Source: Burkholderiales bacterium
Lineage (GTDB): Bacteria; Pseudomonadota; Gammaproteobacteria; Burkholderiales; SG8-41
Direction: 5' to 3'
Length of the DNA stretch: 56,425 bases
Assembly: GCA_044867805.1 (NCBI GenBank)
Contig: JBIOVQ010000281.1
Coordinates: 1-56,425 of the forward strand
The translations under genes and the position numbers were made by a program. The notes beneath the pieces were generated by a model. That model was not told where the DNA came from and did no database searches. It worked only from the letters and a program-made list of their open reading frames with translations. Every line of letters starts with the position of its first letter. Position 1 is the stretch's first letter. This document shows positions 1-56,425 of the stretch, piece by piece.

Positions 1-91
1 TTGACCATATCGACATAGGGCCTTCGTCGGGCGCCTTGCATCCGGTCCGTCCTGGCCACAACGCATCACGCGCCTATATATGAAATAGGTT

Positions 92-880
92 CTAGTAGTG
101 CCGGGGCTGCGTGCGGGCGCTGCCGAACTGCTCGGGCTTGTCGGCGGGCGCGGGCAGATTGTTCCGGGTGCCGTTCGCGTTGGAAACCCTCTTCTCGAAG
201 GCCGCCGCAGGCTTGAAAAACATGTGCGCAAACTTGGACCAGGGCACCGATCCGAACAGCACCGTCGTGGCCATGATGTACAAGCCGAAGAACACGTTGG
301 CCGCGGGACTCGCCCTCGTTTGCAGGAAGGCCCAGACCAGGCCCAGCGTTACGCTGCCCAGAAGCGAGAGAATGAACAAATCCGCGTGCATGACGCGGAA
401 CGGTGAGTTGCCTTCAGCGGCGACATCAGCCCGAATGAAGAACCAGAACCAGTATCCGCCGAGGAGAATCATCACACCGCCGCTCCACCAGAGCTGCGGC
501 AGGATGGCGGGCGTCTGCGCGGCGGGCGTCGGGTAGCCGAACACCATGACGGCGGTGGTGATGACGTAGAGCAGGAACCCGTACATGGTCAGCAGATGGG
601 CGGCGCGGCGGCGCGCGCTGCAGAATTCCCCGGAAGCCAGGACGTCCACCAGGCCGGTCTTGACGGCGAGCGACACCCATTCGCCGCCACCGATTTGCCG
701 CTGCCCTTTCCTCTTCGACTCGCGCCAATTGTCGAAAAAATACCTGGCGCTCCCCTTGTGCACGATGTCGAACAGCGTCCCCGCCGCAACCAGGACAATC
801 ATGATGACGACATAGGTCTGCGTGACGGCAGGCGGTATGAAGACCGATAGCTCGGCAAACGGATTGCTGGTGAACATCAA
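92..880 (-). CDS. Polytopic membrane protein of the NarI/HdrE/DsrM (nitrate-reductase-gamma-like) type; possible AprM-like redox anchor
   Basis: 262-aa ORF with 5-6 hydrophobic helices. Histidines sit at helix ends (DIVHKG, AAHLLTMYG, VMHADLF, KFAHMFFKP), as in di-haem b membrane anchors. The family call rests on this motif pattern only. Confidence 0.45.
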   Translation of the reverse strand: MMFTSNPFAELSVFIPPAVTQTYVVIMIVLVAAGTLFDIVHKGSARYFFDNWRESKRKGQRQIGGGEWVSLAVKTGLVDVLASGEFCSARRRAAHLLTMYGFLLYVITTAVMVFGYPTPAAQTPAILPQLWWSGGVMILLGGYWFWFFIRADVAAEGNSPFRVMHADLFILSLLGSVTLGLVWAFLQTRASPAANVFFGLYIMATTVLFGSVPWSKFAHMFFKPAAAFEKRVSNANGTRNNLPAPADKPEQFGSARTQPRHY

Positions 881-891
881 CGGCCCCCTCC

Positions 892-1590
892 ATGGCCCCT
901 TACTTCCCTGATTTTAAGAGCGCGTGGAAAGGCGAGCGCCCAAAAAAGGGCTATGCGGTCATAGAAAAAACTTCGAGGCGCACGGCCTCGGGGGCGCCCA
1001 GGTTGACCGCAGCGGGCTGCGGTGCGCAAAATGGAGCAGAACGCGGTCGAGCCCATACGGACCGGGGAAGCAGCAACCTGAAAATCTGCATCGTTTCCGA
1101 CAGCCACGACCATCGCGAGCCTCTTGCCGCGGCCGTCGGGGAGGCCAAGGCGCTCGGCGCTCAGGCCGTACTACACTGCGGCGACCTGGTGGCACCTTCC
1201 ACGCTGCACGCGATCATCGGATTGGAGCTTCCGATCCACCTGATTCACGGCAACAACGCGGGTGATATGTTTCACCTGTCCAGGTTCGCACAGGATCCCG
1301 GGAACCGCGTGCATTACTACGGCCAGGACGGGTCACTGACCCTGGCGCAAAGGCGGATATTCCTGGTGCACTACCCGCATTACGCCAGGGCAATGGCGCT
1401 CACCGGCGACTATGAGCTGGTGTGCAACGGTCATGAGCACCGCGCCATCGTCGAGCGTGTCCGGAACGTCAAAGGGGACGAGACGCTGCGAATCGATCCC
1501 GGGACGGTCGCGGGCGTGAGCGCGCCCGCGACCTACGTGCTCGGCGATTTGCGGACCCTGGAATTCGAGATCCGGCCGGTTCCCCTTTGA
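892..1590 (+). CDS. YfcE/MJ0936-type metallophosphoesterase
   Basis: Motifs ICIVSDSHDH, HCGDL, GNNAGD and NGHEH match the calcineurin-like phosphoesterase signature. The first ~62 codons look non-protein-like, so the true start may be near 1078 (CTG before KICIVSD, GGGGAAG upstream). Confidence 0.75.
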   Translation: MAPYFPDFKSAWKGERPKKGYAVIEKTSRRTASGAPRLTAAGCGAQNGAERGRAHTDRGSSNLKICIVSDSHDHREPLAAAVGEAKALGAQAVLHCGDLVAPSTLHAIIGLELPIHLIHGNNAGDMFHLSRFAQDPGNRVHYYGQDGSLTLAQRRIFLVHYPHYARAMALTGDYELVCNGHEHRAIVERVRNVKGDETLRIDPGTVAGVSAPATYVLGDLRTLEFEIRPVPL

Positions 1591-1611
1591 ATCGCGACTG
1601 CTAAGGCGGGA

Positions 1612-2784
1612 ATGGTGGAATCAACCGCGTCGGTTCTGGGCCCCAGCCGGTTGTTCCGGCACACGCTGATGGCCTGGGCCGGGACAGGAGCACTCCTCGC
1701 TTGTTGCCCGTTCGTTTCCCTGGCGCAGACGGTCAAGAGCCAGGAGCATTCGATCCGGGTGGTCAAGCTCGTCGAGGGATTGGAGCATCCCTGGGGACTG
1801 GCCTTCCTGCCGGACGGCAGAATGCTCGTCACCGAACGGCCGGGGCGCCTGCGAGTGGTGCAGGATGGGAAGCTCCTGCCGCAGCCGGTCGCCGGGCTTC
1901 CGCCGGTCGCGGCGGTGGGGCAAGGCGGACTCCTCGACGTGGCGGCACATCCGCGCTTCAGTGAGAACGGCTTCGTTTACCTCGCCTACGCGGCGCGCGG
2001 AGAGGGCGGCGTGGGAACCGAGGTGGCACGCGGCCGGCTGGCAGGCAGCCGGCTCGGGGACGTCAAAGTCATCTTCCGTCAGCTACCCAAGAGCGGCGGG
2101 GGACGGCACTTCGGTTCACGCCTCGTTTTCGACCGCGAAGGTTATCTCTACATCACTCTCGGCGATCGCGGCGAGATGGAGCGCGCCCAGAAGCCCGACG
2201 ATCACGCGGGATCGGTCATCCGCCTGCACGATGATGGCCGCATCCCCGCGGACAATCCGTTTGCCGGCAAGCCCGGCTGGAAGCCCGAGAAATACACGCT
2301 GGGCAACCGGAACATGCAAGGCGCCGCGCTCCACCCGCAGACAGGACGCCTGTGGACCCATGAGCATGGGCCGCAGGGCGGCGACGAGGTGAATGTGATG
2401 CGTGCCGGGGCCAATTACGGCTGGCCGGTCATCACCTACGGGGTGAATTACGGATTCGGCACGAAGATCGGCGAAGGCACGCGCAAACCGGGAATGGAGC
2501 AGCCGCTCCATTACTGGGTACCGTCGATCGCTCCCTCGGGGATGGCGTTCTATACGGGCGACAAGTTCCCGCGCTGGCGCGGCGACCTCTTCGTAGGTGC
2601 GCTGCGCGACGAGATGCTGGTGCGGCTCAGGCTCGACGGCGAAAAAATCGTGCAGGAAGAACGCCTGCTCAGGGGCGTACTCGGGCGCATACGTGACGTG
2701 CGCAGCGGGCCCGACGGCTTCCTCTATCTTCTGAACGATGAGCCGCGCGGAGTGCTGGCGCGGCTCGAGCCCGCCGCTCCCTGA
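1612..2784 (+). CDS. PQQ-dependent sugar (glucose/sorbosone) dehydrogenase, YliI-like, secreted
   Basis: 390 aa with an N-terminal signal-like helix. Beta-propeller motifs include GLEHPWGLAFLPDGRMLVTERPGRLRVV, GGLLDVAAHP and NYGWPV. Confidence 0.85.
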   Translation: MVESTASVLGPSRLFRHTLMAWAGTGALLACCPFVSLAQTVKSQEHSIRVVKLVEGLEHPWGLAFLPDGRMLVTERPGRLRVVQDGKLLPQPVAGLPPVAAVGQGGLLDVAAHPRFSENGFVYLAYAARGEGGVGTEVARGRLAGSRLGDVKVIFRQLPKSGGGRHFGSRLVFDREGYLYITLGDRGEMERAQKPDDHAGSVIRLHDDGRIPADNPFAGKPGWKPEKYTLGNRNMQGAALHPQTGRLWTHEHGPQGGDEVNVMRAGANYGWPVITYGVNYGFGTKIGEGTRKPGMEQPLHYWVPSIAPSGMAFYTGDKFPRWRGDLFVGALRDEMLVRLRLDGEKIVQEERLLRGVLGRIRDVRSGPDGFLYLLNDEPRGVLARLEPAAP

Positions 2785-2810
2785 TTCCTGCCCGAAGAGG
2801 AGGTGCTGCC

Positions 2811-3287
2811 ATGAAACGCCGCCCCGCTGGCCACCGCGCGCATCCGGCACGTGCGCGCGCGGCATCAACCAAAGCGTCGCCGCGCTTCAAGGTTCGCTAC
2901 AGCTCCCCGGCCACGCTCTTCGACCCGAAAGCGTACAGCCACGTGGTAGAGGTGGAGGGCGGCCGCCTGCTCTTCGTATCCGGGCAGGTGCCGGTGAACG
3001 CCCAGCGGCAGCTCTCCAGCAAGGACCTGCGCGAGCAGGTCGGCCGGGTCTACGACAATATTGAAGCCGTGCTCAAATCAGTCGGCGCGGGTCTCGAGCA
3101 CGTGATCAAGACCAACAATTACCTCACGAACATCTCGCAGACCGGGGTTTTTCGCGAGGTGCGCGACCAGCGCTTCGCCCATCTGGCCACGAAACCGGCC
3201 AGCACCACCGTCGTGGTCACGGCGCTGGTCGACCCCAACTATCTGCTGGAGATCGAAGTCATCGCCGCCGTGCCGCCGAGGAAATGA
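2811..3287 (+). CDS. RidA/YjgF/RutC-family protein
   Basis: Motifs AYSHVVEV..LLFVSGQVP, NIEAVLKSVGAGLEHVIKTNNYL and STTVVVTALV. A strong GAGGAGG lies 7 nt upstream of the ATG at 2811. Confidence 0.85.
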   Translation: MKRRPAGHRAHPARARAASTKASPRFKVRYSSPATLFDPKAYSHVVEVEGGRLLFVSGQVPVNAQRQLSSKDLREQVGRVYDNIEAVLKSVGAGLEHVIKTNNYLTNISQTGVFREVRDQRFAHLATKPASTTVVVTALVDPNYLLEIEVIAAVPPRK

Positions 3288-3308
3288 ATGAGGGGATACT
3301 CCCCTCAT
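3288..3308. terminator. Perfect 9-bp stem hairpin (ATGAGGGGA-TAC-TCCCCTCAT) directly after the ridA-like stop
   Basis: Read directly from the sequence. It lies between convergent genes. Confidence 0.5.
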
Positions 3309-3344
3309 GCACCCCTAAGTCAGCGATAGAAGGTGACGATGGAA

Positions 3345-3362
3345 TGAGGGGATACCCCCTCA
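3345..3362. terminator. Second copy of the same hairpin motif (TGAGGGG-ATAC-CCCCTCA), overlapping the scpB stop codon
   Basis: It is a direct repeat of the GAATGAGGGGATAC.CCCTCA motif seen at 3286-3308. Confidence 0.45.
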
Positions 3363-3995
3363 GGCTGCGGCCCTGCGGGGCTCCTCGATGGGCTCGGGCT
3401 CCTCTGCCGCCGGCGGCAGCGGCTCAAGCGCGCTCGCCGTGTCGACCAGGGACGCCAGGTCGTCGAGGGGCGGCAATTCCTCGAGCGAGCCCAGGTTGAG
3501 GTCGTCGAGGAACATCCGGGTGGTCGCGAACAGCTCCGGCCGTCCCGGCACATCCTTGTGCCCCACCACGTCGATCCAGCCCCGCGCTTCTAGCGCCCTG
3601 ATGATGTTCGGAGACACCACGACCCCGCGTATCTCCTCGATATCGCCGCGCGTGCACGGCTGCCGGTAGGCGATGATCGCGAGCGTTTCCAGCACCGCGC
3701 GCGAGTAGCGCGGCGGCTTCTGCGGGTTCAGGCGATCGATGAACTTCTGGAACTCGGGTCGCGCCCTGAAGCGCCAGCCGGAAGCGACGTGGGTGAGCTC
3801 GACACCCCGTCCCTGCCAGTCACGCCGTAATTCTTCCAGCACGCGCCGCAAGGTGTCGGTGGAAACCTCCTCGTCGAACAGCTTCTTCAGTTCCGCGTAG
3901 GGGAGCGGCTCCGGACTCGTCAGCAGCGCGGTTTCCAGCAGCGTCTTGACGTATCCCAGGTCGAGGTTCGGCATAGTCAGGGTCCTTCCAGTCAT
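3360..3995 (-). CDS. scpB: Segregation and condensation protein B
   Basis: Motifs [43 protein letters not shown] and GRPELFATT. The ATG at 3995 overlaps the scpA stop (ATGA). The longer 306-aa ORF-track version is unlikely. Confidence 0.85.
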
Positions 3996-4795
3996 TCCAC
4001 GGCCGTCAGGTGGCCGCCCTTCAATCTCACGTAGATGGGCGCGTAGGCCTGCTGCTGGCTGATCTCGACGAGGCTCTCGCGCGCGAGCTCCAGCAGCGAA
4101 AGGAACGTCACCACCAGCACGGCAATGCCTTGCGCAGGATCGAACAGATCCCGGAATTCGACATAGCGCGCTTCCTGCAAGCGGCGCAGGATGCGGGTCA
4201 TGTAGTCGCGCACCGACAGCTGCTCGCGGGTAATGCGGTGATGGCGGTTCACGGCGGCGCGCGTCAGCAGGGCGAGCCATGCGGTGCGCAGGTCCTCCGC
4301 CCTGACATCGGGCAGCTGCTCCGCCATCGATTTCTCGAACAGCACCTGCACCAGCGCGAAGTCCCGCCCCGCCAGGGGCAGCTCGTTCATGCGCTGCGCC
4401 GCGCGCTTCATGCGCTCGTATTCCATCAGGCGCCGCATCAGCTCGGCGCGCGGATCCTCCTCGTGGTCGCCGATCACCGGCCGCGGCAGCAACATCCGCG
4501 ACTTGATCTCGATCAGCAGGGCCGCCATCAGGAGGTACTCCGCCGCAAGCTCGAGCGAGCGCGTCCGCATCAGCTCGACGTACTCGAGGTACTGGGCGGT
4601 CAGCGCCGCCATCGGTATGTCCAGTACGTTGATGTTCTCCTTGCGGATCAGATACAGCAGAAGATCGAGCGGTCCCTGGAACTGCTCGAGAAAAACCTCC
4701 AGGGCGTCGGGCGGGATATACAGGTCGCGCGGCACCTCGTGCAGCGGCTGGCCGTAGACCGTGGCGATCGGCGCCTCGATGACGGATTCCATCAT
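3992..4795 (-). CDS. scpA: Segregation and condensation protein A
   Basis: Kleisin N-terminus [34 protein letters not shown]; 267 aa; lies upstream of scpB. Confidence 0.9.
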
Positions 4796-4995
4796 GACGA
4801 TGCGCGGCGGCCGGGCACGAACAGGCCGCGGCCTGGGGGATTCTGGGGGGGACCTCGCCTGCCGGCTGGGGGGGAGCCGTTGGTTACGGAGTCCGGTCGA
4901 GGGGCCAGTAGCCCACCGCCCGGCAAAGGCGATGCTGGCATTACGTGTAATTGTACAGCTTTTTGGCGGGGAAAAACAGATACTTGCAGATCGGG

Positions 4996-6198
4996 TCAGG
5001 TGTAGTTCAGTCCCATGACCTGCCGCACTTCGCGCAGCGTCTCCTGCGCCTGCTTGCGCGCCTTCTCGCAGCCGTCGGCGATGATGCTGCGCACCAGCGT
5101 GGGGTCGTCCAGGTAGCGCTGGGCCCGCTCACGCATCGGCTTCTGCTCTTCGAGTATGGCGTCGATGACCGTTTGCTTGCACTCGAGGCAACCAATGCCG
5201 GCGCTGCGACAGCCTTCCTGCACCCACTTCTTGCGCTTCTCGTCGGAATACACCAGGTGGAACTGCCAGACCGGGCACTTGTCCGGGTCGCCGGGATCGG
5301 TGCGCTTCACGCGCGCCGGATCGGTCGGCATGGTGCGGATCTTCCCGGCGATGCTTTCGGCGTCCTCGCGCAGGCCGATCGTGTTGTCGTAGGACTTCGA
5401 CATCTTCTGTCCGTCCAGACCGGGCATTTTCGACGCTTCCGTCAGCAAGGCCTGCGGCTCGGTCAGCACCACTTTCCCGCCGCCTTCGATGTAGCCGAAC
5501 AGCCGCTCGCGATCCCCCATGGGCAGGTTCTGGGCATCGTCCACCAGCGTGCGCGCCTCGGACAGGGCGGCCGCATCGCCCTTCTCCAGGAACCGGGTGC
5601 GCAGCTGGCGGTAGAGCCGGGCCCGCTTGGCGCCGAGCTTCTTGATCGCCGCCTCGGCTTTCTGCTCGAAGCCCTCCTCGCGGCCGAAAACGTGATTGAA
5701 GCGCCGCGCCACTTCGCGGGTGAACTCGATGTGCGGCACCTGGTCTTCGCCGACTGGCACGAGATTCGCGCGATAGGCAAGGATGTCGGCGCTCTGCAGC
5801 AGCGGGTAGCCGAGAAAGCCGTAGGTCGAGAGGTCCTTGTCGGCCAGCTTTTCCTGCTGGTCCTTGTAGGTCGGAATGCGCTCGAGCCAGCCCAGCGGGG
5901 TCACCATGGACAGCAGCACATGCAGCTCGGCGTGCTCGGGAACCCGCGACTGGATGAACAGGGTCGCCTGCGCCGGGTCCACGCCCGCCGCGAGCCAATC
6001 GACCACCATCTCCCATACGTTCTGCTCGACGACCTCGGGAGTCTCGTAGTGCGTCGTCAGCGCATGCCAATCGGCGACGAAGTACAGGCATTCGTATTCG
6101 TGCTGCAACTTCACCCAGTTCTTGAGCACGCCGTGGTAGTGGCCGAGATGCAGCGCGCCGGTCGGGCGCATTCCGGAGAGAACGCGGTTGGAGAACAT
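4996..6198 (-). CDS. trpS: Tryptophan--tRNA ligase (long form)
   Basis: Class I motifs GALHLGHYHG (HIGH) and KMSKSY (KMSKS); 400 aa. Confidence 0.95.
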   Translation of the reverse strand: MFSNRVLSGMRPTGALHLGHYHGVLKNWVKLQHEYECLYFVADWHALTTHYETPEVVEQNVWEMVVDWLAAGVDPAQATLFIQSRVPEHAELHVLLSMVTPLGWLERIPTYKDQQEKLADKDLSTYGFLGYPLLQSADILAYRANLVPVGEDQVPHIEFTREVARRFNHVFGREEGFEQKAEAAIKKLGAKRARLYRQLRTRFLEKGDAAALSEARTLVDDAQNLPMGDRERLFGYIEGGGKVVLTEPQALLTEASKMPGLDGQKMSKSYDNTIGLREDAESIAGKIRTMPTDPARVKRTDPGDPDKCPVWQFHLVYSDEKRKKWVQEGCRSAGIGCLECKQTVIDAILEEQKPMRERAQRYLDDPTLVRSIIADGCEKARKQAQETLREVRQVMGLNYT

Positions 6199-6201
6199 GG
6201 C

Positions 6202-6897
6202 TCAGATGACGCCGGTCAACCGGGCAAGGTCGCCTGCCGAAAGATCGAACAGCGCAGCGATCAGCTGCATCAGCGCAGTGATCGGGGGCAGGAGCAGGTA
6301 TCCGAGCACGCCGCTGAAAAGGAGCACCAGCAATATGACGAAGCCGTACGGCTCGATGCGCGCGAACCGCCAGGAAAGGCGGTGGGGCAGCAGGCTCACC
6401 ACGATACGCCCGCCATCGAGCGGCGGCAGTGGCACCAGGTTGAGCACCGCGATGATGATATTGAAGAACACGCCCGCGGCGCCCATCAACGCAAGCGGCA
6501 GGCCGAAAGTGCTGTCCGGCACGGACAACCCGAGCTTGATCATCAACGCCCAGAACAACGCCATGGCGAGATTGCTCAGCGGCCCGGCGGCGGCCACCCA
6601 CAGCATGTCCCGCTTGGGGTGCCTGAGATTGGAGAAATTGACCGGTACCGGCTTGGCCCAGCCGAAGATGATGCCGCCGCCGAAAAGCTTCGTCACCGCC
6701 AGCAGTATCAGTGGCAAAGCGATCGTCCCGACGGGATCGATATGCCGCAGGGGGTTCAGGCTGACCCGCCCCTCCTGGAAGGCCGTCATGTCGCCGAAAT
6801 GCCTGGCAACGTAACCATGGGCCGCCTCGTGCAGCGTGATCGCGAAGATGACGGGCAGCGCGTAGATCGCAATGACCTGGACTAGGTTGAGTTCCAA
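6202..6897 (-). CDS. Site-2 protease family (peptidase M50) membrane metalloprotease
   Basis: HEAAHGY zinc motif, multiple TM helices, PLPPLDGGRI motif. Confidence 0.85.
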   Translation of the reverse strand: MELNLVQVIAIYALPVIFAITLHEAAHGYVARHFGDMTAFQEGRVSLNPLRHIDPVGTIALPLILLAVTKLFGGGIIFGWAKPVPVNFSNLRHPKRDMLWVAAAGPLSNLAMALFWALMIKLGLSVPDSTFGLPLALMGAAGVFFNIIIAVLNLVPLPPLDGGRIVVSLLPHRLSWRFARIEPYGFVILLVLLFSGVLGYLLLPPITALMQLIAALFDLSAGDLARLTGVI

Positions 6898-6981
6898 ATG
6901 GAGGGCGCGGGCTGATGACCCGGGAATATTTTATCAGGCTGCCCGGGCCAACGAATCCGGCGCATCCCGCGTTCCGTATCT

Positions 6982-7785
6982 ATGGTCATTCGCGTTGCAG
7001 TGCCGATCCGGATGACTTGCCTCAGGAACGTCCTTGCAGCCATGCTGCTCGCCGGGCTCCCCGCGCTCGCCGGGGCCGCGGAATGCACCGCGGAAAGCGG
7101 GCCGCAGCGGACCGCGTTGCTCGAGCTCTACACCTCCGAGGGCTGCGACAGCTGCCCTCCCGCCGATCGCTGGGCAAGCAGCCTGCCGAGCCGCGGTTTC
7201 AGCTCCGATCGCCTCGTGGCGCTCGCCTTCCACGTCGACTACTGGAACTACCTGGGGTGGCGGGATCCGTACTCCAAGGCGGAATACGGCGACCGGCAGC
7301 GGACGGCGAGCGCGCGTAACCGGGCCCGCGTGGTGTACACGCCGCAATTCCTGCTGAACGGGAAGGATTATCGCCGCGCCATGCTCGTGGATGACCTGGA
7401 CGAGCGCGTAAAGGCCATCAGCCGGCAGCCGGCGCAGGCGGGAATACGCCTCCGACTCGACGCAAGGAATGAAGGCACGCTGCACGTCGCTGGAAAGGCC
7501 ATGACGGCGCGGTCAGGAGCGCATGCCTACCTGGCGCTCTACGAGAACAACCTCTCGAATCAGGTCACGGCCGGAGAAAACAGGGGCAAGCGGCTGCGCC
7601 ACGACTTCGTGGTCCGGCAGCTGGCAGGCCCCTTCGTTCTGGGCACCGGGCGAGAAGCTTCGTTCAGACAGCCCTTCCCGCTTCAGCCGGCCTGGAAGAC
7701 GCACGACCTGCATATCGCCGCTTTTGTACAGAACGAAAGCACTGGCGATGTGCTGCAATCACTGACGGTGGCTGTCTGCCGCTGA
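6982..7785 (+). CDS. DUF1223 thioredoxin-like secreted protein
   Basis: Signal peptide, then ELYTSEGCDSCPPAD and HVDYWNYLGWRDPY. The start could instead be the later Met at 7012. Confidence 0.8.
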   Translation: MVIRVAVPIRMTCLRNVLAAMLLAGLPALAGAAECTAESGPQRTALLELYTSEGCDSCPPADRWASSLPSRGFSSDRLVALAFHVDYWNYLGWRDPYSKAEYGDRQRTASARNRARVVYTPQFLLNGKDYRRAMLVDDLDERVKAISRQPAQAGIRLRLDARNEGTLHVAGKAMTARSGAHAYLALYENNLSNQVTAGENRGKRLRHDFVVRQLAGPFVLGTGREASFRQPFPLQPAWKTHDLHIAAFVQNESTGDVLQSLTVAVCR

Positions 7786-7900
7786 AGCCGGGGCCCGAAA
7801 TCTATGCTGGCGAAGTCGCAAACGTGTTATTGTTCATCTACTTATTCTCCCAACGTCAACTCAGATGTAAGTCGCTATAATTTTGCAGCAAGGGGAGATC

Positions 7901-8404
7901 GTGAACCGTTATCAACGCATCGCGGTCAGGATCGCGGTAGTGAATTTACTGGTGATCCTGCTTTTTCCGCCTTTCGACATGCACTCGATCGCCAGCGCAT
8001 TTGCGCCGGCGTTTGCCGGGTTCTATTTCGTTCTCAATGCACCCCTCTTCGCCCAGGTCAATTTCAGCGTGCTCACGCTGGAAGTGATGGTGGTGGTGGT
8101 CAACACCGGCATCGCCTGGCTGCTGCTGCGGGACAGGGCGTCCGCCGCGGAAAAGCCGAAGCTGAGCCTTCAGAACGCGGTCCTGATAACGACCGGCGCA
8201 AATCTCATCCTGATGCTGTTGTTCCCGCCGTTCACGACGGTGTACACGCTGACCAACGCCGTGCCGCCGACCTTCGAAGGTTTCTACTTCATTTTCAACC
8301 AGGATCCCAACCACGCCATCGCCGCCGGCATTCTTCACCTGGAGATCATCTTCATCCTGGTGAACGGCGGGCTGTTCTGGCTCTCCTTCAACGAAGGGAT
8401 GTAG
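7901..8404 (+). CDS. Small membrane protein made of two tandem homologous halves (function unknown)
   Basis: GTG at 7901 is preceded by AGGGGAG, with a TATAAT at 7876-7881. The LLFPPF...GFYF..N...LE....VN.G..WL pattern occurs twice. Confidence 0.5.
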   Translation: MNRYQRIAVRIAVVNLLVILLFPPFDMHSIASAFAPAFAGFYFVLNAPLFAQVNFSVLTLEVMVVVVNTGIAWLLLRDRASAAEKPKLSLQNAVLITTGANLILMLLFPPFTTVYTLTNAVPPTFEGFYFIFNQDPNHAIAAGILHLEIIFILVNGGLFWLSFNEGM

Positions 8405-8411
8405 GCGCGGG

Positions 8412-8434
8412 CGCGCGCCGGCCTGCGGCGCGCG
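8412..8434. terminator. GC-rich 9-bp stem hairpin between convergent genes
   Basis: CGCGCGCCG-GCCTG-CGGCGCGCG read from the sequence. Confidence 0.35.
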
Positions 8435-8497
8435 GCGCAGATCATCCAGCGATTCGGGGAGAGCGAGCGGCGCCGATCCAGCGCGCGCCACCGGCCG

Positions 8498-9145
8498 TTA
8501 CGCGACTTTCTGGCGCAGGCGGCTTTGCGCCGGAACGTGCTGGGCCAGGAATTCCATCTGGTCCGCCAGGATCCGGCGGTTGGTCAGAATCAGGTATTCC
8601 GCGCGGTTCGGCACGTACGGCAGGTAGATCAACTCCATGCCCGCCTGCTCCGGCGTGCAATTGCCCTTGCGCTCGTTGCACGCCCGGCACGCGGTCACGG
8701 AGTTCATCCAGCTGTCCCTGCCGCCGCGTGAGAACGGCGTTACGTGGTCGCGGGTCAGCCTGGAAATCGGGAACATCCCGCCGCAATAGGCGCAAACTTG
8801 GCGGTCGCGGTGAAACAACTCGCGGTTGTTGAGCGGCGGCACCTGGCCGAACGACTTCATCGCCATCGCCTTGCCCTTGATTGCGATGATGCTGGACGAC
8901 GTAATGGACGATCGCCGCCCGGTCAGGCGGTTCATGCCGCCGTAGACGGTAAACGCCCGCGCCCCCGTGGCCCATGCCACCTGGTCCTTGGCGTAGTAGT
9001 AGCACGCATGCTGCCAGCTGATCCAGCGATGCGGCACGCCGTGTGTGTCGAGCGTCAGGATCAACGGGTACAGGTTGTGCAGCAGCGCCGCCTGTTCGGC
9101 GCCCGGGAACATCTCCGCGAATTGCTGTTGTGCGTGCGCGCTCAT
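8498..9145 (-). CDS. HNH endonuclease family protein
   Basis: HNH/zinc motif CAYCGG...DHVTPFSRGG...N..TACRACNERKG. I prefer the ATG at 9145 (MSAHAQQ) to the longer ORF-track start. Confidence 0.8.
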   Translation of the reverse strand: MSAHAQQQFAEMFPGAEQAALLHNLYPLILTLDTHGVPHRWISWQHACYYYAKDQVAWATGARAFTVYGGMNRLTGRRSSITSSSIIAIKGKAMAMKSFGQVPPLNNRELFHRDRQVCAYCGGMFPISRLTRDHVTPFSRGGRDSWMNSVTACRACNERKGNCTPEQAGMELIYLPYVPNRAEYLILTNRRILADQMEFLAQHVPAQSRLRQKVA

Positions 9146-9297
9146 TGCAGGACGAAATTTACCAGATTTTTGAATTCGTGGCAGTTTTCGACGCTGACAG
9201 GCCGCCTCCAGCGTGGTAAGCCGCACCGCAGCAAGGTATAATTGCGGTCCGTGAACGACCAGCACCCAGCCTCCCGCCGGGGCCGCAACCGGCGATC

Positions 9298-10761
9298 GTG
9301 AACCCGGTCCCAGACGGTCCCGCGCCCGCCCTGCCGGACTCCGCAGGCGTCCCGAAACTGACTTTCTCCGATCTCGGCTTGCTGCCCGAGCTCCTGCGCG
9401 CCGTTGCCGAGCAGGGCTACCTGGAACCGACGCCGATCCAGGCGAAGGCGATACCGCCTATCCTGCAACGCCGCGACGTGATGGGCGCGGCACAGACCGG
9501 CACCGGCAAGACCGCCGGGTTCGCCCTGCCTCTCCTGCAGCTGCTTGCGCCCCAGGCCAATACCAGCCCGTCTCCCGCGCGGCATCCGCTCCGGGTGCTC
9601 GTGCTCACGCCCACGCGCGAGCTGGCCGCCCAGGTGGAAGAGAGCTTCCGCGCCTATGGCAAGCACCTGCAGCTGAGGTCGGCCGTGGTTTACGGGGGCG
9701 TGGATATCGACCCGCAGATGAAGCAGCTGTACGCCGGAGTGGAAATCCTGGTCGCGACCCCCGGCCGCCTGCTCGACCACCTGCATCAGAAAAGCGTCAA
9801 CCTGTCTCGCGTCGAATTCCTCGTGCTCGACGAGGCCGACCGCATGCTGGACATGGGCTTCATCCCGGACATCAAGCGCATCCTCGCGGCGCTGCCCCGG
9901 CAGCGCCAGAACATGCTGTTTTCGGCCACCTTCCCGGACGAGGTCCGCAGGCTCGCCCGCGAGCTGCTGCACGCGCCGGTAACGGTCGAGGTCGCGCCGC
10001 GCAACGCGCCGGCCGAGCTGGTGGCGCACCTCGTCTATCCCGTAGCGCTTCCGCGCAAGCGCGCGGTGCTGGTGCAGCTCATCCGTTCGCGCAACATGCG
10101 GCAGGTCCTGGTATTCGTGCGGATGAAACGCGACGCCAACCGGCTGGCGCGGCAACTCAAGCAGGACGGTGTTGTCGCAAAAGAAATACACAGCGACCGC
10201 ACGCAGGTGGAGCGCATGCAGGCTCTCGAGGAGTTCAAGCAGGGCAAGGTGCCGGTGCTGGTGGCAACCGACATCGCGGCGCGCGGCCTCGATATCGAGG
10301 AGCTGCCGTTCGTGATCAACTACGAATTGCCCCATACGCCGGAAGACTACGTGCACCGTATCGGGCGGACTGGACGCGCGGGGCTGCCCGGCGAGGCCAT
10401 TTCCCTGGTGAGCCCGGAGGAAATGAAGTTCCTGGAGGACATCGAGCGACTGCTGAAGCGCAAGCTGCCGCGTTCGGCCGCCCCGGAGCCCGCGGCTGAT
10501 CGTGGCCCGCCACGGCACGCGCGGGAGCCGCGCCAGGAGCGCCATCGTCCGCCAAGGCCGGCTGGGCATTCACGGCCGTCTCAACCGCCCGTAGCGCGGC
10601 CTGCTCCAGCCGGATTCGATTTCAGCAAGCCGTATGAGCCGCCATCGTCGAATCCGCCGCCGCGACCGCCCGTCGTGCGCACCACTCACGGAAAGCCCCA
10701 ACGCCCCACTGCCGCCCTGCTCGGCGGCAGTCCCGCCAAGCGCGAGCCCCACAAATCTTGA
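9298..10761 (+). CDS. rhlE: DEAD-box ATP-dependent RNA helicase, RhlE-like, with a basic Pro/Arg-rich tail
   Basis: Q motif [16 protein letters not shown] (VLDEADRM), [20 protein letters not shown] lies at 9237-9242 upstream. Confidence 0.9.
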
Positions 10762-10830
10762 GTTGGCAGTTGGCAGCCGTCAGTTGGCAGCAACTGCAAA
10801 CTGCCCACTGCAAACTGCAAACTGCAAACT
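10762..10830. repeat. Stutter hairpin: (GTTGGCA)n arm, then (CAAACTG/TGCAAAC)n arm
   Basis: 7-nt periodic arms. The turn is CAGTTG-GCAG-CAACTG at 10781-10796. I hand-paired about 19 of 25 stem positions. It fills the gap between the rhlE stop and the rhodanese start. Confidence 0.85.
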
Positions 10831-10834
10831 TCTC

Positions 10835-12415
10835 ATGAAAGCAGTCAGACCACAGCAACTCAAGGCCATGCTGCAGGATGGTCACGAGCTCGCGCTGCTC
10901 GATGTCCGCGAAGCGGGCCAGTTCGGAAAATCGCACCTGCTGTTCGCCGTTCCCCTGCCCTACAGCCGCCTCGAGCTCGACATCGGGCGTCTCGTGCCGC
11001 GGCCCGGGACACGCATGGTGCTCTGCGACGACGGCGACATCGGTATCGCCGCCCGCGCCGCACACCGCCTCCAGGCAATCGGCTACACCGATGTCGCCCT
11101 CCTCGCCGGCGGCACTCGCGGCTGGGCCGATGCGGGCTACACGCTTTACTCCGGGGTCAATGTTCCCAGCAAGGTCTTCGGCGAGCTCGTCGAACACGCC
11201 TATCACACGCCGCGTGTCACCGCGCACGAGCTCCAGCGGATGAAGGAATCCGGCGAGGACTTCCTGCTTCTCGATGGCCGGCCTGTGAGCGAGCATCACA
11301 AGATGACCATACCCGGGAGCATCTGCTGCCCGAACGCCGAGCTCCCCTACCGCGTTTCGGCCATGGTGAAGAACCCGCGCACCAAGATCGTGGTCAACTG
11401 CGCCGGACGCACGCGTTCCATCGTCGGGGCGCAAACGCTGATCAACTACGGCATCCCGAACCCGGTGCTTGCGCTGGAGAACGGCACGCAGGGCTGGTAC
11501 CTGGCTGACTTCAAGCTCGAGCACGGCAGCACCCGGCGCTACCCGGACAGGACGGAGGCTGCCTCGCTGCCCGCCGTGCAGGCCTCCGCTGCGAAACTCA
11601 TGCAGCGCTTCGCGATCACGACGGTCACTGCGGCGCAGGCAAAGGAATGGCTGCAGGATGCGGGTCGCACGACCTACCTGTGTGACGTGCGCACGCCGGA
11701 GGAGTTCGAAGCGGGATCGATACCGGGCGCCCTGCATGCGCCCGGTGGCCAGCTGATACAGGCGACCGACCAGTGGATCGGCGTGCGCAATGCGCGCATC
11801 GTGCTCATCGACGGGGGAGAGAACATCCGCGCCCCGATGGTCGCGAGCTGGCTCAAGCAGCTCGGCTGCGATGCCTGGGTGCTGAAGGGCGGCGTCCAGG
11901 CCGAACTCCGGAGCGCGCCCGCCGCCAATCTCGACCTGCCCGCGCTCGCGACGATTTCAGCTCCTGAGCTGAAGTCCGCTCTTGCCCGGGGGAACTGCAT
12001 GGTGCTGGATCTTCGCCCCAGTCGGGAGTTCCGCAAGGTTCACATTCCGGGGAGTCGCTGGAGCATACGCTCCCGCGTGCGCAGCGCAGCGGGCGACGCA
12101 GGAAAGATGGTCGTCCTGGTGGCCGATGACTCCGGCCTGGCGCGCGTCGCGGCGATCGACCTCCTCGAAGCGGGAATCGCTCTTCTGAAGATGCTCGACG
12201 GCGGAATCGCAGCCTGGACGGATGCGGCATACCCGGTTGACTCCGCGCCCGACGACCCGCCCGACGCGGAATGCATCGACTATCTGTTCTTCGTCCACGA
12301 CCGGCATGCCGGCAACCGCGAGGCTATGAAGCAATACCTCGCCTGGGAGACGGGGCTCGTCACCCAGCTCGACGAGCAGGAGCGCGCCGCCTTCAAGGTC
12401 GCAGCGCCTCAGTAG
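10835..12415 (+). CDS. Multi-domain rhodanese-like sulfurtransferase (four rhodanese-like repeats)
   Basis: Repeated rhodanese folds. Only the second has a canonical active loop (VNCAGRTRS); the others have D in place of Cys or lack the Arg. The ATG at 10835 (MKAVRPQQL) is preferred to the ORF-track start at 10634. Confidence 0.85.
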   Translation: MKAVRPQQLKAMLQDGHELALLDVREAGQFGKSHLLFAVPLPYSRLELDIGRLVPRPGTRMVLCDDGDIGIAARAAHRLQAIGYTDVALLAGGTRGWADAGYTLYSGVNVPSKVFGELVEHAYHTPRVTAHELQRMKESGEDFLLLDGRPVSEHHKMTIPGSICCPNAELPYRVSAMVKNPRTKIVVNCAGRTRSIVGAQTLINYGIPNPVLALENGTQGWYLADFKLEHGSTRRYPDRTEAASLPAVQASAAKLMQRFAITTVTAAQAKEWLQDAGRTTYLCDVRTPEEFEAGSIPGALHAPGGQLIQATDQWIGVRNARIVLIDGGENIRAPMVASWLKQLGCDAWVLKGGVQAELRSAPAANLDLPALATISAPELKSALARGNCMVLDLRPSREFRKVHIPGSRWSIRSRVRSAAGDAGKMVVLVADDSGLARVAAIDLLEAGIALLKMLDGGIAAWTDAAYPVDSAPDDPPDAECIDYLFFVHDRHAGNREAMKQYLAWETGLVTQLDEQERAAFKVAAPQ

Positions 12416-12421
12416 CGCGCT

Positions 12422-12519
12422 GCGACGGTGACGGGTGATAGGTGATAAGTGATGGGAGCTTTATTCAACGCCGCAAGGCCGGAGCCTTATCACTTATCAC
12501 TCGTCACTTATCACGCAGC
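12422..12519. repeat. Stutter hairpin: (GGTGATA/GTGACGG)x4 arm, then (TTATCAC)x4 arm
   Basis: 7-nt periodic inverted arms with a ~28-nt spacer, between convergent stops at 12415 and 12519. Confidence 0.85.
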
Positions 12520-13496
12520 TAATTGACCTGCAGTTTTAAGTCGCGCACGACCTTGCCCCACTTGGCGTACTCGACCCGGAGGAATGCGTCGAAGGCCTTT
12601 GGATCGGTGGCCACGATGTCGGTTCCGGCCCGCTGGAACGCAGTCCGCACTTCCGGCGTCTGGAGCACCTTCGTCACCGCCTGGTGGATGCGCTTGATGA
12701 CCCCCGAGGGGGTTCCGCGCGGCGCGAGTAAACCCGTCCACAGTGACGCGTCGTAGCCCGGCACGGTTTCGGCTATCGACGGGATGTCCGGCAGCTCCGG
12801 CGAGCGCTTGGCGGTCGTGACCGCGATGATCCGCAGCTGGCCCGCACGGTGATGCTGGATGATGCTCGAGAGCCCGAGGCAGCCGATCTTGACCTGGCCG
12901 CCCAGCAGGTCGGCGCGCACGGGACCGCTCCCCTTGTACGGGATGTGCACCATGTCGATGCCGGCCATGCTGGTGAACAGCGCCTGGAACAGATGCATCG
13001 CGCCTCCCTGGCCCGAGGACGCGTAGTTGTGCATGCCCGGCTCCTTCTTCGCCAGCGCGATCAGGTCCTTCACCGACCTGACGTCGAGCGAAGGATGCAC
13101 CGCCAGGCCGTAGGGCTGGCTCGCGATCTCCATGATTGGCGCGAAGGCATTCAGGGGGTGGAACGGCACCTTCTTGTACAGATTTGGAAAGATGGAGTGA
13201 GGGGAACCGGTGCCAAGCAGCGTGTAGCCATCGGGATTCGCCTGCGCCACCAGGTCCGTTCCGATCAAGCCCCCGGCGCCGGTACGATTATCGATCACCA
13301 CCTGCTGGCCCAGGACTTCCGGCAGCCTTGTCGCGACGATGCGCACCAGCACGTCGGTCGAGCCGCCCGCCCCGAATGGAATGATCATCCGTACCGGCTT
13401 GGTGGGATAGGTTTCTGCCGCCCACCCGCAAGAGATTGCCGCCGAGAACAGCGCACCGGCACACGCAAGAGCCGCGTAATTCGCCTTCTTCATCAT
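12519..13496 (-). CDS. Bug-family (TctC-like) tripartite tricarboxylate transporter substrate-binding protein
   Basis: Signal peptide, YPTKPVRMIIPFGAGGSTD, and the C-terminal EYAKWGKVV motif. Confidence 0.9.
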   Translation of the reverse strand: MMKKANYAALACAGALFSAAISCGWAAETYPTKPVRMIIPFGAGGSTDVLVRIVATRLPEVLGQQVVIDNRTGAGGLIGTDLVAQANPDGYTLLGTGSPHSIFPNLYKKVPFHPLNAFAPIMEIASQPYGLAVHPSLDVRSVKDLIALAKKEPGMHNYASSGQGGAMHLFQALFTSMAGIDMVHIPYKGSGPVRADLLGGQVKIGCLGLSSIIQHHRAGQLRIIAVTTAKRSPELPDIPSIAETVPGYDASLWTGLLAPRGTPSGVIKRIHQAVTKVLQTPEVRTAFQRAGTDIVATDPKAFDAFLRVEYAKWGKVVRDLKLQVN

Positions 13497-13751
13497 TTCC
13501 TCCTCGCTGTGAATGCTCCCCGTTCGGTTGTTAGATTCGTGTCGTCGAAACCACCGGAATCATACCATCGCTCCCGTGAGCCGCAGAGAGCAGGCTCGCT
13601 ACGCGCAGAGCGGTGACATTACGGCGCGCTACCATCGAGACGTCTTGCCGGTTTCGATTTCGCTCGCGTACTGCATGATCCCTCCCCATATCGTCGCGAC
13701 CTTGCTCGCGATCGCTGCGGCAGCCGCCGCAACCGCCGTTGAGGCACGCGG

Positions 13752-13923
13752 TTGAACGAGGCCGTCTCCGACGCCATCACCATGGGCGACGTGCGTAGCC
13801 GGATCGCCGCTCTCGGCGCGCAGCCGGCCGGGGGGCCGGCCCCAGCAACTGGCTACCCTGATCCGCGGCGAAATACCCAAGTGGACGAAAGTCGTCACGG
13901 AGGCGGGCATCCGGCTCGAATGA
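13752..13923 (+). pseudogene. C-terminal relic of a second Bug/TctC-family gene, frameshifted in a G6 run
   Basis: Frame A reads LNEAVSDAITMGDVRSRIAALGAQPAGG. After the GGGGGG run at 13830-13835, the +1 frame reads RPQQLATLIRGEIPKWTKVVTEAGIRLE*. Together these match the C-terminus of the intact neighbour (..VRTAFQRAGTDIVATDPKAFDAFLRVEYAKWGKVVRD..). No N-terminal part is present. Confidence 0.6.
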
Positions 13924-13976
13924 TTGCGGCTGTCGGCCGTCACGCAGACCGGCGCATGGGTTAAGCTGATGGCCTG

Positions 13977-14639
13977 ATGCTGGTCGTGCGCAATCTCTCG
14001 AAGTCCTTCGGCGGCACGCGGCCGCGCGAATTGCTCCGCCGGATCTCGCTCGATGTCGCGACGGGCGAGTATGTCGCCATCGTGGGCGAGTCCGGCGTCG
14101 GCAAGACCACCCTGCTCAATCTGATCGCCGGGCTCGATCAGCCGGATAGCGGCACCGTAGCGCTGGATGGGAAGGAAATGTCGGCGCTGGATGACGCCGG
14201 GCGCACCCGCCTGCGGCGCAGCAGCATCGGCTTCGTGTTCCAGGCCTTCCATCTTCTGCCGCACCTGACCGTGGCGCAGAACGTCGCCCTGCCCCTGTCG
14301 CTGAATGGCGCCGACACCGCGCAAGCCGGCGAGCGTCTGCAGGAAGTTCTGGCGGCGGTCGGCCTGGATGCCGCTGCCGACGTCTATCCGCGCGAGCTTT
14401 CCGGGGGCGAAATGCAGCGGGTAGCCATCGCCCGCGCGCTGGTGCACCGCCCCTTGCTGCTGCTCGCCGACGAGCCCACCGGCAACCTGGACGCAGACGC
14501 GGCGAAACAGGTACTTACCCTGCTCCGCGATCAGGTCAAACTGGAGTCGGCGTCCGGCATCCTGGTCACGCACTCCGCGGTCGCGGCAGCGACCGCGGAC
14601 CGCGTGCTGACGCTCACCGCGGAAGGATTGAAATCCTAG
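13977..14639 (+). CDS. ABC transporter ATP-binding protein (LolD/YbbA/AttE-like)
   Basis: Walker [10 protein letters not shown], signature LSGGEMQR, Walker [13 protein letters not shown]. Confidence 0.9.
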
Positions 14640-14824
14640 ACGCAAAGTCGCAAAGCCGCAAAGGAATACGAATAATGCAATGAAGATCCGGGCGCGAAGG
14701 AAGGGAAGATAGGCAGGATTGACAGGGACTGCCGGATCGTAAGGAATGTGGCTATCCGTGCCTGGCAAACTTGGCGGTTCTAAAATTATCTCTGTCTTTC
14801 TTCGTGCCTTTGCGTCTTTGCGTC
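14639..14824. repeat. Composite CGCAAAG-class element: GACGCAAAG-TCGCAAAG-CCGCAAAG arm, ~130-nt less GC-rich interior, CTTTGCG-TCTTTGCGTC arm
   Basis: Arms at 14639-14664 and 14796-14824. The interior carries ATAGGCAGGATTGACAGG (14709-14726), shared 16/18 with 32837-32854. Confidence 0.85.
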
Positions 14825-14845
14825 CAGATTCTTGACGAGGACTGA

Positions 14846-16273
14846 ATGGCGGCGATTGCGCGCCCATGGGCTGAAGGACGATTTCTGCTCGCCTACGCAC
14901 TGGTGCTGGGCCCGTTGCGCGAGAGCCCCGGCCGCAGCGTCCTGGGTGTTATCGCCATTGCCCTCGGGGTTGCGCTGGGTGTGGCGGTGCATCTCGTCAA
15001 CTCGAGCGCCATGAACGAATTCGAGCTCGCCGCGCGGCATCTCGCCGGCGAAGCCGACGTCGTGGTGCGCGGCCCGCGCGCGGGATTCGACCAGGCGCTC
15101 TATCCCAAGCTCGCCCGGCTCCCGCAGGTCGAGGCCGCCAATCCCGCGGTGGACCTCGAGGTGCCGCTGGCCGGACGCCAGGACAGCCTGCGTATTCTCG
15201 GCTTCGACCCCTTGCGGGCCGCGCAGGTGCAGCCTTCCCTGCTACCCGAGCGCCCCGGCATGGTGCTCGACCTGTTCGATGCCGATGCCATACTGCTCAG
15301 TCCATCTGCGGCAGAATGGCTGCGGCTCGGGACCGGTGACCGGCTCACCATACAAGTGGGCACGCGCACCCTCGAGCTGCGCGTCGCGGGCCTGCTTCCG
15401 CAAGGCGCGTACCGCCAGCGCCTGGGCGTGATGGACGTCGCCTCCGCGCAGTGGCGGCTCGATCGCATCGGGCGGCTCAATCGCGTGGACCTGCGCCTGA
15501 AGCCCGGCACCGACGTGCAGGCCTTCCGCCGCGAGCTGCAGGCGATGCTTCCCGCAGGCGTGCAGGCGGTGCTTCCGGAAACCGAGGGCACCCGCGGCGC
15601 CAATCTGACGCGCGCCTACCGGCTGAACCTCGACATGCTTGCGCTGGTCGCGCTCTTTACCGGGGCCTTTCTCGTGTTTTCATCGCAGGTGCTGGCGCTG
15701 CTGCGCCGGCGCACCCAGTTTGCCCTGTTGCGGACGATCGGGGTCACGCGCGGAGCGCTCGCGGGCCAGCTGCTTGCTGAAGGCGCGCTCATCGGGGTGC
15801 TCGGCGCCGCGCTGGGCGTGCTCCTGGGCTATGCGCTGGCCCGCTACGCGCTCGCACTGGTCGGAGCCGATCTGGGAGCGGGCTACTTCCGCAGCATCGC
15901 GGCCAGCCTCGAAGCCGAGCCCCAAACCCTCGCCTGGTTCGCCGGCCTCGGCGTGTTGTTCGCGCTGCTGGGCGCCGCCGCCCCCGCGTGGGAGGCGGCG
16001 CGCCGCCCCCCGGCCCGCGCGCTGCGCTCGGGCGACGAAGAGGAAGGGCTCAAGACCGTGCCGACGTTCTGGTGGGGCGTCGCATCGGTCGTGGCCGGGC
16101 TGCTGCTCGCTCGCGCTCCTGCCATCGACGGGTTGCCGATCGCGGGCTATGTCGCGATCGGGATGGTCCTCCTGGGAGCGGTCCTCGTCATGCCCCGGCT
16201 CGCGAAGGCATGCCTGGATATCCTTCCGCTGCCGGCACGGGTCCCTGCGGCCATCGCGGTCGCCCAGCTCTAG
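14846..16273 (+). CDS. ABC exporter permease, YbbP/FtsX type, N-terminal half (first FtsX domain); ends at an in-frame TAG
   Basis: TM1, a large periplasmic domain, then an FtsX 3-TM bundle. Reading continues in the same frame after the TAG at 16271-16273. Confidence 0.8.
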   Translation: MAAIARPWAEGRFLLAYALVLGPLRESPGRSVLGVIAIALGVALGVAVHLVNSSAMNEFELAARHLAGEADVVVRGPRAGFDQALYPKLARLPQVEAANPAVDLEVPLAGRQDSLRILGFDPLRAAQVQPSLLPERPGMVLDLFDADAILLSPSAAEWLRLGTGDRLTIQVGTRTLELRVAGLLPQGAYRQRLGVMDVASAQWRLDRIGRLNRVDLRLKPGTDVQAFRRELQAMLPAGVQAVLPETEGTRGANLTRAYRLNLDMLALVALFTGAFLVFSSQVLALLRRRTQFALLRTIGVTRGALAGQLLAEGALIGVLGAALGVLLGYALARYALALVGADLGAGYFRSIAASLEAEPQTLAWFAGLGVLFALLGAAAPAWEAARRPPARALRSGDEEEGLKTVPTFWWGVASVVAGLLLARAPAIDGLPIAGYVAIGMVLLGAVLVMPRLAKACLDILPLPARVPAAIAVAQL

Positions 16274-16330
16274 GCGGCGCCGCGCCAGGCCGCGATCAGC
16301 GTCGCCGCCATCGTCACCAGCTTCAGCCTC

Positions 16331-17386
16331 ATGGTCTCCATGCTGATCATGGTGAGCTCCTTTCGCGCCTCCCTCGAGGCGTGGCTCGATCGCATGCTGC
16401 CGGCCGACCTTTACCTGCGCGCCGCGCGCTTCGGCGAGACTGCGTTCTTTTCTCCGGAGGAACAGGCGCGCATCGCTGCGACCCCCGGCGTCGAGCGCGC
16501 GGCCTTCATTCGCAGCCAGAATCTCCTGCTGACCCCCGAGCGGCCGCCCGTCACGCTGCTTGCCGGGCCGGTCGAGGCCGCCGATCCCGAAAAAGTGCTG
16601 GCCCTCACGAGCCCGCCCCTTGCGTTGCGACCGGGCGATCCCCCGCCAGTGTGGGTGTCCGAGGTCGCCGCCGACCTCTACGGCATGCGCGTGGGCGATC
16701 GCGTGCGCCTGCCACTTGGCGGGGAACCGCTCGCCTATACGGTGGCCGGGATCTGGCGCGACTACGCCCGGCAGAACGGCGCCATCGCGATGAACCGGGA
16801 TCTCTATATCAAGGTGACGGGTGACCGGCTGGTCAACGATGTGGCGCTCTGGCTTACGCCAGGGGCCGTGGTAATGGACGTGCAGCGGTCGGTGCTCGAG
16901 CGCCTGCTCGACCCCCCCGCGGTGGAAATTGCCACTACCCGCGAAGTGCGCGATATCTCCCTGGCCGCGTTCGACCGCACCTTCGCGATCACCTATGCGC
17001 TGGAAATCGCGGCGGTCCTCATCGGACTGTTCGGCGTCAGTGTCTCGTTCAGCGCGCAGGCACTCGCGCGCCGGCGCGAGTTCGGCGTTCTCCGGCACAT
17101 CGGCATGTCGCGGCGGGAAATCGGCGCGATGCTGGGCTGCGAAGGCGGGTTGATCGCGGTGCTGGGTATCCTCGTGGGACTTTTGACGGGATGGGTGGTG
17201 GGCCTGATCCTGATCCACGTCGTCAATCGCCAATCCTTCCATTGGAGCATGGAGCTGCACCTGCCATGGCTGCCGCTGGCGCTCCTGGCAGCGCTCGTCA
17301 TCGCCGCCGCCGTCGTTACCGCGGTCTGGAGCGGCCGCGCAGCGATGAGCGGGGATGTCGTTCGCGCCGTGCGTGAGGATTGGTAA
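16331..17386 (+). CDS. ABC exporter permease, YbbP/FtsX type, C-terminal half (second FtsX domain); same frame as 14846-16273
   Basis: 16331-14846 is a multiple of 3. The 19 codons between the TAG and the first ATG (AAPRQAAISVAAIVTSFSL) read as the missing start of a TM helix. Confidence 0.75.
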   Translation: MVSMLIMVSSFRASLEAWLDRMLPADLYLRAARFGETAFFSPEEQARIAATPGVERAAFIRSQNLLLTPERPPVTLLAGPVEAADPEKVLALTSPPLALRPGDPPPVWVSEVAADLYGMRVGDRVRLPLGGEPLAYTVAGIWRDYARQNGAIAMNRDLYIKVTGDRLVNDVALWLTPGAVVMDVQRSVLERLLDPPAVEIATTREVRDISLAAFDRTFAITYALEIAAVLIGLFGVSVSFSAQALARRREFGVLRHIGMSRREIGAMLGCEGGLIAVLGILVGLLTGWVVGLILIHVVNRQSFHWSMELHLPWLPLALLAALVIAAAVVTAVWSGRAAMSGDVVRAVREDW

Positions 17387-17390
17387 CAAC

Positions 17391-17522
17391 GTGAATCGTG
17401 ATTGGTGATTCGTGATTCGCAGCCACAGCTCGAAAAGGCGTCGCTTACTGGCCTGGCTCGCGGCATTGTGGGCAGCGCCTGCCGCGCCGGCTCAAATCAC
17501 AAATCACAAATCACAAATCACG
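17391..17522. repeat. Stutter hairpin of GTGATTC class: GTGAATC-GTGATTG-GTGATTC-GTGATTC ... (AAATCAC)x4
   Basis: Arms at 17391-17419 and 17493-17522 with a 73-nt spacer. It overlaps the 5' end of the next CDS. Confidence 0.85.
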
Positions 17523-18521
17523 CCTTTCGCGAAGGTCGTCCCGGGCTACAGGATGCAGTTTCCCCGGGACGAAGGAAGCCATCCAACCTTCCGGATCGAG
17601 TGGTGGTACATCACCGGCTGGCTCAACGAGGCGACCGACCCGCTCGGTTTCCAGGTCACGTTCTTTCGCGCGCGGCCGGACTTGAAGCATGACAACCCGA
17701 GCGCCTTCGCGCCGCGGCAGATGCTGATCGCGCATGCCGCCCTCTCCGATCCGGCGCAGGGGCGGCTGATCCACGCCCAGCGGGCGGCGCGTGCCGGCTT
17801 CGATCTGGCGGACGCCGAGATGGGCCGCACGCGAGTCTGGATAGACAACTGGATGCTGCAGCAGACCGGCACGACCTACCAAACCCGGATCGATGCCCGG
17901 GATTTTTCGTTCGAGCTCGCGTTCGACGCGACGCAACCGCCGCTCAAGCAGGGGCAGGACGGCTTCAGCCGCAAGGGACCTGCACGCGAATCGGCGAGCT
18001 ACTACTACAGCCTGCCGCATCTCGAGGTGCGGGGCACCGTCGCCCGCGCGGGGAGATCCCTGCCCGTGACCGGCTCCGCCTGGCTCGACCATGAGTGGTC
18101 GTCGCAATACATGGAGCAGCAGGCGGTCGGCTGGGACTGGGTCGGAATCAACCTCGCCGGCGGCGGCGCCCTGATGGCGTTCCGGATGCGCGACCGGCAC
18201 GGCGGGGCCTTCTGGGCCGGCGGAGCGCTGCGCCGGGCGAACGGCACGATGAGGATATTCTCGCCCGGCGCTATCCGTTTCACCCCGCGCCGCGACTGGC
18301 GCAGCCCCCGCACCGGAACGACTTACCCGGTGTCGTGGCTGATCAAGGCCGGCGACCTGGAACTGGCCGTCGAGCCCCTGTTCGACGACCAGGAGCACGA
18401 CACCCGGGCCTCGAGCGGCACCATCTATTGGGAAGGGGCGGTGCGCGCGCTGAGCGCAGGCGCGCCCGCCGGGCTGGGCTACCTGGAGCTCACCGGCTAC
18501 TGGCGCAGGGTAAACTTATAG
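17412..18521 (+). CDS. AttH-like / carotenoid-1,2-hydratase-like lipocalin-domain protein, secreted
   Basis: Motifs FPRDEGSHP..RIEWWYITGWL, YYYSLPHL and AWLDHEWS. Twin-arginine-like signal SKRRRLLAWLAAL. It follows the ABC ATPase and permease as in att-type clusters. The GTG start lies inside the repeat arm. Confidence 0.8.
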   Translation: MIRSHSSKRRRLLAWLAALWAAPAAPAQITNHKSQITPFAKVVPGYRMQFPRDEGSHPTFRIEWWYITGWLNEATDPLGFQVTFFRARPDLKHDNPSAFAPRQMLIAHAALSDPAQGRLIHAQRAARAGFDLADAEMGRTRVWIDNWMLQQTGTTYQTRIDARDFSFELAFDATQPPLKQGQDGFSRKGPARESASYYYSLPHLEVRGTVARAGRSLPVTGSAWLDHEWSSQYMEQQAVGWDWVGINLAGGGALMAFRMRDRHGGAFWAGGALRRANGTMRIFSPGAIRFTPRRDWRSPRTGTTYPVSWLIKAGDLELAVEPLFDDQEHDTRASSGTIYWEGAVRALSAGAPAGLGYLELTGYWRRVNL

Positions 18522-18539
18522 GCATCGGCCACGAAAGAT

Positions 18540-19541
18540 TTGTTCATGAAACTTCCCGCCATTTCCATCCCGATCATGCTGGCAGCCCTCTCGCTGCCGC
18601 TCCAGGCGCATGCGCAAACGGCGCGCATCGAGCTGCATGCATTTCGCTCGATCACGCTGACCGACCAGCAGTTTCTGAACGGCGCGAAGGAAGGCCAGCC
18701 CGTCACCATCACCGGGGAGCTGCGGCTGCCGCGCCGGGGTAATGCGCGCGTCCCGGCGGTCGTGCTGCTGCATGGCTCGGGCGGTCTTTCCGCATCGCAC
18801 GCCCGCTGGGCGGAGGAGCTGACGGGGATGGGAATCGCGACGTTCCTGGTGGACAGCTTTACCGGCCGCGGCATCGTCTCCGTGAGCGCCAACCAGGACG
18901 CGCTGGGGCGCCTCGCGATGATCATCGACGCCTACCGCGCGCTCGACCTGCTGGCGCCCGATTCGCGCATCGACGCCGACAAGATAGCGGTGCTCGGATT
19001 CTCCCGGGGCGGCCAATCGGCCCTGTACGCGAGCCTGCGCCGCTTCCAGAAGATGCACGGTCCGCCGGGCATCGAATTCGCGGCGTATATCCCCTTCTAC
19101 CCGTCGTGCAATACGCGCTTTCGCGACGACGGAAACGTGAGCGGCAGGCCCATACACATACACCATGGACTCGACGACAACTATGTCCCGATCGAGCCGT
19201 GCCAGGCTTACGTCGACCGCCTTCACGCCGCCGGAAGGAAGAATGTGGTGCTGACCGAGTATCCCGGCGCCCATCACGCTTTCGACAATCCCGGCAACCC
19301 GGCGCCGGTGCGTGCAGAGCGATCCCAGTCAACGGCCCTGTGCACGCTGCAGGAGGACGCGAGCGGGCGCATCGTCAACAGCAAGACGGGGAAGCCGTTC
19401 AACTACAAGGACACCTGCGTTCGTCTCGGGCCCACGCTTGGCTACAACGCGGAGCAGCACGCCGCCGCGCTCAAGACGGTGAAGGATTTTCTAGCGGTGG
19501 TATTCAGGCTGCCGCCGCCACCCGGCCCCGCCGGGAAGTGA
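18540..19541 (+). CDS. Dienelactone hydrolase family alpha/beta hydrolase, secreted
   Basis: Signal peptide, VVLLHGSGG, nucleophile elbow GFSRGG, and HHGLDD / GAHHAF late motifs. Confidence 0.85.
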   Translation: MFMKLPAISIPIMLAALSLPLQAHAQTARIELHAFRSITLTDQQFLNGAKEGQPVTITGELRLPRRGNARVPAVVLLHGSGGLSASHARWAEELTGMGIATFLVDSFTGRGIVSVSANQDALGRLAMIIDAYRALDLLAPDSRIDADKIAVLGFSRGGQSALYASLRRFQKMHGPPGIEFAAYIPFYPSCNTRFRDDGNVSGRPIHIHHGLDDNYVPIEPCQAYVDRLHAAGRKNVVLTEYPGAHHAFDNPGNPAPVRAERSQSTALCTLQEDASGRIVNSKTGKPFNYKDTCVRLGPTLGYNAEQHAAALKTVKDFLAVVFRLPPPPGPAGK

Positions 19542-19550
19542 CCGAAGGTC

Positions 19551-19570
19551 ACCCCCGCGACGGCGGGGGT
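19551..19570. terminator. Perfect 8-bp stem / 4-nt loop hairpin (ACCCCCGC-GACG-GCGGGGGT) between convergent genes
   Basis: Read directly from the sequence. Confidence 0.5.
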
Positions 19571-19602
19571 CCAGGTCTAGATTCCTGCCTTCGCGGGAAC
19601 TG

Positions 19603-20145
19603 TCAGTTCAGCCGGCGCGGAGCCGCCTCCTGCGCCGGCTCGGCCGGCTCCTGGGCGTTATGCAGCGCCAGGTTGACGTCCCAGTCGGTCTTCGCCACCG
19701 CCTGCCGCAGCAGCCGCGTGAAAATATGCAGGAGCTTGGTGTCCAGGGTCATGTCTATCCCCTGGCCGTGCTGCGGGTGCAGGCTCAATAGCTGCATTCC
19801 CTTTTCGCCCTTCTTGCCCTTGGCCTTGGCGAGGACCGCCGGCGCCTCGCCGAGCGGCAGGCTGCGCGGAACTTCCTGCGTAGCCTCCTCGAACTTCCTG
19901 GCGTAGTTGGCCTGCTGCGAAAACCCCTCGTGCTGGATGTCCAGCACCGTGCGGCGCGTCGCGGGATCCGCCTGCTGCCGCACCGCCTGGTCCCACTCGA
20001 GCATCTGCACCAGCATCGCCCACAGCCGCTTCACGAACCGGCGCGTAAGCCAGAAACGAAATTCGCAATTGTCCGTGGTAGACAGCCGCAGCAGCAGGCG
20101 GTCCTCGGGCTCGTCGTGGCGAATCTGGATCTGGTGGATCTTCAT
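19603..20145 (-). CDS. Hypothetical protein, immediately downstream of clpB on the same strand
   Basis: 180-aa ORF with plausible protein-like composition. I recognised no motif. It sits 47 nt after the clpB stop. Confidence 0.55.
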   Translation of the reverse strand: MKIHQIQIRHDEPEDRLLLRLSTTDNCEFRFWLTRRFVKRLWAMLVQMLEWDQAVRQQADPATRRTVLDIQHEGFSQQANYARKFEEATQEVPRSLPLGEAPAVLAKAKGKKGEKGMQLLSLHPQHGQGIDMTLDTKLLHIFTRLLRQAVAKTDWDVNLALHNAQEPAEPAQEAAPRRLN

Positions 20146-20192
20146 GGGCGGTGGCGCAGGCGCGCCGGCCGCCTATTGTAGAAGAACCGCGG

Positions 20193-22793
20193 TCAGACCG
20201 CAGCGGTCGCGCTGCGTGCCTTGTCGAAAACCAGGCCGCCTTTCCTGGCGTCCGCGCGGATCGTGTCCTTCGGCGCGAACCGGCCTTCCAGGATGGCTTT
20301 CGAGAGCGGGTTCTCGAGCTTCTGCTGGATCGCGCGCTTGAGCGGGCGCGCACCGTAGACCGGGTCGTAGCCCGCGGCCGCGAGCTCCTTCAACGCCGCG
20401 TCGCTCAGCTCCAGCCGGATGTCCATGGCGGCGAGCCGCTTTTCGAGATAGCCGACCTGGATCCTGGCGATGGACCTGATGTCCTTCTCCTCCAGCGCGT
20501 GGAACACGATCATCTCGTCGATCCGGTTGACGAACTCCGGCCGCAATTGCGCCTTGACCTCGCCCAGCACGGCGGTCTTGATGAGCTGATACTCGTCCCC
20601 GGCCATCTGCTGGATCATCTGGCTGCCGAGGTTGGACGTCATCACGATCACCGTGTTCTTGAAATCCACGGTGCGGCCCTGCCCGTCGGTCATGCGCCCG
20701 TCGTCGAGCACCTGCAGCAGCACGTTGAAGACGTCGTGGTGCGCCTTCTCGATCTCGTCGAGCAGGACCACCGAATAAGGCTTCCGCCGGACTGCTTCGG
20801 TGAGGTGGCCGCCCTCCTCGTAACCCACGTAGCCCGGCGGCGCGCCGATCAACCGCGCGACCGAGTGCTTCTCCATGAATTCGGACATGTCGACGCGGAT
20901 GAGATGATCCTCCGAGTCGAACAGGAACTCGGCCAGCGCCTTGCACAGCTCGGTCTTGCCGACGCCGGTCGGTCCCAGGAACAGAAAGGACCCGTACGGC
21001 CGCTTTGGATCGCCCAGGCCCGCGCGCGAGCGGCGGATCGCGTCCGCGACGAGCTGCACCGCCTCGTCCTGCCCCACCACCCGCTCGTGCAGCTTTGCCT
21101 CCATCTGCAGCAGCTTTTCACGCTCGCCCTGCATCATCCGGGACACCGGTATGCCAGTCCAGCGCGAGACGACTTCCGCGATTTCCTCGGCGCCCACCTG
21201 GGTGCGCAGCAGCCGGGGCTTGGTGCCTGCCTTGCTGGGCTTGTCGGCGTGCTTCAGCTGCGCCTCGAGCTGGGGCAGCTTGCCGTATTGCAGCTCGGCG
21301 ACCTTGTCGAACTTGCCCTGCCGCTGCAGCTGAGCAATCTCCGCCCGCACGCGGTCGATTTCTTCCTTGATGTGCGCGGCGCCCTGCACCTGGGCCTTTT
21401 CGGCCTTCCAGATCTCTTCGAGGTCGGAGTATTCCTTTTCGAGCGCCTTGATCTCGGCCTCGATGGCCGCCAGCCGCTTCTGGGAGGCTTCGTCCCGCTC
21501 CTTCCTGACCGCCTCGCGCTCGATCTTGAGCTGGATCAGGCGCCGGTCGAGCCGGTCCATCGCCTCGGGCTTGGAATCGATCTCCATCTTGATGCGCGAC
21601 GCCGCCTCGTCGATGAGGTCGATCGCCTTGTCGGGCAGGAAGCGATCGGAGATATAGCGGTGGGACAGCTCGGCAGCCGCCACGATCGCGGGATCGGTGA
21701 TATCCACGCCGTGGTGCAGTTCGTACTTCTCCTGCAGTCCGCGCAATATGGCGATGGTGGCCTCGACGGAGGGCTCGTCCACCAGCACCTTCTGGAAGCG
21801 CCGCTCGAGCGCGGCGTCCTTCTCCACGTGCTTGCGGTACTCGTCGAGGGTGGTCGCGCCGACGCAGTGCAGCTCGCCGCGCGCGAGCGCCGGCTTCAGC
21901 ATGTTGCCGGCGTCGATCGCGCCCTCGGCTTTTCCGGCGCCGACCATGGTGTGCAGCTCGTCGATGAAGACGATGGTCTGCCCCGAGTCCTGCGCGAGCT
22001 CCCTCAGCACCGATTTCAGGCGCTCCTCGAACTCGCCGCGATACTTGGCGCCGGCCAGCAGCCCCGCCATGTCGAGCGACAGCACGCGCTTGCCTTTGAG
22101 GGATTCGGGAACCTCGCCGTTCACGATGCGCTGGGCAAGCCCCTCCACGATGGCGGTCTTGCCCACGCCCGGCTCCCCGATCAGCACCGGGTTGTTCTTG
22201 GTGCGCCGCTGGAGAATCTGGATCACGCGGCGGATCTCGTCGTCGCGCCCGATGACCGGGTCGAGCTTGCCGGAGCGCGCCCGCGCGGTGATGTCGAGCG
22301 TGTAGCGCTTGAGCGCTTCCCGCTGGCCTTCGGCTTCGGGATTCTGGACGGGCTCCGAGCCGCGCACCGCCTGGATCGCCTTTTCGATGGACTCGCGCGT
22401 CGCGCCGTGCTGCTTGAACAGCCGCCCGGTCTCGCCCTTGTCCTGAGTCAGCGCGAGCAGGAACAGCTCGGAGGCGATGAACTGGTCGCCGCGCTTCTGG
22501 GCTTCCTTGTCGGTGAGGTTGAGCAGGTTGCCCAGCTCGCGCGACACGTTGACCTCGCCGCCGTGCCCCTCGACCTTGGGCAGGCGATCGGTGGCGCTCT
22601 TGAGCGCCGCCCGCAGGGCGCCCACGTTGACGCCGGCGCGGGCGAGCAGTGACGCGGTGCCGCCGTCCTGCTGGTTCAGCAACGCCAAGAGCAGGTGCTG
22701 CGGCTCGATGTACGGGTTGTCGCCGCCGACCGCCAGGCTCTGGGCGTCGGCAAACGCTTGCTGAAACTTGGTCGTGAACTTGTCGAAACGCAT
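20193..22793 (-). CDS. clpB: Chaperone/disaggregase ClpB
   Basis: 866 aa with two AAA+ modules ([16 protein letters not shown]), a coiled-coil middle domain and the N-terminal [11 protein letters not shown]. Confidence 0.97.
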
Positions 22794-22842
22794 CTATCCC
22801 ATCCGACTAATGGTCGAGGCCGGGCTCCGGTGACTGTATGCT

Positions 22843-22870
22843 ATATCAGGCGCTTGAAGCGGTTTTCAAG
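22843..22870 (-). promoter_or_regulatory. Candidate sigma-32 heat-shock promoter for clpB
   Basis: The minus strand reads CTTGAAA-N13-CCTGATAT, against the consensus CTTGAAA-N13-15-CCCCATNT. It lies ~50 nt upstream of the clpB ATG. Confidence 0.45.
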
Positions 22871-22973
22871 GGGTCAGGCCGGGAAAATAGCCTGTCGGAG
22901 CAGACAGTTAGAGGCTGGGTGGGCTGCCACACCTGGCCGCAAGTCCTACGCAAGTTATTGAGGAACCTGTCCC

Positions 22974-24116
22974 ATGAAACGATCCCGCAATACCTCCCAG
23001 CTCCATCTCCTGGTTGCAACCCGCAAGGGCCTGTTCCGGCTCCAAGCCGGACCCGGCCGCCGCACCTGGCGCCTCTCGGGCCCGGAATTCCTGGGTCACA
23101 CCGCTCACCATTGCGTGCTCGACCCGCGCGACCGCCGCACGCTGCTGCTCGCCGCGCGCACGGGGCACCTCGGCCCGACCGTTTTCCGGTCGCTTGATCT
23201 GGGCAGGACCTGGAAGGAAGCCAAGCGTCCTCCCGCCTTTGCGAAATCGGAGTCCGCGCAGGACAAGCGCGAGGTGGACCATGTCTTCTGGCTTACCCCG
23301 GGACACGCCTCGGAGCCCGACGTATGGTATGCCGGGACTTCGCCCCAGGGAATATTCCGGTCAGAGGACGGCGGCATAACCTGGGATGGCGTGGCGGGAT
23401 TCAACGACAATCCGATGCGCAGCAAATGGACCGGGGGCGAGCAGGACGGGACCCCCGACGGCCCCAAGATGCATTCGCTCATCGTCGACCCGCGCGATGC
23501 GCGCCACCTCTACATCGGCATGTCGAGCGGGGGCGTGTTCGAGTCGCGCGACATGGGGAAATCCTGGCAGCCGCTCAACCAGGGATGCCGCGCCGATTTC
23601 CTGCCGGATCCTTATCCCGAGTTCGGCCACGATCCGCACTGCATGCGCCTGCATCCTCTCGCGCCGGACCGCCTCTACCAGCAGAACCACTGCGGGATCT
23701 ACCGCATGGAGCGCCCCGAAGGACGCTGGGTGCGGATCGGCGAGGCGATGCCGAAGCATGTGGGCGATATCGGCTTCCCGCTCGTGCTGCATCCGCGCGA
23801 TCCGGACACGCTGTGGGTATTTCCCATGGATGGGGGCACGGTATGGCCCCGCGTGAGCCCCGGCGGCAAGCCGGCGGCTTACGTGAGCCGCAACGCGGGA
23901 AAATCCTGGCAGCGGCTCGACCGGGGGCTGCCGCGCGGGCAGGCATGGTGGACCGTCAAGCGCCAGGCGATGTGCTCGGACACCGGCAAGCCCCTGGGCC
24001 TCTATTTCGGCACCACGAGCGGAGAAATCTGGGCCAGCGTGGACGAGGGCAAGCGGTTTTCCTGTATCGCCCGCCACCTGCCCGAGGTCTATGCGGTCGA
24101 GGCGGCGGAAACCTGA
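22974..24116 (+). CDS. BNR/sialidase-like beta-propeller protein (exo-alpha-sialidase / PSII-stability-factor-like fold)
   Basis: Repeated S.D.G.TW-type motifs (SLDLGRTWKE, SEDGGITWD, SRDMGKSWQ, SRNAGKSWQ, SVDEGKRF); 380 aa; no signal peptide. Confidence 0.75.
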   Translation: MKRSRNTSQLHLLVATRKGLFRLQAGPGRRTWRLSGPEFLGHTAHHCVLDPRDRRTLLLAARTGHLGPTVFRSLDLGRTWKEAKRPPAFAKSESAQDKREVDHVFWLTPGHASEPDVWYAGTSPQGIFRSEDGGITWDGVAGFNDNPMRSKWTGGEQDGTPDGPKMHSLIVDPRDARHLYIGMSSGGVFESRDMGKSWQPLNQGCRADFLPDPYPEFGHDPHCMRLHPLAPDRLYQQNHCGIYRMERPEGRWVRIGEAMPKHVGDIGFPLVLHPRDPDTLWVFPMDGGTVWPRVSPGGKPAAYVSRNAGKSWQRLDRGLPRGQAWWTVKRQAMCSDTGKPLGLYFGTTSGEIWASVDEGKRFSCIARHLPEVYAVEAAET

Positions 24117-24132
24117 ATCAAGAATCGAATGG

Positions 24133-24311
24133 AACCGCAGATAAACGCAGATGAACGCAGATCAAAGAGTGAAACCCCTCGACGCAAAGCCGCAAAGGCG
24201 CAAAGAGAGCACTCATTGAATATTGGAAGAAATACTTTGCGGCTTTCTTCTTGTTTTGCGTCAAGTGTTTTGGGCAACCTTATCGGCATTCATCGGCGTT
24301 CATCGGCGGTT
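24133..24311. repeat. Nested composite element: outer 10-nt-unit arms (ACGCAGATRA / TTCATCGGCG) enclosing an inner CGCAAAG-class hairpin
   Basis: Outer arms at 24133-24167 and 24279-24311. Inner arms at 24178-24207 and 24235-24265. The central loop at 24208-24234 is AT-rich. Confidence 0.85.
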
Positions 24312-24337
24312 GCCTGGGTTGTTGACGTTCTTGGGAC

Positions 24338-24604
24338 ATGCCCATGAAGGTCTACGTGCCTTCGCCGCTCGCGAGCTATACGCAGGAAGCGACCACCGTT
24401 GACGCCAGCGGCCGCACCGTGGGCGAGCTGCTCGACGACCTCGACCGGCGCTACCCCGGCATCCGCTTCCGCATCATCAGCGAGCAGGACAGGATACGTC
24501 GTCATATCAGGATCTTCGTGAATCTCGAGGAGGTCCGCAGCCTGGCTGCGCCGCTGCGCCCCTCGGATGAGGTCATGATTGTAGGCGCGCTGAGCGGTGG
24601 CTGA
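24338..24604 (+). CDS. MoaD/ThiS-family ubiquitin-like sulfur-carrier-type protein (C-terminal GG)
   Basis: 88 aa with a beta-grasp-like pattern, ending ...VMIVGALSGG*. Confidence 0.8.
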   Translation: MPMKVYVPSPLASYTQEATTVDASGRTVGELLDDLDRRYPGIRFRIISEQDRIRRHIRIFVNLEEVRSLAAPLRPSDEVMIVGALSGG

Positions 24605-24690
24605 GCGCCGGACGTCAGTCGTCAGCTGTCAGCTGTCAGCCGCCAGCAGGTTTATACTGAAAACTGACAACTGACGTCTGACAGCTGCGC
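24605..24690. repeat. Stutter hairpin of GTCAGCT class: GTCAGTC-GTCAGCT-GTCAGCT-GTCAGCC ... CTGACAA-CTGACGT-CTGACAG
   Basis: 7-nt periodic arms with a ~9-nt loop (AGGTTTATA). It lies between the moaD-like stop and the cydA start. Confidence 0.88.
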
Positions 24691-24697
24691 GTAGCGC

Positions 24698-26047
24698 ATG
24701 GACACCGCCGACACCCTCCTCATCGCGCGGGCCCAGTTCGGGCTGAATATCGCATTCCACATCCTGTTCCCGACGATCACCATCGGGCTCGCCTGGATCC
24801 TGGTCTATTTGCGCGCCCGCTTCGCGTGGAGCGGGCAGACGACGTGGCTCGACAGCTACAAGCTGTGGGTCAAAGTGTTCGCGCTTACCTTCGCGATGGG
24901 CGTCGTCACCGGCATCGTCATGTCGTTCCAGTTCGGCACCAACTGGCCCGGCTTCATGCTGAAGGTCGGCAACGTCGCCGGTCCCCTGCTGGCGTACGAG
25001 GTGCTCACCGCATTCTTCCTGGAAGCCACGTTCCTCGGCGTGATGCTGTTCGGCATGAACCGCGTGCCGGGCTGGGTGCACATGACGGCCACAGTGCTGG
25101 TGGCGGTCGGCACCTCGCTATCCGCGTTCTGGATCCTCGCGCTCAATTCCTGGATGCAGACCCCTGTGGGTCATGAGATCGTCGACGGCCAGATAGTGGC
25201 TGCCGACTGGTGGCGGGTTATCTTCAATCCTTCGTTCCCGTACCGCTTCACGCACATGATGCTCGCCAGCGGGCTCACCGCCTTGTTCGTCGTCGCTGGG
25301 CTCTCGGCGTGGCGGCTCATCAAGGCGCCGGGCGATGCGGCGGCGCTGCGCGCCCTGCGCAGCAGCGTGGCACTCGCCGCCGTGCTCGCACCGCTGCAGG
25401 CCTTCGTCGGCGACCTGCACGGCCTCAACACGCTCGAGCACCAGCCGGCGAAAATCGCCGCGATGGAAGCGCTGTGGAAGACCGAGAAAGGCCCGGCGCT
25501 GGTGCTGCTCGCCATTCCCAACGCCGAGCAACGGCGCAACGACTTCGCAATCGAAATTCCAAAAGGGTTAAGCCTCATCCTCAAGCATGAGCTAGATGCC
25601 GAGGTTCAGGGCATCGACGCCTTCGAGCCCAACGTGCCGCCCGTCGCGCCCATGTTCTTTTCGTTTCGCATCATGGTGGGCATGGGTGTTCTGATGATCA
25701 CGCTGTCCTGGCTCGGCACGTGGATAATGCGCAAGGGGGTGCTGCCTCAGCGCTGGCTGCTGTGGACGTTCGCCGGGTTCACATTTTCCGGCTGGATCGC
25801 CACGCTCGCCGGCTGGATGGTCACCGAGATCGGCAGGCAGCCGTGGCTCGTCACCGGACTGCTGCTAACGGCCGACGCTGTGGGACCGGCCAATGGCGTT
25901 CAGCTCGGCGCCAGCCTGACCGGTTACCTCGTGACCTACAGCCTGATGCTGATTGCTTACATGGTGGTGCTCACGCACCTCGCCGGGAAAGGCGGCGCTC
26001 CGGAGCCCGGGACGTCCGCGGGCGTGGCCATGAAGGCGGCCGCATGA
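24698..26047 (+). CDS. cydA: Cytochrome bd-type quinol oxidase subunit I (short Q-loop, CIO-like)
   Basis: Motifs ARAQFGLNIAFHILFPTITIGL, GWVHMTAT and EIGRQPW; 449 aa. Confidence 0.93.
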   Translation: MDTADTLLIARAQFGLNIAFHILFPTITIGLAWILVYLRARFAWSGQTTWLDSYKLWVKVFALTFAMGVVTGIVMSFQFGTNWPGFMLKVGNVAGPLLAYEVLTAFFLEATFLGVMLFGMNRVPGWVHMTATVLVAVGTSLSAFWILALNSWMQTPVGHEIVDGQIVAADWWRVIFNPSFPYRFTHMMLASGLTALFVVAGLSAWRLIKAPGDAAALRALRSSVALAAVLAPLQAFVGDLHGLNTLEHQPAKIAAMEALWKTEKGPALVLLAIPNAEQRRNDFAIEIPKGLSLILKHELDAEVQGIDAFEPNVPPVAPMFFSFRIMVGMGVLMITLSWLGTWIMRKGVLPQRWLLWTFAGFTFSGWIATLAGWMVTEIGRQPWLVTGLLLTADAVGPANGVQLGASLTGYLVTYSLMLIAYMVVLTHLAGKGGAPEPGTSAGVAMKAAA

Positions 26048-27036
26048 TGATCGACCTCCCCCTCGTATTCCTGGTGCTCATGGGTGTGGCGATTCTCGCC
26101 TACGTCGTGCTCGATGGCTACGACCTGGGCGTAGGCATGCTGATGCCCGCCGCCGATGCGCGCGAGCAGGCAATCATGGTGTCGTCGATCGGTCCCTTCT
26201 GGGACGCGAACGAAACCTGGCTCGTGCTCGGTATCGGGCTGCTGCTGGTGGCGTTTCCGGTCGCGCACGGCGTGGTGTTGACCGCTCTCTACCTGCCGGT
26301 GGTAGTGATGCTGGTCGGGCTGATGCTGCGCGGCGTCGCCTTCGAGTTCCGCGTCAAGGCCGAGGGCTGGCACCGCGAGCTGTGGAACTGGCTGTTCTGG
26401 CTCGGCTCCTTTATGGCCTCGCTCGCGCAGGGTCTGATGCTCGGGGCCTACATCACCGGCTTTCAGCCAGGCTTCGGTTACTTCCTGTTCTCGCTGGTTG
26501 TCGCGGGCGGCGTTTGCGGCGGCTATGTGCTGCTCGGCGCGGCCTGGCTCATCTGGCGCACGGAAGGCGAGTTGCAGCGCAAGGCGGTTGCGTGGACCCA
26601 TTGGGGCCTGCTGTGGGTCGCGCTGGGCGTGGCGCTGGTGAGCATCGCCACGCCGCTCGCGAGCGAGACGGTGCGGGCCAAGTGGTTCGACTTTCCGCGC
26701 ACACTGTGGCTCATGCTGCTGCCGCTGGCAAGCGCGGCCGCCTGGTTCTGGGTCTGGCGGGCGGCGAGCCGTGTCCGAAGCGGCCCGCCGATACCCGACT
26801 GGGCCCCGTTTGCCGGGGCCGTCGTAATTTACGTGCTCGCTTTCCTCGGCCTCGCCTACAGCCTGTTCCCGTACGTCGTGATGGACCGGATCACCATCTG
26901 GGAAGCTGCCGCGCACCCCTCTTCCCTCAAGGTCGTCCTCATCGGGGCGCTCATTGTGCTCCCGTTTATCGTCGCGTACACGGCCTATTCCTACCGGGTG
27001 TTTCGCGGCAAGGCGACCGGCAAGCTCTACGAGTAG
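26044..27036 (+). CDS. cydB: Cytochrome bd-type quinol oxidase subunit II
   Basis: The ATG overlaps the cydA stop (ATGA). Motifs MIDLPLVFLVLMG..YVVLDGYDLGVG and PFWDANETWLV. Confidence 0.9.
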   Translation: MMIDLPLVFLVLMGVAILAYVVLDGYDLGVGMLMPAADAREQAIMVSSIGPFWDANETWLVLGIGLLLVAFPVAHGVVLTALYLPVVVMLVGLMLRGVAFEFRVKAEGWHRELWNWLFWLGSFMASLAQGLMLGAYITGFQPGFGYFLFSLVVAGGVCGGYVLLGAAWLIWRTEGELQRKAVAWTHWGLLWVALGVALVSIATPLASETVRAKWFDFPRTLWLMLLPLASAAAWFWVWRAASRVRSGPPIPDWAPFAGAVVIYVLAFLGLAYSLFPYVVMDRITIWEAAAHPSSLKVVLIGALIVLPFIVAYTAYSYRVFRGKATGKLYE

Positions 27037-27266
27037 CGCCGGGCGGCACGCGCCCGAGCGGTGCCGGGCCTCCGCCGCGGTATCGGGGCGAGCATCAGAA
27101 AAGTGGCGGACCCCATCGAATTTGCTTATGCCCCGAACATACTTGACTTCCATCCCGCCGCGAACAACACTGACTTTGCTTCAGCTTGGTGCAGGCTCCG
27201 CGCCGGGTTGGTGACGGTTTGCGGCCGTCTGCCATAAGAAAGCTGGCCAACATGGAGGGCACAACC

Positions 27267-28799
27267 ATGGCAGCAGCGCAAAAATGGCGCACCGAGGACT
27301 GGGTCGCCGTTTACCTGGGTTTCTTCATCATCGCCGCGGCGCTGGTCGTCTTCAGCGGCAAGCTCTTCGATCTGGGGCAGGTGAGATCGACCTTCCGCTG
27401 GACCACCGATGGGCAGATTGCGTCGCGCGCGGCCGGCTGGACCGCATCGCTCGACGGCATTGTCAAGGATGCCGAGGGCAAGGGCGAGAAGGGCAAGGCG
27501 GTCGCCGCGGCCGCGACCAATCTCAAGGCGGCGCTCACGCAGAACGATCGCAAGGCGATCGAAAGTGCCGCCGGCGCGCTGGCCAAAGCCGGAGGCCGGA
27601 ACACCGTTGCCGGCGGCGTTGGCAGCGAAGTGCGCGGGCACGCCTCGGCTTCCGCCGCCAAGGTCTTCTCCGGCACCAACCTCGCCAAGGGCCTGTACAT
27701 CGGGATCGTAGGGCTTGTCATTGGCGCCGTCGGCTTCGTGCTGATCGGCGGCCAGGTCGGCGCGTTCCTGATCGGGTTCCCGGTCGTCTTCATCCTCGCC
27801 TGGCTCGCTCGCATGCTTGCCGGCAACGGCCTGTTCGTCGAGTACGGCGTCGAATACGTGATCTTCGCGCTGTTCCTGGGCCTGCTGATCAGCAACACCA
27901 TCGGCACGCCGGCGTGGCTCAAGCCCGCGGCGCAGACCGAGTACTACATCAAGACCGGCCTCGTGATTCTCGGCGCCGGGCTGCTGTTCATGGAGGTCGT
28001 CCAGGCCGGCGCGCTGGGGATCATCCAGGCGGTCCTCGTCGTGCTGGTGGTCTGGTATGTGTGCTTCTGGATCGCGCGCAAGCTCAGGGTGGACGATGAT
28101 TTCGCGGCGATGCTGTCCTCGTCGGTCGCGATCTGCGGCGTATCAGCGGCGATCGCGACCTGCGGCGCGATCCAGGGAGACAAGAAGAAGCTTTCCTACG
28201 TCACCTCGCTGGTGCTCATCGTCGCCGTGCCGATGATGATCATCATGCCGTGGCTGGTGAAGGCGTTCCAGATCCCCGACATCGTGGCGGGCGCGTGGAT
28301 GGGCGGCACGCTCGATACCAGCGCGACCGTGGTCGCGGCGGGCGCCCTCATCAGCGACGCGGCGATGAAGACCGGGGTGATCGTCAAGTTCTCGCAGAAC
28401 GCGCTCATCGGGGTCGCGGCGTTCATTCTCGTCGTGTGGTGGACCTACAAGGGCACCGCGGCGGCGGGAGCCGCGAAACCGAGCGCCGGCATCATCTGGG
28501 AGCGCTTCCCGAAGTTCGTGCTCGGCTTCCTGGTCGCTTCCTTCGTGTTCTCGTTCTTCCTGCCCTCCGATATGGTGAGCGGAACGCGCAGTGCGCTCGC
28601 CGAGGTGCGCACGTGGTGGTTCGCGCTCGCCTTCGTGTGCATCGGCCTCGAGACGAAATTCGTGGACTTGGCGACCATGGAAGGCGGGCGGCCGGCAGTC
28701 GCGTTCCTCGCGGCGCAGTTCGTGAACATCTTCTGGACCCTGTTGCTGGCCTACCTGCTGTTCGGCGGTGTCATCTTCCCGGTACCCGACATCAAGTAG
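27267..28799 (+). CDS. YeiH/UPF0324-family putative sulfate-exporter-type transporter with an N-terminal TM helix and Ala/Lys-rich extension
   Basis: The C-terminal ~350 aa match the YeiH pattern (AICGVSAAIATCGAI, many TM helices). GGAGGG lies 7 nt before the ATG at 27267; the ORF track starts earlier, at 27186. Confidence 0.75.
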   Translation: MAAAQKWRTEDWVAVYLGFFIIAAALVVFSGKLFDLGQVRSTFRWTTDGQIASRAAGWTASLDGIVKDAEGKGEKGKAVAAAATNLKAALTQNDRKAIESAAGALAKAGGRNTVAGGVGSEVRGHASASAAKVFSGTNLAKGLYIGIVGLVIGAVGFVLIGGQVGAFLIGFPVVFILAWLARMLAGNGLFVEYGVEYVIFALFLGLLISNTIGTPAWLKPAAQTEYYIKTGLVILGAGLLFMEVVQAGALGIIQAVLVVLVVWYVCFWIARKLRVDDDFAAMLSSSVAICGVSAAIATCGAIQGDKKKLSYVTSLVLIVAVPMMIIMPWLVKAFQIPDIVAGAWMGGTLDTSATVVAAGALISDAAMKTGVIVKFSQNALIGVAAFILVVWWTYKGTAAAGAAKPSAGIIWERFPKFVLGFLVASFVFSFFLPSDMVSGTRSALAEVRTWWFALAFVCIGLETKFVDLATMEGGRPAVAFLAAQFVNIFWTLLLAYLLFGGVIFPVPDIK

Positions 28800-28816
28800 C
28801 CGCGGCGCTCTGAACC

Positions 28817-28857
28817 CAAGCCCCGTGCAGGCGGCCTCGCCGCCCGCCCGGGGCTTG
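28817..28857 (+). terminator. Hairpin CAAGCCCCG...CGGGGCTTG after the yeiH-like stop
   Basis: 9-bp stem enclosing a GC-rich 23-nt loop that can pair further. Confidence 0.35.
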
Positions 28858-28880
28858 TCATTTGCGGGCCACGCGGCGCC

Positions 28881-29741
28881 GTGACGGCAACGGTCCCGCA
28901 CACGTCGGGCTGGATGGAGCGCCTGTTCACGAAGGAGCGCAGGCTCCGGATGGCATGGGAGGTAGAGAGCCGCGGGCGATGCTCGACCCTCGTCGGCACG
29001 GCGCACTTCTTCCCCTACCGCTTCCGCGCCGCGATGCGCAGTCGCGTGCGCGGCGCGGACATGGTGCTGCTCGAAGGGCCGCTCGACGAGGATGCCCGGC
29101 GCAAGGTCGTCGCGGCAGGATCGGCGAGGCGCGGCGCCTCGCTACCCGACGCACTGGACGCGGAGACAATGCGCAAGGTCGGTGCCGTCCTCGCCACACC
29201 GTCCCCGCCCGCCACGAGCGCGCTCTACTGGCACGTGCTGCGCGGGAAAGCGCCAGCCCCGCCGGGCGAGGACTTGAGGCAGCTCGAGCCCTGGATGGCG
29301 TTCTTCCACATCTGGACCGAGTATCGGCGGCACGACGGCTGGATCTACTCGGTGGATCTCGATGCCGCCTCGACCGCCGCCGCCATGCAGAAGGACGTGC
29401 GCGCCCTCGAGACGATCGAGGAGCAGATCGCGACGCTGGGGCGCGTCCCGCTGCACCGCTTCGTGAACTTTCTCGAGAAGGCGAACTGGGAAAGCTACCG
29501 GCGCGACTACGCGCGGCACTACCTCGAAGGGGACCTTCCCGCCCTGATGGCCGTGGCGCGGACGTTCCCGACCTACTGCGAGCCCGTCATCGAAGAGCGC
29601 GATCCCGTGCTCCTCGCGCGGATGATGCCGTTCCTCGAGCGTGGGAACGCGATCGCATTCGTCGGGATCACGCATTGCCCCGGGCTTATCACGCTCCTCC
29701 GCGCACGCGGCTACGCGGTAACCGGCCCGCCGACGTCCTGA
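28881..29741 (+). CDS. TraB/GumN-family protein
   Basis: Motifs LVGTAHFFPY, VLLEGPLDE and FVGITHCPG; GTG start. Confidence 0.8.
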   Translation: MTATVPHTSGWMERLFTKERRLRMAWEVESRGRCSTLVGTAHFFPYRFRAAMRSRVRGADMVLLEGPLDEDARRKVVAAGSARRGASLPDALDAETMRKVGAVLATPSPPATSALYWHVLRGKAPAPPGEDLRQLEPWMAFFHIWTEYRRHDGWIYSVDLDAASTAAAMQKDVRALETIEEQIATLGRVPLHRFVNFLEKANWESYRRDYARHYLEGDLPALMAVARTFPTYCEPVIEERDPVLLARMMPFLERGNAIAFVGITHCPGLITLLRARGYAVTGPPTS

Positions 29742-29755
29742 AAAAACGCTACCCT

Positions 29756-29951
29756 CTTGACGCAAAGCCGCAAAGGCGCAAAGAGGATCGAGGATTCAAA
29801 AATCAAAAAATCTCGGCGCTCTTCCTCTTTCGCGGCAAGGTCCCGAGGCTCTCTTCAAGGCGTCGGCGGGTAGAATCTCGACGTAAAGCGTCAAAAGGTT
29901 CTCCCCTTTTAATCAGGGACTTTCTTTGCGTCTTCGCGCCTTTGCGTCAAG
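29756..29951. repeat. Composite CGCAAAG-class element with near-perfect termini CTTGACGCAAAG...CTTTGCGTCAAG
   Basis: Arms at 29756-29786 and 29920-29951. The ~133-nt interior has its own inverted repeats (ATCGAGGATTC / GAATCTCGAC). It lies between convergent stops. Confidence 0.88.
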
Positions 29952-29971
29952 ATATTGTTGCTAGGCGCGCG

Positions 29972-30202
29972 CTATTTCGCGTCGCTGGCGATGCCCGGGT
30001 ACTGATCCGCGCAGTCGTGCCGCTTGCGCTCGCCGTCGTACCAGTAGAGCTTGCCGGCGTCCTCGGTCCGCGCCGTTGTCTTGTGCGTGCCGTCGCAGAA
30101 CGGCTGATTCCTCGAAAGCCCGCAGCCGCAGATGAACTGGGCTTCCTGGGAGACATCCACCCTGTACGGTCCAGTTGCTGTGCGTTTCACGAGTCTCGCC
30201 AT
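29972..30202 (-). CDS. CDGSH iron-sulfur domain protein
   Basis: CGCGLSRNQPFCDGTHK is the CDGSH [2Fe-2S] motif; 76 aa. Confidence 0.85.
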   Translation of the reverse strand: MARLVKRTATGPYRVDVSQEAQFICGCGLSRNQPFCDGTHKTTARTEDAGKLYWYDGERKRHDCADQYPGIASDAK

Positions 30203-30216
30203 GCGGATTCTCCTAA

Positions 30217-30288
30217 GCCGTCAGCCGACAGACGTCAGCCGCCAGCAGTAAGTTATCGACTGGCGTCTGGCATCCGGCGTCTGGCGGC
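30217..30288. repeat. Stutter hairpin: GCCGTCA-GCCGACA-GACGTCA-GCCGCCA ... CTGGCGT-CTGGCAT-CCGGCGT-CTGGCGG
   Basis: 7-nt periodic arms with a 13-nt AT-rich loop. It lies between the gltS-like stop and the CDGSH start, on the same strand. Confidence 0.82.
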
Positions 30289-30290
30289 TC

Positions 30291-31814
30291 CTAGGCTGCC
30301 ACCGTCGCCGCCGCCGTTGCCTGCTTCGACGCTGTCCGTGAGCCTACGATGGGGTACGGGTAAAGCATGTTGAGCGCGACGCTCTGGTTGGCGGTCTGCA
30401 CGATGCGCACGTGCTCGCGCTTGAGCTCGCGCGCATGCCGGCAGCCGCAGGAGTGCGCGATCATGTCGATCTCCTTGTTCATGTTGCGCGCGTAGTTCGC
30501 CACCCGCAAGTGCTTCTCCTCGACCACCAGGCCGCGCTGCAGGCGCTTGTTGTGGGTGGTTACGCCGGTGGGACAGGTATTGGTATGGCAGCGCAGCGCT
30601 TGGATGCAGCCGAGGGAGAACATGAAGCCGCGCGCGGTGACCACGAAATCCGCCCCCACGCACAACGCCCACGCCGCGCGCGCCGAGGTGACGAGCTTGC
30701 CGGCCGCAACGACGCGTATGCGGTTCTTAAGGTCCGATTGAAGCAGGGAATCCACCACGCGCGGCAGCGCTTCCGCGATCGGCAGCGCCATGTGATCCAT
30801 CAGGGTCTGCGGGGCCGCCCCGCTGCCCCCTTCGCCGCCGTCGATGTGCAGGAAATCGGGCGCGTACTCCTTGCCCCTCCGCAGCACGGTCTCGCACAGG
30901 TCGTTGATGAACTCCCAGCCGCCGACCGCCGTCTTGATGCCCACCGGCCGCCCCGTCAGGTCGCGGAGCTGCGCGACCTTGTCGAGGAGCTGGTCCATGT
31001 TGGCGATGTCGTAATGGCGGTTGGGGCTGATCGAGTCCTTGCCCGCCGGGATGCCGCGGATGCGCGAGATCTCCTCGGTCACCTTGCTGCCCGGAAGCAC
31101 ACCCCCCTTGCCCGGCTTCGCCCCCTGCGAAAGCTTGATCTCGAAGGCCTTGACGTGCCGCGCCAGCTCCCTGGCTTTTTCGTTCGAGAAGCTGCCATCG
31201 AGGCTGCGCATTCCGTACTTGGCCGTGCCCATCTGCATCACCACGTCGCAGCCGCCCTCGAGGTGATACGGGGCGAGGCCGCCTTCCCCGGTGCCGAGCC
31301 AGCAGCCGGCCAGCGCCGCGCCGCGGGACAGCGAGCGCACCGCGGGCGCCGAGATCGCGCCGAAGCTCATGCCGCTGATATTGATGATCGAGCGCGCCTC
31401 GAATGGCTGCTTGCAATAGCCTTCGCCCAGCACCAGTGACGGTGTCGGCAGCCGGTCCTCCTCCAGCACCGGGAACGGGTGGTTGACGAAGATGATCGAG
31501 CCCGGCTCGCGCAGGTCGTTGGTCGAGCCGAAGCCGATGATGCTGCCCTCGCCTTTGGCCAGCCGGTAGATGAAGCCGCGCGTCGCGCGGTTGAACGGCA
31601 TCTCGTCGCGGTCGCCCGCGAAGAAATACTGGCGGAAGTACTCGCCGAGGTCCTCGAAGAAGAAGCGCAACCGGCCGATCACCGGGAAATTGCGCAGCAC
31701 GGTGTGCTTTTTCTGCGTGACGTCGTGGATGATCAGGACGACCAGCCCGCCGATCAGCACGATGGCGATGATCGTGCCGAGGCCGTACGACAATACGCTC
31801 AGCATGCCTTCCAT
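30291..31814 (-). CDS. FMN-binding glutamate synthase family protein (GltB domain-2-like) with an N-terminal TM anchor
   Basis: Motifs ISGMSFGA, KLSQGAKPGKGG, IDGGEGGSGAAP and GKL..S.. match the GltS FMN domain. Confidence 0.88.
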   Translation of the reverse strand: MEGMLSVLSYGLGTIIAIVLIGGLVVLIIHDVTQKKHTVLRNFPVIGRLRFFFEDLGEYFRQYFFAGDRDEMPFNRATRGFIYRLAKGEGSIIGFGSTNDLREPGSIIFVNHPFPVLEEDRLPTPSLVLGEGYCKQPFEARSIINISGMSFGAISAPAVRSLSRGAALAGCWLGTGEGGLAPYHLEGGCDVVMQMGTAKYGMRSLDGSFSNEKARELARHVKAFEIKLSQGAKPGKGGVLPGSKVTEEISRIRGIPAGKDSISPNRHYDIANMDQLLDKVAQLRDLTGRPVGIKTAVGGWEFINDLCETVLRRGKEYAPDFLHIDGGEGGSGAAPQTLMDHMALPIAEALPRVVDSLLQSDLKNRIRVVAAGKLVTSARAAWALCVGADFVVTARGFMFSLGCIQALRCHTNTCPTGVTTHNKRLQRGLVVEEKHLRVANYARNMNKEIDMIAHSCGCRHARELKREHVRIVQTANQSVALNMLYPYPIVGSRTASKQATAAATVAA

Positions 31815-31825
31815 CCCGCCCCTTT

Positions 31826-31859
31826 AGGATTTTGCCGAGCGCCTGTTCGACAAAATCCT
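31826..31859 (-). promoter_or_regulatory. 5'-leader hairpin/operator candidate (AGGATTTTG-N16-CAAAATCCT) 12 nt upstream of the gltS-like start
   Basis: Perfect 9-bp inverted repeat read from the sequence, located in the divergent nadC / gltS-like intergenic region. Confidence 0.3.
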
Positions 31860-31966
31860 GAATAATGTCTCACATAATCCTCCATCTGGCTGTCCATGGA
31901 ATATCCGCCCCCACTGGCTGCTAGAATTCCCGCAAAGGCCCTTGCGAATAACTATAGTTTAATACA

Positions 31967-32800
31967 GTGGACCTGGCACCCGAGATCGAGCGCAATGTCC
32001 GCGCCGCCCTGGCCGAGGACGTGGGGAGCGGCGACCTTACCGCGCCGCTCATTCCTTCGGGCAAGCGGGTGCGCGCGACGGTGGTGTGCCGCCAAGAAAC
32101 TGTCCTGTGCGGACAGCCCTGGTTCGAAGCCAGTCTGCGCCACGTCGACCCCTCCGCGAAGGTTTCGTGGGCCGTCCAGGAAGGGGCAGACGTCCCGGCT
32201 GACATGCGGGTCTGCTCGGTCGATGCGGAAGCCCGCGCCCTCCTCGCCGCGGAGCGCGTGGCGCTCAATTTCCTCCAAACCTTGTCCGGGGTCGCAACCG
32301 CCACCCGGCGCTACGTCAAGGCGATCGCCGGGACGCGGGCGCGGATCGTGGATACCCGCAAGACCCTGCCGGGGTTGCGTCTGGCGCAGAAGTACGCCGT
32401 GCGCATCGGCGGCGGTTCCAACCATCGCATCGGCTTGTACGATGCCATGCTGATCAAGGAAAACCACATCGCCGCGGCAGGCGGCATCCGGCAGGCGATC
32501 ACGCAGGCGCGCACGCTCAAGAACAAGGGCGACTGGATACAGGTCGAGGTGGAGAGCCTCGATCAGCTGAGGGAAGCCCTCGACGCCGGCGCGGCGATGA
32601 TCCTGCTCGACAACATGACAGTGGACCAGATGCGTGAAGCAGTGAGGATCTCGGCCGGCCGCGCGGAGCTGGAAGCCTCCGGCGGCATCGCGCTCGAGAA
32701 CGCTCGCGCGATTGCCGAGACCGGCGTGGACCGCATGTCGGTGGGAAGCCTGACGAAGGATCTGAAGGCGGCCGATTTCTCGATGCGGTTTGAGCCTTAA
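31967..32800 (+). CDS. nadC: Nicotinate-nucleotide diphosphorylase (carboxylating) / quinolinate phosphoribosyltransferase
   Basis: Motifs TRKTLPGLRLAQKYAVRIGGGSNHR, MLIKENH and ILLDNM; GTG start. Confidence 0.93.
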   Translation: MDLAPEIERNVRAALAEDVGSGDLTAPLIPSGKRVRATVVCRQETVLCGQPWFEASLRHVDPSAKVSWAVQEGADVPADMRVCSVDAEARALLAAERVALNFLQTLSGVATATRRYVKAIAGTRARIVDTRKTLPGLRLAQKYAVRIGGGSNHRIGLYDAMLIKENHIAAAGGIRQAITQARTLKNKGDWIQVEVESLDQLREALDAGAAMILLDNMTVDQMREAVRISAGRAELEASGGIALENARAIAETGVDRMSVGSLTKDLKAADFSMRFEP

Positions 32801-32803
32801 ATT

Positions 32804-33073
32804 AGCCGCCAAGACGCCAAGGCGCCTAGAGAACAAATAGACAGGATTAACAGGATTAGATCAAAAGCTTTACCGCAAAGGGAACGATAATAAGATCAAG
32901 AGCCAACCCGAGTCCGCGAAGAACGGCGCCAAGAGCGGCATACAGGAAACGCCCACATATTTTGATCACCGTCCTGGCGAGCGGATGATGCGGCCGGAGT
33001 TCGGATCTCCCTTAGAGCCCGCTTTCTGCCGTAGAAAATGGCCGTCTACGCTGGCGTCCGGCGTCTGGCGTCT
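32804..33073. repeat. Composite element: GCCGCCAA-GACGCCAA-GGCGCC arm, ~220-nt less GC-rich interior, CTGGCGTC-CGGCGTCT-GGCGTCT arm
   Basis: Arms at 32804-32826 and 33050-33073. The interior begins with tandem ACAGGATTA x2 and the core shared with 14709-14726. Confidence 0.8.
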
Positions 33074-33683
33074 ATTTGGGGTCCGGAGCCTCGAACGTGA
33101 TCCCGATGTTCTTGAAGTTCTCCCACACCGCCCTGCCCCACCGCTTCACGATCGCGTCGCCGATAGCGGGGTCGAACTTGACGTCGTTGAAGGCGTCCTC
33201 CTTCCTGCCCTGAACGATGGCGAGCAGGCGCGCGTCCTTCACGTCGGAGATATTCCGGAATGTGCGGAAGACCCCTGGCGGAACGGCGATCAGGTCGAAC
33301 GGCTCGAGCACGATGCTGTGCTCCGCTTTGTCGCCCCAGAGAATCTCGAACCGCCCGGTGAGGCATAAAAAGATCTCGTGGGTGAGGCAGTGCGCGTGCA
33401 TTGCGGGCCCCTGTCCCGGCGGGCACTCCGCTATCACCACCTCGACGCCCGGTGCCCCGACCACTGCCGGCTTCGCCGCCGAGCGCTTGTTGCCCTCGGG
33501 CGCGAGCAGCACGTACACGTTCTTCGCGGCCAGGAGCTCATACGCCTCCCCAGGAATCCCCACGTTCTGCTCGGTGTAGCTCTTCTTGCTCGGCTGCAGT
33601 CGGGAAAATCGCGCCACCCGCTTTTCCATCTGCTCTGGGGTCACGTCCGGGGTTTTCACGGCCATCTCCTGGTAAAGCGGCAT
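33072..33683 (-). CDS. Cupin-domain protein
   Basis: Cupin motifs GPAMHAHCLTHEIFLCLTGRF and IAVPPGVFRTF. The ATG at 33683 (MPLYQEM) is preferred to the longer ORF-track start. Confidence 0.75.
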   Translation of the reverse strand: MPLYQEMAVKTPDVTPEQMEKRVARFSRLQPSKKSYTEQNVGIPGEAYELLAAKNVYVLLAPEGNKRSAAKPAVVGAPGVEVVIAECPPGQGPAMHAHCLTHEIFLCLTGRFEILWGDKAEHSIVLEPFDLIAVPPGVFRTFRNISDVKDARLLAIVQGRKEDAFNDVKFDPAIGDAIVKRWGRAVWENFKNIGITFEAPDPK

Positions 33684-33797
33684 TGTGCGCCGGGCGTTGT
33701 CGCTCTTCAATTCGGGAAAGAAAAAACGGGCGCCGCCTGGCGCCCGTCTATTCTCCGCGCGACGCGCGGGGGTCATCCCTCATCCTTCACCCTTCCA

Positions 33798-35780
33798 CTA
33801 CGCCCTGCGCCGCCGCTCCGCAAGATAGATGGTATTGCCGTGCCTCAGGGTCGTGCGCATGATCGCGGAAATTTCACTGGCGGCGCGCGCCTCGCAGAAA
33901 TAGTGGCCCTGTATCTCGTCGCAGCCTTCGCCGCGCAGGAAGCCAAGCTGCGCCTCGCTTTCGACTCCTTCCGCCACCACTTTGAGGCGCAGGTTGTGCG
34001 CCATGGCGATTACCGCCTGGGCGATCGCCATGCTGTCAACGTCGTCCGGAATGTCCTCGACGAAAGAGCGGTCCACTTTCACGCAGTCAATCGGGAAGCG
34101 CTTGAGATATGCGAGCGATGAATAGCCGGTGCCGAAATCATCGATTGCGACGCGGATGCCCAGGTCCTTCAGTTGCTGGAGCAGGTTGACCGCCTGCTCA
34201 GGGTTATTCATGACCATGCTCTCGGTGATCTCGAGCTCCAGGTCCGACGGCGCCAGTCCGGACGCATCGAGCGCCGCCCTGACGTCATCCAGGAGGGTTT
34301 CTCCGGCAAACTGGCGGGACGACAGGTTGACCGCGACGGGAAAGCGCCGCACGCCCTGCCTCTGCCATGTCCGGTTCTGGATGCACGCGGTTTTCAACAC
34401 CCAGGCCCCGATCGGCAGTATGAGGCCATTCTCCTCCGCGATCGGAATGAACCGGCCGGGCGCGACCCACCCGAGCTCCGGATGCTGCCAGCGCAGCAGT
34501 GCCTCCATCCCGGTGATGAGGCCGCTGGCGATGTTCACCTTGGGTTGGTAGTGCAGCGTGAATTCCTCGCGCTCCAGCGCGCGGCGCAAGCCGGATTCCA
34601 GCGCCAGGCGCTCCACGGAATAGTTGTCGATCTGCGCCGAGTAGAATTGATAGTTGTTCTTTCCCTTCTCCTTGGCGCGGTACATCGCGATGTCCGCGTT
34701 CCTCAGCAGGGTCCTGCCGTCCTCCGGGTAGACACTGATGCCGATGCTGGCGGTGATATGGATCTCCTGCCCGTCTATGACGAAAGGCTGGCCCACGGCG
34801 TCCAGGATTCGCTGCGCCACGCGGGTAATCGGCTCACGGTCGGTGAGCTCGTCCATCAGCACCACGAATTCGTCGCCTCCCTGCCGGGCCATGGTATCGG
34901 TCTCCCGCAGGCAATCGTAGAGCCGCTGCGCCGTAATCTGCAGCAGCCTGTCGCCTGCGTCGTGACCGAGGGTGTCGTTGATGTTCTTGAAGCGGTCCAG
35001 ATCCACGAACAGGACCGCCAGCTGCCTGCCGTGACGCTGCGCTCTCGCGAGAGCGTGCGACAAGCGCTCGTGGAGAAGAGTGCGATTGGGCAACGCCGTG
35101 AGCGGGTCGTGGGTGGCGACCACCCGGAGTTTTTCTTCAGCCCGTCTGCGCTCCGCGATGTCCCGGTAAACAAAATAGCAGAGCAGGCCGAGGAAGATCA
35201 GGCCGAAGCTGGTGGCGACATAGAACGTCACCAGGCTGAACTGCGAACTTTCCCGCAATTCTTCGGTCTGCCGCGCCAACAGCCCGCCTTGCGATGCTGC
35301 GAACTCGGCGAGAAGCTGGTCGATCCGCTCCCGGGTGTACTTACCCTCCTCCGTCGTTATGGCTTTTAAGGCAGCGGTCTTTGCTCCTTTCCTGGAGTAA
35401 TCGAGCGTGCTCTCGAATTCGGCTGTTCGCGCACGGATCAGCGATTGCAGCAGCTCGCTCTTCTCCAACTCACTGGAGTCATTTTCGACCAACCCCTGGA
35501 CTTCGTTCACCTGGTTTTCGGTGGAATTCAGCAGCTTCAGAGAATGCTCCAGGTAGTCCGCGTTCCCGGTGATGATGTAGTTGCGTTGTCCGGTCTCGGA
35601 GCTGATGACGGTCGACCTCACCTCCCTCAGCAAATCCCTGACCTGCAGGCCGTGCTCGACAGCCTGACTAGCTTCCGTAAGAGTGACGACGGCCCGGCCG
35701 GCGATGAATGCGTTGACGACCAGGATCGCGATGCCCAGGCCGAACCAGATGATGACTTTCCGGGGAACAGCCGGGTTCAT
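33798..35780 (-). CDS. Membrane-bound CHASE3-like sensor / GGDEF / EAL c-di-GMP turnover protein
   Basis: TM, periplasmic helical sensor, TM, then RQGGDEFVVL (GGDEF) and EALLRW, DDFGTGYSSL, KVDRSFV (EAL). Confidence 0.9.
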   Translation of the reverse strand: MNPAVPRKVIIWFGLGIAILVVNAFIAGRAVVTLTEASQAVEHGLQVRDLLREVRSTVISSETGQRNYIITGNADYLEHSLKLLNSTENQVNEVQGLVENDSSELEKSELLQSLIRARTAEFESTLDYSRKGAKTAALKAITTEEGKYTRERIDQLLAEFAASQGGLLARQTEELRESSQFSLVTFYVATSFGLIFLGLLCYFVYRDIAERRRAEEKLRVVATHDPLTALPNRTLLHERLSHALARAQRHGRQLAVLFVDLDRFKNINDTLGHDAGDRLLQITAQRLYDCLRETDTMARQGGDEFVVLMDELTDREPITRVAQRILDAVGQPFVIDGQEIHITASIGISVYPEDGRTLLRNADIAMYRAKEKGKNNYQFYSAQIDNYSVERLALESGLRRALEREEFTLHYQPKVNIASGLITGMEALLRWQHPELGWVAPGRFIPIAEENGLILPIGAWVLKTACIQNRTWQRQGVRRFPVAVNLSSRQFAGETLLDDVRAALDASGLAPSDLELEITESMVMNNPEQAVNLLQQLKDLGIRVAIDDFGTGYSSLAYLKRFPIDCVKVDRSFVEDIPDDVDSMAIAQAVIAMAHNLRLKVVAEGVESEAQLGFLRGEGCDEIQGHYFCEARAASEISAIMRTTLRHGNTIYLAERRRRA

Positions 35781-36098
35781 GGCGTTCCCGCGCCAGCAGA
35801 AATACAGATGAAGACCAACTCACCCTCCCAATATCCAAAAGTATGGCAAATAAATGGGCCCAAGCCCATTCACTTGTTCACATCTTCCTGGAGAAAACTC
35901 AAGACCTTGCGGCCGGAAACTCCCACGCTTCTTGAGGCGTGCGCGCTTAGAGCGCATGCTAGGACACTCGGCACGATTTTCGCAACGAATTCAAGCCCGA
36001 GAAACAGAGACGGCGAAATGACGCCGAAGTAATCCGCCGCCGCACTGCTGTCCGCTACCCGCACCTATGTACGGTAGACAACATATGCGCCAGCCTCG

Positions 36099-36167
36099 TG
36101 CGTCGCGCAGAACATCCACGAAGCTGCGGTCGATCTTGAGAAAATCCAGCGGGAACCGCCGAAGGTA
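36099..36167 (-). pseudogene. Relic of an EAL-domain gene
   Basis: The minus strand reads YLRRFPLDFLKIDRSFVDVLRD, preceded by a stop. Compare YLKRFPIDCVKVDRSFVEDI and YLKRFPLDALKIDRSFVRDL in the two intact EAL genes of this window. The flanking sequence no longer reads as EAL. Confidence 0.55.
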
Positions 36168-36335
36168 CTAGCAGGTCACGCACGATGATGGGGACAGATT
36201 CTTGTTCGTGTTCGCAAGGTGCGGATGACTACGCTACCCCTGTGGTCACGAGAACGCAAAGACACCGCACATCGCCGCGAATGATGAATGAGCCGGGCAG
36301 CCGTGAAAAGGGAAAAAGACCATATTACCGATGGA

Positions 36336-36845
36336 TCAGCGCATCTCGATGCACGAGTTTACGCCTTCCGCGCATTTTGTCGGGGGCTCCAGGACAAACA
36401 TCATCGAGTCAAAATCGAGCATGTCGGCGTATCGGTTCTCGCCACGCTCACGCCACACGCGCAACGTCTCTGCGAATAAATCACTGCCCAGATGATCGTA
36501 GCCGCGGCAGCGCTTTTCCTCGTGCTCGAGCACCGAGGGGGTCCCCACGTATTGAACGTCAATGTAGATGTCGCAAGCCCCGCGCCAGAAATCCGGCCGC
36601 GCGCAGCTATCGAGGGACGTCTCCGGGATCGGCGTGCCCGCGGGCACCTTGATGCAATAGCCGCGCATGGCGATCCGCGCCACGTAGCGCGTCTCGATGC
36701 GCAGCGTGGGCCAGCCTGGAACGGGCGCATCTTTCAGCACGGGCTGGTTGGCGGTTCCCTCAATCCGCGCCGGCGCCTGCGGCGCGACCTGCGCGCAGGC
36801 GGTCGCGAGAACGAGGACTACCAGCAACGGCGAATAACGCTTCAC
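36336..36845 (-). CDS. Hypothetical lipoprotein
   Basis: Lipobox LVLATAC after a short basic N-terminus; 169 aa; GTG start. Confidence 0.6.
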   Translation of the reverse strand: MKRYSPLLVVLVLATACAQVAPQAPARIEGTANQPVLKDAPVPGWPTLRIETRYVARIAMRGYCIKVPAGTPIPETSLDSCARPDFWRGACDIYIDVQYVGTPSVLEHEEKRCRGYDHLGSDLFAETLRVWRERGENRYADMLDFDSMMFVLEPPTKCAEGVNSCIEMR

Positions 36846-36958
36846 GGCGTGCCTCGCGTATCAGTATAGATCTCAACCCGCTTCTCGAGCCCCTTCTCGA
36901 GCACGACGATCCGCGCAATGCGCGCACACGGCGATCCGGGGGTCACGTAGAGCTTCAC
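36842..36958 (-). pseudogene. 38-codon ORF resembling only the N-terminal beta-alpha-beta of a glutathione S-transferase
   Basis: The ORF reads VKLYVTPGSPCARIARIVVLEKGLEKRVEI, then YTDTRGTP*. Its stop overlaps the GTG start of the lipoprotein gene (GTGA). No SD is visible. Confidence 0.4.
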
Positions 36959-36971
36959 GAGAAGAACGGCC

Positions 36972-37048
36972 GCCAGATGCCAGACGCCAGTCAGTGTGCC
37001 GGTAGTTCCATTTTGTTCTTCTTTGCGGCTTTGCGCCTTTGCGTCAAG
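36972..37048. repeat. Chimeric half-elements: GCCAGAT-GCCAGAC-GCCAG (GGCGTCT class) followed by a solo CTTTGCG-GCTTTGCG-CCTTTGCGTCAAG arm
   Basis: The two arms are not complementary to each other. The pair lies just downstream of the thrC stop. Confidence 0.75.
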
Positions 37049-37058
37049 ATTTTCTACG

Positions 37059-38180
37059 TCACTTCGGCAAGTGCTCGCGTATCGCCCGCTCCACCGCCTT
37101 CAGCTCGGCATCGATGGTCGCCGGCTTCGCGCTCTGCGCGATCGCCGCGTCGGGGTCCTTCAGCCCGTGGCCGGTGAGCGTGCAGATGATGCTGCTGCCC
37201 TCACCGATCCTGCCCAGCTCCAGGTCCTTCAGCACCCCGGCCACCGCGATAGCCGAAGCCGGCTCGCAGAATATCCCTTCGGTGCGCGCCAGCAGCTTCT
37301 GCACGTGCAGGATTTCCTCGTCCGTGCATTCGGCAAACCACCCGCCCGACTCGCGGCATGCCGCGAGCGCCTGCTGCCAGGACACGGGGTTGCCGATGCG
37401 GATCGCGGTTGCGACGGTTTCGGGGTTTTCCACCGGCCTGCCGCGCACGATCGGTGCGGCGCCGGAAGCCTGGTAGCCCAGCATGATCGGGCGCCGATCC
37501 GCGATCCTGGAAGTCCCGTATCGCCGCATGGCTGCTTCCTGCTTGAGCGCCTGGGTGCTCTCGCCCGTCGCTTCCGAGTAGCCGATCCAGTGCGCCGTGA
37601 TATTGCCCGCGTTGCCCACCGGCAGCGCGTGATAGTCGGGCGCGCCGCCCATCGCCTCGATCACCTCGAAGGCGACCGTCTTCTGGCCCTGGAGGCGGTA
37701 GGGATTGATCGAATTGACGATGTTGACCGGCAGCGACCGGGCGGCCTCCTGCACCAGGCGCATGCCGTCATCGAAATTGCCGCGGATCTGCAGCACGCGC
37801 GAGCCGTGCATCATCGCCTGGGAGAGCTTGCCCAGCGCGATCTTGCCCTCAGGGATCAGGACGAAGCAGGCGATCCCCGCCCGCGCGGCGTAGGCCGCGG
37901 CGGACGCCGAAGTGTTGCCGGTGGAGGCGCAAATGATCGCCTTTGCGCCCTCTTCCACCGCGCGCGTGACTGCCATCGTCATGCCGCGGTCCTTGAACGA
38001 GCCCGTCGGGTTGAGTCCTTCGAACTTGGCCAAGAGCCGCACTTTCTTGCGCACGAGCCCCGGCAGGTTGCTGAGCTCGATCAACGGCGTCGCGCCCTCG
38101 TTGAGCGAGACGGCGCGCGTGCTCGCCGCGACCGGCAGGCGGTCGCGGTACTTGTCGATCAGTCCAGAGTAGTGACTCAT
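37059..38180 (-). CDS. thrC: Threonine synthase
   Basis: PLP-lysine motif [10 protein letters not shown] and [12 protein letters not shown] at 38180 ([12 protein letters not shown]). Confidence 0.92.
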
Positions 38181-38186
38181 GCAAAC

Positions 38187-38287
38187 CTTCGACGCAAAGT
38201 CGCAAAGGCGCAAAGGATTACCAAATTACGGCAAAGCCAATCACTCAACCCATTTTCTCCCTCTTTGCGGCTTCGCGGCTTTGCGTC
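38187..38287. repeat. CGCAAAG-class hairpin in the hom-thrC intercistronic gap
   Basis: Arms at 38187-38216 (CTTCGACGCAAAGTCGCAAAGGCGCAAAGG) and 38260-38287 (CCTCTTTGCGGCTTCGCGGCTTTGCGTC). The right arm touches the hom stop. Confidence 0.88.
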
Positions 38288-39597
38288 TAATTCAATTCCT
38301 CGAGTCTGATGCGGGTGACCTTGCCCACGACGACGGGTAGCTTCTCGATCTTCGCAATCGCGGTGTCCATGTCCTTTTCGACGGTCATGTGGGTAAGCAT
38401 GACAAGATCGACTTGCTCCTCGCCGCTGCGCGGCTCTTTCTGCACCAGCGCCTCGATCGAGATCCGCTGATCGGCCAGAATGCGCGTGATGTCCGCCAGC
38501 ACGCCGGGCCTGTCCTGCACCCTCAATCGCAGGTAGTTGCGCGTCTCGACCTCCCCCATCGGCAGGATCGGCGTGCTGGAGAGCTGGCCGGGCTGGAACG
38601 CGAGATGGGGGACCCGGTGCTCGGGGTCCGCCGTGAGCATCCGCGCCACGTCCACCAGGTCCGCCACCACCGCGGAGGCGGTGGGCTCGGCTCCGGCCCC
38701 GGCGCCGTAGTACATGGTCTGCCCCACCGCGTCGCCCTTGACCAGTATGGCATTCATCACGCCTTCCACGCTGGCGATCAAGCGCCGCGCCGGGACGAGG
38801 GTGGGATGCACCCGCAGCTCGAAGCCCCTCGCCTTGCGCTTGGTAATGCCCAGCAGCTTGATGCGATAGCCCAGCTCCTCCGCGTACTTGATGTCCTCCT
38901 GCGTGAGCCTGGAAATGCCCTCGGTATGGGCCGCCTTGAATTGCATCGGGATGCCGAAGCCGATCGCCGCCATGATCGTGAGCTTGTGCGCGGCATCCAC
39001 GCCCTCGACATCGAAAGTCGGGTCGGCCTCCGCGTAGCCGCGCCGTTGCGCTTCCTTGAGCACGTCCTGGAAGCTCGAGCCCTTGTCCCGCATCTCGGAG
39101 AGGATGAAGTTGCTGGTGCCGTTGATGATGCCGGCGATCCACTCGATGCGGTTGGCGGTCAGGCCTTCCCGCAGCGACTTGATGATGGGGATGCCGCCGC
39201 CGACCGCGCCCTCGAACGCCACCATCACGTCCTGCTTTTGAGCGGCCGCGAAGATCTCGTTGCCGTGGTTCGCCAGCAGCGCCTTGTTCGCGGTGACGAC
39301 GTGCTTGCCGCCGGCAATCGCCTTCAGCGTGAGGTCCTTCGCAATGGTGGTGCCCCCAATCAGCTCGACCACGATGTCGATGTCGGGATGGTTCACGACC
39401 TCGTTGGCATCGGCCGTCACGGTAGCGCGGCCGCCCGCGATACGCTTCGCACGCTCGATGTCTTTGTCGGCGACCATCTTCATGGCGATCCGGCAACCGG
39501 CGCGCCGCGCGATCTCCTCCTGGTTGCGGGCGAGCACCTCGAAGGTGCCGCCCCCCACGGTGCCGATACCGAGCAAACCCACGTTGATGGGCTTCAC
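38287..39597 (-). CDS. hom: Homoserine dehydrogenase
   Basis: VKPINVGLLGIGTVGGG NAD motif and a C-terminal ACT domain. The GTG at 39597 is preceded by GAGGAGG (39603-39609). The ORF-track start at 39678 lies inside the repeat. Confidence 0.93.
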   Translation of the reverse strand: MKPINVGLLGIGTVGGGTFEVLARNQEEIARRAGCRIAMKMVADKDIERAKRIAGGRATVTADANEVVNHPDIDIVVELIGGTTIAKDLTLKAIAGGKHVVTANKALLANHGNEIFAAAQKQDVMVAFEGAVGGGIPIIKSLREGLTANRIEWIAGIINGTSNFILSEMRDKGSSFQDVLKEAQRRGYAEADPTFDVEGVDAAHKLTIMAAIGFGIPMQFKAAHTEGISRLTQEDIKYAEELGYRIKLLGITKRKARGFELRVHPTLVPARRLIASVEGVMNAILVKGDAVGQTMYYGAGAGAEPTASAVVADLVDVARMLTADPEHRVPHLAFQPGQLSSTPILPMGEVETRNYLRLRVQDRPGVLADITRILADQRISIEALVQKEPRSGEEQVDLVMLTHMTVEKDMDTAIAKIEKLPVVVGKVTRIRLEELN

Positions 39598-39624
39598 GCC
39601 GGCCTCCTCGGCAAGTAACAAGCA

Positions 39625-39688
39625 ACGAGTGACGAGTGACGAGGACGAAGTCCCCACTCTGCACTCTGCACTCTGCACTCTGCACTCA
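39625..39688. repeat. Stutter hairpin: ACGAGTG-ACGAGTG-ACGAGGA ... (CACTCTG)x4 perfect + CACTCA
   Basis: The four exact CACTCTG copies at 39655-39682 run into the alaC-like stop codon. It is intercistronic between alaC and hom. Confidence 0.85.
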
Positions 39689-40870
39689 TAGGACTCCGTC
39701 CTTCTTGAACATGTCCTTGATGCCTCGCAAGGCCTGTCGGGTGCGGGCCTCGTTCTCGATCAGCGCGAAGCGCACGTGCCCGTCCCCGTAATCGCCGAAG
39801 CCGATCCCCGGCGCGACCGCGATCTTTGCGTCCGCGAGCAATTTCTTGGCAAACTCGAGGGAGCCCCCCTTGCGGTACGCCTCCGGGATCGCCGCCCAGA
39901 TGTACATGGTTGCCTTGGGCACGTCCACGTCCCACCCGATCGCCTTCAATCCGCCGCACAGCACGTCGCGCCGGCCCTGGTAGGTCCTGCGCACCGTTTC
40001 GACGCAGTCTTGCGGGCCCTCGAGCGCGATGATCGAGGCCACCTGGATCGGAGTGAACATGCCGTAGTCGTGGTAGCTTTTCATGCGCGCCAGCGCCTTG
40101 ACCAGCTCGCGGTTGCCGACCATGTAGCCGACGCGCCAGCCCGCCATGTTATAGCTCTTCGACATGGTGAAGAACTCGACCGCGATGTCGCGTGCGCCCG
40201 GCACCTGCATGATCGATGGCGCCTGGTAGCCATTGAACACGATATCGGCGTAGGCAAGGTCATGGACCACGTAGATGTGGTGCTCGCGGGCGATCGCCAC
40301 CAGCCGCTCGAAGAACGCGAGGTCCACGCACTGCGTCGTCGGGTTGCTGGGAAAATTCACGATCAGCAGCTTGGGTTTGGGATAGGACGCGCGGATCGAG
40401 CGCTGGAGCTCGTCGAAGAAATCCACCCCCGGGGTCATCGGCACGTGCCGGATGTCCGCGCCTGAAATCACCGGCCCGTAGATATGGATGGGGTAGCTCG
40501 GGTTGGGCACCAGCACGATGTCGCCGGTGTCGAGGGTCGCCAGCGCGAGGTGCGCGATGCCCTCCTTCGAGCCGATGGTGACGATCGCCTCGGAATCGGG
40601 GTCGAGCTCCACGCCGTAGCGGCTCTTGTACCAGTTGCAGATCGCCCGGCGCAGACGCACGATGCCCTTCGATACCGAGTAGCGGTGGGTATCGGGACGC
40701 TGCACGGCCTCGACCAGCTTCTCCACGATGTGACGCGGCGTGGGCTGATCGGGATTGCCCATGCTGAAGTCGATGATGTCCTCGCCGCGCCGGCGTGCGG
40801 CGAGCTTGAGCTCGCCGGTCACGTTAAACACGTACGGCGGCAGGCGTTTGATTCGAGCAAACTCTTCCAT
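39686..40870 (-). CDS. Class I/II PLP-dependent aminotransferase (AlaC/AlaA-like)
   Basis: Motifs [26 protein letters not shown] (PLP lysine) and HVRFAL. Confidence 0.88.
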
Positions 40871-40942
40871 GCTTGGTGATGCCGCAGCGCAAAAAGGGTG
40901 TTATTCTAACGGAGCAACTTACCTTAAGCAAATCAGAGGCTT

Positions 40943-41317
40943 ATGAAACTGCACCTGGCGCGGAGCGAGGGCCGGCAATTGTTCTCCGGCTACGGGCCAG
41001 GCTATGTCGCCGTGAACAGCGTGCGCTACGAGCGGAACGTGCTGGTGAGCCCCGCGGCGGTCGTCGAGTGGCCGGTGAGAGACTTCGAGGCACTGATGCC
41101 TGCCGATTTCCGGTTCATCGAAGAGGCGCGGCCGGAAATCCTCATCCTGGGAACGGGTACGACGCAGCGCTTTCCGCCGCCCCAGCTGGCGCGCGCCCTG
41201 GCCGCGAGCGGCGCGGGCGTGGAGATCATGGATACCAAGGCGGCGTGCCGCACCTACAACATACTGGTGGCGGAAGGCCGCAAGGTCATCGCGGCGATCC
41301 TCATTGAGCAACAATGA
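40943..41317 (+). CDS. Mth938/DUF498-domain protein (NDUFAF3-like fold)
   Basis: 124 aa with the motifs PEILILGTG and GVEIMDTKAACRTYNIL. Confidence 0.8.
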   Translation: MKLHLARSEGRQLFSGYGPGYVAVNSVRYERNVLVSPAAVVEWPVRDFEALMPADFRFIEEARPEILILGTGTTQRFPPPQLARALAASGAGVEIMDTKAACRTYNILVAEGRKVIAAILIEQQ

Positions 41318-41327
41318 AGATGGCCGC

Positions 41328-41424
41328 GAGTTCCAAGCTACAAGCTGCAAGCTTCAAGCCGCAAATCGGACCGCCACCTCGCGCGCTCGCGACCTTGCAG
41401 CTTGAGGCTTGTAGCTTGTTACTC
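41328..41424. repeat. Stutter hairpin: CAAGCTA-CAAGCTG-CAAGCTT-CAAGCCG ... CTTGCAG-CTTGAGG-CTTGTAG-CTTGTTA
   Basis: A stem of about 32 positions with ~5 mismatches by hand pairing. It lies between convergent stops. Confidence 0.88.
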
Positions 41425-41438
41425 GCCCGGCGCGCTGG

Positions 41439-44400
41439 CTACTTGGCATTGCTGAAGACAGCAACCGGCGCCGTAGCCGTGCGCGCCGAGCGCTGCAGGC
41501 GGCGCTTCTGCCTGAGCCAGTCGCCGCATTCGTCCGCCGGCAATGGTCGCGAGAAATAGTACCCCTGGATCTGATCGCAGCCGTGCTCCGCGAGGAACGC
41601 GAGCTGCGCCTCGGTTTCCACGCCCTCCGCGATCACCTTGAGGCTCAGATTGTGGGCCATTGAAATGACCGCGCGCGTGATCGTCGCGTCATCGACGTCG
41701 CTGGTAAGGTCGCGCACGAACGAGCGGTCGATTTTCAGCGCGTCGAGCGGGAAGCGCTTGAGATACGACAAGCTCGAGTAGCCGGTGCCGAAGTCGTCGA
41801 TCGCGAGACCCACCCCCAGCGAGCTCAGGTATTCGAGGGTGCGCGCGGCGTCCTCGGTATTCGTCATGAGGGAGCTTTCCGTGATCTCGAGCTCGAGCAG
41901 GACGGGATCGATCATGTGCTCCTCCAGGAGCCGCCGGATCGTGGGCCCGAAATCGCGCGCGATGAATTGCCGCGCCGACAGGTTGACGGCGACCGGCAGC
42001 AGCGCTATGCCCTGCCGTTCCCATGCCTTGATCTGGGCGCACACGCTGCGCAGGACCCAGTTGCCGGCCTGGACGATGAGGCCGGTTTCCTCGAGGACCG
42101 GCATGAATTCCCCCGGCGACAGCAGGCCGCGCTCGGGATGCTGCCAGCGCAGCAGCGCCTCGGTCCCCATGATATGGCCGTCGGCGACGCTGGCCTTGGG
42201 CTGGAAGTGGAGCAGGAATTCGCTGCGCTCCAGCGCGCGGCGCAGGCTGCTCTCCAGGCTCAGGGTCTCGACGGCCCGGGCGTTCATGCCCGAGGTATAG
42301 AACTGGTAGCTGTTGCGGCCCGCCTCCTTGGCGCGGTACATCGCCGCGTCGGCGTTCCTGATCAGCGTGTCCTGGTCGGCGCTGTCATCGGGATAGAGCG
42401 TGATGCCGATGCTCGCCGTCGCGTAGATATCGGAGCCTTCCAGCCTGAACGGCTCGTCGAATTCCGCCATGATCTTCTGCGCCACCAGGTTCGCGTCCAG
42501 GGCACTGGAGAAATTCGACAGCACGATCGCGAACTCGTCGCCGCCCAGCCGGCCCACGGTATCGCCCGCCCGCACCGACTTCGTGAGCCGCTCCGACACC
42601 TGCTGCAGCAGCTGGTCGCCCACCGCGTGGCCGAGCGTGTCGTTGACGTTCTTGAATCGATCCAGGTCTATGAACATCACGCCCACCGTCCACTGGTTAC
42701 GCTTGGCCTGGGCCAGCGCCTGCTTCATGCGGTCGTAGAACAGCGCCCGGTTAGGCAGGCGCGTGAGAACGTCGTAGTGCGCCAGCTGCATCAGCTGCTC
42801 CTCGGCGAACTTCTTCTCCGTGACGTCCTCGGCGATCCCGGCGATGCGGTAGACCTTGCCCGACTCGTCCTGCACCGGGAAAGCGCGATCGTTCACCCAC
42901 CGGATCGTGCCGTCAGGCCTGACGACACGATAGGTTTCGTCGTAGCCGCCCCTCATGGCGAACTTGCGCGCGTCGTGGACCCGCCGCCGGTCCTCCGGGT
43001 GCACCGCTTTGACCAGAGCGCTGCGCCGCTGGTAGATCTCGTGCAAGGGCCGTCCCAGCAGGCCGGCGGCAGCAGGGCTGATGTAGATCGTATCCCGGTG
43101 GTTGACGTCGGTAATCCAGAACGCCTGCGGTATGTTGCCCGCGAGCTGCTTGAACTGCTCCTCGCTCTCGCGCAGCGCCGCCTCCGCCCGCTTGCGGTCG
43201 GTGATGTCGTTGATGAGCGTGAGCCAGGCGGTGCGCCCGCTGAGCACGAACCCCCGCGCGGTGACCTCGACATCGATGATGCGCCCGTCACGGGTGCGAT
43301 GCCTGCGCTGCAGTTGAAGGTTCTGCCGGTCCGCGCGGTGGCGGATATGCTCCTCGTAGCGCGCCGCGTCGGTCGCCACCCAGAGATCGCGCACGTTCAT
43401 CCGCAGGAATTCGTCGCGGGTGTAGCCGTAGTGAGCGATCGCGGCCTGGTTTACCGCCAGGATGTCGAGCGTCTCGTCATCCCATACCCACATGGGGAGC
43501 GGGCTCGCCTCGAACAGATCGCGATACCGTTCCTCGCTCCTGCGCAGCGCCTGCTCCGCTTCCTTGCGCTGGATGAAGAGCCCGATCTGCCTGCCGATGG
43601 CCTCCACGGCCTGCAGCAGCGTTTCGTCCGGCTGCTTGATGTCGCGCCCGAAGAATTCCAGCACGCCCAGCGGGCGGGCGCCGGCCAGTATAGGGAAGCC
43701 GAACGCGCAATGCAGCCCGGCCCGGATGGCGTTCTCCCCGCGGCGAAACCCCGCCTCGCGCGTGACGTCGGGAATCCAGGCCGGCGCACCTCCGAGCCAC
43801 ACCCGCCGCACCAGGCCGCCGGTCTTGGTCTTCGGTGCCTCTCCGCTCCAGGCCGGCGCCTCGTTGACCGTCCCCGCGGATATCGCAACGAACTCCGCCA
43901 CCCTGGGCTCGCCGATATGCCACGAGCCGGTGACCCGCAGCTGCTCGTGGCTCGCGTCCCACTGCCAGTGCGCCCCGCAAGCCCAGCCCAGGCTCTCGCA
44001 GATGGTGCGGATGAGCTGCGGCATCGCCTCCTCGGCGGTGGACGCTTCCGCAAGAACGCGCGTGACCGAATGCTCCATCCCCTGCCGGAGCTCGGCCATC
44101 TTCTGTTCGGAAATGTCCTGCGCGATGGTGACGAAGTGCCGCGGCGTCCCGTCCAGGTTGCGCACCAGCGACGTCGATACCTCGCACCAGACCGTCGCGC
44201 CGTCCTTGCGCACGAGCTGCTTCTCGCGCACGCTGCTCGTGATCCCGCCCGAGACCAGTTTCCGGCATGCCTCCTTGAGGCCCTCCACCTCGCCGGGCAA
44301 CTGCACGTCGAGCACGGCCATCTTCATCAACTCCTCGCGGCTGTAGCCCACGATCTCGCAGTAACGGTCGTTCATCTGCAGGAAGCGCAGGTCCGGCGTG

Positions 44401-45326
44401 GCAAACGAGATACCGACGCTCGCCTGGTCGAAAGTGGCGCGGAGGATTTCCTCGCTGGCGCGCAGCACCTCCTCGGCTCGCTTGCGCTCGGTGATGTCCT
44501 CGATGATGCGGATGAAATAGAGCGGCTCCCCCGCGGAATCCCGCGCCAGCGACACCGTCCGGTTGACCCACAGGTCGGAGCCGTCCTTGCGCCGGTAGAG
44601 GCGTTCCGACGAGAACGCGCTGATTTCGCCCTTCAACAGTCGCTCGCGGTATTTAGGCTGGTCGGTGCCCACGTATTCGGGATGGATGAAATCGTCGGTC
44701 TTCATCCGCATCAGCTCGCCCAGCGAATAGCCGAGCATCTCGCTCAGCTTGGCGTTCGCATGCAGGATCCGGTCGTCGTCGATGGCGGTATGCATGATGC
44801 CGACGGGCGCGTTCTCGAACGTTGCGCGGTGCCGCTCCTCCACCGCCTTGCGCTCGGTGATGTCCTCGACCACGCTGATCACGTACTGCGGGTTGCCCGC
44901 CTCGTCGCAGACCGAGGACATGGTCCGCCGCGCCCACATGACGCTGCCGTCCTTGCGCAGGAAACGTTTCTCGCCCCCGCGCGACTGGGCCCCGCCGTGC
45001 GTCACCTCCGCGCGGTAGCGCGAGCCCTGGCCATAGTCATCCGGATGGGTGATGTCCCCGACGGTCTTGCCGAGCAGCTCGTCGCGCGAGTAGCCCAGCA
45101 TGTCGCAGAACTTCTGGTTGAGGTCCACCAGCACGCCGCTGAGATCCACGCGCGTGATGCCGACCGCCGCGTTCTCGAACATGGCGCGGTATTGCTGCTC
45201 GGTGCCCGGAAGAGCCGGGGCGGCGGGGGCCCGGACGGGCAAGCCGACGCGCCCGCTCCGCCTCCGCAGCGTCGCCTTCCTGCTCCTGTACCTTGCCGCG
45301 CCACCCGCCATCGTGGTCCTCCCCAC
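41439..45326 (-). CDS. Multi-PAS / GAF / GGDEF / EAL signalling protein
   Basis: 1295 aa with at least five PAS-like repeats (DITERK linkers), one GAF domain, RLGGDEFAIVL (GGDEF), and EALLRW, DDFGTGYSSL, KIDRSFV (EAL). Confidence 0.92.
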   Translation of the reverse strand: MGRTTMAGGAARYRSRKATLRRRSGRVGLPVRAPAAPALPGTEQQYRAMFENAAVGITRVDLSGVLVDLNQKFCDMLGYSRDELLGKTVGDITHPDDYGQGSRYRAEVTHGGAQSRGGEKRFLRKDGSVMWARRTMSSVCDEAGNPQYVISVVEDITERKAVEERHRATFENAPVGIMHTAIDDDRILHANAKLSEMLGYSLGELMRMKTDDFIHPEYVGTDQPKYRERLLKGEISAFSSERLYRRKDGSDLWVNRTVSLARDSAGEPLYFIRIIEDITERKRAEEVLRASEEILRATFDQASVGISFATPDLRFLQMNDRYCEIVGYSREELMKMAVLDVQLPGEVEGLKEACRKLVSGGITSSVREKQLVRKDGATVWCEVSTSLVRNLDGTPRHFVTIAQDISEQKMAELRQGMEHSVTRVLAEASTAEEAMPQLIRTICESLGWACGAHWQWDASHEQLRVTGSWHIGEPRVAEFVAISAGTVNEAPAWSGEAPKTKTGGLVRRVWLGGAPAWIPDVTREAGFRRGENAIRAGLHCAFGFPILAGARPLGVLEFFGRDIKQPDETLLQAVEAIGRQIGLFIQRKEAEQALRRSEERYRDLFEASPLPMWVWDDETLDILAVNQAAIAHYGYTRDEFLRMNVRDLWVATDAARYEEHIRHRADRQNLQLQRRHRTRDGRIIDVEVTARGFVLSGRTAWLTLINDITDRKRAEAALRESEEQFKQLAGNIPQAFWITDVNHRDTIYISPAAAGLLGRPLHEIYQRRSALVKAVHPEDRRRVHDARKFAMRGGYDETYRVVRPDGTIRWVNDRAFPVQDESGKVYRIAGIAEDVTEKKFAEEQLMQLAHYDVLTRLPNRALFYDRMKQALAQAKRNQWTVGVMFIDLDRFKNVNDTLGHAVGDQLLQQVSERLTKSVRAGDTVGRLGGDEFAIVLSNFSSALDANLVAQKIMAEFDEPFRLEGSDIYATASIGITLYPDDSADQDTLIRNADAAMYRAKEAGRNSYQFYTSGMNARAVETLSLESSLRRALERSEFLLHFQPKASVADGHIMGTEALLRWQHPERGLLSPGEFMPVLEETGLIVQAGNWVLRSVCAQIKAWERQGIALLPVAVNLSARQFIARDFGPTIRRLLEEHMIDPVLLELEITESSLMTNTEDAARTLEYLSSLGVGLAIDDFGTGYSSLSYLKRFPLDALKIDRSFVRDLTSDVDDATITRAVISMAHNLSLKVIAEGVETEAQLAFLAEHGCDQIQGYYFSRPLPADECGDWLRQKRRLQRSARTATAPVAVFSNAK

Positions 45327-45522
45327 CTCCGGGCTTTACGATAATCCCCTCGCCCGGAAAGCGCAAAGACCTTCGTTCTGTGTCAGGGGTGTCGGTATCG
45401 GTCCGCAGACGGAGCCAAAAGTCACACCGGCTGGCGCGGGCCCGACGTCGTGGCGAGGACGGCGCTGTCACCTGTCACGTAGAATGGCGCACTAGGCAAG
45501 AAGAGAAGGGTTCAACCTGAGC

Positions 45523-46443
45523 ATGTCCACGCAGCAGATCGAAAAGGTCGTCGCCCAGGTCGGCGGCATCATCCTCGGCAAGGACCGGCAGATCCGGCTC
45601 GCGATCGCGTGCCTGCTCGCCCGCGGCCACCTGCTCATCGAGGACATTCCCGGGGTGGGCAAGACCATGCTCGCCCATGCGCTGGCCACCTCGCTGGGCC
45701 TGAACTTCCAGCGCATCCAGTTCACCAGCGACCTGCTGCCCGCCGACATCATCGGGGTTTCCATATTCGACCGGGAAAGCGGCGGCTTCCAGTTTCATTC
45801 CGGCCCCATCTTCAACCAGGTCGTGCTGGCCGACGAGGTCAACCGCGCCACACCCAAGGCGCAAAGCGCCCTGCTGGAAGCCATGGAGGAGCACCAGGTG
45901 ACGACCGAAGGGGAAACCCGCCGCCTGCCGGAGCCTTTCTTCGTGATCGCGACGCAGAATCCCTCGTACCAGGTGGGCACCTTTCCGCTCCCCGAGTCGC
46001 AGCTCGATCGCTTCCTGATGCGCATACACCTCGGCTACCCCGACAGCGACGCGGAGCGCGCGCTGCTGCAGGGTGAGAACCGGCGCGACCTGCTGGCGCA
46101 GCTCAAGGCGGCGATGTCGCCGGGCGAACTGGCCGGGCTGCAGCGCGAGGTCCAGCACATACACGCCTCGCCCGCGCTGTTCGACTATGTCCAGGCGCTG
46201 ACCGAACATACCCGCCGCACGGCCGACTACGTCAACGGATTGTCGCCGCGCGCGGCGCTCGCGCTGCTGCACGCGGCCCGCGCCTGGGCGCTGATGGCGG
46301 GGCGCAACCACGTCGTCCCGGAGGATGTGCAGGCGGTGCTGCCCGCCGTGGTCGGCCATCGCCTCGTGCCCGCGGGGGAGGTGACCAGGGCAAACGGCTT
46401 CGACGTGGCGGCGCATCTGATCAAGCAGGTCGCCATACCCTAA
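45523..46443 (+). CDS. MoxR-family AAA+ ATPase
   Basis: Motifs GHLLIEDIPGVGKT, VLADEVNRATPK and FFVIATQNP. Confidence 0.92.
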   Translation: MSTQQIEKVVAQVGGIILGKDRQIRLAIACLLARGHLLIEDIPGVGKTMLAHALATSLGLNFQRIQFTSDLLPADIIGVSIFDRESGGFQFHSGPIFNQVVLADEVNRATPKAQSALLEAMEEHQVTTEGETRRLPEPFFVIATQNPSYQVGTFPLPESQLDRFLMRIHLGYPDSDAERALLQGENRRDLLAQLKAAMSPGELAGLQREVQHIHASPALFDYVQALTEHTRRTADYVNGLSPRAALALLHAARAWALMAGRNHVVPEDVQAVLPAVVGHRLVPAGEVTRANGFDVAAHLIKQVAIP

Positions 46444-46446
46444 CAG

Positions 46447-46554
46447 CGTGAATCGTGATTCGTGAATCGTGATTCGTAAGTCCGCCCGACGGGTGCAACA
46501 GCAAACGAGTACCACGAATCTGGTCGAATCACGAATCACCAATCGCAAATCACG
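46447..46554. repeat. Stutter hairpin of GTGATTC class in the moxR-DUF58 gap
   Basis: Left arm GTGAATC-GTGATTC-GTGAATC-GTGATTC (46448-46475). Right arm has ACGAATC / CGAATCA / CCAATCG / CAAATCA units (46514-46554). Confidence 0.85.
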
Positions 46555-46563
46555 CTTTTCTTG

Positions 46564-47529
46564 ATGTACGCGGCCCTCAAGAACTCCATCGCGACTCGCC
46601 TGTTCCAGTGGCGCGGCCCCGAGGCAGGGCCCATCGTCCTGGTGCAGCGGCGTGTGTTCATCCTGCCCACGCGCCAGGGAATGGCGTTTGCCCTGGTGCT
46701 GCTGGTCATGCTCATCGGCTCCATCAACTATTCGCTGGGCCTCGGCTTCGTCCTCACCTTCCTGCTCGGGGCGCTCGGCGTCAACGCCATGATCTACACC
46801 TTCCGGAACCTCGCGAACCTGCGGGTGACGGGCGGGCGGGCGCGCCCGGTATTTGCCGGCGACGTCGCGCAGTTCACGGTCCATCTGGAGAACGCCGGCG
46901 AGGCGGACCGCTACGCCATCGGCCTGACCCACGACCGCCAGCATGCGTATTTCGTGGACGTGAAGGCGCGCACTACCGCTTCCGCGATCGCCCGCATACC
47001 CGCCGAGCAGCGCGGCATCTTCAAGCCGGGCCGGCTGAGGCTCTTTACCCGTTTTCCGCTGGGCCTGTATTACGCGTGGGCATACCTCGAGCTCGACATG
47101 CATTGCATCGTGTACCCCCGCCCTGCCCTGCCCGGCTTGCCGCTGCCGCCCGCCATGGCGAGCGCGGGAGCGGGCACCGAGCACGGGCGCGGGCAGGAAG
47201 ATTTTGCCGGCCTGCGGCAGTACCACGTCGGCGACTCTCCCCGTCACATCGCGTGGAAGGCCGCCGCGCGCGACCAGGGCCTCCTCACCAAGCAGTTCGC
47301 CGGACGCGCCGAGACCGAGCTGTGGCTTGACTGGGCGCAGATGCCGCCGCGGATGGGCGCGGAGGAACGGCTGTCTCACCTTGCGCGCTGGGTGCTCGAC
47401 GCGCATGCAGCTGGCCTGTCCTACGGCCTGCGCTTGCCGGCCGAGACGGTGGCAATGGCGGCGGGCGAAGCCCAGCGCGATCGATGCCTCGAAGCCCTCG
47501 CGCTCTACGAGCAAGAGCGTGATTCGTGA
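46564..47529 (+). CDS. DUF58-domain protein (MoxR-associated, vWA-like)
   Basis: GQEDFAGLRQYHVGDSPRHIAWK motif and N-terminal TM helices. It follows moxR. Confidence 0.88.
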   Translation: MYAALKNSIATRLFQWRGPEAGPIVLVQRRVFILPTRQGMAFALVLLVMLIGSINYSLGLGFVLTFLLGALGVNAMIYTFRNLANLRVTGGRARPVFAGDVAQFTVHLENAGEADRYAIGLTHDRQHAYFVDVKARTTASAIARIPAEQRGIFKPGRLRLFTRFPLGLYYAWAYLELDMHCIVYPRPALPGLPLPPAMASAGAGTEHGRGQEDFAGLRQYHVGDSPRHIAWKAAARDQGLLTKQFAGRAETELWLDWAQMPPRMGAEERLSHLARWVLDAHAAGLSYGLRLPAETVAMAAGEAQRDRCLEALALYEQERDS

Positions 47530-47591
47530 TTGGTGATTTGTGATTCGAGATCCCGCGGGAACCTGCTCGATTCACGATTCACGATTCACGG
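47518..47591. repeat. Stutter hairpin of GTGATTC class in the DUF58-tgpA gap, starting inside the last codons of DUF58
   Basis: GTGATTC-GTGATTG-GTGATTT-GTGATTC-GAG, a loop containing the palindrome TCCCGCGGGA, then CTC-GATTCAC x3. Confidence 0.88.
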
Positions 47592-47597
47592 GTTCCA

Positions 47598-49556
47598 ATG
47601 ACTGACGCCAAACAGCCCCTCGCCTGGCAGCACGCGCTATACCTGCTCTTGTCGCTGACGGCTGTGGGAGCGCCGCATGTGCTGCACCTGCCGTGGTGGA
47701 CGGTCGGGTTGGTGGCCGCGCTTCTCGCCTGGCGCGCGTACCTGGGATACGCCCGCAGCACGCTGCCCAATCGCTGGCTGCTGCTGCTGACGGCGCTGGC
47801 GGCCACCGCCGGGGTCTTTCTCAGCTACCGCACCATTTTCGGACGCGAGGCCGGGGTCGCACTGCTGGTGGTCATGCTGGCGCTGAAGACGCTCGAGATG
47901 CGCACGCTGCGCGACGCAATGCTGCTCATCTTCCTCGGCTATTTCCTGGTCATCACCAACCTGCTGTATTCCCAGAGCATCGGCACGGCGCTCTACATGC
48001 TCGCCTGCACGGTATTCATCACCGCGACCATGATCAGCCTCAACTACGCGGACGCCGAGCCGCCGTTCCGCGTGCAGTTGCGCGCCGCCGGGCTGATGCT
48101 GGCGCAGTCGGTGCCGCTGATGCTGGCGCTGTTCCTGCTGTTCCCGCGGGTGTCCGGCCCGCTGTGGGGCATGCCGCGCGACGCGTTCGGGGGCGTGAGC
48201 GGCCTGTCGGACACCATGTCGCCGGGCGGCATTTCGAGCCTCGTGCTGTCGGACGCCGTCGCGTTCAGGGTCAGCTTCGAATCCCCGCTGCCCCGCACGA
48301 GAGACCTCTACTGGCGCGGCCCCCTGATGTGGGATTTCGACGGACGGACGTGGTCGGTGCAGTTCTTTCTCAATACGGCGCCGGGGATCGCGGCCTCCGG
48401 CGAACCGGTGAAGTACGAGGTCACCCTCGAGCCGCACAACCGGCGCTGGATGTTCGCGCTCGACCTCCCCGCCGTCGTGCCGACCGGTGCCGTCGTCAGC
48501 GCCGACTATCACCTCTACGCGGTGCGGCCGGTGAACAACCGCGTGCGCTACGAAATGACCTCGCTGCTCAACGCCAGCTTCGGCGCAGCCGAGAACCAGC
48601 AGGCCCTGAATCGCGCGCTGCACCAGCCCGCGCGCATGAACCCCCGCGCACAGGCGCTTGGGCGCTCGCTGCGGGAAAAGCACGGCGCCAATCACGTGGC
48701 GATCGCGAACGAGATGCTCACCCTGTTTCGCGGACAGGAGTTCCGCTACACGCTCGAGCCGCCGCTGCTGGGCGAGCATCCGGTGGATGAATTCCTGTTC
48801 TCGACGCGGGCCGGGTTCTGCGAGCACTACGCGTCGGCCTTCGCGGCCGTCATGCGCGCGGCAGGGGTTCCCACCCGCATCGTGACCGGCTACCAGGGCG
48901 GCGACTACAGCGCGCTCGGCAGCTATCTGATCGTGCGCCAGGCCGACGCGCACGCCTGGACCGAGATCTGGCTGAAGGACCGCGGGTGGGTGCGGGTCGA
49001 TCCCACTTCAGCCGTGTCCCCCCTGCGGGTCGACACCGGAATCTCGGCCGCGGTGCCGCGGGGCGAGTCGCTGCCGCTGCTGGTGCGTGGAAACGCCGAG
49101 TTCCTGCGGCAGTTGAGGCTCACCTGGGACTACGTGGCGAATGCGTGGAACCAGTGGGTGCTGGGCTACACCCCCGAGCGCCAGCGCTGGCTGCTTTCCA
49201 ACGTCGGAGTGGACAACGCCACCTGGGAAAAGCTGGCCGCGATCCTGTTCTGCCTGGCCGGCGTGATCGTCGCGATGCTCACGGCGCTCGCGCTGCGCCA
49301 GCTCAGGTCGCGCGTGCGCGATCCCGTGAAGATCGTGTATCTCAGGTTCTGCGACAAGCTGCGCCGCAGGGGCCTGCCGCGGGCGGGGGCCGAAGGGCCG
49401 GTCGACTACGCGCGGCGGATAAGGGAACTGCGGCCCGAGCTGACTCCCGCGGTCGACGGGATTACCACGCTCTACGTGGCGCTGCGCTATGGAGCGGAAA
49501 AGAGCGCGGCCGCGCTGCTGGAACTGCAGCAAAGGGTGAGGCAGTTCACGGCTTGA
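47598..49556 (+). CDS. Transglutaminase-like membrane protein (TgpA-type: DUF3488 + transglutaminase core + DUF4129)
   Basis: Six N-terminal TM helices. GFCEHYASAF (catalytic Cys), DAHAWTEIW and VRVDPT form the C-H-D triad context. Confidence 0.88.
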   Translation: MTDAKQPLAWQHALYLLLSLTAVGAPHVLHLPWWTVGLVAALLAWRAYLGYARSTLPNRWLLLLTALAATAGVFLSYRTIFGREAGVALLVVMLALKTLEMRTLRDAMLLIFLGYFLVITNLLYSQSIGTALYMLACTVFITATMISLNYADAEPPFRVQLRAAGLMLAQSVPLMLALFLLFPRVSGPLWGMPRDAFGGVSGLSDTMSPGGISSLVLSDAVAFRVSFESPLPRTRDLYWRGPLMWDFDGRTWSVQFFLNTAPGIAASGEPVKYEVTLEPHNRRWMFALDLPAVVPTGAVVSADYHLYAVRPVNNRVRYEMTSLLNASFGAAENQQALNRALHQPARMNPRAQALGRSLREKHGANHVAIANEMLTLFRGQEFRYTLEPPLLGEHPVDEFLFSTRAGFCEHYASAFAAVMRAAGVPTRIVTGYQGGDYSALGSYLIVRQADAHAWTEIWLKDRGWVRVDPTSAVSPLRVDTGISAAVPRGESLPLLVRGNAEFLRQLRLTWDYVANAWNQWVLGYTPERQRWLLSNVGVDNATWEKLAAILFCLAGVIVAMLTALALRQLRSRVRDPVKIVYLRFCDKLRRRGLPRAGAEGPVDYARRIRELRPELTPAVDGITTLYVALRYGAEKSAAALLELQQRVRQFTA

Positions 49557-49721
49557 TGAAGCGTGACACGATGAACCGTGACACGGTGGAGCGTGACGCG
49601 GTGAAGCGTGACACGATCAAGCGCTCGTAAGTAGTTTACGGAATCCTGTGACGCTGTGTTGCGTCACGCTGTACCGCGTCACGCTCTATCGCGTCACGCA
49701 GTACCGTGTCACGCTTTATCA
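49557..49721. repeat. Largest stutter hairpin: 15-nt unit (TGAAGCGTGACACGA) x4.5, loop, (GCGTCACGCTNTAYC) x4
   Basis: Left arm 49557-49624 (units 1 and 4 identical). Right arm 49662-49721, running into the nlpD stop. It lies between convergent genes. Confidence 0.9.
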
Positions 49722-50633
49722 GACAGGCGGGAGCAGCTTGATGGGATCCGTTGGCTTGCCGAACCGGCGGATCTCGAAGTGCAGCTTGGCCTGGTCGGCA
49801 TCGGCGGTGCCCATTTCGGCGATTCTCTGTCCGCGGGCGACGCTCTGCCCTTCTTTCACCAGCAGCTGGCGGTTATACGCGTAGACGGAAACGAACGTCT
49901 CGTTGTGCTTGATGACGATGAGCTTGCCCAGCCTGCCCAGCGTCCCGGTCGCCGTCCCGCTGAAGATGATGCGCCCCGGCGCGCTGGCCAGCACCGGCTG
50001 CCCCGGCTTCCCGGCAATGCCGATGCCCTTCACCGTGGTTCCGTTGAAGGTGTTCACGACCTTGCCGCTGACCGGCCATGCCCATTGGATGCCGTCCTCG
50101 CCCGCCGCCGCGCGCGGATCGGGTTTCGCTGAGGCATCCGGCTTCGCGCTGGCGAGCTGGTTGTAAGCCTGGTCGGAGTACGGCGCCCGCACTGCCCTGG
50201 GTTGCGTCTTGACGTTGCCACCGGCGGCAGCCGGTCCTTCCCCGAGAGGACGGCCCTCCACTCCCGGAGCGCCCCTGAGGGGCGCGGCAGCCGCCGTGTC
50301 GGGCGGCCTGAGCCGAAGCCGCTGTCCGATGCGGATGACACCGGGGTCGGAGATGCCGTTCCACTGTGCCAGCTCGCGATAATCGAGCCCGTTGTCGAGC
50401 GCGATGCTGTAGAGGGTGTCGCCCTTTCCGATGACATGAAATTCCGGCCGCGTGTCTCCCAGGCGGGGCGCGGTCCTGACGGCAACGGAGGGCTTCTCCG
50501 GCGCGGGGCGGGACCCGGTGCGATCGAACACCGGGGCGCCGGTGCCCGTGCCGCAACCCGCAGCCACCGCGACGGCGAGTATCGCTATGGCCGCGGTGAT
50601 CCGGGATTCGTGATCCACGATCAGATCGCGCAT
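49719..50633 (-). CDS. nlpD: LysM + M23 peptidase lipoprotein (NlpD-like murein DD-endopeptidase family)
   Basis: Lipobox AVAAGCG, LysM (HVIGKGDTLYSIA) and the M23 C-terminal domain. The start is uncertain (ATG 50633 or GTG 50657). Confidence 0.88.
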   Translation of the reverse strand: MRDLIVDHESRITAAIAILAVAVAAGCGTGTGAPVFDRTGSRPAPEKPSVAVRTAPRLGDTRPEFHVIGKGDTLYSIALDNGLDYRELAQWNGISDPGVIRIGQRLRLRPPDTAAAAPLRGAPGVEGRPLGEGPAAAGGNVKTQPRAVRAPYSDQAYNQLASAKPDASAKPDPRAAAGEDGIQWAWPVSGKVVNTFNGTTVKGIGIAGKPGQPVLASAPGRIIFSGTATGTLGRLGKLIVIKHNETFVSVYAYNRQLLVKEGQSVARGQRIAEMGTADADQAKLHFEIRRFGKPTDPIKLLPPV

Positions 50634-50667
50634 GGCTCTTGCCGATTCACGGCTCACGGTTCACGCC
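50595..50667. repeat. Stutter hairpin (GTGATCC-GGGATTC-GTGATCC ... GATTCAC-GGCTCAC-GGTTCAC) enclosing the nlpD start region
   Basis: Arms at 50595-50628 and 50643-50667. The ATG at 50631-50633 sits in the loop. Confidence 0.8.
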
Positions 50668-50727
50668 CTTGTCCGCAAGAAAGGGGCGCTCATCTCCGCT
50701 CGCCGCATGGGAATACCCTGGTCGGGT

Positions 50728-51390
50728 CTACCCGACACCCGGCAACAGGGGAACGAATCTGACCAGGTCCATGCGCCGCTCGATGTAGCCCTTCTCGGTG
50801 CGCTCGATCACGTAAAGATGCTGCTCGCTCCTGCCCGCCAGTGGCAAAACCATTCTACCACCCGGGCCCAGCTGCTCGAGCAGCGCGGCGGGCGCGCGCG
50901 CGGTCGCGGCAGTCATGACGATCGCGTCGAACGGGGCCACTTCCGGCATGCCGGCATGGCCGTCTCCGTGCCGCAGATGGACGTTGGAGACGCCGGCTTC
51001 ACGCAGATTCCTGCGCGCCTTGCGCACCAGCGCGGCGAGCCGCTCGATCGAGTAGACGTGCCTGGCGACCCTGCCGAGCAGCGCGGTCTGGTAACCGCAG
51101 CCGGTTCCGATCTCCAGGACCTTTGCGAGAGCATGACCGTTGCGCGCGAGCTCGGTCATGCGCGCCACCGTGTGCGGGCTCGAGATGGTCTGGCCGAAGC
51201 CGAGGGGCAGCGACATGTCTTCGTAGGCGCGGGTGGCGAGCGCTTCGTCCACGAAAATGTGCCGCGGCAGCGCCCCCATCGCGGCCAGCACGGTCTCGTC
51301 GCGTATGCCCTGCTCGCGCAAGCGCTCGATCATGCGCAGCCGCGTGCGCTGCGAAGTCATCCCGATTCCCGGGTTGCGCCCCGGCGGCAT
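50728..51390 (-). CDS. pcm: Protein-L-isoaspartate O-methyltransferase
   Basis: SAM motif [13 protein letters not shown] and the TISSPHTVA motif. Confidence 0.93.
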
Positions 51391-51433
51391 CAGAATGCGG
51401 CTCCCTGTGAACGCCGGCCGGGTCGCACCCGAT

Positions 51434-51496
51434 AAGGATGAAGGATGAAGGATGAAGGATGACCCAAGTTTCTAGTTTTTCTTTCCGCCCTCATCC
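51434..51496. repeat. (AAGGATG)x4 perfect tandem array with a partial complementary partner CCTCATCC
   Basis: The four exact copies span 51434-51461. The partner lies at 51488-51496, next to the surE stop. It is intercistronic between surE and pcm. Confidence 0.85.
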
Positions 51497-52243
51497 CTAG
51501 GTTCCCACCAGCCAGGTGGTAAGCGCCTCGAGCTGGGAATACCGCGTGAGGTCCATCTGCAGCGGCGTGAGCGACACCCGGTTGTTGGCGATGGCGTGGA
51601 AATCCGTGCCTTCGCCGGCGTCCTCGGCCGCGCCCGCCGCGCCGATCCAGTACACCGTCTCACCGCGCGGCGTCTTGGATTTGATGACCGGCTCCGCCTT
51701 GTGGCGCTTGCCGAGCCGGGTGATCTGCATGCCGCGCAGCTGGTCGTGCTCGACGTCGGGCACGTTGACGTTGAGCAATACCGGCTGGCCGAACGGGCGC
51801 TGCTTGAAGCGCGTCACCAGCTCCACGGCGACGCGCCCCGCGGTGCTCAGGTGCCCGCCGCCCTCCGCGACCAGCGAAATCGCGATCGACGGGATGCCCA
51901 GGAGGAAGCCTTCCGTAGCGGCCGCGACCGTGCCCGAATAGATCGTGTCATCGCCCACGTTGGCGCCGTAGTTGATGCCGGAAATGACGATGTCGGGAAG
52001 CTCCTTCAGGAGGCCGGTCACGGCTATGTGCACGCAGTCGGTCGGCGTCCCGTTCACGAAATGCACCCGGCCCTGCGCGCGGCGCACGGTCAACGGGCGG
52101 TCGAGAGTGAGGGAGTTGCTCGCCCCGCTGCGGTCCCGCTCCGGCGCCACCACGGTCACTTCCCCGAGTGGCGAGAGCACCTCCGCGAGCAGCGTGATGC
52201 CCGGCGAGAAATAGCCGTCGTCGTTGCTGAGCAGGATGCGCAT
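51497..52243 (-). CDS. surE: 5'/3'-nucleotidase SurE
   Basis: Motifs [22 protein letters not shown] and GTDF. Confidence 0.95.
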
Positions 52244-52327
52244 CAGGAATTCCGGCCGGCTGCGGCGGCCAGCGACGCGTCCGGGGCAGGGACAGGCGTT
52301 TCGTCGTGGGTCATTGCGGCGCGAAAA

Positions 52328-52336
52328 ATTGTAGCA
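52328..52336 (-). promoter_or_regulatory. Candidate extended -10 (TGCTACAAT) for surE-pcm-nlpD
   Basis: The minus strand reads TGCTACAAT ~85 nt upstream of the surE ATG. There is no well-spaced -35. Confidence 0.3.
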
Positions 52337-52453
52337 CGAGCCGTTCTCAATCCCGGTTCAAGCGACGCCCGGACTCGCCGAAAGGCCAGGGTCGAGGCCC
52401 GCGCGCGAGATTACATCAAAGAGATCGGCCCACGCGGTACGTGCCGCGCCTGC

Positions 52454-53290
52454 TCAGGCAAAGGCTCCAAAAGTCGCGATCGCGAACAGCAGGTCCACGA
52501 TCACCAGCCATGTCAGCGAGCGCAGATAGGCCACGATCTGGGCGCGCGGCACGTCGTTGATGGTTTCGCCCGCGTAGATACCGGCGAAGCACGCAATGGT
52601 GCCGATGATGAGCCCGAAGAGGAACGTCTTCGCCCCCGCAAAGACGAACGCGAGCGGGGAGATCGCCGCCAGCATCAGGTGCATCTGCTCCCTGAACGAC
52701 ACGTTCAGCAGCAGGGTACTGACCGCGAAGCCGCCGGTGACCGAGATGATCTGGTAGAAGAACGTGGCGGCGAGGAGCGACACCGTAAAGGCCACGATCC
52801 GGGGCAGCACGAGGTAATCGCGCGGGTCGATCCGCATGTGCTCCAGGTGCCGCATCTCGCCGCGCACCTTCATGAGCGCGAGCTCGGTGGAAATCACGGT
52901 CGCGCTGCGGCCGATGACGACGATCGCCACGAACAGGGGCGCGGCTTCCGTCACCAGCGTCCACACCAGCATGACGTAGAGGTAGCTGTTGCCGGCACCC
53001 AGCACGCTCGTGGCCTGGGTGACCATCAGCGCCCCGGTGGCGAATGCGAGCAGCGTGATCACGGGAAGCCCCCCCACGCCGACGAAGTACACCTGGCGCT
53101 GGAATACCAGCCGCACCATGGGATTGGCGAGCAGCTTGAGCCGCCGCAGGCAATGTCCGAGCAGCAGCAGGTGGCCGCCGGGGACGGCCCAGCCGGGGAA
53201 GTGGATGCCGGTTGCCGAAAAATCGGCGGACCTGACGGTCTCGTCCGCCGCCACGTCGGCGGCTGTGGGCGGTCCGGAAGTTTCGCTCAC
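52454..53290 (-). CDS. MlaE-family ABC transporter permease
   Basis: Polytopic protein with the motif RSATVISTELALMKVRGEMRHLEHMRIDP, typical of MlaE/YrbE. The start overlaps the upstream stop (ATGA). Confidence 0.88.
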   Translation of the reverse strand: MSETSGPPTAADVAADETVRSADFSATGIHFPGWAVPGGHLLLLGHCLRRLKLLANPMVRLVFQRQVYFVGVGGLPVITLLAFATGALMVTQATSVLGAGNSYLYVMLVWTLVTEAAPLFVAIVVIGRSATVISTELALMKVRGEMRHLEHMRIDPRDYLVLPRIVAFTVSLLAATFFYQIISVTGGFAVSTLLLNVSFREQMHLMLAAISPLAFVFAGAKTFLFGLIIGTIACFAGIYAGETINDVPRAQIVAYLRSLTWLVIVDLLFAIATFGAFA

Positions 53291-54165
53291 CGCAATTTCT
53301 CCAGCAGCCGCGTCGCGGCGTTCTGCTGCTGCCGGTTGCCCGCAGCGCGGCTCACGTCGAGCGCGCGCTGCGCGTAGTCGCGCGCGGAGTCGCGCATTCC
53401 CCGCGCGAGCTCGGCTTCGGCGAGGGCCAGGAGGTCAAGCGCGATCTTGCGCGGCAGCGTGAGCTGCTTGTCTATCTCCAGCGCGCGGGTCAGCAATGCG
53501 ACTGCCTGGGACGGGTCGCCCTGCCGTGACGCCGCGCGTCCGTCGGTGCGCAGCGCATTGGCCTCCTCTTCCCGGTTGCCCTCGGCGCGGCTTGCCGCCA
53601 GAGCCTTCGCCGCCAGGCCGCGCGCCTCGCCCGTCCCGTCGCGCTCGAGCACGACCTGGCCGCGCAGGTTGAGGAGCGCGCTCTGGATCCGGCACTGCGG
53701 CGCCCGGCATTCCTTCTCGGCGCGCGCCAGCCATTGCTCCGCGGCACCGAGATCACCGGCCTGCAGCGCGAGGGAGCTCTTGCGCCCGGCCGCCTCTGCG
53801 ATTATCGGCGCGTCGAAACGCGCGGACGCCGCGAGCACCCGCTCGAGTGCGCGGTGCGCCTGCTCGGGTTCGTCCAGCGCCTGGTGGACGGCAGCCAGGT
53901 TGAGCGCGTTCACGCCGATGGACCGGAAATCCTCGAACGATTCGGCGACGCGCAGCGCTTCACGATAGAGTACCGACGCGCGCCTCAGCTCGCCCCTGCC
54001 GACCGCGCGCTGGGCGCGGTCGTTCAGATCCACGAGCCGCTCGCGCCTGACCTCCACGTCGCTCTGCGCGGGCGGCGCCGATCCGCACGCGGCAAGCCCG
54101 TGAGCGAGGCAGACGAGCAACGCCATGCCCGCCGCGCGCATGCTACCGGTCGCGCGCGCCTTCAA
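53287..54165 (-). CDS. TPR-repeat lipoprotein
   Basis: Lipobox GLAACGS followed by repeated Ala/Leu-rich TPR-like helices. The start may be the later Met at 54141. Confidence 0.65.
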   Translation of the reverse strand: MKARATGSMRAAGMALLVCLAHGLAACGSAPPAQSDVEVRRERLVDLNDRAQRAVGRGELRRASVLYREALRVAESFEDFRSIGVNALNLAAVHQALDEPEQAHRALERVLAASARFDAPIIAEAAGRKSSLALQAGDLGAAEQWLARAEKECRAPQCRIQSALLNLRGQVVLERDGTGEARGLAAKALAASRAEGNREEEANALRTDGRAASRQGDPSQAVALLTRALEIDKQLTLPRKIALDLLALAEAELARGMRDSARDYAQRALDVSRAAGNRQQQNAATRLLEKLR

Positions 54166-55150
54166 CCGGAACCGCCGTCAGGCCGCCGCTGCCGTCGAGC
54201 CGAAGCAGCGATTCCCGCGGCGGCTGCACGACGTCGCGCAGTGGCCACGCGCGCCTGGCGCCGCGCACGACGTCGGTGGTCTCGGACACCAGCCCCCCCG
54301 CGTCGCCGACCAGGCCCGGCAGCTCGCCGGTCGCCATCCCGCGCACCGCCTCGCTCGTCACGCGTATGTTTTCCAGGCTCTGCTCAACCTTCGAGGTGAT
54401 CCCCGGCAGCGCCGCATCGAGCTTCCTCAGCGAAGAGTCCAGCACGGCCAGGGTCGCGCGCGTGTCCTTTACCAGCGCTTCCGTGCCGTCCAGCATGGAG
54501 TGCGCCCGCGCCTCTCCCCTGCCGAGCGCAGCCGCCGCAGAAGCCGTGAGCTCCTTCAATCCCGCGCTGGTCTCTCCCAGGCGCTCCGCGGTCACGTTGA
54601 TATTGCGCATCGCCCGGCGGAAATCGCCCTCGGGGTTGTTGAGATACGCCGTGAATTGCCTGACGTCGGTGATGATCGGGGTGACCTGGTCGAGCAGCTT
54701 GGTGACGGCGCCCTCGATGCCGGGATCGCGCTCGAAGCGCAGGACCGCCCTGTCCTCGATCGCGCCGGTGGCCTCGGTCCCGGGCCGGACTTCGAGGACA
54801 TTGCCGCCGATGACGGCCTCCCGCATCAGCCGCACCGTTCCGTTGTTGAATATCATCGGCGCGTACTTCTCGACGATATCGAGCTCGACCTTGACGCGGC
54901 GATCCGGCTCGATCGAGATGTCCTGGACGGAACCCACCCTGAAGCCGACGAGCTTGACCGCCATGCCCTTGTTCATGCCATCCGCCGTGCTCGCATAGAA
55001 ATAGACTCTTATGGTGCGCGTGAACACGCCCTGATTCTGCGCGAGCAGCAGCGCGGAAAGCACCAGCGATACCACCGCCACGACAAGGAAAATTCTCGAG
55101 GCCAGCGTGATGTCGCGCGCGCCCCGGGTCACTTCGCTGCTGAGCTTCAT
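54143..55150 (-). CDS. MlaD/MCE-domain protein
   Basis: N-terminal TM, then the MCE core GMNKGMAVKLVGFRVGSVQDISI, followed by a long helical C-terminus. Confidence 0.88.
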   Translation of the reverse strand: MKLSSEVTRGARDITLASRIFLVVAVVSLVLSALLLAQNQGVFTRTIRVYFYASTADGMNKGMAVKLVGFRVGSVQDISIEPDRRVKVELDIVEKYAPMIFNNGTVRLMREAVIGGNVLEVRPGTEATGAIEDRAVLRFERDPGIEGAVTKLLDQVTPIITDVRQFTAYLNNPEGDFRRAMRNINVTAERLGETSAGLKELTASAAAALGRGEARAHSMLDGTEALVKDTRATLAVLDSSLRKLDAALPGITSKVEQSLENIRVTSEAVRGMATGELPGLVGDAGGLVSETTDVVRGARRAWPLRDVVQPPRESLLRLDGSGGLTAVPVEGARDR

Positions 55151-55160
55151 GTTCCACCTC

Positions 55161-55721
55161 TCATGTGACGATGTGCTGGTGGCAGCGCGGCTGCAGCACC
55201 GGCATGTCGCTCAATTGAAGATAGACGGCGGTGCCCTCCGGATGACGCTCCCGGTAAATCGCGTGAAGCGTGGCGGCCCGATTCATCTGCGCCCGGGTCA
55301 GGCCTTCGAAAAAACGGCTGTAAACCAGCAGCCCGGGACGCATCAGGAGACCGCGCACGAAGCCTGCAACGCGCTGCTCGAAGGGATTCAGACTCCCGGG
55401 TCGCTTTGCGCACAGCTCCTCGGCCTGCGCCGCGTCCAGGCCGCAGGCGGCGAAGATCTCGTACACCTCGCGCTCGACCTGGCTTACCGGGGCGACGGAG
55501 TGGTAGACCACCGGCAGGGCGATGTTCTCGAATACGTTGACGTTGTTGACCATGCCGCCCATTCCGTGCACGACCTGCGAGCCCGGGACCGCCAGCAACT
55601 GCCCGAGCAAGGCGTCCACGGCTTCCTCGGTCGCGGCTTCGATCGAATAGTCGAGGCCGCGATCGAGCTCGATCCCGCAGCGAATGCCGGATTCCGGATT
55701 GCGGAGGGTGGTCTGCGGCAT
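55161..55721 (-). CDS. Truncated, catalytically degenerate ABC-ATPase-like protein (MlaF-related)
   Basis: 186 aa. It aligns by eye to the Q-loop-to-H-loop part of MlaF (NVFENIALP). The signature is LNPFEQ instead of LSGG, Walker B is LLVYSRF instead of hhhhDEP, and the H-loop His is absent. There is no room for a Walker A segment, since only 56 nt separate it from the upstream gene. Confidence 0.6.
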   Translation of the reverse strand: MPQTTLRNPESGIRCGIELDRGLDYSIEAATEEAVDALLGQLLAVPGSQVVHGMGGMVNNVNVFENIALPVVYHSVAPVSQVEREVYEIFAACGLDAAQAEELCAKRPGSLNPFEQRVAGFVRGLLMRPGLLVYSRFFEGLTRAQMNRAATLHAIYRERHPEGTAVYLQLSDMPVLQPRCHQHIVT

Positions 55722-55777
55722 GGCGATGCCGACGCGCGGTTCCGCGCTGCCGCGTACGCGCGGGCGGGCTCTTTTCT

Positions 55778-56389
55778 CTAACGAGCGACCGCGGCGGGCT
55801 TTTCCGGCGCCACGCCACGGGCATAGATGCGCTGGATCTTGCCGGTGGCGGCGTCGATCCGCAGCCGCTCGATGTTCTCGAGATCGGTGCCGGTCACGCG
55901 CAGGTAGCGCGTGTTGACCGGAGTCGCGGTCGAATGCAGCTCCCGGCCGTAGTAGACGCCGGCCTTGCCGGGAGTGAGGCGGTAGCTGCCCTTCGCCTTG
56001 AGCTTGGCGTAGTCCGGGTCGCTGCCGTCGTCAGTACGGTCCCACAACGTCATCTCGGTGTACTCGGCCACCTGGCCGTAGATGGCCCAGGAATCTCCAT
56101 GGTCGTGCGGCTGGCCTTTGCGCGCCTCGTTGTAGCGATAAGTCATGACCTCGAAGCCGCACTCCTTGTCGATGTAGATGCGGTGCAGTCCGAAGGGCTG
56201 CTTCTCGCCGAAAAACTCCCTGGTGAACTGCGGATCGACGAGCAGGCGCTCCATCTGGCCCTTGATGCGCTCGACGTGGGAGCGGGTGGACCCGGTCTTG
56301 AGAACTTCACGCGCGTCCCGGGAAAAATCCTGAAGTGAGTAGCCCACGGAAGCCTCCTTTGCCGCGATAAACGTCGTTGTTGGCGCCAA
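55778..56389 (-). CDS. Cupin-fold metalloprotein (cysteine-dioxygenase-like)
   Basis: 203 aa with a GQPHDHGDSWAIYGQV cupin H-x-H motif and a later H (ELHST). The family call is tentative. Confidence 0.5.
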   Translation of the reverse strand: MAPTTTFIAAKEASVGYSLQDFSRDAREVLKTGSTRSHVERIKGQMERLLVDPQFTREFFGEKQPFGLHRIYIDKECGFEVMTYRYNEARKGQPHDHGDSWAIYGQVAEYTEMTLWDRTDDGSDPDYAKLKAKGSYRLTPGKAGVYYGRELHSTATPVNTRYLRVTGTDLENIERLRIDAATGKIQRIYARGVAPEKPAAVAR

Positions 56390-56425
56390 CCGGCACCGCG
56401 CCGGAATTTCGAAGATTATAGCAGC

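Follow-up and report, generated by a model that had tools for sequence, protein, structure and literature searches.

Between the genes of a 56,425-nt stretch of DNA from a soil Burkholderiales bacterium (the window; contig JBIOVQ010000281.1), 18 loci carry tandem arrays of short units, and 14 of these are true hairpins with arms built from such units. The elements probably represent miniature selfish DNAs and not ordinary terminators. We give roughly an even chance to the reading that they lack ORFs and are related, in the manner of MITEs or REPINs, to a cassette bounded by hairpins, with slippage having remodelled them. The genome has at least eight classes of unit, with periods from 7 to 15 nt. 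The initial annotation assigned a single architecture to all 18 loci, which holds for the 14 hairpins and fails at four partial loci (32804..33073, 36972..37048, 50595..50667, and 51434..51496).

Tandem arrays of period 7, 8, 10, or 15 were detected by TRF at every one of the 18 loci. The window contains 32 period-7/8 arrays. A strict definition of an inverted pair (equal period, at least 2.5 copies, consensus sequences that are reverse complements with no more than 1 mismatch in every 5 nt, and no more than 300 nt between the arrays) yields 10 pairs. A mean of 1.6 arrays and 0.01 pairs was found in 100 dinucleotide shuffles, the control that had been proposed at the outset, and the excess over chance is thus borne out. 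A set of 83 loci from related betaproteobacteria, 1.29 Mb in total, yielded only 1 strict inverted pair, and its density of period-7 arrays, 1.3 per 100 kb, is 27-fold below that of the window (35 per 100 kb). Folding of each locus with RNAfold, likewise proposed earlier, gave z <= -3 for one or both strands at 13 loci, the lowest value being -11 at 49557-49721. That the loci are artefacts of assembly or sequencing has a negligible probability. Two short-read unitig contigs (L085 and L086) do both stop at 51436, at one array, but loci 41328, 49557, 50595, and 51434 recur base for base in independent assemblies from different samples, and like architecture is found in finished genomes and plasmids (L330-L332) and in Xanthomonas (PMC4692102). 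Contig L084 of GCA_044866855.1 is 99.98% identical to the window without indels over 47945-56425, with 1 substitution in 49557..49721 (at 49694), and the 41328 hairpin is spanned by Logan contigs L087 (100%) and L088 (99.4%), being identical in both.

Most of the hairpins are built from heptamers, and none of the 18 loci is assigned to a strand. The hairpin at 10762..10830 (GTTGGCA x4 / CTGCAAA x5.6; strict pair; z -1.9/-3.8) occupies the entire gap between DEAD-helicase and rhodanese genes, co-directional on the + strand, while that at 12422..12519 (GGTGATA / CTTATCA arms; strict pair; MFE -46 kcal/mol, z -6.3) separates the convergent rhodanese (+) and TctC (-) genes. Units of the class I-like form NGTGATT make up 17391..17522 (4 + 4 units; strict pair; z -4.9/-6.2), which comes after an FtsX permease gene, and pair with GATTCAC at 47518..47591 (x5 / x3; strict pair; z -3.0), between a DUF58 gene and tgpA; GTGAATC/GTGATTC units form 46447..46554 (strict pair; z -5.0/-6.5), between moxR and the DUF58 gene. 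GTCAGCY / ACTGACA arms at 24605..24690 (strict pair; z -5.0/-7.5) lie between a ThiS-like gene and cydA, and GCCGTCA/GTCAGCC faces CTGGCGT at 30217..30288 (z -3.7), between CDGSH and glutamate-synthase-like genes, a junction at which relative L002 carries a different unit, GCTGAGT. The class II-like (NNNGAGT) hairpin GAGTGCA x4 / ACGAGTG at 39625..39688, between alaC and hom, folds marginally (z -1.8/-2.8), yet its pairing is visible. CAAGCTN x4 forms the hairpin at 41328..41424 (strict pair; z -6.8/-8.3), separating convergent DUF498 and PAS-GGDEF-EAL genes. The longest unit, a 15-mer, is found at 49557..49721 (GATGAAGCGTGACAC x4.6 / complement x4.7; strict pair; MFE -102 kcal/mol), between the convergent tgpA and nlpD genes.

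A second group shares an 8-mer of the CGCAAAG class, with a conserved 7-nt core and an eighth base that serves as a free spacer position. Its hairpins are found at 14639..14824, between ABC ATPase and permease genes (GACGCAAAGTCGCAAAGCCGCAAAG ... CTTTGCGTCTTTGCGTC; loop 144 nt; z -4.2), at 29756..29951, separating convergent TraB-like and CDGSH genes (flanks CTTGAC...GTCAAG; loop 137 nt; z -6.6), and at 38187..38287, filling the hom/thrC gap (strict pair; z -5.6/-7.3). A further copy, at about 24180-24262, is nested in the loop of an outer hairpin at 24133..24311 with 10-mer arms (CGCAGATNAA x3 / ATCGGCGTTC x3; strict pair; z -3.8/-7.2). Two of the partial loci also contain 8-mers of this kind. 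At 32804..33073, between the convergent nadC and cupin genes, a CGCCAAG 8-mer array on the left and a CTGGCGT 7-mer array on the right lie ~220 nt apart and fold weakly (z -0.5/-2.7); CGCCAAG is a one-base variant of CGCAAAG, and CTTGGCG often partners CGCAAAG arms in other genomes. At 36972..37048 a GCCAGAY array stands next to a CGCAAAG-class arm (CTTTGCGGCTTTGCGCCTTTGCGTCAAG), two non-cognate halves whose arrays (GCCAGAY vs. CTTTGCG) are not complementary and form no hairpin (z > 0), and relative L001 has no element there. The remaining two partial loci are 50595..50667, with weak GTGATYC-like arrays (z -0.8/-1.5) at the pcm/nlpD junction that extend over the nlpD start annotated in L084, and 51434..51496, at the surE/pcm junction, where an AAGGATG x4 array on the left side faces only one complementary unit (CCCTCATCC; z -1.4).

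The elements fill about a third of gene-to-gene gaps, and their distribution depends on gap type: of the gaps that are 60 nt or longer and include the 3' end of a gene, 18 of 27 are occupied, whereas none of the 6 divergent gaps is (p = 0.0045). As the initial annotation described, they abut or overlap stop codons, they occur inside operons (alaC-hom-thrC, surE-pcm-nlpD, and moxR-DUF58-tgpA) as well as between convergent genes, and the window contains no transposase; RAYT genes are missing from it as well. The second unit of the array at 47518, for example, includes the DUF58 stop codon, TGA at 47527-47529. Such placement would also be expected if short stems had grown in situ, lengthened by slippage of 7-8-nt units with template switching keeping the arms complementary, and been selected as protectors of RNA 3' ends, partial terminators, or sites of operon processing, an explanation that we consider rather unlikely. 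It would account for the tandem structure, for the unequal unit numbers in the two arms, and for the stability of the stems, and at alaC/hom, as at least one example, the first unit has bases in common with the sequence around it (ATGAG). Slippage has been proposed for heptamer arrays, a known type of VNTR (PMC4692102), and the P6b stem of Nostoc gains and loses whole units on both sides (PMC4476775). No T-tails were found at the elements, however, and folding of both strands gave no G:U preference on the transcribed strand (5 loci favor sense, 5 antisense). Neighboring units have identical cores and differ in the spacer base, which is unexpected after recent slippage. Slippage may plausibly alter copy number, which leaves standing that part of an earlier hypothesis of slippage-grown terminators or stabilizers, but in situ growth is not sufficient because identical units and flanks occur in unrelated phyla and their arms peak at exactly three units.

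Comparison with close relatives, also suggested in the initial annotation, revealed both presence/absence and unit turnover at orthologous junctions; the elements are gained, lost, and replaced quickly. In L001, which is 92% identical, elements are missing or have another unit at the orthologous junction. Where the window has the alaC/hom hairpin, the two genes overlap by ATGA in L001, L002, and L003, and the PAS/DUF498 junction, which holds a hairpin in the window, has no gap in L001. The hom/thrC junction carries a CAAGCNC/CAAATNN hairpin in L001 and L002, CGCAGAG units in L030, and no element in L003. Related elements are found at this junction in about ten betaproteobacterial genomes, and among the 74 such genomes with a measurable hom/thrC gap the most structured gaps are all hairpins of this type, with units CGCAGAG, CACAGAG, CGCTGAG, and CGCGGAAAG. 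Roughly half of the 74 have a gap of <=25 nt; that about half of the relatives can do without an intergenic gap here is a further point against in situ growth. No target-site duplication is visible, and comparison with the empty sites in L001 gave no clean insertion boundaries, both of which count against the MITE-like reading. Rapid turnover, the lineage-specific density, and the lack of strand bias would also fit neutral by-products of unusual replication or repair, in which error-prone fork restart or double-strand-break repair makes inverted duplications that then stutter, with neither mobility nor function. This origin appears improbable, as it leaves unexplained both the unit classes and flanks common across phyla and the association with a nuclease gene described below, and would need added purifying selection to account for the absence from divergent gaps.

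Outside this genome, CGCAAAG units together with their flank recur across phyla. Searches for CGCAAAG x3 matched >120 metagenome contigs, whose GC ranges between 0.36 and 0.76. Among IMG/VR viral contigs 81 have it, vs. 1 for a permuted control. Exactly 3 units are present in 92 of 101 CGCAAAG arms, and these arms have a conserved flank, TCTCA, and an upstream consensus (AAWWTTYTCA) that lies outside the search pattern. The junction reads TCTCA|CGCAAAG, and CTYGA|CGCAAAG in the window's genome. Copies within one genome have arm and flank variant in common and unrelated loops, the latter unlike classical MITEs and a point against the preferred reading. About half of the CGCAAAG arms in other genomes are solo arms, co-oriented within a contig, and in phage-like contigs these stand 6-20 nt upstream of SD+ATG, a placement that would also fit a cis-regulatory role.

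Another explanation makes the elements regulatory rather than selfish: each arm would be a periodic array of binding sites for a DNA or RNA factor from the host or a phage, candidates being a multimeric protein or the ribosome via SD-like purine units. The conserved core with its free eighth base, which fits the binding-array hypothesis in the initial annotation, agrees with this, as do arms fixed at three units and the solo arms ahead of start sites. One strand of many units, as in AAGGATG, GGTGAT, and AAAGG, is rich in purines or resembles an SD sequence. The number of unrelated unit classes in a single genome argues against a single sequence-specific regulator. Arm orientation relative to genes also varies by contig, being sense in most phage-like contigs and antisense in L114, L120, and L244, with no overall orientation bias, and the elements are dispensable because they are missing at orthologous junctions in close relatives. 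Taken together, we regard binding arrays as unlikely.

The preferred reading, that of ORF-less relatives of a cassette, draws on the genes found between CGCAAAG-class arms elsewhere. In other genomes these arms bracket a gene for a GxxExxY protein (PF13366 / TIGR04256), a small, uncharacterised PD-(D/E)XK nuclease of 125 aa, in six or more phyla (Planctomycetota, Cyanobacteria, Acidobacteriota, Gemmatimonadota, Alphaproteobacteria, and Bacteroidota). GxxExxY ORFs lie between arms in L093, L125, L135, and L157 (Planctomycetota), and arms were present in every context of a close homologue that was fetched by protein alone: L308, L318 (Acidobacteriota, with arms pointing outward around the ORF), L319 (Calothrix), and L322/L324. 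Further cases are L330 (Gemmatirosa), L331 (Sphingomonas, in the fabD/fabG gap), and L332 (Bacteroidota, with CACAGAG units). The predicted structure has a PD-(D/E)XK nuclease fold (pLDDT 92.7), and its best Foldseek matches in the PDB are lambda-exonuclease-like and Cas4 nucleases. Physical association of the arms with the nuclease gene is thus observed, and it is shown only for the 8-mer class; neither the window nor the 1.29 Mb of betaproteobacterial loci contains a PF13366/GxxExxY gene or remnant, and no partner gene was found for the heptamer or 15-mer classes (10 of the 18 loci). The association by itself could also mean that the arms are RNA-processing or insulating stems for the nuclease gene.

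In the model that we propose, an element has two mutually inverted arms, each with 2-5 units of 7-10 nt in tandem. Elements would insert into gaps holding the 3' end of a gene, and slippage during replication, together with intrastrand template switching, would reshape the arms later. The 8-mer class CRCRRAG is taken to comprise the five CGCAAAG loci and the related CGCCAAG and GCCAGAY arrays, and its full-length relatives in other genomes carry the GxxExxY gene in the loop. The arms may be recognition sites of this nuclease: it, or a comparable enzyme with its gene in another part of the genome, would recognize the units and the conserved junction and propagate ORF-less copies in trans, and the heptamer classes might work likewise. 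Once transcribed, the long imperfect stems would probably be cut by RNase III, by analogy with the 23S rRNA IVS, so that insertion inside operons could be tolerated. Among the three hypotheses put forward initially, a REP/MITE-like family mobilised in trans is the best supported, through turnover, the cross-phylum unit and flank, and a candidate partner gene, with mobilisation by the GxxExxY nuclease itself being what we infer from that association.

Among the closest known elements are Xanthomonas-type arrays, with which the tandem heptamer repeats of cyanobacteria (STRR) are grouped. The GGGAATC arrays of Xanthomonas (Rehm et al., 2015; PMC4692102) are intergenic tandem heptamers, usually of about 4 units, found in convergent pairs; in 70-75 instances per genome two arrays on opposite strands make up an inverted repeat, and the arrays have no known function. 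Like the elements described here, they are rarer between divergent genes and vary in length and sequence between close species, but they have essentially one G-rich unit, interpreted as G-quadruplex-forming, whereas most classes in the window are not G4-capable and one is linked to a gene family. In the P6b stem of the Nostoc tRNA-Leu(UAA) group I intron, 7-nt motifs on both sides undergo whole-unit indels and repeated shifts of unit class at one site (PMC4476775), and the motifs TDNGATT and NNTGAGT resemble NGTGATT and GAGTGCA in the window and GCTGAGT in L002; that stem, however, lies inside one structured cyanobacterial intron, while the window's elements are dispersed over many betaproteobacterial intergenic gaps. 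The E. coli boxC (TMECO) motif is an intergenic element in which a 9-mer occurs once inverted and twice in tandem (CCCTCNCCC ... GGGNGAGGG x2), without a nearby mobility gene, with raised local variability and unknown function (Holder et al., 2015; PMC4666352), but its consensus is fixed at one sequence of about 37 nt, and the motif was interpreted as triplex-forming. REP, BIME, and REPIN elements and their RAYT transposases (PMC3116915, PMC2817692) offer a parallel in being extragenic, dense, and hairpin-forming, directly after stop codons, inside operons and between convergent genes, and present as singlets and inverted doublets; their movement in trans by a once-per-genome gene is a candidate parallel to the preferred reading. 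Each REP, though, is a short palindrome with a GTAG-type head, unlike the non-palindromic tandem array of an arm. MITEs resemble the elements in being small, non-coding, and dispersed between genes, with terminal inverted repeats, possible nesting, and a longer ORF-bearing form; the elements differ in their unrelated interiors, in the absence of a target-site duplication, and in a partner gene encoding a 125-aa nuclease instead of a DDE or Y1 transposase. ORF-less forms of the 23S rRNA IVS have been described for other bacteria (Salmonella). The 23S IVS of Coxiella burnetii, a selfish, hairpin-bounded element with an S23p ORF that is excised by RNase III, has terminal inverted repeats with a stem of about 28 bp and a small ORF in the loop, and a GACAGAT heptamer is present in it as three tandem copies, a number that differs from strain to strain (PMC4990558). 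A claim that no known elements have periodic arms is too strong, since the Xanthomonas arrays, Nostoc P6b, and the Coxiella IVS all have them. IVS nonetheless reside in rRNA helices 25/45 and encode a four-helix-bundle protein, whereas the elements in the window lie between protein-coding genes and the ORF of their full-length relatives encodes a PD-(D/E)XK nuclease.

Judged by its homoserine dehydrogenase, whose best named matches are entered as "MAG: Burkholderiales bacterium" (96% identity), the window derives from an uncultured member of the Burkholderiales. It has a G+C content of 65% and carries core genes recognized by Pfam (a DEAD helicase, a rhodanese, a lolCDE-like ABC system, clpB and cydAB) together with the core operons alaC-hom-thrC, moxR-DUF58-tgpA and surE-pcm-nlpD. 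The initial annotation had placed short tandem-unit arrays at 18 intergenic loci, and TRF detects arrays with a period of 7, 8, 10 or 15 at every one of them. In total the window contains 32 tandem arrays, compared with 1.6 in 100 dinucleotide-preserving shuffles, and 10 inverted array pairs under a strict test, compared with 0.01 in dinucleotide shuffles (n = 100), so that the shuffled control confirms the excess. An empirical control was provided by the hom neighborhood of 83 other betaproteobacterial genomes (1.29 Mb), which contains a single strict inverted pair. Period-7 arrays occur at 35 per 100 kb in the window vs. 1.3 per 100 kb in this control, and three successive NNNGATT units are found five times in the window, and not at all in the shuffles or in the 1.29 Mb of relatives. 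Folding of each locus yields long imperfect hairpins, typically with one mismatch per unit, at 13 loci with z ≤ -3 relative to shuffles, and a marginal structure at locus 39625. A single inverted architecture, earlier ascribed to all 18 loci, is thus upheld for these but not for four partial loci: the arms at 36972 are non-complementary, 51434 is tandem on one side only, and the structure at 50595 and 32804 is weak. The pattern as a whole is genuine and strongly non-random.

An assembly artefact can be rejected, as independent assemblies reproduce four of the loci. A contig of a separate NCBI assembly (L084, from GCA_044866855.1) agrees with the window over 8.5 kb, a stretch in which three of the loci lie, and differs there by two substitutions and no indels, and two Logan contigs from other runs span the hairpin at 41328 with identities of 100 and 99.4%. 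Two short-read Logan contigs, L085 and L086, break off at window position 51436, precisely where the AAGGATG array has its first base pairs. Arrays of this type cause breaks in unitig assemblies, and MAGs may contain too few of them.

Elements either overlap stop codons or begin only a few bases away from them, as first described, and in practice make up the entire gap. In a census of gaps of at least 60 nt between Pfam-supported genes, elements are present in 13 of 19 co-directional gaps, five of eight convergent gaps and none of six divergent (promoter) gaps (p = 0.0045 across gap types). The reported placement both between convergent genes and within operons therefore stands, the latter exemplified by the hairpin between alaC and hom. 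Ordinary G+C-rich hairpins are present in other gaps of the window. Identity as rho-independent terminators was rejected: the stem-loops have no direct T tract, no T runs were found in the 3′ flanks of the elements, and none of the nine loci in the 36-56 kb interval were among the terminator-like matches of a terminator scan. Searches of the window with Rfam at the gathering score and for tRNA or tmRNA genes returned no matches, and representative hairpins of the CGCAAAG class, compared with Rfam by E-value, gave only sub-threshold matches to generic long hairpins (miRNA precursors). Among co-directional loci five fold better in the sense orientation, five in the antisense orientation and two equally well; folding energies are thus unbiased toward the transcribed strand, and there is no G:U signature of RNA-level selection. 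By analogy with the Coxiella 23S intervening sequence, RNase III would be expected to cut transcribed stems (PMC4990558). These observations bear on the proposal that the hairpins grew in situ by replication slippage and were kept as terminators or RNA stabilizers. Slippage and template switching are the most likely explanation for unequal unit numbers and for drift between classes, but the missing T tails and the lack of strand bias speak against the retained function, and hairpins formed in situ and retained as RNA stabilizers are considered rather unlikely.

Orthologous junctions in three close relatives, L001, L002 and L003 (approximately 92, 87, and 83% identical to the window in DNA sequence), display both gain or loss of elements and replacement of one unit class by another. 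The alaC and hom genes overlap by ATGA in all three relatives; in the window (39590-39690) a 64-nt hairpin instead lies between them, and after it come a new Shine-Dalgarno sequence (GAGGAGG) and a GTG start, which give Hom an N-terminus different from those of L001 and L002. At the convergent PAS/DUF498 junction L001 leaves no gap, and the window contains a hairpin of roughly 120 nt. The units between hom and thrC are CGCAAAG in the window and CAAGCNC/CAAATNN in L001 and L002, and L003 lacks them; at the glutamate-synthase/CDGSH junction GCCGTCA units in the window correspond to GCTGAGT units in L002. Across 74 betaproteobacterial genomes in which it could be measured, the hom/thrC gap is 25 nt or shorter in roughly half, and every one of the most structured gaps is such a hairpin, with the related units CGCAGAG, CACAGAG, CGCTGAG, CGCGGAAAG and GTTCGGG. 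In one relative (L049) the hom/thrC gap holds a tandem duplication of a 27-mer, each copy with a small internal hairpin (GCATCCGTGAAGGATGC). Because elements are absent, present or of another unit class at orthologous junctions, they are optional, recurrent insertions and not conserved regulatory structures. Neither target-site duplications nor clean insertion breakpoints were found in comparison with the empty sites of L001. The hairpins might also be neutral by-products of repair, a reading that is judged quite improbable.

The units are also found well beyond this genome. Eight arms at five window loci fit C[GA]C[N][GA]AG repeated about three times, with an outer junction that reads CT[TCA]GA directly before CGCAAAG in the window vs. 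TCTCA directly before CGCAAAG elsewhere. Matches to the pattern CGCAAAGNCGCAAAGNCGCAAAG occur in more than 120 contigs among the metagenome matches listed, with G+C contents ranging from 0.36 to 0.76, and in 81 IMG/VR contigs, compared with one for a permuted control; three successive GTGATTC units occur in 15 IMG/VR contigs. Exactly three units are present in 92 of 101 arms, the eighth base of the unit is free (G 97, A 86, C 21, T 11), and the ten bases upstream of the arm, which lie outside the search pattern, have the consensus AAWWTTYTCA. One of these contigs derives from a Dolichospermum-like cyanobacterium (GlgA 94% identical). Approximately 37% of arms have an inverted partner downstream, with loops of 4-250 nt, about 12% have one upstream, and about half are solo. 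Arm-bearing contigs are also rich in other heptamer arrays, and a frequent partner variant, CTTGGCG, connects CGCAAAG with the CGCCAAG and GCCAGAY arrays of the window. The arm is common to the copies of a given genome, as is a junction particular to that genome (CTYGA in the window, TCC in contig L148), but the loops are unrelated among the five window copies and likewise among those of L148. A marine contig of 76% G+C (L128) has at its end (6-499) a 12-mer, CGCTGCCGCCTC, repeated about 41 times; a CGCAAAG arm together with about 60 nt is also present on it twice in direct orientation, at a spacing of 245 nt.

When 1296 ORFs located near CGCAAAG arms were clustered all against all, the groups obtained were limited to phage structural genes, ABC ATPases and the PF13366 family, with no transposase among them. 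The small PF13366 (TIGR04256, "GxxExxY") protein is encoded inside the hairpin loop in L093, L125, L135 and L157 (Planctomycetota). Close homologs fetched by protein sequence alone all have arms of the same kind, with only the left arm in L331. Armed genes include L308, L322/L324, L318 from Pyrinomonadaceae, L319 from Calothrix (TCTCACGCAAAGGCGCAAAGGCGCAAAG ... CTTTGCGTCTTTGCGTCTTTGCGTGAG), a Gemmatirosa plasmid copy with CGCAGAGG units in which an ORF-less hairpin adjoins the gene, and a Bacteroidota plasmid copy (32% G+C) with CACAGAG units. In L331, on the Sphingomonas parapaucimobilis plasmid NZ_CP155749.1 (482837-483265), the gene lies between fabD and fabG with CGCGAAG units upstream and no right arm visible before fabG; this position in a conserved fatty-acid operon is a niche like that of the intra-operon hairpins of the window. 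The same GxxExxY protein is found in the type I restriction-modification loci L322-L329, between hsdS and downstream genes, with arms on both sides plus extra arms facing outward. As evidence of mobility these shared modules are uninformative, since the common 830 nt run into the flanking genes. ORF-bearing copies occur in at least six other phyla, and a search of viral contigs found only two distant homologs, both without arms. The predicted structure is confident (pLDDT 92.7); in the PDB it comes closest to PD-(D/E)XK nucleases resembling lambda exonuclease and Cas4, with modest TM scores of about 0.5, and a PDB sequence search gave no match. The function of the family is listed as unknown (Steczkiewicz et al., PMC3424549). 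Neither the window nor the 1.29 Mb of betaproteobacterial relatives contains a GxxExxY gene or a remnant of one, and no such ORF is present in L001-L088; the long loops of the window likewise contain no remnants of a nuclease ORF. Pfam analysis of all window genes found no transposase, RAYT or integrase in the 56 kb, in accord with the initial annotation. The only nuclease-like gene is an HNH endonuclease (Pfam HNH_5/HNH; 8498-9265, minus strand), which has no array adjacent to it. For the heptamer classes, 37 small array-flanked ORFs yielded no recurrent Pfam family.

Several lines of evidence argue for dispersed, family-structured elements and not for purely local slippage: presence or absence and class replacement at orthologous sites, nesting (24133-24311), genome-specific junction variants, an arm plus flank that is identical across phyla, and the existence of an ORF-bearing form. 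That much of the suggested REP/MITE-like family survives, but the REP/REPIN head and the shared interior of a MITE are absent, and no target-site duplication was found. The preferred reading, held at about even confidence, is that the window loci are miniature relatives of a hairpin-bounded cassette; the GxxExxY nuclease is the inferred mobilizing enzyme, and the heptamer classes may have an equivalent partner. Tentatively, and with distinctly less confidence, the hairpins may be the miniature form of a cross-phylum, previously unrecognized class of mobile element whose autonomous version encodes a GxxExxY nuclease of about 125 amino acids in its loop.

The main observation that such a selfish-element reading leaves unexplained concerns solo arms. 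No overall bias in their orientation relative to genes was found, and in phage-like contigs solo CGCAAAG arms are co-oriented within each contig and often lie 6-20 nt upstream of a Shine-Dalgarno sequence and ATG. An alternative, that the arms are binding arrays for a factor, is regarded as unlikely. Two phage-like IMG/VR contigs, L256 and L264, have a tandem array of 7-8-mers in almost all intergenic gaps (for example AGGAGTT/CTCCTAA and AATAACG/GTTATTG).

In the literature searched, three aspects appear to be new: the density of the arrays and the number of classes that coexist in a betaproteobacterium, the conservation across phyla of one arm and its junction, and the association of the CGCAAAG-class arm with GxxExxY genes. 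The window presents an extreme density of arrays within core operons of an uncultured soil betaproteobacterium, and with the tie between one unit class and a widespread nuclease gene, a problem that had long been purely descriptive becomes one that can be tested, namely whether GxxExxY spreads or maintains such hairpins. Were the mobile-element interpretation true, it would assign a function to a very large orphan family (at least 8000 homologs at E < 1e-20), explain the long-noted excess of heptamer and octamer arrays in cyanobacteria, xanthomonads and others, and link the arrays to 23S rRNA intervening sequences. Because arrays of this kind interrupt short-read assemblies, alter where genes start and stop and separate operon genes that would otherwise overlap, they have practical consequences for MAG quality, gene calling and operon prediction.

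Bacterial tandem heptamer arrays have been on record since about 1990 (STRR; Mrazek 2007; Xanthomonas 2015), with neither an origin nor a function that is generally accepted. Terminators, REP elements and CRISPR arrays were said at the outset to have no internally periodic arms, and the elements indeed failed all three comparisons. A REP/REPIN unit, defined by an imperfect palindrome of 20-40 nt that has a conserved GT[AG]G head, was rejected, as the arms consist of non-palindromic tandem 7-15-mers with no GTAG head. A REP-like perfect palindrome is present in two copies in the convergent RidA/ScpB gap (3288-3400; ATGAGGGGATAC(T/C)CCCCTCA), and is a kind of repeat distinct from the tandem-unit hairpins. 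CRISPR arrays have 24-40-nt repeats with unique spacers, whereas these units are 7-15 nt long and contiguous, with the second array inverted. In the comparison with MITEs, inverted arms are present, no flanking direct repeats were seen, boundaries are unclean relative to the empty sites of L001, and the loops are unrelated in the window and in L148, with no nuclease-ORF remnant in the window, so that a shared interior derived from an autonomous element is not seen. Periodic arms do have precedents, however. Xanthomonas genomes contain 70-75 convergent pairs of GGGAATC arrays whose function is not known (PMC4692102), and in E. coli, boxC/TMECO contains 9-mers both in tandem and inverted (PMC4666352). 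In Coxiella, the 23S intervening sequence is a selfish element enclosed by a hairpin; it contains a small ORF as well as three tandem heptamers, which vary in number, and RNase III cuts it at the first of these repeats (PMC4990558). TDNGATT or NNTGAGT heptamers make up the P6b stem of the Nostoc trnL intron, with whole-unit gain and loss on both sides and repeated class shifts (PMC4476775); the NGTGATT and GAGTGCA units of the window and the GCTGAGT unit of L002 resemble these classes. The present elements fit the Xanthomonas and Nostoc P6b type in that intergenic units of about 7 nt are paired with a nearby reverse-complement array (the 10 strict pairs) and the unit class varies between relatives at hom/thrC and glutamate-synthase/CDGSH. 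The feature is a variant of a kind that is known but so far without explanation, and it now comes with a concrete lead, open to testing, on how it arose.

Follow-up and report, generated by a model that had tools for sequence, protein, structure and literature searches.

CGCAAAG-armed inverted repeats of a Burkholderiales bacterium as one sequence family among foldback spacers downstream of genes

The window analysed here, a 56,425-nt stretch of DNA from a Burkholderiales bacterium (GCA_044867805.1, JBIOVQ010000281.1), harbours five loci built of the octamer CGCAAAG(N), which an earlier note made from the sequence alone had taken for a MITE family. These loci are one sequence family among foldback spacers distributed over the whole window and not a separate family. 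Short-period arrays, mostly inverted pairs, were detected in 18 of the 35 intergenic spacers, with a vocabulary of at least eight unit types of 7–15 nt in 56 kb. All 18 lie downstream of genes: arrays are present in 13 of 22 co-directional and five of seven convergent spacers, and in none of the six divergent ones (hypergeometric P for this absence about 0.008, our own calculation; gene boundaries taken from a crude GC3 caller and precomputed calls). On the whole, the elements resemble hairpins of the REP or terminator type more than a classic miniature transposon.

Structure of the CGCAAAG loci and of the other foldback spacers

The arm positions given in the earlier note were confirmed at all five loci, with deviations of a few nucleotides at most. 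Four loci are inverted pairs of CGCAAAG(N)x3 and CTTTGCG(N)x3, with left arms (ACGCAAAG-NCGCAAAG-NCGCAAAG) at 14640-14663, 24182-24205, 29760-29783 and 38192-38215 and right arms at 14800-14824, 24235-24262 (degenerate), 29924-29947 and 38263-38286; the fifth is the array at 37021-37044 (Table 1). The heptamer CGCAAAG occurs 36 times in the window (12.3 ± 3.7 expected), and its triple array (up to two mismatches) eight times, compared with none in 100 shuffles. All five loci are intergenic, and a TAG stop codon is directly followed by ACGCAAAG at 14637 and at 38289. The termini are conserved, as the note had proposed, a complementary YTNG...CNAR reaching 3–4 nt past the unit (CTTG/CAAG at 29756/29948; also at 37045). 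Terminal inverted repeats of the MITE kind, with complementary arms and YTNG/CNAR ends, are found at four loci, the arms of the remaining one being non-cognate. Two left arms have an identical 27-nt stretch in common (24181-24207 and 29759-29785).

The interiors, 29, 46, 136–144 and 140 nt long, are indeed less GC-rich than the window (0.31–0.50 versus about 0.65). When cores were compared with one another, no internal sequence common to the CGCAAAG copies was found (29–144 nt; z<3 versus shuffles); the sole core matches above the shuffle level were self-matches to the reverse strand. The predicted fold of element 1 as a whole amounts to -74.3 kcal/mol, its stem being prolonged into the core by pairing of a purine-rich left half with a pyrimidine-rich right half, and those of elements 3 and 5 to -85/-82 and -43.8 kcal/mol (z=-4.7), respectively. 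Element 2, the 24178 element, is nested within a pair of 10-mer arms (24136-24165 and 24279-24309); the resulting composite (24119-24341) has a predicted fold of -63/-76 kcal/mol, and the degenerate inner element (24176-24268) alone reaches only z=-1.9. Across the elements of the window the predicted folds range from -20 to -108 kcal/mol, and the intact elements tested against shuffles gave z values of -3.7 to -5.4.

Table 1. Positions of the CGCAAAG loci and related elements in the window
Feature	Position	Strand	Description
Element 1, 5' arm	14640-14663	+	ACGCAAAG TCGCAAAG CCGCAAAG; immediately follows the upstream gene's TAG stop (14637-14639)
Element 1, core	14664-14799	+	GC 0.49; contains ATAGGCAGGATTGACAGG (14709-14726)
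Element 1, 3' arm	14800-14824	+	CTTCGTGC CTTTGCGT CTTTGCGT C; ends 22 nt ahead of ATG (14846)
CGTGATT/AAATCAC element	17390-17521	+	encloses the AttH-like gene's start codon and signal peptide; right arm inside the CDS
Palindromic composite, whole	24119-24341	+	223-nt insertion relative to L115, L117, L274 and L275; flanks CCTGAA/CATGAA
Composite, outer 10-mer arm	24136-24165	+	CGCAGATAAA CGCAGATGAA CGCAGATCAA
Element 2 (CGCAAAG), 5' arm	24182-24205	+	ACGCAAAG CCGCAAAG GCGCAAAG
Element 2, core	24206-24234	+	29 nt, GC 0.31
Element 2, 3' arm (degenerate)	24235-24262	+	CTTTGCGG CTTTCTTC TTGTTTTGCGTC
Composite, outer 10-mer arm (imperfect complement)	24279-24309	+	TTATCGGCAT TCATCGGCGT TCATCGGCGG
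GTCAGCT/ACTGACA element	24615-24690	+	unit 24621-24627 missing in GCA_044866855.1
Element 3, 5' arm	29760-29783	+	preceded by CTTG; between convergent genes
Element 3, core	29784-29923	+	140 nt, GC 0.50; internal hairpins of its own
Element 3, 3' arm	29924-29951	+	CTTTGCGT CTTCGCGC CTTTGCGT CAAG
Related element	32804-33073	+	CGCCAAG(N) x3 (8-mer) arm and CTGGCGT x3 (7-mer) arm; core has ATAGACAGGATTAACAGG
Hybrid element	36961-37058	-	between stop of threonine-synthase-like (PALP) gene and start of GST-like gene
Hybrid, 3' arm	36971-36990 (on +)	-	CTGGCGT x3
Hybrid, 5' arm	37021-37048 (on +)	-	CGCAAAG x3
Element 5, arm	38192-38215	+	adjoins RBS and start codon of the downstream gene (- strand genes)
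Element 5, core	38216-38262	+	about 46 nt, GC 0.41
Element 5, arm	38263-38286	+	abuts the upstream gene's TAG stop (38287-38289, - strand)

The array at 37021-37044, formerly regarded as a solo arm, turned out to be, on the minus strand, the 5' arm of a complete element that extends from stop codon to start codon. The two arms of this hybrid element are non-cognate and therefore form no hairpin (z=+1.17); that it does not fold at all runs counter to the hairpin reading. Recombination between elements, which the note had deduced from the hybrid, does not follow, since turnover of units could yield such a hybrid just as easily. Meanwhile, the two 18-mers cited for an exchange of cores and arms between element classes do lie at 14709-14726 and 32837-32854, the pattern derived from them having two matches versus 0.03 expected. 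No third copy of the 18-mer was found, and the local-alignment shuffle test of the two cores stayed below z=3; with one 18-mer pair as all that speaks for it, the proposed shuffling was not supported.

The transcribed strand was not favoured in predicted RNA stability (six elements agree with gene direction and five disagree). G.U pairs follow the minus strand in 11 of 16 elements, which looks like an effect of replication-strand composition. Canonical U-tract terminators were not clearly enriched in the window (14 versus 11.3 ± 4.0; 22 versus 12.4 ± 3.9), none of the calls coincides with an element, and no U-tract follows the stems. The Rfam search of the window yielded no matches at the gathering score.

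Orthologous sites in related genomes and occurrence in other phyla

Along about 28.6 kb (17193-45780), the differences between the window and the near-identical assembly GCA_044866855.1 amount to a single 7-nt unit, a 1-nt indel and 22 SNPs. The unit at the AttH-like gene reads CGTGATT in the window, GACTGAC in the related genome L275 and CGTGACT in L117 and L163, and L132 has a lone 7-bp inverted repeat; within each genome the two arms match one another. The unit variants have spread through both arms, and complementarity has therefore been kept. The loop at this site encodes a conserved RRxLLAWLA signal peptide, and in L167 the ancestral start of this gene, MSRRKLL, has CGCAAAG arms on either side. 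At the site of element 1, L117 carries a CGCAAAG hairpin with a shorter and largely different core. Elsewhere, the orthologous sites of relatives are occupied by non-repetitive GC-rich hairpins or other arrays, or there is no spacer; the distribution among relatives is patchy, and abundance is lineage-specific (1.6 versus 0.06 per 10 kb). These comparisons show whole units being gained or lost by slipped-strand mispairing, and elements being inherited at orthologous sites while their cores turn over. The "core" at orthologous sites is host sequence and the arms change in concert, which shows that the elements evolve in place rather than being inserted as one contiguous piece.

Empty sites in relatives, which the note had asked for, were nevertheless found for the composite 24119-24341, which is absent from four related genomes (L115, L117, L274 and L275); in these, the stop codon of the BNR gene overlaps the thiS start as ATGA. 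A 6-nt duplication, C[C/A]TGAA, flanks the composite at this single site with an empty counterpart; the duplication is needed for function too, as both codons, stop and start, are restored by it. Contiguous insertion into continuous host sequence fits the composite, but not the L167 CGCAAAG or the CGTGATT-class hairpins.

CGCAAAG hairpins right after stop codons also occur in Chloroflexota, Planctomycetota, Acidobacteriota, Gemmatimonadota and others. In 21 of 33 CGCAAAG hairpins, an arm lies within about 45 nt of the end of an ORF of at least 120 aa, compared with 15% of random positions (ORF-end test; GC3 gene calls were made separately on high-GC loci), and the purine-rich arm lies on the 5' side with a preference of 54:5 across phyla. 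In Chloroploca and other Chloroflexia the elements are conserved over their whole length, and in one Chloroflexota genome (L098) a solo CGCAAAG array and a solo CTTTGCG array enclose a DDE transposase and an HNH gene, the sole candidate for an autonomous copy and a weak lead. The array was found on only five viral contigs. A scan with the reversed unit GAAACGC returned 61 loci, most of which are unpartnered direct arrays; because this unit, being CGCAGAAA, neighbours CGCAAAG in one repeat vocabulary, it is not an independent control. The literature search for tandem CGCAAAG strings retrieved nothing relevant. A Nostoc locus displays the inverted arrangement GGGGAGT...ACTCCTA.

Origin and probable role of the elements

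The explanation we prefer, with about an even chance of being right, is that the elements are foldback hairpins at gene 3' ends which evolve in place via slippage and probably serve as terminator or mRNA-end structures. Each element fills the space from the upstream stop codon to the RBS of the next gene or, between convergent genes, to the opposite stop codon. The stem consists of 3–5 tandem copies of a 7–15 nt unit and their reverse complements, and the "core" is ordinary spacer or even coding sequence of the host. On transcripts, such putative REP/BIME-like or terminator-like stem-loops may mark or protect 3' ends and insulate neighbours. The foldback would also loop out the whole spacer and thereby join the stop codon to the next start codon, which may be why the elements are tolerated even within operons. 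Evolution in place alone does not account for the presence of the same octamer at five loci in 24 kb, two of them with identical 27-nt arms, or for the clean insertion of 223 nt where the ATGA overlap lies; template-switch copying, gene conversion between hairpins and occasional insertion are candidate ways by which one unit could have spread over several loci.

Part of the MITE proposal has stood, namely a real repeat family with inverted arms, short conserved termini and one insertion. That the elements are a true MITE or foldback transposon, whose CGCAAAG arms represent terminal inverted repeats of reiterated transposase-binding sites mobilised in trans by a transposase from elsewhere, is in our opinion unlikely. 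The same arms and YTNG/CNAR ends at five loci, the identical 27-nt arms, the patchy distribution, the whole-length conservation in Chloroflexia and the transposase locus of L098 would all agree with it, as would the 223-nt insert missing from four relatives, which is a palindrome over nearly its whole extent and has a 6-nt duplication at its flanks. However, the cores are unrelated, host coding sequence lies between the arms at orthologous sites (in one case between CGCAAAG arms), no transposase was found within the 56-kb window, only five viral contigs bear the array, and the stop and start codons at the one empty site need the duplication anyway. Moreover, at least eight unit families in 56 kb would demand many transposases; the same architecture recurs with at least eight other unit sequences, and transposase-specific termini are therefore implausible.

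It also seems quite unlikely that the elements are a neutral by-product, i.e. chance inverted repeats expanded by hairpin-stimulated slippage and quasipalindrome correction under permissive repair, with no function and simply tolerated after genes. Such an origin is consistent with the unit-number polymorphism, the lineage-specific abundance, the extension of arrays up to coding boundaries and into dispensable coding linkers, a strand bias that tracks composition and not transcription, and the persistence of the non-folding hybrid. The strict absence of arrays from divergent spacers and the 5' preference of the purine-rich arm across phyla argue against it, as does the survival of arm complementarity through unit changes in several genomes, although template-switch correction could do likewise without selection. 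Very unlikely, finally, is that the arrays bind a nucleoid or regulatory protein as double-stranded DNA, one subunit per 7–8 bp unit, with inverted arrays bridging a DNA loop. Ribbon-helix-helix proteins bind heptads or 8-bp boxes, and 3–5 tandem units in opposite-strand pairs at variable distance are what the IHF/HU proposal for Geobacter metallireducens describes; the AATCACA units at 17493-17521 presumably resemble the WATCACW heptads of the omega repressor. Nevertheless, at least eight unrelated units in 56 kb and unit switches between sister genomes would need a fast-changing set of proteins, and the complementarity kept by co-varying arms is not required of a double-stranded site.

Several other candidates were dropped: TTGAC as an inward -35 box, which lacks a suitably spaced -10; integron attC sites, as the termini do not match and the genes here are syntenic housekeeping genes located on either strand; DNA uptake sequences; stop codons in all frames, which holds for TGA-containing heptamers but not for CGCAAAG; and Shine-Dalgarno sequestration, as AAAGG(A) stands behind several left arms in this clade, a pattern that does not extend across phyla.

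If the preferred reading of 3'-end hairpins is right, self-complementary arrays replace conventional terminator hairpins in more than half of the gene-3' spacers of this soil Burkholderiales window. The series at the AttH-like gene, from a single 7-bp inverted repeat to 4–5 units with three co-varying unit sequences, offers a rare view of hairpin repeats possibly arising and growing without a transposase, and bears on the origin of REP-like elements and STRRs. In practice, the arrays hide true start codons in annotation, heptamer tracts in coding regions are one slip away from a frameshift, and in assembly and strain typing hairpin loci mutate faster than their surroundings. It is conceivable, if improbable, that slippage and template switching, independently of any transposase, make, expand, homogenise and copy foldback stems at gene ends. 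If true, such stems would supplant ordinary terminator hairpins in some lineages of many phyla and could overwrite dispensable coding termini; the process would be a general de novo route to REP-like elements, and one class would unite cyanobacterial STRRs, the paired sites of Geobacter and the present elements.

Relation to known repeat systems

Like intrinsic terminators, the elements place a stable stem-loop right after the stop codon, one being common to a convergent pair, and relatives have ordinary GC-rich hairpins at the element sites; unlike terminators, they have no U-tract, and their stems of 20–70 bp contain periodic mismatches and enclose loops of up to 140 nt. Foldback (FB) transposons (Drosophila; Galileo, Tetris) have long variable inverted arms of short tandem repeats with a variable or absent centre, but they are eukaryotic, kilobase-sized, dependent on P- or MULE-type transposases, flanked by target-site duplications and not linked to gene 3' ends.

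REP/BIME/REPIN sequences are GTAG- or CGTC-tagged palindromes of Enterobacteria and Pseudomonas (PMC3733652, PMC3116915). As here, they are extragenic, hairpin-forming, present in many copies of species-specific families and located mostly downstream of genes and in operons; roles in termination, mRNA stabilisation and insulation have been proposed. The stems described here even end in GACG...CGTC, and they lie downstream of genes, yet no short conserved GTAG/CGTC-tagged palindrome is present: REPs are single fixed-sequence palindromes of 20–40 bp, whereas the present elements are tandem arrays of 7–15 nt units of many sequences. REPINs, for their part, show conservation along the entire element and are tied to RAYT transposases (IS200/IS605-type tyrosine transposase).

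Intergenic heptamer arrays are represented by cyanobacterial STRRs and the TAACTGA repeats of Beggiatoaceae (PMC4679880). These, too, are short intergenic tandem heptamers of many unit types and patchy phylogeny, but they have been described as direct repeats located mostly upstream of start codons, with inverted pairing and arm co-evolution outside their definition.

The closest description concerns the paired tandem hepta-, octa- and nonanucleotide sites of G. metallireducens (Gmet_I classes 1–3; Aklujkar et al. 2009, PMC2700814), which were read as binding sites of IHF/HU "global regulators" (PMC2700814). By the published description these are, as here, 3–5 tandem units of 7–9 nt in opposite-strand pairs at variable distance. 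There are several unit families per genome and tens of pairs, which are intergenic (e.g. proB-proA) and lacking in a sister species; several families and absence from close relatives were likewise found in the present case, judged by the published text and not by sequences. The units differ (GTTGCTYN, TCTCCGTS, MTYCTGA), and that work did not address hairpin formation, slippage or turnover at orthologous sites. G. metallireducens has a described, if unexplained, equivalent of the present elements, which are a variant on a known, poorly characterised kind.

Inverted tandem arrays at gene ends

The heptamer CGCAAAG occurs 36 times in the window against 12.3 ± 3.7 expected, and triple octamer arrays with no more than two mismatches were found eight times, compared to none in 100 shuffles. 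The arms are located where the earlier note had placed them, and the interiors (29-144 nt, GC 0.31-0.50 vs ~0.65 for the window) are indeed less GC-rich than the window as a whole. The stems continue 3-4 nt past the CGCAAAG arrays as YTNG...CNAR. These loci do not constitute a separate class: other units, recognised by Tandem Repeats Finder and direct reading of the window, show the same design.

Arrays identified in the window
Unit	Position	Remark
CGCAAAG, inverted pair (element 1)	14640-14663 / 14800-14824	
CGCAAAG, inverted pair (element 2)	24182-24205 / 24235-24262	
CGCAAAG, inverted pair (element 3)	29760-29783 / 29924-29947	
CGCAAAG, inverted pair (element 5)	38192-38215 / 38263-38286	
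CGCAAAG, fifth array (hybrid locus)	37021-37044	
AGTTGGC	10761	
GGTGATA	12434	
CGTGATT / CGTGAAT	17390, 46447, 47518	
CGCAGATAAA (10-mer)	24136	nested around CGCAAAG element
GTCAGCT	24621	
AGCCGTC / CTGGCGT	30216, 33051, 36971	
CGCCAAG	32807	
ACGAGTG	39625	
CAAGCTA	41334	
AAGGATG	51434	
GATGAAGCGTGACAC (15-mer)	49555-49720	largest element; ~70-nt arms, 4.6-4.7 copies; between convergent genes; fold -108.6 kcal/mol

The elements have hairpin potential, with predicted fold energies of -20 to -108 kcal/mol and fold z-scores of -3.7 to -5.4 for the intact elements tested. They are positioned at the 3' ends of genes. Of the spacers 25 nt or longer (35 in all), those with arrays are 13 of the 22 co-directional, 5 of the 7 convergent and none of the 6 divergent ones (hypergeometric P ~0.008, our own calculation). 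Arms adjoin or overlap stop codons, as in TAG followed directly by ACGCAAAG at 14637 and at 38289 (- strand), while the gene ending at 47529 does so with a TGA within a CGTGATT array. Canonical U-tract terminators show no clear enrichment in the window, and none coincides with an element. In transcripts the elements would form structures resembling terminators or REPs, and foldback would render them harmless within operons. GC skew is negative across the whole window. Regardless of gene orientation, the - strand gives the better fold, with a larger number of G.U pairs, in 11 of 16 hairpins, suggesting that the arms are subject to a mutational bias of the replication strand.

One of the few canonical-looking terminators (35876-35847, - strand; 13-bp stem and T-run) lies in a 555-nt spacer of lower GC (35781-36335). 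The divergent spacer 31815-31966, devoid of tandem arrays, contains a simple inverted repeat, AGGATTTTG...CAAAATCCT; since relatives conserve GCGCTAGAATCG there, the sequence is probably a promoter or operator.

Unit turnover at orthologous sites

The window matches contig JBIOUI010000214.1 of the MAG GCA_044866855.1, and the genome collection's closest relatives are MAGs of soil Burkholderiales and Usitatibacteraceae-like MAGs. The elements are surrounded by ordinary genes in conserved synteny, among them clpB, thiS, cydAB, nadC, homoserine dehydrogenase and a threonine-synthase-like gene. Over the ~28.6 kb aligned (window 17193-45780), the GCA_044866855.1 contig differs by 22 SNPs, one 1-nt indel and the absence of exactly one GTCAGCT unit (24621-24627) of a hairpin arm, which is the sole length difference besides the indel; the CGCAAAG elements are the same in both. 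Slippage by whole units therefore happens within the time-scale of strain divergence. The paired-array trait clusters within a narrow clade, with a density of 1.6 per 10 kb in the window vs 0.06 in 80 related loci (strict criterion).

In more distant relatives (L-numbers denote loci from other genomes of the collection), whole units are gained and lost and their type is exchanged. At the site of element 1, L117, the flanking genes of which share ~77-85% nucleotide identity with the window, carries a CGCAAAG hairpin of 2+3 units from the same TAG stop; its core is much shorter and has only a short GCAATGAA stretch in common with the window. L118 harbours a GC-rich hairpin without repeats. At the sites of elements 4 and 5, relatives bear other arrays (AGTGATGC, GCGACGR, GTTTCGA).

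In the case of the AttH-like gene (17412-18521), the start codon and a twin-arginine-type signal peptide are enclosed by the hairpin 17390-17521, the right arm of which is translated as QITNHKSQIT. The sequence between the arms encodes a conserved signal peptide of this type in all relatives, and the unit varies: the window has CGTGATT; it is GACTGAC in L275, CGTGACT in L117 and L163, mixed in L118 and L119, and just a single 7-bp inverted repeat (GCGTGAA...TTCACGC) in L132. In L167 the site is taken by a CGCAAAG hairpin, with the left arm ending at ATG, the loop encoding MSRRKLL and the CTTTGCG arm encoding the hydrophobic part of the signal peptide. Both arms match each other within every genome, i.e. 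their units change in concert. As the arms flank host sequence, they form and diverge to the left and right of a stretch that was already in place, which a single contiguous insertion cannot bring about.

In the deposited annotation the gene begins 3' of the hairpin, near window position 17553 (our coordinate conversion). Because a one-unit slip in the perfect (CAAATCA)x4 tract inside the CDS would shift the reading frame, the gene is a candidate for phase variation.

Insertion, recombination and the origin of the arms

To the earlier note the CGCAAAG loci looked like a MITE family, with cores and arms apparently shuffled between element classes. Several nearby loci of the window are occupied by CGCAAAG with identical arms, and the cores are unrelated from copy to copy. 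The two similar 18-mers (14709-14726 and 32837-32854) on which the shuffling was based are both present, the derived pattern matching twice vs 0.03 expected, but these are the only copies in the window, and the shuffle test between the two cores gave a z below 3. A strict MITE model does not pass the shared-core test or, at some sites, the contiguous-insertion test, and no transposase was found among the window genes, nor any Rfam match in the window. In favour of insertion stands the composite 24119-24341, in which 10-mer arms surround element 2 between the stop of a BNR gene and the start of thiS. It is missing from L115, L117, L274 and L275, where the genes overlap as ATGA. This 223-nt insert is palindromic nearly to its ends, with CCTGAA to its left and CATGAA to its right, and provides the best evidence for insertion, although selection would likewise call for the CCTGAA/CATGAA duplication.

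The array at 37021 had been taken for a solo arm fused to a half-arm by recombination. Both arm classes are present, but the array belongs to a complete stop-to-start element on the - strand (5' arm CGCAAAG x3, 3' arm CTGGCGT x3), which fails to fold (z=+1.2). Since CGCCAG(A), CGCCAAG and CGCAAAG are single steps apart, unit turnover in one arm accounts for this hybrid as well as recombination does. A MITE-type process may be the way in which arms spread, and a transposase-independent mechanism making the hairpin repeats seems rather improbable. Sequence-specific DNA binding to the arrays is unlikely because the units are many and turning over.

A gene of unknown function near the hybrid locus (36336-36960, - strand; 169 aa) is probably longer; its N-terminal segment VKLYVTPGSP..., starting with GTG at 36958-36960, is conserved in L117 and by eye resembles a glutathione S-transferase N-terminus.

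Other phyla and known systems

The pattern GACGCAAAG-NCGCAAAG-NCGCAAAG matched, at the least, more than 113 loci of the genome collection, those among the matches listed belonging to Chloroflexota, Planctomycetota, Chlamydiota, Acidobacteriota, Gemmatimonadota, Bacteroidota, Verrucomicrobiota and Proteobacteria. For the 99 fully flanked arrays among these listed matches, CTTYGCG units are found within 300 nt downstream in 54, upstream in 5 and not at all in 40, which places the purine-rich arm on the 5' side in 54 of the 59 paired cases; a long ORF ends at an arm in 21 of 33 hairpins vs 15% of random positions. Since other unit types are plentiful in these loci and a related-unit scan of the collection yielded 61 loci, CGCAAAG is one among many units and no universal signal.

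In Chloroploca spp. (L001, L008, L034, L048, L077) and in Chloroflexia/Caldilineaceae MAGs (L009, L012, L094, L096), elements with CGCAAAG arms occur in multiple copies that are conserved from end to end, flanks and loop included. In contrast to the window copies, these have the look of true REPIN- or MITE-type families. In Candidatus Chloroploca mongolica (L098, 3067-7086), a solo CGCAAAG x3 and a solo CTTTGCG x3 array stand 4 kb apart, and the ORFs between them carry HNH endonuclease and DDE_Tnp_1 domains, representing either mobile DNA inserted in a hairpin or an autonomous element. A Thermoanaerobaculia MAG (L111, 1355-2060) carries nested CGCAGAG/CGCGGAG, CGCAGATAA and CGCAAAG arrays, with CTCTGCG and ATCTGCG partners ~400 nt off; although from another phylum, it matches window 24136-24309 in both its unit vocabulary and its nesting.

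The window elements are a real feature for which a precedent, if an obscure one, is known. Their eukaryotic look-alike is the Foldback elements of Drosophila. Some features are held in common with REP/BIME/REPIN elements (PMC3733652) and with heptamer arrays (PMC4679880). The closest description, as likened from the published text, is that of Geobacter metallireducens, the genome of which contains 24, 21 and 8 site pairs. Each site consists of 3-5 octa-, nona- or heptanucleotide repeats in tandem, and the two sites of a pair lie on opposite strands with variable spacing; these pairs are absent from G. sulfurreducens, and IHF/HU-type regulators were guessed to bind them (PMC2700814).
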